Notes under the pieces: model-generated | What the model was told of the DNA's origin: nothing | The model's input: only the letters and a program-made list of their open reading frames with translations | Database searches by the model: none | Made by a program: the position numbers and the translations under genes | Origin: the human T2T-CHM13v2.0 reference genome, Homo sapiens | Assembly (NCBI GenBank): GCA_009914755.4 | Contig: CP086569.2 | Coordinates: 29,152,001-29,216,000 of the forward strand | Length of the DNA: 64,000 nt | Reading direction: 5' to 3' | Shown: piece by piece, positions 1 through 64,000 of the stretch | Layout of the letters: the number at the start of each line of letters is the position of its first letter | Position numbering within the stretch: position 1 is the stretch's first letter

Positions 1-44
1 CGTTCCCATTCCATTCAATTCCATTCCATTCAATTCCATTCCAT
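1..44. repeat. DYZ1/HSat3 HOR unit U0 (3' end only, cut by window start; unit phase chosen arbitrarily)
   Basis: Aligns with the last 44 bp preceding each later unit start (e.g. 3536-3579). Confidence 0.7.
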
Positions 45-3000
45 TTGTTTCCATTCTCTTCGATTCCATTTCTTTATATTCCATGCCATTCGATTCCATT
101 CTATTGGATTGCATTACATTCGTGTTCATTCCATTCCAGACCATTCCATTTGACTCCATTCTTTTCGAGCCCTTTCAATTTGAGTCCATTCCTTTCCAGT
201 CCATTTCACTCCAGTCCATTACTATCCATTCCATACCATTCCATCCCATTCCATTCCATTCCATTCCATTCCATTCCATTCCATTGCATTCCATTCCATT
301 CCATTGCACTGCACTCCATTCCATTACATTCTACTCTATCTGAGTCGATTTTATTGCATTAGATTCTATTCCATTGGATTACTTTCCATTCGATTACATT
401 CCATTCATGTACATTCCATTCCACTCAATTACATTCGAGTTGATTACATTACATTCCAGTATATTCCATTCTATTCGATCCCATTCCTGTCAATTCCATT
501 TCATTCGACTCCATTATATTCGATTCCATTCCACTCGAATCCATTCCATTAGAGGACATTCCATTCCAATGCATTCCATTCCATTCCATAGCATTCCATT
601 GCATTCGATTCCATTCCATTTGATGCCATTCCATTTGATGCCATTCCATGACATTCCATTCCATTCGAGTCCATTCCGTTCCAATTCATTCCATTCCGTT
701 TCATGAAATTCGAGTCCTTTCCAGTACATTTCATTCCAATCCCATCCAATCCAATCTACTCCATTCAATTCCTTTCCATTCCATTTGATTTGATTCCATT
801 CAGTTTGATTCCATTCCGTGAAATTTCGTTCCATTCTATTCCATTGCATTACTTTCCATTCAATTCCATTCCATTTCATTTCAGTCCATTCGCTTCCTTT
901 CCTTTCGATTCAATTCCACTTGATTCCACTCCATTCTATGCGATTTCATTCCAATCGATTCAATTCCATTCGATGACATTCCTTTCGTTTCCATTCCATT
1001 CGAGTCCATTCAATTTGAGCATTCGTGTCCATTCTATTCGAGTCCATTCCATTACCGTCTATTCTATTCCCTTCCATTCCTGTTGATTCAATTTCATTCC
1101 CTTCCATTCGATTCCTTTCCATTCGATTCCATTCCTTTCCATTCCATTCCATTCGTTCCCATTCCATGTGATTTCATTCCATTCCAGTCCATTATATTCG
1201 AGTCCACTCCACTCCATTCTATTACATTCAATTCCTTTTGAGTCCGTTCCATAACACTCCATTCATTTCGATTCCATTTCTTGCCAGTTTTCTTCCATTT
1301 TATTCCATTCCGTTCGATTCCATTCCATTCGATTGCATTCCATTCGAATCCTTTCCATTCCATTTCATTCCATTCCTTTCTATTCCATTCCATTTCATTC
1401 GATTTGATTCCATTCTGTTCTATTCCATTCAATTCTTTTTCATTCCATTCGAATCCTTTCTATTGCAGTCCATTCCATTCGAGTCCATTCCAATCCCTTC
1501 CATTCCATTCCATTACAGTCCATTCCAATAGATTCCATTCCTTTGCCTTCCATTCGAATCCATTCCATTCCAGTCCATTCCATTTGAGTCAATTCCATTC
1601 CATTGCATTCTATTCCTTTCCAAACCATTCGATTCCATTCGATTCAATTCCATTTGATTCTCTTTCATTCTATTTTATTCCATGCCATTTGATTGCATTG
1701 CATTCCATTCCGTTTGATTCCAGTACATTCAAGAAAGTTCCATTCCAGTCCATTGCTTTCCAGTCCATTCCATTCCACTCTAGTCTATTCCACTCCATTC
1801 CTTTCCATTCCATTCCATACTATTCCATTCCATTCCTTTGCATTCCGTTTCCAATCTATTCGAGTCCATTGCATTCCAGTCCAATCCATTCGATTACATT
1901 CCTTTTGATTCCCTGCCAGTCGATTGCATTGCATACTAGACCATTCCAAAGGAGTCCATTGCATTCTATCTCAACACTTTCCATTCCACTCTGTTCGAGT
2001 CCATTCCATTCCAGTCCATTTAATTCAAGGGCATTCCATTCCATTCCATTCCATTTCATATTATTCCATTCCATTCAATTCCATTCCAGATGATTCCATT
2101 CCATTCTATACCATTGCTCTCTGTTCCATTCCATTCCATCTGTCTCCATTCCTTTCGTTTCGATTCCTTTCCATTCCATTCCATTCCATTTGATCCTATT
2201 TTATTAAATTGCATTCTATTCGAGTGATTTCCATTCGAGTCCTTTCCATTAGATTCCATTGCATTCTATTCCATTCCTTTGGATTCCATTCCATTCCGTT
2301 CCGTTCACATCAATTCCTTGCGATTCCATTACATTCGATTTCTTGCCATTCGATTCCATTCCTTTTGACTCCATTTCATTCGATTCCATTCCATTCCATT
2401 AACTTCCATTCCATTCGAGACCTTTCCATTGCAGTCTTTTCCCTTCGAGTCCATTCCGTTCGATTCCCTTCCATTCGATTCCATTCCATTGGAGTCCGTA
2501 CCAGTCGAGTCCATTCTATTCCAGTCCATTAGTTTCGACTCCATTGCATTCGAGTGCATTCCATTCCGTGGCTGTCCATTCCATTCCGTTTGATGCCATT
2601 CCATACGATTCCATTCAATTCGAGACCATTCTATTCCTGTCCATTCCTTGTGGTTCGATTCCATTTCACTCTAGTCCATTCCATTCCATTCAATTCCATT
2701 CGACTCTATTCCGTTCCATTCAATTCCATCCCATTCGATTCCATTTTTTTCGAGAACCTTCCATTACACTCCCTTCCATTCCAGTGCATTCCATTCCAGT
2801 CTCTTCAGTTCGATTCCATTCCATTCGTTTCGATTCCTTTCCATTCCAGCCCATTCCATTCCATTCCATTCCTTTCCTTTCCGTTTCATTAGATTCCATT
2901 GCATTCGATTCCATTCAATTCAATTCCGTTCTATTCAATTTGATTCATGTCCATTTAATTCCATTCCATTAGATTCCATTCCGTTCGATTCCATTCCTTT

Positions 3001-3579
3001 CGAATCCATTCCATTGGAGTCCATTCACTTCCAGAACATTCCATTCCAGTCGAATCCATTCGAGTACATTCCATTAAAGTTCATTACATTCTAATACATT
3101 CCATTCCATTGCATTCCATTCCATTCCATTCGATGCCATTCGATTCCATTCCATGCCAAATCATTGCATTCCTTTCCATTCCGTTCCTATCAATTCCATT
3201 CCATTCGATTTAGTTTGATTTTATTCACTTCCATTCCATTCGATTCCATTCCATTGGAGTCAATTCCTTTGGACACCCAGCCTTTCCAGTCAATGTTTTT
3301 GGATTCCATTTTTTTGCATTCCATTACATTCTATGACATTCGATTCCGTTTCATTGCATTCCATTCCATACATTTTTATTCCATTCGAGACCGTAGCATT
3401 CCACTTTATTCCAGGTCTGTCCATTACACTACATTCCCTTCCATTCCAATGAATTCCATTCCATTCCAATCCATTCCTTTCCTTTCGCTTGCATTCCATT
3501 CTATTCTCTTCTACTGCATACAATTTCACTCCATTCGTTCCCATTCCATTCAATTCCATTCCATTCAATTCCATTCCAT
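45..3579. repeat. DYZ1/HSat3 HOR unit U1 (3535 bp)
   Basis: Marker 'ttgtttccattctcttcgattccatttctttatattccatgcc' at 45 and again at 3580. Sub-family 1: 'tttgatttgattccattcagtttgattcc' form. HaeIII site variant 'ccaggTctgtcc'. Confidence 0.75.
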
Positions 3580-6500
3580 TTGTTTCCATTCTCTTCGATT
3601 CCATTTCTTTATATTCCATGCCATTCGATTCCATTCTATTGGATTGCATTACATTCGTGTTCATTCCATTCCAGACCATTCCATTTGACTCCATTCTTTT
3701 CGAGCCCTTTCAATTTGAGTCCATTCCTTTCCAGTCCATTTCACTCCAGTCCATTACTATCCATTCCATACCATTCCATCCCATTCCATTCCATTCCATT
3801 CCATTCCATTCCATTCCATTCCATTGCACTGCACTCCATTCCATTACATTCTACTCTATCTGAGTCGATTTTATTGCATTAGATTCTATTCCATTGGATT
3901 ACTTTCCATTCGATTACATTCCATTCATGTACATTCCATTCCACTCAATTACATTCGAGTTGATTACATTACATTCCAGTATATTCCATTCTATTCGATC
4001 CCATTCCTGTCAATTCCATTTCATTCGACTCCATTATATTCGATTCCATTCCACTCGAAAACATTCCATTAGAGGACATTCCATTCCAATGCATTCCATT
4101 CCATTCCATAGCATTCCATTGCATTCGATTCCATTCCATTTGATGCCATTCCATTTGATGCCATTCCATGACATTCCATTCCATTCGAGTCCATTCCGTT
4201 CCAATTCATTCCATTCCGTTTCATGAAATTCGAGTCCTTTCCAGTACATTTCATTCCAATCCCATCCAATCCAATCTACTCCATTCAATTCCTTTCCATT
4301 CCATTTGATTTGATTCCATTCAGTTTGATTCCATTCCGTGAAATTTCGTTCCATTCTATTCCATTGCATTACTTTCCATTCAATTCCATTCCATTTCATT
4401 TCAGTCCATTCGCTTCCTTTCCTTTCGATTCAATTCCACTTGATTCCACTCCATTCTATGCGATTTCATTCCAATCGATTCAATTCCATTCGATGACATT
4501 CCTTTCGTTTCCATTCCATTCGAGTCCATTCAATTTGAGCATTCGTGTCCATTCTATTCGAGTCCATTCCATTACCGTCTATTCTATTCCCTTCCATTCC
4601 TGTTGATTCAATTTCATTCCCTTCCATTCGATTCCTTTCCATTCGATTCCATTCCTTTCCATTCCATTCCATTCGTTCCCATTCCATGTGATTTCATTCC
4701 ATTCCAGTCCATTATATTCGAGTCCACTCCACTCCATTCTATTACATTCAATTCCTTTTGAGTCCGTTCCATAACACTCCATTCATTTCGATTCCATTTC
4801 TTGCCAGTTTTCTTCCATTTTATTCCATTCCGTTCGATTCCATTCCATTCGATTGCATTCCATTAGAATCCTTTCCATTCCATTTCATTCCATTCCTTTC
4901 TATTCCATTCCATTTCATTCGATTTGATTCCATTCTGTTCTATTCCATTCAATTCTTTTTCATTCCATTCGAATCCTTTCTATTGCAGTCCATTCCATTC
5001 GAGTCCATTCCAATCCCTTCCATTCCATTCCATTACAGTCCATTCCAATAGATTCCATTCCTTTGCCTTCCATTCGAATCCATTCCATTCTAGTCCATTC
5101 CATTTGAGTCAATTCCATTCCATTCCATTCTATTCCTTTCCAAACCATTCGATTCCATTCGATTCAATTCCATTTGATTCTCTTTCATTCTATTTTATTC
5201 CATGCCATTTGATTGCATTGCATTCCATTCCGTTTGATTCCAGTCCATTCAAGAAAGTTCCATTCCAGTCCATTGCTTTCGAGTCCATTCCATTCCACTC
5301 TAGTCTATTCCACTCCATTCCTTTCCATTCCATTCCATACTATTCCATTCCATTCCTTTGCATTCCGTTTCCAATCTATTCGAGTCCATTGCATTCCAGT
5401 CCAATCCATTCCATTACATTCCTTTTGATTCCCTGCCAGTCGATTGCATTGCATACTAGACCATTCCAAAGGAGTCCATTGCATTCTATCTCAACACTTT
5501 CCATTCCACTCTGTTCGAGTCCATTCCATTCCAGTCCATTTAATTCAAGGGCATTCCATTCCATTCCATTCCATTTCATATTATTCCATTCCATTCAATT
5601 CCATTCCAGATGATTCCATTCCATTCTATACCATTGCTCTCTGTTCCATTCCATTCCATCTGTCTCCATTCCTTTCGTTTCGATTCCTTTCCATTCCATT
5701 CCATTACATTTGATCCTATTTTATTAAATTGCATTCTATTCGAGTGATTTCCATTCGAGTCCTTTCCATTAGATTCCATTGCATTCTATTCCATTCCTTT
5801 GGATTCCATTCCATTCCGTTCCGTTCACATCAATTCTTTGCGATTCCATTACATTCGATTTCTTGCCATTCGATTCCATTCCTTTTGACTCCATTTCATT
5901 CGATTCCATTCCATTCCATTAACTTCCATTCCATTCGAGACCTTTCCATTGCAGTCTTTTCCCTTCGAGTCCATTCCGTTCGATTCCCTTCCATTCGATT
6001 CCATTCCATTGGAGTCCGTACCAGTCGAGTCCATTCTATTCCAGTCCATTAGTTTCGACTCCATTGCATTCGAGTGCATTCCATTCCGTGGCTGTCCATT
6101 CCATTCCGTTTGATGCCATTCCATACGATTCCATTCAATTCGAGACCATTCTATTCCTGTCCATTCCTTGTGGTTCGATTCCATTTCAATCTAGTCCATT
6201 CCATTCCATTCAATTCCATTCGACTCTATTCCGTTCCATTCAATTCCATCCCATTCGATTCCATTTTTTTAGAGAACCTTCCATTACGCTCCCTTCCATT
6301 CCAGTGCATTCCATTCCAGTCTCTTCAGTTCGATTCCATTCCATTCGTTTCGATTCCTTTCCATTCCAGCCCATTCCATTCCATTCCATTCCTTTCCTTT
6401 CCGTTTCATTAGATTCCATTGCATTCGATTCCATTCAATTCAATTCCGTGCTATTCAATTTGATTCATGTCCATTTAATTCCATTCCATTAGATTCCATT

Positions 6501-7099
6501 CCGTTCGATTCCATTCCTTTCGAATCCATTCCATTGGAGTCCATTCACTTCCAGAACATTCCATTCCAGTCGAATCCATTCGAGTACATTCCATTAAAGT
6601 TCATTACATTCTAATACATTCCATTCCATTGCATTCCATTCCATTCCATTCGATGCCATTCGATTCCATTCCATGCCAAATCATTGCATTCCTTTCCATT
6701 CCGTTCCTATCAATTCCATTCCATTCGATTTAGTTTGATTCTATTCACTTCCATTCCATTCGATTCCATTCCATTGGAGTCAATTCCTTTGGACACTCAG
6801 CCTTTCCAGTCAATGTTTTTGGATTCCATTTTTTTGCATTCCATTACATTCTATGACATTCGATTCCGTTTCATTGCATTCCATTCCATACATTTTTATT
6901 CCATTCGAGACCGTAGCATTCCACTTTATTCCAGGTCTGTCCATTACACTACATTCCCTTCCATTCCAATGAATTCCATTCCATTCCAATCCATTCCTTT
7001 CCTTTCGCTTGCATTCCATTCTATTCTCTTCTACTGCATACAATTTCACTCCATTCGTTCCCATTCCATTCAATTCCATTCCATTCAATTCCATTCCAT
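3580..7099. repeat. DYZ1/HSat3 HOR unit U2 (3520 bp)
   Basis: Same marker at 3580 and 7100. Near-identical to U1 with a few SNVs (e.g. 4855 'cattagaatcc'). Confidence 0.75.
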
Positions 7100-10000
7100 T
7101 TGTTCCCATTCTCTTCGATTCCATTTCTTTATATTCCATGCCATTCGATTCCATTCTATTGGATTGCATTACATTCGTGTTCATTCCATTCCAGACCATT
7201 CCATTTGACTCCATTCTTTTCGAGCCCTTTCAATTTGAGTCCATTCCTTTCCAGTCCATTTCACTCCAGTCCATTACTATCCATTCTATACCATTCCATC
7301 CCATTCCATTCCATTGCATTCCATTCCATTCCATTGCATTCCATTCCATTCCATTCCATTGCACTGCACTCCATTCCATTACATTCTACTCTATCTGAGT
7401 CGATTTTATTGCATTAGATTCTATTCCATTGGATTACTTTCCATTCGATTACATTCCATTCATGTACATTCCATTCCACTCAATTACATTCGAGTTGATT
7501 ACATTACATTCCAGTATATTCCATTCTATTCGATCCCATTCCTGTCAATTCCATTTCATTCGATTCCATTATATTCGATTCCATTCCACTCGAATCCATT
7601 CCATTAGAGGACATTCCATTCCAATGCATTCCATTCCATTCCATAGCATTCCATTGCATTCGATTCCATTCCATTTGATGCCATTCCATTTGATGCCATT
7701 CCATGACATTCCATTCCATTCGAGTCCATTCCGTTCCAATTCATTCCATTCCGTTTCATGAAATTCGAGTCCTTTCCAGTACATTTCATTCCAATCCCAT
7801 CCAATCCAATCTACTCCATTCAATTCCTTTCCATTCCATTTGATTTGATTCCATTCAGTTTGATTCCATTCCGTGAAATTTCGTTCCATTCTATTCCATT
7901 GCATTACTTTCCATTCAATCCCATTCCATTTCATTTCAGTCCATTCTCTTCCTTTCCTTTCGATTCAATTCCATTTGATTCCTCTCCATTCTATGCGATT
8001 TCATTCCAATCGATTCAATTCCATTCGATGACATTCCTTTCGTTTCCATTCCATTCGAGTCCATTCAATTTGAGCATTCGTGTCCATTCTATTCGAGTCC
8101 ATTCCATTACCGTCTATTCTATTCCCTTCCATTCCTGTTGATTCAATTTCATTCCCTTCCATTCGATTCCTTTCCATTCGATTCCATTCCTTTCCATTCC
8201 ATTCCATTCGTTCCCATTCCATGTGATTTCATTCCATTCCAGTCCATTATATTCGAGTCCAATCCACTCCATTCTGTTACATTCAATTCCTTTTGAGTCC
8301 GTTCCGTAACACTCCATTCATTTCGATTCCATTTCTTGCCAGTTTTCTTCCATTTTATTCCATTCCGATCGATTCCATTCCATTCGATTGCATTCCATTC
8401 GAATCCTTTCCGTTCCATTTCATTCCATTCCTTTCTATTCCATTCCATTTCATTCGATTTGATTCCATTCTGTTCTATTCCATTCAATTCTTTTTCATTC
8501 CATTCGAATCCTTTCTATTGCAGTCCATTCCATTCGAGTCCATTCCAATCCCTTCCATTCCATTCCATTACAGTCCATTCCAATAGATTCCATTCCTTTG
8601 CCTTCCATTCGAATCCATTCCATTCTAGTCCATTCCATTTGAGTCAATTCCATTCCATTCCATTCTATTCCTTTCCAAACCATTCGATTCCATTCGATTC
8701 AATTCCATTTGATTCTCTTTCATTCTGTTTTATTCCATGCCATTTGATTGCATTGCATTCCATTCCGTTTGATTCCAGTCCATTCAAGAAAGTTCCATTC
8801 CAGTCCATTGCTTTCGAGTCCATTCCATTCCACTCTAGTCTATTCCACTCCATTCCTTTCCATTCCATTCCATACTATTCCATTCCATTCCTTTGCATTC
8901 CGTTTCCAATCTATTCGAGTCCATTGCATTCCAGTCCAATCCATTCCATTACATTCCTTTTGATTCCCTGCCAGTCGATTGCATTGCATACTAGACCATT
9001 CCAAAGGAGTCCATTGCATTCTATCTCAACACTTTCCATTCCACTCTGTTCGAGTCCATTCCATTCCAGTCCATTTAATTCAAGGGCATTCCATTCCATT
9101 CCATTCCATTTCATATTATTCCATTCCATTCAATTCCATTCCAGATGATTCCATTCCATTCTATACCATTGCTCTCTGTTCCATTCCATTCCATCTGTCT
9201 CCATTCCTTTCGTTTCGATTCCTTTCCATTCCATTCCATTACATTTGATCCTATTTTATTAAATTGCATTCTATTCGAGTGATTTCCATTCGAGTCCTTT
9301 CCATTAGATTCCATTGCATTCTATTCCATTCCTTTGGATTCCATTCCATTCCGTTCCGTTCACATCAATTCTTTGCGATTCCATTACATTCGATTTCTTG
9401 CCATTCGATTCCATTCCTTTTGACTCCATTTCATTCGATTCCATTCCATTCCATTAACTTCCATTCCATTCGAGACCTTTCCATTGCAGTCTTTTCCCTT
9501 CGAGTCCATTCCGTTCGATTCCCTTCCATTCGATTCCATTCCATTGGAGTCCGTACCAGTCGAGTCCATTCTATTCCAGTCCATTAGTTTCGACTCCATT
9601 GCATTCGAGTGCATTCCATTCCGTGGCTGTCCATTCCATTCCGTTTGATGCCATTCCATACGATTCCATTCAATTCGAGACCATTCTATTCCTGTCCATT
9701 CCTTGTGGTTCGATTCCATTTCAATCTAGTCCATTCCATTCCATTCAATTCCATTCGACTCTATTCCGTTGCATTCAATTCCATCCCATTCGATTCCATT
9801 TTTTTAGAGAACCTTCCATTACGCTCCCTTCCATTCCAGTGCATTCCATTCCAGTCTCTTCAGTTCGATTCCATTCCATTCGTTTCGATTCCTTTCCATT
9901 CCAGCCCATTCCATTCCATTCCATTCCTTTCCTTTCCGTTTCATTAGATTCCATTGCATTCGATTCCATTCAATTCAATTCCGTGCTATTCAATTTGATT

Positions 10001-10634
10001 CATGTCCATTTAATTCCATTCCATTAGATTCCATTCCGTTCGATTCCATTCCTTTCGAATCCATTCCATTGGAGTCCATTCACTTCCAGAACATTCCATT
10101 CCAGTCGAATCCATTCGAGTACATTCCATTAAAGTTCATTACATTCTAATACATTCCATTCCATTGCATTCCATTCCATTCCATTCGATGCCATTCGATT
10201 CCATTCCATGCCAAATCATTGCATTCCTTTCCATTCCGTTCCTATCAATTCCATTCCATTCGATTTAGTTTGATTCTATTCACTTCCATTCCATTCGATT
10301 CCATTCCATTGGAGTCAATTCCTTTGGACACCCAGCCTTTCCAGTCAATGTTTTTGGATTCCATTTTTTTGCATTCCATTACATTCTATGACATTCGATT
10401 CCGTTTCATTGCATTCCATTCCATACATTTTTATTCCATTCGAGACCGTAGCATTCCACTTTATTCCAGGTCTGTCCATTACACTACATTCCCTTCCATT
10501 CCAATGAATTCCATTCCATTCCAATCCATTCCTTTCCTTTCGCTTGCATTCCATTCTATTCTCTTCTACTGCATACAATTTCACTCCATTCGTTCCCATT
10601 CCATTCAATTCCATTCCATTCAATTCCATTCCAT
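7100..10634. repeat. DYZ1/HSat3 HOR unit U3 (3535 bp)
   Basis: Marker at 7100 and 10635. Carries a 15-bp (3-pentamer) insertion 'ccattgcattccatt' around 7310-7330 that is shared with U4. Confidence 0.75.
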
Positions 10635-13600
10635 TTGTTCCCATTCTCTTCGATTCCATTTCTTTATATTCCATGCCATTCGATTCCATTCTATTGGATT
10701 GCATTACATTCGTGTTCATTCCATTCCAGACCATTCCATTTGACTCCATTCTTTTCGAGCCCTTTCAATTTGAGTCCATTCCTTTCCAGTCCATTTCACT
10801 CCAGTCCATTACTATCCATTCTATACCATTCCATCCCATTCCATTCCATTGCATTCCATTCCATTCCATTGCATTCCATTCCATTCCATTCCATTGCACT
10901 GCACTCCATTCCATTACATTCTACTCTATCTGAGTCGATTTTATTGCATTAGATTCTATTCCATTGGATTACTTTCCATTCGATTACATTCCATTCATGT
11001 ACATTCCATTCCACTCAATTACATTCGAGTTGATTACATTACATTCCAGTATATTCCATTCTATTCGATCCCATTCCTGTCAATTCCATTTCATTCGATT
11101 CCATTATATTCGATTCCATTCCACTCGAATCCATTCCATTAGAGGACATTCCATTCCAATGCATTCCATTCCATTCCATAGCATTCCATTGCATTCGATT
11201 CCATTCCATTTGATGCCATTCCATTTGATGCCATTCCATGACATTCCATTCCATTCGAGTCCATTCCGTTCCAATTCATTCCATTCCGTTTCATGAAATT
11301 CGAGTCCTTTCCAGTACATTTCATTCCAATCCCATCCAATCCAATCTACTCCATTCAATTCCTTTCCATTCCATTTGATTTGATTCCATTCAGTTTGATT
11401 CCATTCCGTGAAATTTCGTTCCATTCTATTCCATTGCATTACTTTCCATTCAATCCCATTCCATTTCATTTCAGTCCATTCTCTTCCTTTCCTTTCGATT
11501 CAATTCCATTTGATTCCACTCCATTCTATGCGATTTCATTCCAATCGATTCAATTCCATTCGATGACATTCCTTTCGTTTCCATTCCATTCGAGTCCATT
11601 CAATTTGAGCATTCGTGTCCATTCTATTCGAGTCCATTCCATTACCGTCTATTCTATTCCCTTCCATTCCTGTTGATTCAATTTCATTCCCTTCCATTCG
11701 ATTCCTTTCCATTCGATTCCATTCCTTTCCATTCCATTCCATTCGTTCCCATTCCATGTGATTTCATTCCATTCCAGTCCATTATATTCGAGTCCAATCC
11801 ACTCCATTCTGTTACATTCAATTCCTTTTGAGTCCGTTCCGTAACACTCCATTCATTTCGATTCCATTTCTTGCCAGTTTTCTTCCATTTTATTCCATTC
11901 CGATCGATTCCATTCCATTCGATTGCATTCCATTCGAATCCTTTCCGTTCCATTTCATTCCATTCCTTTCTATTCCATTCCATTTCATTCGATTTGATTC
12001 CATTCTGTTCTATTCCATTCAATTCTTTTTCATTCCATTCGAATCCTTTCTATTGCAGTCCATTCCATTCGAGTCCATTCCAATCCCTTCCATTCCATTC
12101 CATTACAGTCCATTCCAATAGATTCCATTCCTTTGCCTTCCATTGGAATCCATTCCATTCTAGTCCATTCCATTTGAGTCAATTCCATTCCATTCCATTC
12201 TATTCCTTTCCAATCCATTCGATTCCATTCGATTCAATTCCATTTGATTCTCTTTCATTCTATTTTATTCCATGATATTTGATTGCATTGCATTCCATTC
12301 CGTTTGATTCCAGTACATTCAAGAAAGTTCCATTCCAGTCCATTGCTTTCGAGTCCATTCCATTCCACTCTAGTCTATTCCACTCCATTCCTTTCCATTC
12401 CATTCCATACTATTCCATTCCATTCCTTTGCATTCCGTTTCCAATCTATTCGAGTCCATTGCATTCCAGTCCAATCCATTCGATTACATTCCTTTTGATT
12501 CCCTGCCAGTCGATTGCATTGCATACTAGACCATTCCAAAGGAGTCCATTGCATTCTATCTCAACACTTTCCATTCCACTCTGTTCGAGTCCATTCCATT
12601 CCAGTCCATTTAATTCAAGGGCATTCCATTCCATTCCATTCCATTTCATATTATTCCATTCCATTCAATTCCATTCCAGATGATTCCATTCCATTCTATA
12701 CCATTGCTCTCTGTTCCATTCCATTCCATCTGTCTCCATTCCTTTCGTTTCGATTCCTTTCCATTCCATTCCATTCCATTTGATCCTATTTTATTAAATT
12801 GCATTCTCTTCGAGTGATTTCCATTCGAGTCCTTTCCATTAGATTCCATTCCATTCTATTCCATTCCTTTGGATTCCATTCCATTCCGTTCCGTTCACAT
12901 CAATTCTTTGCGATTCCATTACATTCAATTTCTTGCCATTCGATTCCATTCCTTTTGACTCCATTTCATTCGATTCCATTCCATTCCATTAACTTCCATT
13001 CCATTCGAGACCTTTCCATTGCAGTCTTTTCCCTTCGAGTCCATTCCGTTCGATTCCCTTCCATTCGATTCCATTCCATTGGAGTCCGTACCAGTCGAGT
13101 CCATTCTATTCCAGTCCATTAGTTTCGACTCCATTGCATTCGAGTGCATTCCATTCCGTGGCTGTCCATTCCATTCCGTTTGATGCCATTCCATACGATT
13201 CCATTCAATTCGAGACCATTCTATTCCTGTCCATTCCTTGTGGTTCGATTCCATTTCACTCTAGTCCATTCCATTCCATTCAATTCCATTCGACTCTATT
13301 CCGTTCCATTCAATTCCATCCCATTCGATTCCATTTTTTTCGAGAACCTTCCGTTACACTCCCTTCCATTCCAGTGCATTCCATTCCAGTCTCTTCAGTT
13401 TGATTCCATTCCATTCGTTTCGATTCCTTTCCATTCCAGCCCATTCCATTCCATTCCATTCCTTTCCTTTCCGTTTCATTAGATTCCATTGCATTCCATT
13501 CCATTCAATTCAATTCCGTGCTATTCAATTTGATTCATTTCCATTTAATTCCATTCCATTAGATTCCATTCCGTTCGATTCCATTCCTTTCGAATCCATT

Positions 13601-14154
13601 CCATTGGAGTCCATTCACTTCCAGAACATTCCATTCCAGTCGAATCCATTCGAGTACATTCCATTAAAGTTCATTACATTCTAATACATTCCATTCCATT
13701 CCATTCGATGCCATTCGATTCCATTCCATGCCAAATCATTGCATTCCTTTCCATTCCGTTCCTATCAATTCCATTCCATTCGATTTAGTTTGATTCTATT
13801 CACTTCCATTCCATTCGATTCCATTCCATTGGAGTCAATTCCTTTGGACACCCAGCCTTTCCAGTCAATGTTTTTGGATTCCATTTTTTTGCATTCCATT
13901 ACATTCTATGACATTCGATTCCGTTTCATTGCATTCCATTCCATACATTTTTATTCCATTCGAGACCGTAGCATTCCACTTTATTCCAGGCCTGTCCATT
14001 ACACTACATTCCCTTCCATTCCAATGAATTCCATTCCATTCCAATCCATTCCTTTCCTTTCGCTTGCATTCCATTCTATTCTCTTCTACTGCATACAATT
14101 TCACTCCATTCATTCCCATTCCATTCAATTCCATTCCATTCAATTCCATTCCAT
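10635..14154. repeat. DYZ1/HSat3 HOR unit U4 (3520 bp)
   Basis: Marker at 10635 and 14155. Same 15-bp insertion near 10845-10870. From this unit onward 'ccaggCctgtcc' (GGCC present) at 13988. Confidence 0.75.
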
Positions 14155-17100
14155 TTGTTTCCATTCTCTTCGATTCCATTTCTTTATATTCCATGCCATT
14201 CGATTCCATTTTATTGGATTGCATTACATTCGTGTTCATTCCATTCCAGACCATTCCATTTGACTCCATTCTTTTCGAGCCCTTTCAATTTGAGTCCATT
14301 CCTTTCCAGTCCATTTCACTCCAGTCCATTACTATCCATTCCATACCATTCCATCCCATTCCATCCCATTCCATTCCATTCCATTCCATTCCATTCCATT
14401 GCACTGCACTCCATTCCATTACATTCTACTCTATCTGAGTCGATTTTATTGCATTAGATTCTATTCCATTGGATTACTTTCCATTCGATTACATTCCATT
14501 CATGTACATTCCATTCCAGTCAATTACATTCGAGTTCATTACATTACATTCCAGTATATTCCATTCTATTCGATCCCATTCCTTTCAATTCCATTTCATT
14601 CGACTCCATTATATTCGATTCCATTCCACTCGAATCCATTCCATTAGAGGACATTCCATTCCAATGCACTCCATTCCATTCCATAGCATTCCATTGCATT
14701 CGATTCCATTCCATTTGATGCCATTCCATTTGATGCCATTCCATGACATTCCATTCCATTCGAGTCCATTCCGTTCCAATTCATTCCATTCCGTTTCATG
14801 AAATTCGAGTCCTTTCCAGTACATTTCATTCCAATCCCATCCAATCCAATCTACTCCATTCAATTCCTTTCCATTCCATTTGATTTGATTCCATTCAGTT
14901 TGATTCCATTCCGTGAAATTTCGTTCCATTGTATTCCATTGCATTACTTTCCATTCAATTCCATTCCATTTCATTTCAGTCCATTCGCTTCCTTTCCTTT
15001 TGATTCAATTCCATTTGATTCCACTCCATTCTATGCGATTTCATTCCAATCGATTCAATTCCATTCGATGACATTCCTTTCGTTTCCATTCCATTCGAGT
15101 CCATTCAATTTGAACATTCGTGTCCATTCTATTCGAGTCCATTCCATTACCGTCTATTCTATTCCCTTCCATTCCTGTTGATTCAATTTCATTCCCTTCC
15201 ATTCGATTCCTTTCCATTCGATTCCATTCCTTTCCATTCCATTCCATTCGTTCCCATTCCATGTGATTTCATTCCATTCCAGTCCATTATATTCGAGTCC
15301 ACTCCACTCCATTCTATTACATTCAATTCCTTTTGAGTCCGTTCCATAACACTCCATTCATTTCGATTCCATTTCTTGCCAGTTTTCTTCCATTTTATTC
15401 CATTCCGTTTGATTCCATTCCATTCGATTGCATTCCATTCGAATCCTTTCCATTCCATTTCATTCCATTCCTTTCTATTCCATTCCATTTCATTCGATTT
15501 GATTCCATTCTGTTCTATTCCATTCAATTCTTTTTCATTCCATTCGAATCCTTTCTATTGCAGTCCATTCCATTCGAGTCCATTCCAATCCCTTCCATTC
15601 CATTCCATTACAGTCCATTCCAATAGATTCCATTCCTTTGCCTTCCATTCGAATCCATTCCATTCTAGTCCATTCCATTTGAGTCAATTCCATTCCATTC
15701 CATTCTATTCCTTTCCAAACCATTCGATTCCATTCGATTCAATTCCATTTGATTCTCTTTCATTCTATTTTATTCCATGCCATTTGATTGCATTGCATTC
15801 CATTCCGTTTGATTCCAGTCCATTCAAGAAAGTTCCATTCCAGTCCATTGCTTTCCAGTCCATTCCATTCCACTCTAGTCTATTCCACTCCATTCCTTTC
15901 CATTCCATTCCATACTATTCCATTCCATTCCTTTGCATTCCGTTTCCAATCTATTCGAGTCCATTGCATTCCAGTCCAATCCATTCGATTACATTCCTTT
16001 TGATTCCCTGCCAGTCGATTGCATTGCATACTAGACCATTCCAAAGGAGTCCATTCCATTCTATCTCAACACTTTCCATTCCACTCTGTTCGAGTCCATT
16101 CCATTCCAGTCCATTTAATTCAAGGGCATTCCATTCCATTCCATTCCATTTCATATTATTCCATTCCATTCAATTCCATTCCAGATGATTCCATTCCATT
16201 CTATACCATTGCTCTCTGTTCCATTCCATTCCATCTGTCTCCATTCCTTTCGTTTCGATTCCTTTCCATTCCATTCCATTCCATTTCATCCTATTTTATT
16301 AAATTGCATTCTATTCGAGTGATTTCCATTCGAGTCCTTTCCATTCGATTCCATTCCATTCTATTCCATTCCTTTGGATTCCATTCCATTCCGTCCATTC
16401 ACATCCATTCCTTGCGATTCCATTACATTCGATTTCTTGCCATTCGATTCCATTCCTTTTGACTCCATTTCATTCGATTCCATTCCATTCCATTAATTTC
16501 CATTCCATTCGAGACCTTTCCATTGCAGTCTTTTCCCTTCGAGTCCATTCCGTTCGATTCCCTTCCATTCGATTCCATTCCATTGGAGTCCGTACCAGTC
16601 GAGTCCATTCTATTCCAGTCCATTAGTTTCGACTCCATTGCATTCGAGTGCATTCCATTCCGTGGCTGTCCATTCCATTCCGTTTCATGCCATTCCATAC
16701 GATTCCATTCAATTCGAGACCATTCTATTCCTGTCCATTCCTTGTGGTTCCATTCCATTTCACTCTAGGCCATTCCATTCCATTCAATTCCATTCGACTC
16801 TATTCCGTTCCATTCAATACTATTCCATTCGATTCCATTTTTTTCGAGAACCTTCCATTACACTCCCTTCCATTCCAGTGCATTCCATTCCAGTCTCTTC
16901 AGTTCGATTCCATTCCATTCGTTTCGATTCCTTTCCATTCCAGCCCATTCCATTCCATTCCATTCCTTTCCTTTCCGTTTCATTAGATTCCATTCAACTC
17001 AATTCCGTGCTATTCAATTTGATTCATTTCCATTTAATTCCATTCCATTAGATTCCATTCCGTTCGATTCCATTCCTTTCGAATCCATTCCATTGGAGTC

Positions 17101-17658
17101 CAATCAATTCCAGAACATTCCATTCCAGTCGAATCCATTCGAGTACATTCCATTAAAGTTCATTACATTCTAATACATTCCATTCCATTGCATTCCATTC
17201 CATTCCATTCGATGCCATTCGATTCCATTCCATGCCAAATCATTGCATTCCTTTCCATTCCGTTCCTATCAATTCCATTCCATTCGATTTAGTTCAATTC
17301 TATTCACTTCCATTCCATTCGATTCCATTCCATTGGAGTCAATTCCTTTCGACACCCAGCCTTTCCAGTCAATGTTTTTGGATTCCATTTTTTTGCATTC
17401 CATTACATTCTATGACATTCGATTCCGTTTCATTGCATTCCATTCCATACATTTTTATTCCATTCGAGACCGTAGCATTCCACTTTATTCCAGGCCTGTC
17501 CATTACACTACTTTCCCTTCCATTCCAATGAATTCCATTCCATTCCAATCCATTCCTTTCCTTTCGCTTGCATTCCATTCTATTCTCTTCTACTGCATAC
17601 AATTTCACTCCATTCGTTCCCATTCCATTCAATTCCATTCCATTCAATTCCATTCCAT
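14155..17658. repeat. DYZ1/HSat3 HOR unit U5 (3504 bp)
   Basis: Marker at 14155 and 17659. Last unit of the sub-family that lacks the 'agattccattgattt' insertion. Has a private GGCC at ~16747 ('ctctaggccattcc'). Confidence 0.75.
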
Positions 17659-20600
17659 TTGTTTCCATTCTCTTCGATTCCATTTCATTATATTCCATGC
17701 CATTCGATTCCTTTCTATTGGATTGCATTACATTCGTGTTCATTCCATTCCAGACCATTCCATTTCACTCCATTCCTTTCGAGCCCTTTCAATTTGAGTC
17801 CATTCCTTTCCAGTCCATTTCACTCCAGTCCATTACTATCCATTCCATACCATTCCATCCCATTCCATTCCATTCCATTACATTACATTCCATTGCATTC
17901 CATTTCATTCCATTCCATTGCACTGCACTCCATTCCATTACATTCCACACTATCTGAGTCGATTTTATTGCATTAGATTCTATTCCATTGGATTACTTTC
18001 CATTCGATTATATTCCATTCATGTACATTCCATTCCAGTCAATTACATTCGAGTTCATTACATTACATTCCAGTATATTCCATTCTATTCGATCCCATTC
18101 CTTTCAATTCCATTTCATTCGACTCCATTATTTTCGATTCCATTCCACTCGAATCCATTCCATTAGAGGACATTCCATTCCAAAGCATTCCATTCCATTC
18201 CATAGCATTCCATTGCATTCGATTCCATTCCATTTGATACCATTCCATGACATTCCATTCCATTCGAGTCCATTCCGTTCCAATTCATTCCATTCCGTTT
18301 CATGAAATTCGAGTCCTTTCCAGTACATTTCATTCCAATCCCATCCAATCCCATCTACTCCATTCAATTCCTTTCCATTCCATTTGATTAGATTCCATTG
18401 ATTTGATTCCATTCAGTTTGATTCCATTCCGTGAAATTTCGTTCCATTCTATTCCATTGCATTACTTTCCATTCAATTCCATTCCATTTCATTTCAGTCC
18501 ATTCGCTTCCTTTCCTTTCGATTCAATTCCATTTGATTCCACTCCATTCTATGCGATTTCATTCCAATCGATTCAATTCCATTCGATGACATTCCTTTCG
18601 TTTCCATTCCATTCGAGTCCATTCAATTTGAGCATTCGTGTCCATTCTATTCGAGTCCATTCCATTACCGTCTATTCTATTCCCTTCCATTCCTGTTGAT
18701 TCAATTTCATTCCCTTCCATTCGATTCCTTTCCATTCGATTCCATTCCTTTCCATTCCATTCCATTCGTTCCCATTCCATGTGATTTCATTCCATTCCAG
18801 TCCATTATATTCGAGTCCACTCCACTCCATTCTATTACATTCAATTCCTTTTGAGTCCGTTCCATAACACTCCATTCATTTCGATTCCATTTCTTGCCAG
18901 TTTTCTTCCATTTTATTCCATTCCTTTCGATTCCATTCCATTCGATTGCATTCCATTCGAATCCTTTCCATTCCATTTCATTCCATTCCTTTCTATTCCA
19001 TTCCATTTCATTCGACTTGATTCCATTCTGTTCTATTCCATTCAATTCTTTTTCATTCCATTCGAATCCTTTCTATTGCAGTCCATTCCATTCGAGTCCA
19101 TTCCAATCCCTTCCATTCCATTCCATTACAGTCCATTCCAATAGATTCCATTCCTTTGCCTTCCATTCGAATCCATTCCATTCTAGTCCATTCCATTTGA
19201 GTCAATTCCATTCCATTCCATTCTATTCCTTTCCAATCCATTCGATTCCATTCGATTCAATTCCATTTGATTCCCTTTCATTCTATTTTATTCCATGCCA
19301 TTTGATTGCATTGCATTCCATTCCGTTTGATTCCAGTCCATTCAAGAAAGTTCCATTCCAGTCCATTGCTTTCCAGTCCATTCCATTCCACTCTAGTCTA
19401 TTCCACTCCATTCCTTTCCATTCCATTCCATACTATTGCATTCCATTCCTTTGCATTCCGTTTCCAATCTATTCGAGTCCATTGCATTCCAGTCCAATCC
19501 ATTCGATTACATTCCTTTTGATTCCCTGCCAGTCGATTGCATTGCATACTACACCATTCCAAAGGAGTCCATTCCATTCTATTTCAACACTTTCCATTCC
19601 ACTCTGTTCGAGTCCATTCCATTCCAGTCCATTTAATTCAAGGGCATTCCATTCCATTCCATTCCATTTCATATTATTCCATTCCATTCAATTCCATTCC
19701 AGATGATTCCATTCCATTCTATACCATTGCTCTCTGTTCCATTCCATTCCATCTGTCTCCATTCCTTTCGTTTCGATTCCTTTCCATTCCATTCCATTAC
19801 ATTTGATCCTATTTTATTAAATTGCATTCTATTCGAGTGATTTCCATTCGAGTCCTTTCCATTCGATTCCATTCCATTCTATTCCATTCCTTTGGATTCC
19901 ATTCCATTTCGTTCCGTTCACATCAATTCCTTGCGATTCCATTACATTCGATTTCTTGCCATTCGATTCCATTCCTTTTGACTCCATTTCATTCGATTCC
20001 ATTCCATTCCATTAACTTCCATTCCATTCGAGAGCTTTCCATTGCAGTCTTTTCCCTTCGAGTCCATTCCGTTCGATTCCCTTCCATTCGATTCCATTCC
20101 ATTGGAGTCCGTACCAGTCGAGTCCATTCTATTCCAGTCCATTAGTTTCGACTCCATTGCATTCGAGTGCATTCCATTCCGTGGCTGTCCATTCCATTCC
20201 GTTTGATGCCATTCCATACGATTCCATTCAATTCGAGACCATTCTATTCCTGTCCATTCCTTGTGGTTCCATTCCATTTCACTCTAGTCCATTCCATTCC
20301 ATTCAATTCCATTCGACTCTATTCCGTTCCATTCAATTCCATTCCATTCGATTCCATTTTTTTCGAGAACCTTCCATTACACTCCCTTCCATTCCAGTGC
20401 ATTCCATTCCAGTCTCTTCAGTTCGATTCCATTCCATTCGTTTCGATTCCTTTCCATTCCAGCCCATTCCATTCCATTCCATTCCTTTCCTTTCCGTTTC
20501 ATTAGATTCCATTGCATTCGATTCCATTCAATTCAATTCCGTGCTATTCAATTTGATTCATTTCCATTTAATTCCATTCCATTAGATTCCATTCCGTTCG

Positions 20601-21177
20601 ATTCCATTCCTTTCGAATCCATTCCATTGGAGTCCATTCACTTCCAGAACATTCCATTCCAGTCGAATCCATTCGAGTACATTCCATTAAAGTTCATTAC
20701 ATTCTAATACATTCCATTCCGTTGCATTCCATTCCATTCCATTCGATGCCATTCGATTCCATTCCATGCCAAATCATTGCATTCCTTTCCATTCCGTTCC
20801 TATCAATTCCATTCCATTCGATTTAGTTCGATTCTATTCACTTCCATTCCATTCGATTCCATTCCATTGGAGTCAATTCCTTTCGACACCCAGCCTTTCC
20901 AGTCAATGATTTTGGATTCCATTTTTTTGCATTCCATTACATTCTATGACATTAGATTCCGTTTCATTGCATTCCATTCCATACATTTTTATTCCATTCG
21001 AGACCGTAGCATTCCACTTTATTCCAGGCCTGTCCATTACACTACATTCCCTTCCATTCCAATGAATTCCATTCCATTCCAATCCATTCCTTTCCTTTCG
21101 CTTGCATTCCATTCTATTCTCTTCTACTGCATACAATTTCACTCCATTCGTTCCCATTCCATTCAATTCCATTCCAT
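17659..21177. repeat. DYZ1/HSat3 HOR unit U6 (~3519 bp)
   Basis: Marker at 17659. First unit with 'ttgattagattccattgatttgattcc' (~18376-18410), a 15-bp insertion relative to U1-U5 that persists in all later units. Confidence 0.7.
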
Positions 21178-24100
21178 TCAATTCCATTCTCTTCGATTCC
21201 ATTTCTTTATATTCCATGCCATTCGATTCCATTCTATTGGATTGCATTACATTCGTGTTCATTCCATTCCAGACCATTCCATTTGACTCCATTCCTTTCG
21301 AGCCCTTTCAATTTGAGTACATTCCTTTCCAGTCCATTTCACTCCAGTCCATTACTATCCATTCCATACCATTCCATCCCATTCCATTCCATTCCATTCC
21401 ATTCCATTCCATTGAATTCCATTCCATTCCATTCCATTGCACTGCACTCCATTCCATTACATTCTACTCTATCTGAGTCGATTTTATTGCATTAGATTCT
21501 ATTCCATTGGATTACTTTCCATTCGATTACATTCCATTCATGTACTTTCCATTCCAGTCAATTACATTCGAGTTCATTACATTACATTCCAGTATATTCC
21601 ATTCTATTCGATCCCATTCCTTTCAATTCCATTTCATTCGACTCCATTATATTCGATTCCATTCCACTCGAATCCATTCCATTAGAGGACATTCCATTCC
21701 AATGCATTCCATTCCATTCCATAGCATTCCATTGCATTCGATTCCATTCCATTTGATGCCATTCCATTTGATGCCATTCCATGACATTCCATTCCATTCG
21801 AGTCCATTCCGTTCCAATTCATTCCATTCCGTTTCATGAAATTCGAGTCCTTTCCAGTACATTTCATTCCAATCCCATCCAATCCAATCTACTCCATTCA
21901 ATTCCTTTCCATTCCATTTGATTACATTCCATTGATTTGATTCCATTCAGTTTGATTCCATTCCGTGAAATTTCGTTCCATTCTATTCCATTGCATTACT
22001 TTCCATTCCATTCCATTCCATTTCATTTCAGTCCATTCGCTTCCTTTCCTTTCGATTCAATTCCATTTGATTCCACTCCATTCTATGCGATTTCATTCCA
22101 ATCGATTCAATTCCATTCGATGACATTCCTTTCGTTTCCATTCCATTCGAGTCCATTCAATTTGAGCATTCGTGTCCATTCTATTCGAGTCCATTCCATT
22201 ACCGTCTATTCTATTCCCTTCCATTCCTGTTGATTCAATTTCATTCCCTTCCATTCGATTCCTTTCCATTCGATTCCATTCCTTTCCATTCCATTCCATT
22301 CGTTCCCATTCCATGTGATTTCATTCCATTCCAGTCCATTATATTCGAGTCCACTCCACTCCATTCTATTACATTCAATTCCTTTTGAGTCCGTTCCATA
22401 ACACTCCATTCATTTCGATTCCATTTCTTGCCAGTTTTCTTCCATTTTATTCCATTCCGTTCGATTCCATTCCATTCGATTGCATTCCATTCGAATCCTT
22501 TCCATTCCATTTCATTCCATTCCTTTCTATTCCATTCCATTTCATTCGATTTGATTCCATTCTGTTCTATTCCATTCAATTCTTTTTCATTCCATTCGAA
22601 TCCTTTCTATTGCAGTCCATTCCATTCGAGTCCATTCCAATCCCTTCCATTCCATTCCATTACAGTCCATTCCAATAGATTCCATTCCATTCCATTCTAT
22701 TCGGGTTAATTCCATTCCATTCCATTCCATTCCATTCCATTCTATTCCTTTCCAATCCATTCGATTCCATTCGATTCAATTCCATTTGATTCTCTTTCAT
22801 TCTATTTTATTCCATGCCATTTGATTGCATTGCATTCCATTCCGTTTGATTCCAGTCCATTCAAGAAAGTTCCATTCCAGTCCATTGCTTTCCAGTCCAT
22901 TCCATTCCACTCTAGTCTATTCCACTCCATTCCTTTCCATTCCATTCTATACTATTCCATTCCATTCCTTTGCATTCCGTTTGCAATCTATTCGAGTCCA
23001 TTGCATTCCAGTCCAATCCATTCGATTACATTCCTTTTGATTCCCTGCCAGTCGATTGCATTGCATACTAGACCATTCCAAACGAGTCCATTCCATTCTA
23101 TCTCAACACTTTCCATTCCACTCTGTTCGAGTCCATTCCATTCCAGTCCATTTAATTCAAGGGCATTCCATTCCATTCCATTCCATTTCATATTATTCCA
23201 TTCCATTCAATTCCATTCCAGATGATTCCATTCCATTCTATACCATTGCTCTCTGTTCCATTCCATTCCATCTGTCTCCATTCCTTTCGTTTCGATTCCT
23301 TTCCATTCCATTCCATTCCATTTGATCCTATTTTATTAAATTGCATTCTATTCGAGTGATTTCCATTCGAGTCCTTTCCATTCGATTCCATTCCATTCTA
23401 TTCCATTCCTTTGGATTCCATTCCATTCCGTTCCGTTCACATCAATTCCTTGCGATTCCATTACATTCGATTTCTTGCCATTCGATTCCATTCCTTTTGA
23501 CTCCATTTCATTCGATTCCATTCCATTCCATTAACTTCCATTCCATTCGAGACCTTTCCATTGCAGTCTTTTCCCTTCGAGTCCATTCCGTTCGATTCCC
23601 TTCCATTCGATTCCATTCCATTGGAGTCCGTACCAGTCGAGTCCATTCTATTCCAGTCCATTAGTTTCGACTCCATTGCTTTCGAGTGCATTCCATTCCG
23701 TGGCTGTCCATTCCTTTCCGTTTGATGCCATTCCATACGATTCCATTCAATTCGAGACCATTCTATTCCTGTCCATTCCTTGTGGTTCGATTCCATTTCA
23801 CTCTAGTCCATTCCATTCCATTGAATTCCATTCGACTCTATTCCGTTCCATTCAATTCCATTCCATTCGATTCCATTTTTTTCGAGAACCTTCCATTACA
23901 CTCCCTTCCATTCCAGTGCATTCCATTCCAGTCTCTTCAGTTCGATTCCATTCCATTCGTTTCGATTCCTTTCCATTCCAGCCCATTCCATTCCATTCCA
24001 TTCCTTTCCTTTCCGTTTCATTAGATTCCATTGCATTCGATTCCATTCAATTCAATTCCGTGCTATTCAATTTGATTCATTTCCATTTAATTCCATTCCA

Positions 24101-24711
24101 TTAGATTCCATTCCGTTCGATTCCATTCCTTTCGAATCCATTCCATTGGAGTCCATTCACTTCCAGAACATTCCATTCCAGTCGAATCCATTCGAGTACA
24201 TTCCATTAAAGTTCATTACATTCTAATACATTCCATTCCATTGCATTCCATTCCATTCCATTCGATGCCATTCGATTCCATTCCATGCCAAATCATTGCA
24301 TTCCTTTCCATTCCGTTCCTATCAATTCCATTCCATTCGATTTAGTTCGATTCTATTCACTTCCATTCCATTCGATTCCATTCCATTGGAGTCAATTCCT
24401 TTCGACACCCAGCCTTTCCAGTCAATGATTTTGGATTCCATTTTTTTGCATTCCATTACATTCTATGACATTAGATTCCGTTTCATTGCATTCCATTCCA
24501 TACATTTTTATTCCATTCGAGACCGTAGCATTCCACTTTATTCCAGGCCTGTCCATTACACTACATTCCCTTCCATTCCAATGAATTCCATTCCATTCCA
24601 ATCCATTCCTTTCCTTTCGCTTGCATTCCATTCTATTCTCTTCTACTGCATACAATTTCACTCCATTCGTTCCCATTCCATTCAATTCCATTCCGTTCAA
24701 TTCCATTCCAT
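21178..24711. repeat. DYZ1/HSat3 HOR unit U7 (~3534 bp; variant 'type B')
   Basis: 15-bp deletion at the unit start (21181-21195 'attccattctcttcg' lacks 'cattccatttgtttc'). The segment at 22681-22740 is replaced by 'ccattccattctattcgggttaattcc'. Confidence 0.7.
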
Positions 24712-27700
24712 TTGTTTCCATTCTCTACGATTCCATTTCTTTATATTCCATGCCATTCGATTCCATTCTATTGGATTGCATTACATTCGTGTTCATTCCA
24801 TTCCAGACCATTCCATTTGACTCCATTCCTTTCGAGCCCTTTCAATTTGAGTACATTCCTTTCCAGTCCATTTCACTCCAGTCCATTACTATCCATTCCA
24901 TACCATTCCATCCCATTCCATTCCATTCCATTCCATTCCATTCCATTCCATTCCATTGCATTCCATTCCATTCCATTCCATTGCACTGCACTCCATTCCA
25001 TTACATTCTACTCTATCTGAGTCGATTTTATTGCATTAGATTCTATTCCATTGGATTACTTTCCATTCGATTACATTCCATTCATGTACTTTCCATTCCA
25101 GTCAATTACATTCGAGTTCATTACATTACATTCCAGTATATTCCATTCTATTCGATCCCATTCCTTTCAATTCCATTTCATTCGACTCCATTATATTCGG
25201 TTCCATTCCACTCGAATCCATTCCATTAGAGGACATTCCATTCCAATGCATTCCATTCCATTCCATAACATTCCATTGCATTCGATTCCATTCCATTTGA
25301 TGCCATTCCATTTGATGCCATTCCATGACATTCCATTCCATTCGAGTCCATTCCGTTCCAATTCATTCCATTCCGTTTCATGAAATTCGAGTCCTTTCCA
25401 GTACATTTCATTCCAATCCCATCCAATCCAATCTACTCCATTCAATTCCTTTCCATTCCATTTGATTAGATTCCATTGATTTGATTCCATTCAGTTTGAT
25501 TCCATTCCGTGAAATTTCGTTCCATTCTATTCCATTGCATTACTTTCCATTCAATTCCATTCCATTTCATTTCAGTCCATTCGCTTCCTTTCCTTTCGAT
25601 TCAATTCCATTTGATTCCACTCCATTCTATGCGATTTCATTCCAATCGATTCAATTCCATTCGATGACATTCCTTTCGTTTCCATTCCATTCGAGTCCAT
25701 TCAATTTGAGCATTCGTGTCCATTCTATTCGAGTCCATTCCATTACCGTCTATTCTATTCCCTTCCATTCCTGTTGATTCAATTTCATTCCCTTCCATTC
25801 GATTCCTTTCCATTCGATTCCATTCCTTTCCATTCCATTCCATTCGTTCCCATTCCATGTGATTTCATTCCATTCCAGTCCATTATATTCGAGTCCACTC
25901 CACTCCATTCTATTACATTCAATTCCTTTTGAGTCCGTTCCATAACACTCCATTCATTTCGATTCCATTTCTTGCCAGTTTTCTTCGATTTTATTCCATT
26001 CCGTTCGATTCCATTCCATTCGATTGCATTCCATTCGAATCCTTTCCATTCCATTTCATTCCATTCCTTTCTATTCCATTCCATTTCATTCGATTTGATT
26101 CCATTCTGTTCTATTCCATTCAATTCTTTTTCATTCCATTCGAATCCTTTCTATTGCAGTCCATTCCATTCGAGTCCATTCCAATCCCTTCCATTCCATT
26201 CCATTACAGTCCATTCCAATAGATTCCATTCCATTCCATTCTATTCGGGTTAATTCCATTCCATTCCATTCCATTCCATTCCATTCTATTCCTTTCCAAT
26301 CCATTCGATTCCATTCGATTCAATTCCATTTGATTCTCTTTCATTCTATTTTATTCCATGCCATTTGATTGCATTGCATTCCATTCCGTTTGATTCCAGT
26401 CCATTCAAGAATGTTCCATTCCAGTCCATTGCTTTCGAGTCCATTCCATTCCACTCTAGTCTATTCCACTCCATTCCTTTCCATTCCATTCCATACTATT
26501 CCATTCCATTCCTTTGCATTCCGTTTCCAATCTATTCGAGTCCATTGCATTCCAGTCCAATCCATTCCATTACATTCCTTTTGATTCCCTGCCAGTCGAT
26601 TGCATTGCATACTAGACCATTCCAAAGGAGTCCATTCCATTCTATCTCAACACTTTCCATTCCACTCTGTTCGAGTCCATTCCATTCCAGTCCATTTAAT
26701 TCAAGGGCATTCCATTCCATTCCATTCCATTTCATATTATTCCATTCCATTCAATTCCATTCCAGATGATTCCATTCCATTCTATACCATTGCTCTCTGT
26801 TCCATTCCATTCCATCTGTCTCCATTCCTTTCGTTTCGATTCCTTTCCATTCCATTCCATTACATTTGATCCTATTTTATTAAATTGCATTCTATTCGAG
26901 TGATTTCCATTCGAGTCCTTTCCATTCGATTCCATTCCATTCTATTCCATTCCTTTGGATTCCATTCCATTCCGTTCCGTTCACATCAATTCCTTGCGAT
27001 TCCATTACATTCGAATTCTTGCCATTCGATTCCATTCCTTTTGACACCATTTCATTCGATTCCATTCCATTCCATTAATTTCCATTCCATTCGAGACCTT
27101 TCCATTGCAGTCTTTTCCCTTCGAGTCCATTCCGTTCGATTCCCTTCCATTCGATTCCATTCCATTGGAGTCCGTACCAGTCGAGTCCATTCTATTCCAG
27201 TCCATTAGTTTCGACTCCATTGCATTCGAGTGCATTCCATTCCGTGGCTGTCCATTCCATTCCGTTTGATGCCATTCCATACGATTCCATTCAATTCGAG
27301 ACCATTCTATTCCTGTCCATTCCTTGTGGTTCCATTCCATTTCACTCTAGTCCATTCCATTCCATTCAATTCCATTCGACTCTATTCCGTTCCATTCAAT
27401 TCCATTCCATTCGATTCCATTTTTTTCGAGAACCTTCCATTACACTCCCTTCCATTCCAGTGCATTCCATTCCAGTCTCTTCAGTTCGATTCCATTCCAT
27501 TCGTTTCGATTCCTTTCCGTTCCAGCCCATTCCATTCCATTCCATTCCTTTCCTTTCCGTTTCATTAGATTCCATTGCATTCGATTCCATTCAATTCAAT
27601 TCCGTGCTATTCAATTTGTTTCATTTCCATTTAATTCCATTCCATTAGATTCCATTCCGTTCGATTCCATTCCTTTCGAATCCATTCCATTGGAGTCCAT

Positions 27701-28255
27701 TCACTTCCAGAACATTCCATTCCAGTCGAATCCATTCGAGTACATTCCATTAAAGTTCATTACATTCTAATACATTCCATTCCATTGCATTCCATTCCAT
27801 TCCATTCGATGCCATTCGATTCCATTCCATGCCAAATCATTGCATTCCTTTCCATTCCGTTCCTATCAATTCCATTCCATTCGATTTAGTTCGATTCTAT
27901 TCACTTCCATTCCATTCGATTCCATTCCATTGGAGTCAATTCCTTTCGACACCCAGCCTTTCCAGTCAATGTTTTTGGATTCCATTTTTTTGCATTCCAT
28001 TACATTCTATGACATTCGATTCCGTTTCATTGCATTCCATTCCATACAATTTTATTCCATTCGAGACCGTAGCATTCCACTTTTTTCCAGGCCTGTCCAT
28101 TACACTACATTCCCTTCCATTCCAATGAATTCCATTCCATTCCAATCCATTCCTTTCCTTTCGCTTGCATTCCATTCTATTCTCTTCTACTGCATACAAT
28201 TTCACTCCATTCGTTCCCATTCCATTCAATTCCATTCCATTCAATTCCATTCCAT
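24712..28255. repeat. DYZ1/HSat3 HOR unit U8 (3544 bp; variant 'type B')
   Basis: Marker at 24712 and 28256. The 'ctattcgggttaattcc' variant is at ~26230-26250. Confidence 0.75.
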
Positions 28256-31200
28256 TTGTTTCCATTCTCTTCGATTCCGTTTCTTTATATTCCATGCCAT
28301 TCGATTCCATTCTATTGGATTGCATTACATTCGTGTTCATTCCATTCCAGACCATTCCATTTGACTCCATTCCTTTCGAGCCCTTTCAATTTGAGTACAT
28401 TCCTTTCCAGTCCATTTCACTCCAGTCCATTACTATCCATTCCATACCATTCCATCCCATTCCATTCCATTCCATTCCATTTCATTGCATTCCATTCCAT
28501 TCCATTCCATTGCACTGCACTCCATTCCATTACATTCTACTCTATCTGAGTCGATTTTATTGCATTAGATTCTATTCCATTGGATTACTTTCCATTCGAT
28601 TACATTCCATTCATGTACATTCCATTCCAGTCAATTACATTGCAGTTCATTACATTACATTCCAGCATATTCCATTCTATTCGATCCCATTCCTTTCAAT
28701 TCCGTTTCATTCGACTCCATTATATTCGATTCCATTCCACTCGAATCCATTCCATTAGAGGACATTCCATTCCAATGCATTCCATTCCATTCCATAGCAT
28801 TCCATTGCGTTCGATGCCATTCCATTTGATGCCATTCCATTTGATGCCATTCCATGACATTCCATTCCATTCGAGTCCATTCCGTTCCAATTCATTCCAT
28901 TCCGTTTCATGAAATTCGAGTCCTTTCCAGTACATTTCATTCCAATCCCATCCAATCCAATCTACTCCATTCAATTCCTTTCCATTCCACTTGATTAGAT
29001 TCCATTGATTTGATTCCATTCAGTTTGATTCCATTCCGTGAAATTTCGTTCCATTCTATTCCATTTCATTACTTTCCATTCAATTCCATTCCATTTCATT
29101 TCAGTCCATTCGCTTCCTTTCCTTTCGATTCAATTCCATTTGATTCCACTCCATTCTATGCGATTTCATTCCAATCGATTCAATTCCATTCGATGACATT
29201 CCTTTCGTTTCCATTCCATTCGAGTCCATTCAATTTGAGCATTCGTGTCCATTCTATTCGAGTCCATTCCATTACCGTCTATTCTATTCCCTTCCATTCC
29301 TGTTGATTCAATTTCATTCCCTTCCATTCGATTCCTTTCCATTCGATTCCATTCCTTTCCATTCCATTCCATTCGTTCCCATTCCATGTGATTTCATTCC
29401 ATTCCAGTCGATTATATTCGAGTCCTCTCCACTCCATTCTATTACATTCAATTCCTTTTGAGTCCGTTCCATAACACTCCATTCATTTCGATTCCATTTC
29501 TTGCCAGTTTTCTTCCATTTTATTCCATTGCGTTCGATTCCATTCCATTCGATTGCATTCCATTCGAATCCTTTCCATTCCATTTCATTCCATTCCTTTC
29601 TATTCCATTCCATTTCATTCGATTTGATTCCATTCTGTTCTATTCCATTCAATTCTTTTTCATTCCATTCGAATCCTTTCTATTGCAGTCCATTACATTC
29701 GAGTCCATTCCAATCCCTTCCATTCCATTCCATTACAGTCCATTCCAATAGATTCCATTCCTTTGCCTTCCATTCGAATCCATTCCATTCTAGTCCATTC
29801 CATTTGAGTCAATTCCATTCCAATCCATTCTATTCCTTTCCAATCCATTCGATTCCATTCGATTCAATTCCATTTGATTCTCTTTCATTCTATTTTATTC
29901 CATGCCATTTGATTGCATTGCATTCCATTCCGTTTGATTCCAGTCCATTCAAGAAAGTTCCATTCCAGTCCATTGCTTTCCAGTCCATTCCATTCCACTC
30001 TAGTCTATTCCACTCCATTCCTTTCCATTCCATTCCATATTATTCCATTCCATTCCTTTGCATTCCGTTTCCAATCTATTCGAGTCCATTGCATTCCAGT
30101 CCAATCCATTCCATTACATTCCTTTTGATTCCCTGCCAGTCGATTGCATTGCATACTAGACCATTCCAAAGGAGTCCATTCCATTCTATCTCAACACTTT
30201 CCATTCCACTCTGTTCGAGTCCATTCCATTCCAGTCCATTTAATTCAAGGGCATTCCATTCCATTCCATTCCATTTCATATTATTCCATTCCATTCAATT
30301 CCATTCCAGATGATTCCATTCCATTCTATACCATTGCTCTCTGTTCCATTCCATTCCATCTGTCTCCATTCCTTTCGTTTCGATTCCTTTCCATTCCATT
30401 CCATTACATTTGATCCTATTTTATTAAATTGCATTCTATTCGAGTGATTTCCATTCGAGTCCTTTCCATTCGATTCCATTCCATTCTATTCCATTCCTTT
30501 GGATTCCATTCCATTCCGTTCCGTTCACATCAATTCCTTGCGATTCCCTTACATTCGATTTCTTGCCATTCGATTCCATTCCTTTTGACTCCATTTCATT
30601 CGATTCCATTCCATTCCATTAATTTCCATTCCATTCGAGACCTTTCCATTGCAGTCTTTTCCCTTCGAGTCCATTCCGTTCGATTCCCTTCCATTCGATT
30701 CCATTCCATTGGAGTCCGTACCAGTCGAGTCCATTCTATTCCAGTCCATTAGTTTCGACTCCATTGCATTCGAGTGCATTCCATTCCGTGGCTGTCCATT
30801 CCATTCCGTTTGATGCCATTCCATACGATTCCGTTCAATTCGAGAGCATTCTATTCCTGTCCATTCCTTGTGGTTCGATTCCATTTCACTCTACTCCATT
30901 CCATTCCATTGAATTCCATTCGACTCTATTCCGTTCCATTCAATTCCATTCCATTCGATTCCATTTTTTTCGAGAACCTTCCATTACACTCCCTTCCATT
31001 CCAGTGCATTCCATTCCAGTCTCTTCAGTTCGATTCCATTCCATTCGTTTCGATTCCTTTCCGTTCCAGCCCATTCCATTCCATTCCATTCCTTTCCTTT
31101 CCGTTTCATTAGATTCCATTGCATTCGATTCCATTCAATTCAATTCCGTGCTATTCAATTTGATTCATTTCCATTTAATTCCATTCCATTAGATTCCATT

Positions 31201-31799
31201 CCGTTCGATTCCATTCCTTTCGAATCCATTCCATTGGAGTCCATTCACTTCCAGAACATTCCATTCCAGTCGAATCCATTCGAGTACATTCCATTAAAGT
31301 TCATTACATTCTAATACATTCCATTCCATTCCATTCCATTCCATTCCATTCGATGCCATTCGATTCCATTCCATGCCAAATCATTGCATTCCTTTCCATT
31401 CCGTTCCTATCAATTCCATTCCATTCGATTTAGTTCGATTCTATTCACTTCCATTCCATTCGATTCCATTCCATTGGAGTCAATTCCTTTCGACACCCAG
31501 CCTTTCCAGTCAATGATTTTGGATTCCATTTTTTTGCATTCCATTACATTCTATGACATTCGATTCCGTTTCATTGCATTCCATTCCATACATTTTTATT
31601 CCATTCGAGACCGTAGCATTCCACTTTATTCCAGGCCTGTCCATTACACTACATTCCCTTCCATTCCAATGAATTCCATTCCATTCCAATCCATTCCTTT
31701 CCTTTCGCTTGCATTCCATTCTATTCTCTTCTACTGCATACAATTTCACTCCATTCGTTCCCATTCCATTCAATTCCATTCCATTCAATTCCATTCCAT
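28256..31799. repeat. DYZ1/HSat3 HOR unit U9 (3544 bp; type A)
   Basis: Marker at 28256 and 31800. Canonical 'cctttgccttccattcgaatcc...tttgagtcaattcc' at 29760-29820. Confidence 0.75.
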
Positions 31800-34700
31800 T
31801 TGTTTCCATTCTCTTCGATTCCATTTCTTTATATTCCATGCCATTCGATTCCATTCTATTGGATTGCATTACATTCGTGTTCATTCCATTCCAGACCATT
31901 CCATTTGACTCCATTCCTTTCGAGCCCTTTCAATTTGAGTCCATTCCTTTCCAGTCCATTTCACTCCAGTCCATTACTATCCATTCCATACCATTCCATC
32001 CCATTCCATTCCATTCCATTGCATTCCATTCCATTCCATTCCATTGCACTGCAATCCATTCCATTACATTCTACTCTATCTGAGTCGATTTTATTGCATT
32101 AGATTCTATTCCATTGGATTACTTTCCATTCGATTACATTCCATTCATGTACATTCCATTCCAGTCAATTACATTCCAGTTCATTACATTACATTCCAGT
32201 ATATTCCATTCTATTCGATCCCATTCCTTTCAATTCCGTTTCATTCGACTCCATTATATTCGATTCCATTCCACTCGAATCCATTCCATTAGAGGACATT
32301 CCATTCCAATGCATTCCATTCCATTCCATAGCATTCCATTGCGTTCGATTCCATTCCATTTGATGCCATTCCATTTGATGCCATTCCATGACATTCCATT
32401 CCATTCGAGTCCATTCCGTTCCAATTCATTCCATTCCGTTTCATGAAATTCGAGTCCTTTCCAGTACATTTCATTCCAATCCCATCCAATCCAATCTACT
32501 CCATTCAATTCCTTTCCATTCCACTTGATTAGATTCCATTGATTTGATTCCATTCAGTTTGATTCCATTCCGTGAAATTTCGTTCCATTCTATTCCATTG
32601 CATTACTTTCCATTCAATTCCATTCCATTTCATTTCAGTCCATTCGCTTCCTTTCCTTTCGATTCAATTCCATTTGATTCCACTCCATTCTATGCGATTT
32701 CATTCCAATCGATTCAATTCCATTCGATGACATTCCTTTCGTTTCCATTCCATTCGAGTCCATTCAATTTGAGCATTCGTGTCCATTCTATTCGAGTCCA
32801 TTCCATTACCGTCTATTCTATTCCCTTCCATTCCTGTTGATTCAATTTCATTCCCTTCCATTCGATTCCTTTCCATTCGATTCCATTCCTTTCCATTCCA
32901 TTCCATTCGTTCCCATTCCATGTTATTTCATTCCATTCCAGTCCATTATATTCGAGTCCACTCCACTCCATTCTATTACATTCAATTCCTTTTGAGTCCG
33001 TTCCATAACACTCCATTCATTTCGATTCCATTTCTTGCCAGTTTTCTTCCATTTTATTCCATTCCGTTCGATTCCATTCCATTCGATTGCATTCCATTCG
33101 AATCCTTTCCATTCCATTTCATTCCATTCCTTTCTATTCCATTCCATTTCATTCGATTTGATTCCATTCTGTTCTATTCCATTCAATTCTTTTTCATTCC
33201 ATTCGAATCCTTTCTATTGCAGTCCATTCCATTCGAGTCCATTCCAATCCCTTCCATTCCATTCCATTACAGTCCATTCCAATAGATTCCATTCCATTCT
33301 ATTCTATTCGGGTTAATTCCACTCCATTCCATTCCATTCTATTCCTTTCCAATCCATTCGATTCCATTCGATTCAATTCCATTTGATTCTCTTTCATTCT
33401 ATTTTATTCCATGCCATTTGATTGCATTGCATTCCATTCCGTTTGATTCCAGTCCATTCAAGAAAGTTCCATTCCAGTCCATTGCTTTCGAGTCCATTCC
33501 ATTCCACTCTAGTCTATTCCACTCCATTCCTTTCCATTCCATTCCATACTATTCCATTCCATTCCTTTGCATTCCGTTTCCAATCTATTCGAGTCCATTG
33601 CATTCCAGTCCAATCCATTCCATTACATTCCTTTTGATTCCCTGCCAGTCGATTGCATTGCATACTAGACCATTCCAAAGGAGTCCATTCCATTCTATCT
33701 CAACACTTTCCATTCCAGTCTGTTCGAGTCCATTCCATTCCAGTCCATTTAATTCAAGGGCATTCCATTCCATTCCATTCCATTTCATATTATTCCATTC
33801 CATTCAATTCCATTCCAGATGATTCCATTCCATTCTATACCATTGCTCTCTGTTCCATTCCATTCCATCTGTCTCCATTCCTTTCGTTTCGATTCCTTTC
33901 CATTCCATTCCATTACATTTGATCCTATTTTATTAAATTGCATTCTATTCGAGTGATTTCCATTCGAGTCCTTTCCATTCGATTCCATTCCATTCTATTC
34001 CATTCCTTTGGATTCCATTCCATTCCGTTTCGTTCACATCAATTCCTTGCGATTCCATTACATTCGAATTCTTGCCATTCGATTCCATTCCTTTTGACTC
34101 CATTTCATTCGATTCCATTCCATTCCATTAATTTCCATTCCATTCGAGACCTTTCCATTGCAGTCTTTTCCCTTCGAGTCCATTCCGTTCGATTCCCTTC
34201 CATTCGATTCCATTCCATTGGAGTCCGTACCAGTCGAGTCCATTCTATTCCAGTCCATTAGTTTCGACTCCATTGCATTCGAGTGCATTCCATTCCGTGG
34301 CTGTCCATTCCATTCCGTTTGATGCCATTCCATACGATTCCATTCAATTCGAGACCATTCTATTCCTGTCCATTCCTTGTGGTTCCATTCCATTTCACTC
34401 TAGTCCATTCCATTCCATTCAATTCCATTCGACTCTATTCCGTTCCATTCAATTCCATTCCATTCCATTCCATTTTTTTCGAGAACCTTCCATTACACTC
34501 CCTTCCATTCCAGTGCATTCCATTCCAGTCTCTTCAGTTCGATTCCATTCCATTCGTTTCGATTCCTTTCCGTTCCAGCCCATTCCATTCCATTCCATTC
34601 CTTTCCTTTCCGTTTCATTAGATTCCATTGCATTCGATTCCATTCAATTCAATTCCGTGCTATTCAATTTGTTTCATTTCCATTTAATTCCATTCCATTA

Positions 34701-35308
34701 GATTCCATTCCGTTCGATTCCATTCCTTTCGAATCCATTCCATTGGAGTCCATTCACTTCCAGAACATTCCATTCCAGTCGAATCCATTCGAGTACATTC
34801 CATTAAAGTTCATTACATTCTAATACATTCCATTCCATTGCATTCCATTCCATTCCATTCGATGCCATTCGATTCCATTCCATGCCAAATCATTGCATTC
34901 CTTTCCATTCCGTTCCTATCAATTCCATTCCATTCGATTTAGTTCGATTCTATTCACTTCCATTCCATTCGATTCCATTCCATTGGAGTCAATTCCTTTC
35001 GACACCCAGCCTTTCCAGTCAATGTTTTTGGATTCCATTTTTTTGCATTCCATTACATTCTATGACATTCGATTCCGTTTCATTGCATTCCATTCCATAC
35101 AATTTTATTCCATTCGAGACCGTAGCATTCCACTTTTTTCCAGGCCTGTCCATTACACTACATTCCCTTCCATTCCAATGAATTCCATTCCATTCCAATC
35201 CATTCCTTTCCTTTCGCTTGCATTCCATTCTATTCTCTTCTACTGCATACAATTTCACTCCATTCGTTCCCATTCCATTCAATTCCATTCCATTCAATTC
35301 CATTCCAT
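31800..35308. repeat. DYZ1/HSat3 HOR unit U10 (3509 bp; type B)
   Basis: Marker at 31800 and 35309. 'ctattcgggttaattcc' at ~33301-33320. Confidence 0.75.
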
Positions 35309-38300
35309 TTGTTTCCATTCTCTTCGATTCCGTTTCTTTATATTCCATGCCATTCGATTCCATTCTATTGGATTGCATTACATTCGTGTTCATTCCATTC
35401 CAGACCATTCCATTTGACTCCATTCCTTTCGAGCCCTTTCAATTTGAGTCCATTCCTTTCCAGTCCATTTCACTCCAGTCCATTACTATCCATTCCATAC
35501 CATTCCATCCCATTCCATTCCATTCCATTCCATTTCATTGCATTCCATTCCATTCCATTCCATTGCACTGCACTCCATTCCATTACATTCTACTCTATCT
35601 GAGTCGATTTTATTGCATTAGATTCTATTCCATTGGATTACTTTCCATTCGATTACATTCCATTCATGTACATTCCATTCCAGTCAATTACATTGCAGTT
35701 CATTACATTACATTCCAGCATATTCCATTCTATTCGATCCCATTCCTTTCAATTCCGTTTCATTCGACTCCATTATATTCGATTCCATTCCACTCGAATC
35801 CATTCCATTAGAGGACATTCCATTCCAATGCATTCCATTCCATTCCATAGCATTCCATTGCGTTCGATTCCATTCCATTTGATGCCATTCCATTTGATGC
35901 CATTCCATGACATTCCATTCCATTCGAGTCCATTCCGTTCCAATTCATTCCATTCCGTTTCATGAAATTCGAGTCCTTTCCAGTACATTTCATTCCAATC
36001 CCATCCAATCCAATCTACTCCATTCAATTCCTTTCCATTCCACTTGATTAGATTCCATTGATTTGATTCCATTCAGTTTGATTCCATTCCGTGAAATTTC
36101 GTTCCATTCTATTCCATTGCATTACTTTCCATTCAATTCCATTCCATTTCATTTCAGTCCATTCGCTTCCTTTCCTTTCGATTCAATTCCATTTGATTCC
36201 ACTCCATTCTATGCGATTTCATTCCAATCGATTCAATTCCATTCGATGACATTCCTTTCGTTTCCATTCCATTCGAGTCCATTCAATTTGAGCATTCGTG
36301 TCCATTCTATTCGAGTCCATTGCATTACCGTCTATTCTATTCCCTTCCATTCCTGTTGATTCAATTTCATTCCCTTCCATTCGATTCCTTTCCATTCGAT
36401 TCCATTCCTTTCCATTCCATTCCATTCGTTCCCATTCCATGTGATTTCATTCCATTCCAGTCGATTATATTCGAGTCCTCTCCACTCCATTCTATTACAT
36501 TCAATTCCTTTTGAGTCCGTTCCATAACACTCCATTCATTTCGATTCCATTTCTTGCCAGTTTTCTTCCATTTTATTCCATTGCGTTCGATTCCATTCCA
36601 TTCGATTGCATTCCATTCGAATCCTTTCCATTCCATTTCATTCCATTCCTTTCTATTCCATTCCATTTCATTCGATTTGATTCCATTCTGTTCTATTCCA
36701 TTCAATTCTTTTTCATTCCATTCGAATCCTTTCTATTGCAGTCCATTCCATTCGAGTCCATTCCAATCCCTTCCATTCCATTCCATTACAGTCCATTCCA
36801 ATAGATTCCATTCCTTTGCCTTCCATTCGAATCCATTCCATTCTAGTCCATTCCATTTGAGTCAATTCCATTCCAATCCATTCTATTCCTTTCCAATCCA
36901 TTCGATTCCATTTGATTCAATTCCATTTGATTCTCTTTCATTCTATTTTATTCCATGCCATTTGATTGCATTGCATTCCATTCCGTTTGATTCCAGTCCA
37001 TTCAAGAAAGTTCCATTCCAGTCCATTGCTTTCCAGTCCATTCCATTCCACTCTAGTCTATTCCACTCCATTCCTTTCCATTCCATTCCATATTATTCCA
37101 TTCCATTCCTTTGCATTCCGTTTCCAATCTATTCGAGTCCATTGCATTCCCGTCCAATCCATTCCATTACATTCCTTTTGATTCCCTGCCAGTCGATTGC
37201 ATTGCATACTAGACCATTCCAAAGGAGTCCATTCCATTCTATCTCAACACTTTCCATTCCACTCTGTTCGAGTCCATTCCATTCCAGTCCATTTAATTCA
37301 AGGGCATTCCATTCCATTCCATTCCATTTCATATTATTCCATTCCATTCAATTCCATTCCAGATGATTCCATTCCATTCTATACCATTGCTCTCTGTTCC
37401 ATTCCATTCCATCTGTCTCCATTCCTTTCGTTTCGATTCCTTTCCATTCCATTCCATTACATTTGATCCTATTTTATTAAATTGCATTCTATTCGAGTGA
37501 TTTCCATTCGAGTCCTTTCCATTCGATTCCATTCCATTCTATTCCATTCCTTTGGATTCCATTCCATTCCGTTCCGTTCACATCAATTCCTTGCGATTCC
37601 ATTACATTCGATTTCTTGCCATTCGATTCCATTCCTTTTGACTCCATTTCATTCGATTCCATTCCATTCCATTAATTTCCATTCCATTCGAGACCTTTCC
37701 ATTGCAGTCTTTTCCCTTCGAGTCCATTCCGTTCGATTCCCTTCCATTCGATTCCATTCCATTGGAGTCCGTACCAGTCGAGTCCATTCTATTCCAGTCC
37801 ATTAGTTTCGACTCCATTGCATTCGAGTGCATTCCATTCCGTGGCTGTCCATTCCATTCCGTTTGATGCCATTCCATACGATTCCATTCAATTCGAGAGC
37901 ATTCTATTCCTGTCCATTCCTTGTGGTTCGATTCCATTTCACTCTAGTCCATTCCATTCCATTGAATTCCATTCGACTCTATTCCGTTCCATTCAATTCC
38001 ATTCCATTCGATTCCATTTTTTTCGAGAACCTTCCATTACACTCCCTTCCATTCCAGTGCATTCCATTCCAGTCTCTTCAGTTCGATTCCATTCCATTCG
38101 TTTCGATTCCTTTCCGTTCCAGCCCATTCCATTCCATTCCATTCCTTTCCTTTCCGTTTCATTAGATTCCATTGCATTCGATTCCATTCAATTCAATTCC
38201 GTGCTATTCAATTTGATTCATTTCCATTTAATTCCATTCCATTAGATTCCATTCCGTTCGATTCCATTCCTTTCGAATCCATTCCATTGGAGTCCATTCA

Positions 38301-38852
38301 CTTCCAGAACATTCCATTCCAGTCGAATCCATTCGAGGACATTCCATTAAAGTTCATTACATTCTAATACATTCCATTCCATTGCATTCCATTCCATTCC
38401 ATTCGATGCCATTCGATTCCATTCCATGCCAAATCATTGCATTCCTTTCCATTCCGTTCCTATCAATTCCATTCCATTCGATTTAGTTCGATTCTATTCA
38501 CTTCCATTCCATTCGATTCCATTCCATTGGAGTCAATTCCTTTCGACACCCAGCCTTTCCAGTCAATGATTTTGGATTCCATTTTTTTGCATTCCATTAC
38601 ATTCTATGACATTCGATTCCGTTTCATTGCATTCCATTCCATACATTTTTATTCCATTCGAGACCGTAGCATTCCACTTTATTCCAGGCCTGTCCATTAC
38701 ACTACATTCCCTTCCATTCCAATGAATTCCATTCCATTCCAATCCATTCCTTTCCTTTCGCTTGCATTCCATTCTATTCTCTTCTACTGCATACAATTTC
38801 ACTCCATTCGTTCCCATTCCATTCAATTCCATTCCATTCAATTCCATTCCAT
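35309..38852. repeat. DYZ1/HSat3 HOR unit U11 (3544 bp; type A)
   Basis: Marker at 35309 and 38853. Confidence 0.75.
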
Positions 38853-41800
38853 TTGTTTCCATTCTCTTCGATTCCATTTCTTTATATTCCATGCCATTCG
38901 ATTCCATTCTATTGGATTGCATTACATTCGTGTTCATTCCATTCCAGACCATTCCATTTGACTCCATTCCTTTCGAGCCCTTTCAATTTGAGTCCATTCC
39001 TTTCCAGTCCATTTCACTCCAGTCCATTACTATCCATTCCATACCATTCCATCCCATTCCATTCCATTCCATTGCATTCCATTCCATTCCATTCCATTGC
39101 ACTGCAATCCATTCCATTACATTCTACTCTATCTGAGTCGATTTTATTGCATTAGATTCTATTCCATTGGATTACTTTCCATTCGATTACATTCCATTCA
39201 TGTACATTCCATTCCAGTCAATTACATTCCAGTTCATTACATTACATTCCAGTATATTCCATTCTATTCGATCCCATTCCTTTCAATTCCGTTTCATTCG
39301 ACTCCATTATATTCGATTCCATTCCACTCGAATCCATTCCATTAGAGGACATTCCATTCCAATGCATTCCATTCCATTCCATAGCATTCCATTGCGTTCG
39401 ATTCCATTCCATTTGATGCCATTCCATTTGATGCCATTCCATGACATTCCATTCCATTCGAGTCCATTCCGTTCCAATTCATTCCATTCCGTTTCATGAA
39501 ATTCGAGTCCTTTCCAGTACATTTCATTCCAATCCCATCCAATCCAATCTACTCCATTCAATTCCTTTCCATTCCACTTGATTAGATTCCATTGATTTGA
39601 TTCCATTCAGTTTGATTCCATTCCGTGAAATTTCGTTCCATTCTATTCCATTGCATTACTTTCCATTCAATTCCATTCCATTTCATTTCAGTCCATTCGC
39701 TTCCTTTCCTTTCGATTCAATTCCATTTGATTCCACTCCATTCTATGCGATTTCATTCCAATCGATTCAATTCCATTCGATGACATTCCTTTCGTTTCCA
39801 TTCCATTCGAGTCCATTCAATTTGAGCATTCGTGTCCATTCTATTCGAGTCCATTCCATTACCGTCTATTCTATTCCCTTCCATTCCTGTTGATTCAATT
39901 TCATTCCCTTCCATTCGATTCCTTTCCATTCGATTCCATTCCTTTCCATTCCATTCCATTCGTTCCCATTCCATGTGATTTCATTCCATTCCAGTCCATT
40001 ATATTCGAGTCCACTCCACTCCATTCTATTACATTCAATTCCTTTTGAGTCCGTTCCATAACACTCCATTCATTTCGATTCCATTTCTTGCCAGTTTTCT
40101 TCCATTTTATTCCATTCCGTTCGATTCCATTCCATTCGATTGCATTCCATTCGAATCCTTTCCATTCCATTTCATTCCATTCCTTTCTATTCCATTCCAT
40201 TTCATTCGATTTGATTCCATTCTGTTCTATTCCATTCAATTCTTTTTCATTCCATTCGAATCCTTTCTATTGCAGTCCATTCCATTCGAGTCCATTCCAA
40301 TCCCTTCCATTCCATTCCATTACAGTCCATTCCAATAGATTCCATTCCTTTGCCTTCCATTCGAATCCATTCCATTCTAGTCCATTCCATTTGAGTCAAT
40401 TCCATTCCATTCCATTCTATTCCTTTCCAATCCATTCCATTCCATTCGATTCAATTCCATTTGATTCTCTTTCATTCTATTTTATTCCATGCCATTTGAT
40501 TGCATTGCATTCCATTCCGTTTGATTCCAGTCCATTCAAGAAAGTTCCATTCCAGTCCATTGCTTTCGAGTCCATTCCATTCCACTCTAGTCTATTCCAC
40601 TCCATTCCTTTCCATTCCATTCCATACTATTCCATTCCATTCCTTTGCATTCCGTTTCCAATCTATTCGAGTCCATTGCATTCCAGTCCAATCCATTCGA
40701 TTACATTCCTTTTGATTCCCTGCCAGTCGATTGCATTGCATACTAGACCATTCCAAAGGAGTCCATTCCATTCTATCTCAACACTTTCCATTCCACTCTG
40801 TTCGAGTCCATTCCATTCCAGTCCATTTAATTCAAGGGCATTCCATTCCATTCCATTCCATTTCATATTATTCCATTCCATTCAATTCCATTCCAAATGA
40901 TTGCATTCCATTCTATACCATTGCTCTCTGTTCCATTCCATTCCATCTGTCTCCATTCCTTTCGTTTCGATTGCTTTCCATTCCATTCCATTACATTTGA
41001 TCCTATTTTATTAAATTGCATTCTATTCGAGTGATTTCCATTCGAGTACTTTCCATTCGATTCCATTCCATTCTATTCCATTCCTTTGGATTCCATTCCA
41101 TTCCGTTCCGTTCACATCAATTCCTTGCGATTCCATTACATTCGATTTCTTGCCATTCGATTCCATTCCTTTTGACTCCATTTCATTCGATTCCATTCCA
41201 TTCCATTAATTTCCATTCCATTCGAGACCTTTCCATTGCAGTCTTTTCCCTTCGAGTCCATTCCGTTCGATTCCCTTCCATTCGATTCCATTCCATTGGA
41301 GTCCGTACCAGTCGATTCCATTCTATTCCAGTCCATTAGTTTCGACTCCATTGCATTCGAGTGCATTCCATTCCGTGGCTGTCCATTCCATTCCGTTTGA
41401 TGCCATTCCATACGATTCCATTCAATTCGAGACCATTCTATTCCTGTCCATTCCTTGTGGTTCGATTCCATTTCACTCTAGTCCATTCCATTCCATTCAA
41501 TTCCATTCGACTCTATTCCGTTCCATTCAATTCCATTCCATTCGATTCCATTCCATTCGATTCCATTTTTTTCGAGAACCTTCCATTACACTCCCTTCCA
41601 TTCCAGTGCATTCCATTCCAGTCTCTTCAGTTCGATTCCATTCCATTCGTTTCGATTCCTTTCCATTCCAGCCCATTCCATTCCATTCCATTCCTTTCCT
41701 TTCCGTTTCATTAGATTCCATTGCATTCCATTCCATTCAATTCAATTCCGTGCTATTGAATTTGATTCATTTCCATTTAATTCCATTCCATTAGATTCCA

Positions 41801-42401
41801 TTCCGTTCGATTCCATTCCTTTCGAATCCATTCCATTGGAGTCCATTCACTTCCAGAACATTCCATTCCAGTCGAATCCATTCGAGTACATTCCATTAAA
41901 GTTCATTACATTCTAATACATTCCATTCCATTGCATTCCATTCCATTCCATTCGATGCCATTCGATTCCATTCCATGCCAAATCATTGCATTCCTTTCCA
42001 TTCCGTTCCTATCAATTCCATTCCATTCGATTTAGTTCGATTCTATTCACTTCCATTCCATTCGATTCCATTCCATTGGAGTCAATTCCTTTCGACACCC
42101 AGCCTTTCCAGTCAATGATTTTGGATTCCATTTTTTTGCATTCCATTACATTCTATGACATTCGATTCCGTTTCATTGCATTCCATTCCATACATTTTTA
42201 TTCCATTCGAGACCGTAGCATTCCACTTTATTCCAGGCCTGTCCATTACACTACATTCCCTTCCATTCCAATGAATTCCATTCCATTCCAATCCATTCCT
42301 TTCCTTTCGCTTGCATTCCATTCTATTCTCTTCTACTGCATACAATTTCACTCCATTCGTTCCCATTCCATTCAATTCCATTCCATTCAATTCCATTCCA
42401 T
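38853..42401. repeat. DYZ1/HSat3 HOR unit U12 (3549 bp; type A)
   Basis: Marker at 38853 and 42402. Confidence 0.75.
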
Positions 42402-45400
42402 TTGTTTCCATTCTCTTCGATTCCATTTCTTTATATTCCATGCCATTCGATTCCATTCTATTGGATTGCATTACATTCGTGTTCATTCCATTCCAGACCA
42501 TTCCATTTGACTCCATTCCTTTCGAGCCCTTTCAATTTGAGTCCATTCCTTTCCAGTCCATTTCACTCCAGTCCATTACTATCCATTCCATACCATTCCA
42601 TGCCATTCCATTCCATTCCATTCCATTGCATTCCATTCCATTCCATTCCATTGCACTGCACTCCATTCCATTACATTCTATTCTATTTGAGTCGATTTTA
42701 TTGCATTAGATTCTATTCCATTGGATTACTTTCCATTCGATTACATTCCATTCATGTACATTCCATTCCAGTCAATTACATTCGAGTTCATTACGTTACA
42801 TTCCAGTATATTCCATTGTATTCGATCCCATTCCTTTCAATTCCATTTCATTCGACTCCATTATATTCGATTCCATTCCACTCGAATCCATTCCATTAGA
42901 GGACATTCCATTCCAATGCATTCCATTCCATTCCATAGCATTCCATTGCATTCGATTCCATTCCATTTGATGCCATTCCATTTGATGCCATTCCATGACA
43001 TTCCATTCCATTCGAGTCCATTCCGTTCCAATTCATTCCATTCCGTTTCATAAAATTCGAGTCCTTCCCAGTACATTTCATTCCAATCCCATCCAATCCC
43101 ATCTACTCCATTCAATTCCTTTCCATTCCATTTGATTAGATTCCATTGATTTGATTCCATTCACTTTGATTCCATTCCGTGAAATTTCGTTCCCTTCTAT
43201 TCCATTGCATTACTTTCCATTCAATTCCATTCCATTTCATTTCAGTCCATTCGCTTCCTTTCCTTTCGATTCAATTCCATTTGATTCCACTCCATTCTAT
43301 GCGATTTCATTCCAATCGATTCAATTCCATTCGATGACATTCCTTTCGTTTCCATTCCATTCGAGTCCATTCAATTTGAGCATTCGTGTCCATTCTATTC
43401 GAGTCCATTCCATTACCGTCTATTCTATTCCCTTCCATTCCTGTTGATTCAATTTCATTCCCTTCCATTCGATTCCTTTCCATTCGATTCCATTCCTTTC
43501 CATTCCATTCCATTCGTTCCCATTCCATGTGATTTCATTCCATTCCAGTCCATTATATTCGAGTCCACTCCACTCCATTCCATTACATTCAATTCCTTTT
43601 GAGTCCGTTCCATAACACTCCATTCATTTCGATTCCATTTCTTGCCAGTTTTCTTCCATTTTATTCCATTCCGTTCGATTCCATTCCATTCGATTGCATT
43701 CCATTCGAATCCTTTCCATTCCATTTCATTCCATTCCTTTCTATTCCATTCCATTTCATTCGATTTGATTCCATTCTGTTCTATTCCATTCAATTCTTTT
43801 TCATTCCATTCGAATCCTTTCTATTGCAGTCCATTCCATTCGAGTCCATTCCAATCCCTTCCATTCCATTCCATTACAGTCCATTCCAATAGATTCCATT
43901 CCTTTGCCTTCCATTCGAATCCATTCCATTCTAGTCCATTCCATTTGAGTCAATTCCATTCCATTCCATTCTATTCCTTTCCAATCCATTCGATTCCATT
44001 CGATTCAATTCCATTTGATTCTCTTCCATTCTATTTTATTCCATGCCATTTGATTGCATTGCATTCCATTCCGTTTGATTCCAGTCCATTCAAGAAAGTT
44101 CCATTCCAGTCCATTGCTTTCCAGTCCATTCCATTCCACTCTAGTCTATTCCACTCCATTCCTTTCCATTCCATTCCATACTATTCCATTCCATTCCTTT
44201 GCATTCCGTTTCCTATCTATTCGAGTTCATTGCATTCCAGTCCAATCCATTCGATTACATTCCTTTTGATTCCCTGCCAGTCGATTGCATTGCATACTAG
44301 ACCATTCCAAAGGAGTCCATTCCATTCTATTTCAAAACTTTCCATTCCACTCTGTTCGAGTCCATTCCATTCCAGTCCATTTAATTCAAGGGCATTCCAT
44401 TCCATTCCATTCCATTCCATTTCATATTATTCCATTTCATTCAATTCCATTCCAGATGATTCCATTCCATTCTATACCATTGCTCTCTGTTCCATTCCAT
44501 TCCATCTGTCTGCATTCCTTTCGTTTCGATTCCTTTCCATTCCATTCCATTACATTTGATCTTATTTTATTAAATTGCATTCTATTCGAGTGATTTCCAT
44601 TCGAGTCCTTTCCATTCGATTCCATTCCATTCTATTCCATTCCTTTGGATTCCATTCCATTCCGTTCCGTTCACATCAATTCCTTGCGATTCCATTCCAT
44701 TCGATTTCTTGCCATTCGATTCCATTCCTTTTGACTCCATTTCATTCGATTCCATTCCATTCCATTAATTTCCATTCCATTCGAGACCTTTCCATTGCAG
44801 TCTTTTCCCTTCGAGTCCATTCCGTTCGATTCCCTTCCATTCGATTCCATTCCATTGGAGTCCGTACCAGTCGAGTCCATTCTATTCCAGTCCATTAGTT
44901 TCGACTCCATTGCATTCGAGTGCATTCCATTCCGTGGCTGTCCATTCCATTCCGTTTGATGCCATTCCATACGATTCCATTCAATTCGAGACCATTCTAT
45001 TCCTGTCCATTCCTTGTGGTTCGATTCCATTTCACTCTAGTCCATTCCATTCCATTCAATTCCATTCGACTCTATTCCGTTCCATTCAATTCCATTCCAT
45101 TCGATTCCATTTTTGTCGAGAACCTTCCATTACACTCCCTTCCATTCCAGTGCATTCCATTCCAGTCTCTTCAGTTCGATTCCATTCCATTCGTTTCGAT
45201 TCCTTTCCATTCCAGCCCATTCCATTCCATTCCATTCCTTTCCTTTCCGTTTCATTAGATTCCATTGCATTCGATTCCATTCAATTCAATTCCGTGCTAT
45301 TCAATTTGTTTCATTTCCATTTGATTCCATTCCATTAGATTCCATTCCGTTCGATTCCATTCCTTTCGAATCCATTCCATTGGAGTCCATTCACTTCCAG

Positions 45401-45945
45401 AACATTCCATTCCAGTCGAATCCATTCGAGTACATTCCATTAAAGTTCATTACATTCTAATACATTCCATTCCATTGCATTCCATTCCATTCCATTCGAT
45501 GCCATTCGATTCCATTCCATGCCAAATCATTGCATTCCTTTCCATTCCATTCCTATCAATTCCATTCCATTCGATTTAGTTCGATTCTATTCACTTCCAT
45601 TCCATTCGATTCCATTCCATTGGAGTCAATTCCTTTCGACACCCAGCCTTTCCAGTCAATGATTTTGGATTCCATTTTTTTGCATTCCATTACATTCTAT
45701 GACATTCGATTCCGTTTCATTGCATTCCATTCCATACATTTTTATTCCATTCGAGACCGTAGCATTCCACTTTATTCCAGGCCTGTCCATTACACTACAT
45801 TCCCTTCCATTCCAATGAATTCCATTCCATTCCAATCCATTCCTTTCCTTTCGCTTGCATTCCATTCTATTCTCTTCTACTGCATACAATTTCACTCCAT
45901 TCGTTCCCATTTCATTCAATTCCATTCCATTCAATTCCATTCCAT
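42402..45945. repeat. DYZ1/HSat3 HOR unit U13 (3544 bp; type A)
   Basis: Marker at 42402 and 45946. Extra 'ccattcgattccattccattcgattcc' pentamer duplication at ~41540 in the preceding unit and similar small indels. Confidence 0.75.
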
Positions 45946-47764
45946 TTGTTTCCATTCTCTTCGATTCCATTTCTTATATTCCATGCCATTCGATTCCATT
46001 CTATTGGATTGCATTACATTCGTGTTCATTCCATTCCAGACCATTCCATTTAACTCCATTCCTTTCGAGCCCTTTCAATTTGAGTCCATTCCTTTCCAGT
46101 CCATTTCACTCCAGTCCATTACTATCCATTCCATACCATTCCATCCCATTGCATTCCATTCCATTCCATTGCATTGCATTCCATTCCATTCCATTCCATT
46201 GCACTGCACTCCATTCCATTACATTCTATTCTATTTGAGTCGATTTTATTGCATTAGATTCTATTCCATTGGATTACTTTCCATTCGATTACATTCCATT
46301 CATGTACATTCCATTCCAGTGAATTACAATCGAGTTCATTACATTACATTCCAGTATATTCCATTGTGTTCGATCCCATTCCTTTCAATTCCATTTCATT
46401 CGACTCCATTATATTCGATTCCATTCCACTCGAATCCATTCCATTAGAGGACATTCCATTCCAATGCATTCCATTCCATTCCAAAGCATTCCATTGCATT
46501 CGATTCCATTCCATTTGATGCCATTCCATGACATTCCATTCCATTCGAGTCCATTCCGTTCCAATTCATTCCATTCCGTTTCATGAAATTCGAGTCCTTT
46601 CCATTCCATTTCATTCCAATCCCATCCAATCCAATCTACTCCATTCAATTCCTTTCCATTCCATTTGATTATATTCCATTGATTTGATTCCATTCAGTTT
46701 GATTCCATTCCGTGAAATTTCGTTCCATTCTATTCCATTGCATTACTTTCCATTCAATTCCATTCCATTTCATTTCAGTCCATTCGCTTCCTTTCCTTTC
46801 GATTCAATTCTATTTTATTCCACTCCATTCTATGCGATTTCATTCCAATCGATTCAATTCCATTCGATGACATTCCTTTCGTTTCCATTCCCTTCGAGTC
46901 CATTCAATTTGAGCATTCGTGTCCATTCTATTCGAGTCCATTCCATTACCGTCTATTCTATTCCCTTCCATTCCTGTTGATTCAATTTCATTCCCTTCCA
47001 TTCGATTCCTTTCCATTCGATTCCATTCCTTTCCATTCCATTCCATTCGTTCCCATTCCATGTGATTTCATTCCATTCCAGTCCATTATATTCGAGTCCA
47101 CTCCACTCCATTCTATTACATTCAATTCCTTTTGAGTCCGTTCCATAACACTCCATTCATTTCGATTCCTTTTCTTGCCAGTTTTCTTCCATTTTATTCC
47201 ATTCCGTTCGATTCCATTCCACTCGATTGCATTCCATTCGAATCCTTTCTATTCCATTCCATTTCATTCGATTTGATTCCATTCTGTTCTATTCCATTCA
47301 ATTCTTTTTCATTCCATTCGAATCCTTTCTATTGCAGTCCATTCCATTCGATTCCATTCCAACCCCTTCGATTCCATTCCATTACAGTCCATTCCAATAG
47401 ATTCCATTCCTTTCCCTTTCATTCTAATCCATTCCATTTGTGTCAATTCCTTTCCAATCCATTCGACTGGATTTGATTCTCTTTCATTCTATTTGATTGC
47501 ATGGCATTCCATTCCGTTTGATTCCAGACCATTCAAGAAAGTTCCATTCCAGTCCATTGCTTTCGAGTCCATTCCATTCTACTCTAGTCTATTCCATTCC
47601 ATTCCTTTCCATTCCATTCCATACTATTCCATTCCATTCCTTTGCATTCCGTTTCCAATCTATTCGAGTCCATTGCATTCCAGTCCAATCCATTCGATTA
47701 TATTCCTTTTAATTCCCTGCTAGTCGATTGCATTGCATACTAGACCATTCCAAAGGAGTCCATA
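45946..47764. repeat. DYZ1/HSat3 terminal HOR unit U14. Truncated ~1.9 kb into the unit and noticeably more diverged, with several pentamer-multiple deletions.
   Basis: Marker at 45946. It ends at 'ccaaaggagtccat', which in U13 lies 1918 bp into the unit (44301-44320) but here only 1818 bp in, so ~100 bp of deletions (e.g. 47221-47260, 47400-47480). Confidence 0.7.
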
Positions 47765-61631
<13,867 letters not shown>

Positions 61632-64000
61632 TTATAGATGATATATATTACATGTTATGTGCTATGCCTTATATGTAACATATAACCTCATATATTTTAT
61701 ATGTCATAGTATATAATATTTATCCGGTGTCATCTTATATATACTATATATATTACATAACATATATAATATATAATACATATTATACATCTTATATATG
61801 AAATTATATAATTATAGATAACATAATACACATTTATATGTATTATGATATATAACAAAGGTACTATATCATATATGATATATAATATATATATTTGTAG
61901 TACATATTATAATTTTTACATATTATAATTTATATAATTATATAATTTTTTATAGAATATAAATAATTATATATGATTATATAATTCTATATATTATAAA
62001 TGAAAATATGTAGAATTACATGTTTATCTAGTTATATGTATAATAATATAATTATATATAGTTATATATATCACATAATAGACAACATACATATTATATA
62101 ATGTATAATATATATTATAGAATATATGATACATGATATATATGATATTTAATATAACATAATATAATCTATATTATAATATTATGTATGTTACTTATAT
62201 TGGGTGATACGTAATATATATTATGTAATAAGAAATAATATAATATATATTATATTATGATATTTTATGTAAATTATGTTATAAAAGTATATATAACATA
62301 ATATATAGTTATATATAATATATTATGTAGTTATATATATTATATTACATATTTACATAAAATATTATACAGTTATATATAATTTCAAATAGTTATATAT
62401 AACAGAATATAAAACATATAGAATACATATCATAAAATATATATTGTATACCATATATATTAGGTATCATATATTGTATGTTATATATCATATACTGTAT
62501 ATCATATATCATATATTATATGTTATATATATCACATTCCACATATTGTATATTATAAATTATACATAATATATTGCATTCTTTATTTTACATGTAATAA
62601 ATTATACATTATAGGTAACATAGTATATATTGTATGTAACCGGTATATTCTATGTAAAATATATAATATATAACATATGTGACATGTAATTAATAACATA
62701 GTCATATAATATATATTTAATATAGGTATTATACATACAACGTATTATATATAATATATAATATGTATTACATATGTCATAAAATATAATATATATTATA
62801 AGTCGCATTTTATATATACAATTATATATTATTATATGTTGTTTTATACTATATATAACATAGACATAATATATATATTATGCATAATGGTTATTTTGTA
62901 TAGCAGATATATTATATATAATATATATAATCTATAATTTATATTTAATACATATATTAACCGTATAATATATTCTATATATGATATATAACATATATAA
63001 TATATGACATAAATTATAATATATACTATATGTCATATTGTATAAATATAAAACTTACATATTATCAATTATTATATTTTATACAATATATATAATATAA
63101 GATGCAGGATGTAAAACAATATTATACATAGGTTATATATATTATATATATGATACTGTATATTATTATATACATAATGTATACGTATGTTTGTGGGTGC
63201 CCTTTTTCCCATCTCATAACGTGTTTTAAGAAGCGCAGCCTAATAACTTGTGGGCTTGGGATTCAGTTCTTGAAACAAAACTCTGAGCCTTCAATGACCT
63301 TTCGGTCTATGTAAAAGCACTCCTGTCTTCCTGGCAGCAGTTGGACCTCACAATGTGGATTGTGCCCTCACCCAGCAATACTTATGCCCTATCGCCATGG
63401 TGACGGAATTAGGGGTCTCCTGCTCTTCGTCCTAACGACCACTGTCTGTGCTGTGTCTTTCAAAGGTCAGAAGAGAATGAACCTTTGTGGTTTTATTTTC
63501 CCTGAGTTTGCTTTTTCTCATGGGGAACCTGTGTTGCTGCTTTGAAGGTATATTCATACTGGCCTTTCAAATGCCAACTCTTCAAATTACTAGTTAAGGT
63601 TTTCAAAATATGTTATTTAAAAAATTATCCTCTGTATTTTCCATATGCAGTTATAAGTAGGTTTCATGGTTATGTTTTATTCCTCAGTTTATACATTTGA
63701 TTATTGTACCAAGCAGAGTACCTTTGAAATTTTTTTTCATTTAAAAAATATGGATCTTGGCTCAGGCCTGTAATCCCAGCAAATTTGGAGGCCAAGGCAA
63801 GGGGATCACAAGGTGAAGAGATCAAGACCATCCTGGCCAATACAGTGAAACGCTGTCACTACTAAAAATCCAAAAAATTAGCTAGGCATGGTGGCAGCTG
63901 CTGTAGTCCCAGTGTGGTGTAGTCCCAGCTACCTGGGAGGCTGAGGGAGGACAATCGCTTGGACCCGTGAGGCAGATGTTGCAGTGAGCAAAGATGGCGC
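61632..64000 (+). repeat. DYZ2 unit 7 (partial; window ends inside the Alu)
   Basis: AT-rich 61632-63189, unique 63190-63758, Alu from 63759 to the window end. Confidence 0.75.
63759..64000 (+). mobile_element. Alu fragment (DYZ2 unit 7), truncated by the window end
   Basis: Same Alu 5' end 'ggctcaggcctgtaatcccagcaaatttggaggccaaggcaagggg...'. The window stops at 'gcaaagatggcgc'. Confidence 0.8.

What the first reader, a model, noticed from the sequence alone, without database searches (positions are those of the whole stretch)
1..64000. Window is human Yq12-type heterochromatin (DYZ1/HSat3 abutting DYZ2/HSat1B), not a gene-bearing or prokaryotic locus
The first 47.7 kb is a ~3.5 kb higher-order repeat of CCATT pentamers. 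The last 16.2 kb is a 2.42 kb AT-rich+Alu composite repeat. That pairing, with those unit lengths, is the known architecture of the human Y long-arm heterochromatin.

Every ORF in the supplied track is explained by periodic translation. CCATT read in three frames gives the repeating peptide 'HSIPF', and GGAAT on the minus strand gives 'MEWNG'. No coding, RNA-gene, CRISPR or operon-like signal is present. The honest answer to 'is there a new biological system here' is no.
Basis: partly seen in the sequence, partly recalled or inferred. Interest (0 to 1): 0.55.

Follow-up and report, generated by a model that had tools for sequence, protein, structure and literature searches.

The report
Human Y-chromosome satellite DNA junction
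The whole window is ordinary, already well-described human Y long-arm heterochromatin, where a DYZ1 (HSat3A6) satellite array runs directly into a DYZ2 (HSat1B) array; it holds no genes, and all its "ORFs" are artefacts of translating a 5-base repeat.

Summary
The observation and the interpretation both hold. Bases 1-47763 are about 13.5 tandem units of 3504-3549 bp built from CCATT pentamers, 96.4-99.7% identical to each other. Bases 47764-64000 are a diverged partial unit followed by 2418-2431 bp units, each with three parts: a GC-richer 563 bp segment, a 5'-truncated Alu, and a 1.56 kb stretch of 86% AT.

Block 1 belongs to the Y-specific HSat3A6/DYZ1 subfamily. Of the 14 published HSat2/3 diagnostic 24-mers, only the HSat3A6 one occurs (21 exact copies). 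The chr15 marker is absent. A published human DYZ TaqMan assay matches exactly once per unit. GC content and CpG density match published DYZ1 and DYZ2 values. The DYZ2 consensus heptamer ACATACG sits at the AT-rich/GC-rich joint in 6 of 7 units.

All 193 ORFs of at least 90 aa lie in block 1 and show 5-residue periodicity. Rfam, tRNA and Pfam searches found nothing above threshold.

Near-identical units occur as short contigs in unrelated "bacterial" assemblies, which is known human contamination.

I could not align the window to a human reference, so the chrY placement rests on markers and literature. Verdict: already known, low interest.

The parts
1..47763 (+). DYZ1 / HSat3A6 satellite array, with the CCATT (CATTC) strand on +. 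It comprises a 3399-bp partial unit at the window's left edge, 12 full units of 3504-3549 bp, and a 1998 bp partial unit at the junction.
   Evidence: Pentamer content; TRF; 3.5 kb 24-mer periodicity; unit identities of 96.4-99.7%; HSat3A6-specific 24-mer 21 times exact with no other subfamily marker; GC 38.8% and 1 CpG per 34.7 bp, against 38% and 1 per 35 bp published (10.1101/2022.12.01.518658).
38673..42221 (+). One representative full DYZ1 unit (3549 bp), delimited by successive Y1.1 primer sites.
   Evidence: HaeIII/StuI and EcoRI each cut once per unit in this part of the array.
2550..2604 (+). Example of the 55 bp target of the published 'Human DYZ' TaqMan assay (forward primer, probe, reverse primer). 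It recurs once per unit, 13 times in all.
   Evidence: The forward primer matches exactly 13 times, the probe 12 times exactly plus once with 1 mismatch, and the reverse-primer complement at the cognate site of all 13 units (12 exact, 1 with one mismatch), in the correct order. Assay sequences are from PMC4184833.
3400..3553 (+). Example of the 154 bp interval between convergent Y1.1 and Y1.2 primer sites. It recurs once per unit, 13 times.
   Evidence: The primer sequences and the 154 bp product size were recalled from memory (Kogan et al. 1987) and could not be confirmed in the paper library.
24532..38672 (+). Four DYZ1 units (u7-u10) arranged as a local duplication of a two-unit block of about 7.05 kb.
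   Evidence: u8 vs u10 is 99.66% and u7 vs u9 is 98.45%, against about 97.9% for neighbouring units. Extra EcoRI sites alternate at 23823/30911/37964 and at 27013/34066. There is a secondary 24-mer distance peak at 7053 bp.
45766..47763 (+). Last, truncated and degraded DYZ1 unit at the array edge.
   Evidence: 92.3-93.3% identity including gaps to interior units, against 96.7-98.8% for the control unit. It has deletions of 15, 20, 15 and 15 bp, concentrated in the last ~500 bp.
47763..47764 (.). DYZ1 to DYZ2 array junction (...CCAAAGGAGTCCAT|ATGATATATTATTTAA...).
   Evidence: Alignment to the preceding DYZ1 unit and to the following DYZ2 unit. No exact copy of the 30-mer spanning the junction was found in the metagenome or genome collections.
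47764..48669 (+). Junction-proximal partial DYZ2 unit, AT-rich part only, strongly diverged.
   Evidence: Only 82-84% identical to the same part of the other units; 86.4% AT. It lacks the CGTATGT heptamer at its 3' joint.
48670..64000 (+). DYZ2 / HSat1B array: six full units (2420, 2420, 2431, 2418, 2418 and 2418 bp) plus an 806 bp partial unit at the window end.
   Evidence: GC 24.8% and 1 CpG per 135 bp for the whole of block 2, 47765-64000, against 24% and 1 per 150 bp published. HaeIII fragments of 2144-2157 bp.
48670..49232 (+). GC-richer, non-Alu segment of the DYZ2 unit (563 bp, about 39% GC); example copy.
   Evidence: Its longest ORF is 61 aa. The T2T-Y preprint lists 'a more GC-rich region' as one of the three parts of the unit.
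49233..49523 (+). 5'-truncated, old Alu element inside the DYZ2 unit; example copy.
   Evidence: A sub-threshold Rfam hit to the Alu-derived mir-1268 family lies at 49354-49420.
49524..51089 (+). Extremely AT-rich segment of the DYZ2 unit (1566 bp, 85.7% AT), ending in CGTATGT at the joint with the next GC-richer segment; example copy.
   Evidence: The heptamer is the reverse complement of the ACATACG described at the HSATI/AT-rich intersection of the 2,420 bp DYZ2 consensus (10.1101/2022.12.01.518658).

Best explanation
The window is a piece of the human Y-chromosome long-arm heterochromatin (Yq12). It spans one of the several dozen boundaries where a DYZ1 array (the Y-specific HSat3A6 subfamily, about 3.5 kb nested repeat of CATTC pentamers) directly abuts a DYZ2 array (HSat1B, about 2.42 kb composite of a GC-richer segment, an old 5'-truncated Alu and an AT-rich stretch).

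It encodes nothing. It is non-coding constitutive heterochromatin.

Shown here:
- Units within each array are highly similar.
- Length changes are mostly multiples of 5 bp.
- A two-unit block has been duplicated locally.
- The units next to the boundary are the most degraded.

Inferred, in line with the T2T-Y and 43-Y studies: the arrays are maintained and remodelled by unequal sister-chromatid exchange and gene conversion, which act mostly in array interiors and leave the edges to decay.

Inferred from work on HSat3 in general: any activity is structural or acts as a sink. Block 1 offers about 45 TEAD-core CATTCC sites per kb, so it could serve as a transcription-factor binding platform. Published clinical data suggest little or no role in male development.
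For: Unit lengths: 3504-3549 bp and 2418-2431 bp, against published ~3.5-3.6 kb and 2,413/2,420 bp.

Subfamily marker: only the HSat3A6 (chrY) diagnostic 24-mer of Altemose 2014 is present, 21 times exact. The 13 other HSat2/3 subfamily markers have 0 hits at up to 1 mismatch.

qPCR assay: the published human DYZ forward primer, probe and reverse primer match once per unit.

Composition: GC and CpG density are 38.8% and 1/34.7 bp in block 1, and 24.8% and 1/135 bp in block 2. Published values are 38% and 1/35, and 24% and 1/150.

DYZ2 anatomy: three parts, with the Alu starting at consensus position 13 and 18-19% diverged (published '5' truncated', '20% diverged'), and an AT-rich part of 85.4-86.2% AT (published '>85% AT'). 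The consensus heptamer sits at the joint in 6 of 7 units.

No other elements: unit lengths vary by at most 45 bp (DYZ1) and 13 bp (DYZ2), so no foreign insertion is present. This fits the reported absence of other transposable elements across most of the Yq heterochromatin.

Array edges: units on both sides of the boundary are more diverged, as reported for Yq12 array peripheries.

Contaminants: DYZ1 units 97.5-99.1% identical occur as short contigs in unrelated Actinomadura, Streptomyces, Senimuribacter and Polyangiaceae assemblies. This is the human HSat3/HSat1B contamination the T2T-Y paper reported.

Non-coding.
Against: No human or ape reference genome could be searched, so the chrY placement is inferred from markers and literature, not from alignment.

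Altemose 2014 lists a minor chr7 localisation for HSat3A6.

The exact junction 30-mer was not found in any public collection available here, so the junction has no independent confirmation.

The AluY consensus, the Y1.1/Y1.2 primers and the classical 3.4/2.1 kb HaeIII band sizes come from my memory.
Confidence: 0.94

Rival explanations
1. The window is an autosomal HSat3/HSat1B boundary on an acrocentric short arm (chr15p in particular) or on chr10, not the Y chromosome.
For: HSat1B also occurs in smaller amounts on acrocentric short arms and chr10. On chr15p an HSat3 array lies next to an HSat1B array, with a diverged HSat3 block between them. Hallast et al. treat DYZ2 as 'Y-unspecific'.
Against: The chr15-specific HSat3A5 24-mer has 0 hits within 2 mismatches. 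The acrocentric markers A1, A2, A4, B2, B3 and B4 have 0 hits at up to 1 mismatch. The chrY HSat3A6 marker occurs 21 times exact. The 3.5 kb unit and the DYZ assay sites are DYZ1 features.
Confidence: 0.02
2. The content is genuine Yq12 satellite, but the DYZ1|DYZ2 join at 47763/47764 is an assembly artefact: a misjoin of reads from two arrays.
For: Satellite regions are prone to misassembly. The junction 30-mer has no exact copy in the collections searched. No reads were available.
Against: Both flanks show the gradual edge degradation expected of real array ends. The last DYZ1 unit accumulates deletions in multiples of 5 bp towards the join. The first DYZ2 partial unit is only about 83% identical to the rest. 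A misjoin of interior reads would bring ordinary 97-99% units right up to the breakpoint. Direct DYZ1/DYZ2 alternation is the known architecture.
Confidence: 0.03
3. The window comes from a non-human great ape carrying related HSat3 and HSat1 satellites.
For: HSat-type satellites exist in other apes. The ape sex-chromosome paper I read gives no statement for or against HSat3A6/HSat1B outside humans.
Against: Markers derived from human reads (the HSat3A6 24-mer) and a human qPCR assay match exactly once or twice per unit. Laboratory contaminants in bacterial assemblies, whose plausible source is human DNA, are 97.5-99.1% identical, which is the same range as units within the window. The reported lineage-specific Y expansions in gorilla, chimpanzee and bonobo involve other satellites, HSat1A/SAR and StSat/pCht.
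Confidence: 0.01
4. The window is a prokaryotic or phage locus encoding pentapeptide-repeat or extensin-like proteins.
For: Bacterial-code ORFs of up to 305 aa fill block 1. The longest weakly match Pfam Pentapeptide_4 (25-26 bits) and Extensin_1 (24-31 bits). Near-identical DNA sits in records labelled as bacterial genomes.
Against: Both Pfam hits are far below their curated cut-offs of 38 and 105 bits. ORFs overlap in all three frames and on both strands and repeat every 3.5 kb. The 5-residue periodicity follows from a 5 bp DNA repeat. An Alu element is present in every block 2 unit. There is no match in plasmids or complete E. coli genomes. The 'bacterial' contigs are about one unit long or shorter and come from unrelated phyla, the signature of contamination.
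Confidence: 0

Closest known systems
DYZ1 (HSat3 subfamily A6), human Yq12
   Same: CATTC/CCATT pentamer base. Nested unit of 3504-3549 bp. HSat3A6 diagnostic 24-mer. DYZ qPCR assay sites once per unit. GC 38.8% and 1 CpG per 35 bp. About one HaeIII and one EcoRI site per unit. Inter-unit identity of 96-99.7%.
   Different: Nothing of substance. The first three full units lack the HaeIII site (one mismatch in the Y1.1 site). Some units carry extra EcoRI sites. The last unit is degraded. All of this is ordinary intra-array variation.
DYZ2 (HSat1B), human Yq12
   Same: Units of 2418, 2420 and 2431 bp against the 2,420 bp consensus. Three-part unit: GC-richer segment, 5'-truncated Alu about 19% diverged, and a stretch of more than 85% AT. 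ACATACG heptamer at the joint. GC 24.8%. HaeIII fragment of about 2.14 kb.
   Different: The window reads the unit in the opposite orientation to the published consensus description. The junction-proximal partial unit is only about 83% identical to the others and lacks the heptamer.
chr15p HSat3 (A5) / HSat1B neighbourhood
   Same: An HSat3 array lies next to an HSat1B array.
   Different: The HSat3 subfamily differs: the HSat3A5 marker is absent here and the HSat3A6 marker is present. On chr15 a diverged HSat3 block is reported between the two arrays. Here the transition is abrupt, at a single base position.
Yq11/Yq12 transition repeats (DYZ18, the 3.1 kb and 2.7 kb repeats)
   Same: They are Y-specific, and the 2.7 kb unit is partly derived from DYZ1.
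   Different: Unit lengths here are 3.5 kb and 2.42 kb, not 3.1 or 2.7 kb. Block 2 is HSat1B, not DYZ18.

Membership tests
DYZ1 / HSat3A6 | Derived from tandem CATTC (CCATT) pentamers | tested here: met
   33% of 5-mers are exact CCATT rotations and 73% are within 1 mismatch. TRF consensus is CCATTCCATTCCATT over 6-47699.
DYZ1 / HSat3A6 | Nested (higher-order) repeat unit of about 3.5-3.6 kb | tested here: met
   24-mer nearest-copy distances of 3505-3559 bp. Twelve units of 3504-3549 bp.
DYZ1 / HSat3A6 | Carries the HSat3A6-specific 24-mer and not those of other HSat2/3 subfamilies (Altemose 2014, Table 1) | tested here: met
   TCGTTTCGATTCCTTTCCATTCCA occurs 21 times exact and 5 times with 1 mismatch. 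All 13 other markers have 0 hits at up to 1 mismatch.
DYZ1 / HSat3A6 | Target of the human DYZ TaqMan assay (forward, probe, reverse) | tested here: met
   All three oligos match at 0-1 mismatch once per unit, in order, giving a 55 bp amplicon. Sequences are from PMC4184833.
DYZ1 / HSat3A6 | GC about 38% and about 1 CpG per 35 bp | tested here: met
   38.8% and 1 per 34.7 bp, against Hallast et al..
DYZ1 / HSat3A6 | Male-specific, located on Yq12 | not testable with these tools
   No human reference genome or sex-stratified read data could be searched. The location is inferred from the markers above.
DYZ2 / HSat1B | Tandem unit of about 2.4 kb (2,413/2,420 bp consensus) | tested here: met
   Units of 2420, 2420, 2431, 2418, 2418 and 2418 bp.
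DYZ2 / HSat1B | [quoted passage not shown] | tested here: met
   563 bp at about 39% GC, a 291 bp Alu at about 51% GC, and 1564-1577 bp at 85.4-86.2% AT in all six units.
DYZ2 / HSat1B | Alu subunit 5'-truncated and about 20% diverged from AluY | tested here: met
   Aligns from consensus position 13 at 80.8-82.2% identity.
DYZ2 / HSat1B | ACATACG heptamer at the HSATI/AT-rich intersection of the consensus | tested here: met
   The reverse complement CGTATGT lies 4 bases before the AT-rich|GC-rich joint in 6 of 7 units. It is absent from the diverged first unit.
DYZ2 / HSat1B | GC about 24% and about 1 CpG per 150 bp | tested here: met
   24.8% and 1 per 135 bp.
Yq12 block architecture | DYZ1 and DYZ2 arrays alternate and abut directly, with no other transposable elements | tested here: met
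   A single sharp junction at 47763|47764. Unit lengths vary by at most 45 bp and 13 bp, so there are no insertions. RepeatMasker itself was not available.
Yq12 block architecture | Units at array peripheries are more diverged than interior units | tested here: met
   The last DYZ1 unit is 92-93% identical against 97-99% for a control unit. The first DYZ2 partial unit is 82-84% identical against 96-99%.
chr15p / acrocentric HSat3 next to HSat1B | HSat3 of subfamily A5 (chr15) or A1/A2/A4/B2-B5 (acrocentrics) | tested here: not met
   HSat3A5 marker: 0 hits within 2 mismatches. The other markers: 0 hits at up to 1 mismatch.
Pentapeptide-repeat / extensin-like proteins | Score above the Pfam gathering threshold | tested here: not met
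   Pentapeptide_4 scores 24.8-25.8 bits against a cut-off of 38. Extensin_1 scores 24-31 bits against a cut-off of 105.

The most novel reading that the evidence does not exclude
The abrupt breakpoint, together with the strongly diverged, heptamer-less DYZ2 edge unit (about 83% identity) and the stepwise-deleted DYZ1 edge unit, might be a specific 'junction module' shared by many or all DYZ1-to-DYZ2 boundaries. On this reading it is copied along with multi-block duplications and is relevant to how Yq12 keeps its reported ~1:1 DYZ1:DYZ2 unit ratio, and is not a private, decayed array end. My evidence neither supports nor excludes this: the junction 30-mer had no exact match in the collections available, and those collections do not include human assemblies.
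Probability: 0.08. Interest if true: 0.3.

Novelty: already known. Interest (0 to 1): 0.06.

Why it matters
Biologically it adds nothing new. DYZ1 and DYZ2 have been known since the 1970s-80s, and their full arrangement was published with the T2T-Y and 43-Y assemblies.

Its value is practical. It is a clean example of human male satellite DNA entering a scan built for microbial-type loci. There it generates hundreds of long bacterial-code "ORFs" and weak pentapeptide-repeat-like Pfam hits.

The same units sit, labelled as Actinomadura, Streptomyces, Senimuribacter and Polyangiaceae contigs, in a reference genome collection. Windows of this type can be filtered out cheaply, using the CCATT pentamer fraction, the 5-residue ORF periodicity or the HSat3A6 24-mer.

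Tried and rejected
1. The Y1.1/Y1.2 primers recalled from memory hit perfectly, but no paper in the library contains them. They are kept only as memory-based support. The DYZ TaqMan assay from PMC4184833 serves as the citable test.

2. An exact search for the 30-mer spanning the junction found nothing in metagenome contigs or genome contigs, so there is no independent copy of this junction.

3. Rfam at gathering thresholds found nothing. In E-value mode on one DYZ2 unit the only hit was mir-1268 at 35 bits against a gathering score of 83. It lies inside the Alu, and I recall mir-1268 as an Alu-derived family, so I read it as Alu sequence, not a miRNA gene.

4. ARAGORN found no tRNA.

5. Pfam on the five longest or most typical ORFs gave only sub-threshold Pentapeptide_4 and Extensin_1 hits, rejected as periodicity and low-complexity artefacts.

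6. An exact look-up of four ORF products in the 15-billion-protein collection found none.

7. Megablast of one DYZ2 unit against plasmids and one DYZ1 unit against complete E. coli genomes gave no match.

8. The ape sex-chromosome paper was read for statements on HSat1B or DYZ1 in other apes. It has none, so the non-human rival is rejected on marker and contaminant identity only.

9. ACATACG on the + strand occurs only once, which looked like a failed marker. It turned out that the published consensus is in the opposite orientation.

10. A global lag-identity scan failed to show the 3.5 kb period because of accumulated indels. The k-mer distance histogram showed it.

Full report

Yes. The window splits cleanly into two compositional domains. 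Bases 1 to about 47.7 kb have GC 0.38-0.40 and a strong C-over-G skew. The rest has GC 0.21-0.27 and no skew.

In block 1, 33% of all 5-mers are exact rotations of CCATT and 73% are within one mismatch. The complementary GGAAT is essentially absent from the + strand. Tandem Repeats Finder reports a single array over 6-47699 with the consensus CCATTCCATTCCATT.

A simple lag-identity scan missed the higher-order period because indels accumulate. The nearest-copy distance of 24-mers, however, is sharply concentrated at 3505-3559 bp in block 1 and at 2418/2420/2431 bp in block 2.

- Twelve full block 1 units are 3504-3549 bp long and 96.4-99.7% identical.
- Six full block 2 units are 2418-2431 bp long and 96.4-99.3% identical.

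**2. The ORF claim**

CCATT translates in its three frames to PFHSI, HSIPF and IPFHS. GGAAT translates to GMEWN, EWNGM and NGMEW.

All 193 bacterial-code ORFs of at least 90 aa lie in block 1. Block 2 has none longer than 70 aa.

In stop-free stretches of at least 90 codons, 69% of + strand residues are F, H, I, P or S, and 57% of - strand residues are E, G, M, N or W. Residue identity at lag 5 is 0.40-0.45, against at most 0.05 at lags 3, 4, 6 and 7.

The longest ORFs give only sub-threshold Pfam hits: Pentapeptide_4 at about 25 bits against a cut-off of 38, and Extensin_1 at 24-31 bits against a cut-off of 105. This is what a 5-residue periodic, low-complexity translation would produce.

Other searches were also empty:
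- No Rfam family reaches its gathering score and no tRNA is found.
- The only E-value-mode hit is mir-1268, at 35 bits against a gathering score of 83. It lies inside the Alu element and reflects Alu sequence.

**3. What block 1 is**

The literature defines DYZ1 as a male-specific HSat3 subfamily (HSat3A6) with a nested unit of about 3.5-3.6 kb derived from CATTC pentamers, with 38% GC and about 1 CpG per 35 bp. Block 1 has 3504-3549 bp units, 38.8% GC and 1 CpG per 34.7 bp.

The discriminating test used Table 1 of Altemose et al. 2014 (PMC4022460), which gives one subfamily-specific 24-mer for each of 14 HSat2/3 subfamilies. Only the HSat3A6 marker occurs: 21 exact copies, up to two per unit. 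The other 13 have no hit at up to 1 mismatch. The chr15-specific HSat3A5 marker has none even within 2 mismatches.

A published "Human DYZ" TaqMan assay (PMC4184833) matches with forward primer, probe and reverse primer in the right order once per unit.

Two primers I recalled from memory (Y1.1/Y1.2) also hit once per unit, convergently and 154 bp apart. I could not confirm them in the library.

HaeIII (GGCC) and EcoRI cut about once per unit. From memory, this agrees with the classical male-specific restriction bands.

**4. What block 2 is**

Published DYZ2/HSat1B has these features:
- a unit of about 2.4 kb, with a 2,413 bp consensus extended to 2,420 bp;
- an old, 5'-truncated AluY-like fragment about 20% diverged;
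- overall about 24% GC and about 1 CpG per 150 bp;

The window's units are 2420, 2420, 2431, 2418, 2418 and 2418 bp. Each has a 563 bp segment of about 39% GC, then a 291 bp Alu on the + strand, then 1564-1577 bp of 85.4-86.2% AT.

The Alu aligns to consensus positions 13-288 at 80.8-82.2% identity, with a 15 nt internal insertion (consensus from memory).

Overall GC is 24.8% with 1 CpG per 135 bp.

The heptamer appears as its reverse complement CGTATGT, 4 bases before the AT-rich|GC-rich joint, in 6 of 7 units. The window therefore reads DYZ2 in the opposite orientation to the published consensus.

HaeIII leaves fragments of 2144-2157 bp.

**5. The junction and array dynamics**

DYZ1 homology ends at ...CCAAAGGAGTCCAT (47763), and DYZ2-type AT-rich sequence starts at the next base. 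Both flanks are degraded.

- The last, truncated DYZ1 unit is 92-93% identical to interior units (gaps counted), against 97-99% for a control unit. It has deletions of 15, 20, 15 and 15 bp concentrated in its final 500 bp.
- The first partial DYZ2 unit is only 82-84% identical to the others and lacks the heptamer.

This is the edge-divergence pattern Hallast et al. describe for Yq12 arrays. It also argues against a misjoin of interior reads.

Inside the DYZ1 array, units u7-u10 (24532-38672) form a recent duplication of a two-unit block of about 7.05 kb. u8 vs u10 is 99.66% identical, extra EcoRI sites alternate, and there is a 7053 bp k-mer distance peak.

Length differences between units are mostly multiples of 5 bp.

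Together these observations fit the accepted mechanism: unequal sister-chromatid exchange and gene conversion homogenise array interiors, while the edges decay. That mechanism is inferred, not demonstrated here.

**6. Rivals**

- **chr15p or another acrocentric short arm.** The serious rival is chr15p, where an HSat3 array lies next to an HSat1B array. HSat1B itself is not Y-specific. The subfamily-marker test rejects this.
- **Non-human ape.** This could not be tested by alignment, and the ape paper was uninformative. But human-derived markers match exactly. Contaminant contigs in unrelated bacterial assemblies are 97.5-99.1% identical to the window's units. The plausible common source of those contaminants is human DNA, as the T2T-Y paper documented.
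- **Prokaryotic coding locus.** Excluded by the Alu, the frame-independent periodic ORFs, the sub-threshold Pfam scores, and the absence of matches in plasmids and complete E. coli genomes.

**7. Function**

Nothing here is coding. The region is constitutive heterochromatin.

Block 1 carries 2157 CATTCC sites, about 45 per kb, against about 45 expected in total from base composition. Block 2 has 0.4 per kb. Recent work proposes that HSat3 arrays act as TEAD and other transcription-factor binding platforms, and notes that HSat3A6 is a divergent subfamily. Whether that applies to Yq12 is not shown.

A clinical review concludes that DYZ arrays have a minor role, or none, in male development.

**8. 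Verdict**

The feature is already known, and interest is low.

What remains unverified is the direct placement on a human Y reference, and read support for this particular junction.

Noticed in passing
L001 (BMRF01000076.1, Actinomadura cremea JCM 3308, 3637 bp), L005 (CAYVXY010000078.1, Polyangiaceae MAG, 3604 bp), L002 and L004 (Streptomyces JCM strains), L003 (Senimuribacter sp.): Contigs in GTDB representative 'bacterial' genomes are 97.5-99.1% identical to the window's DYZ1 units. Two of them are about one unit long, which looks like a collapsed tandem repeat. They appear to be human male DNA contamination, as reported in the T2T-Y paper.
   Followed up: partly
L008 (OOKJ01002338.1) 1-1666; the match corresponds to window 48894-49020: A metagenome contig whose first ~1540 bp are not DYZ2; its start reads like primate LINE-1 ORF2 antisense (my recognition from memory). 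Its last 127 bp are 100% identical to the GC-richer DYZ2 segment, so the breakpoint lies inside that segment. It could be an HSat1B array edge elsewhere in the human genome, a progenitor locus, or a chimeric contig.
   Followed up: partly
L006 (BNJU01004413.1, 54.6 kb metagenome contig; 10.1 kb fetched): Tandem DYZ2-type units with 2420-2435 bp spacing, only about 95% identical to the window's units. This may be long-read noise or a more diverged HSat1B array, possibly acrocentric or peripheral Yq12. Not resolved.
   Followed up: partly
window 24532-38672: A local duplication of a two-unit DYZ1 block of about 7.05 kb. u8 vs u10 is 99.66% identical, variant EcoRI sites alternate, and there is a 7053 bp k-mer distance peak.
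   Followed up: yes
window 3400-13988: The first three full DYZ1 units lack the HaeIII/StuI site because of one mismatch in the Y1.1 primer site, and they are most similar to each other (99.0%). This is a local variant sub-block within the array.
   Followed up: partly
window 43642-44559 and 45530-46447 (+ strand ORFs, 305 aa): Translations of the pentamer satellite weakly match Pfam Pentapeptide_4 and Extensin_1, below their cut-offs. This is a predictable false-positive trap for automated annotation of contaminated assemblies.
   Followed up: yes
window 49354-49420 and the equivalent position in each DYZ2 unit: A sub-threshold Rfam hit to mir-1268 (35 bits against a gathering score of 83), caused by the Alu sequence and its 15 nt internal duplication (GTAGTCCCAG...GTAGTCCCAG).
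   Followed up: yes
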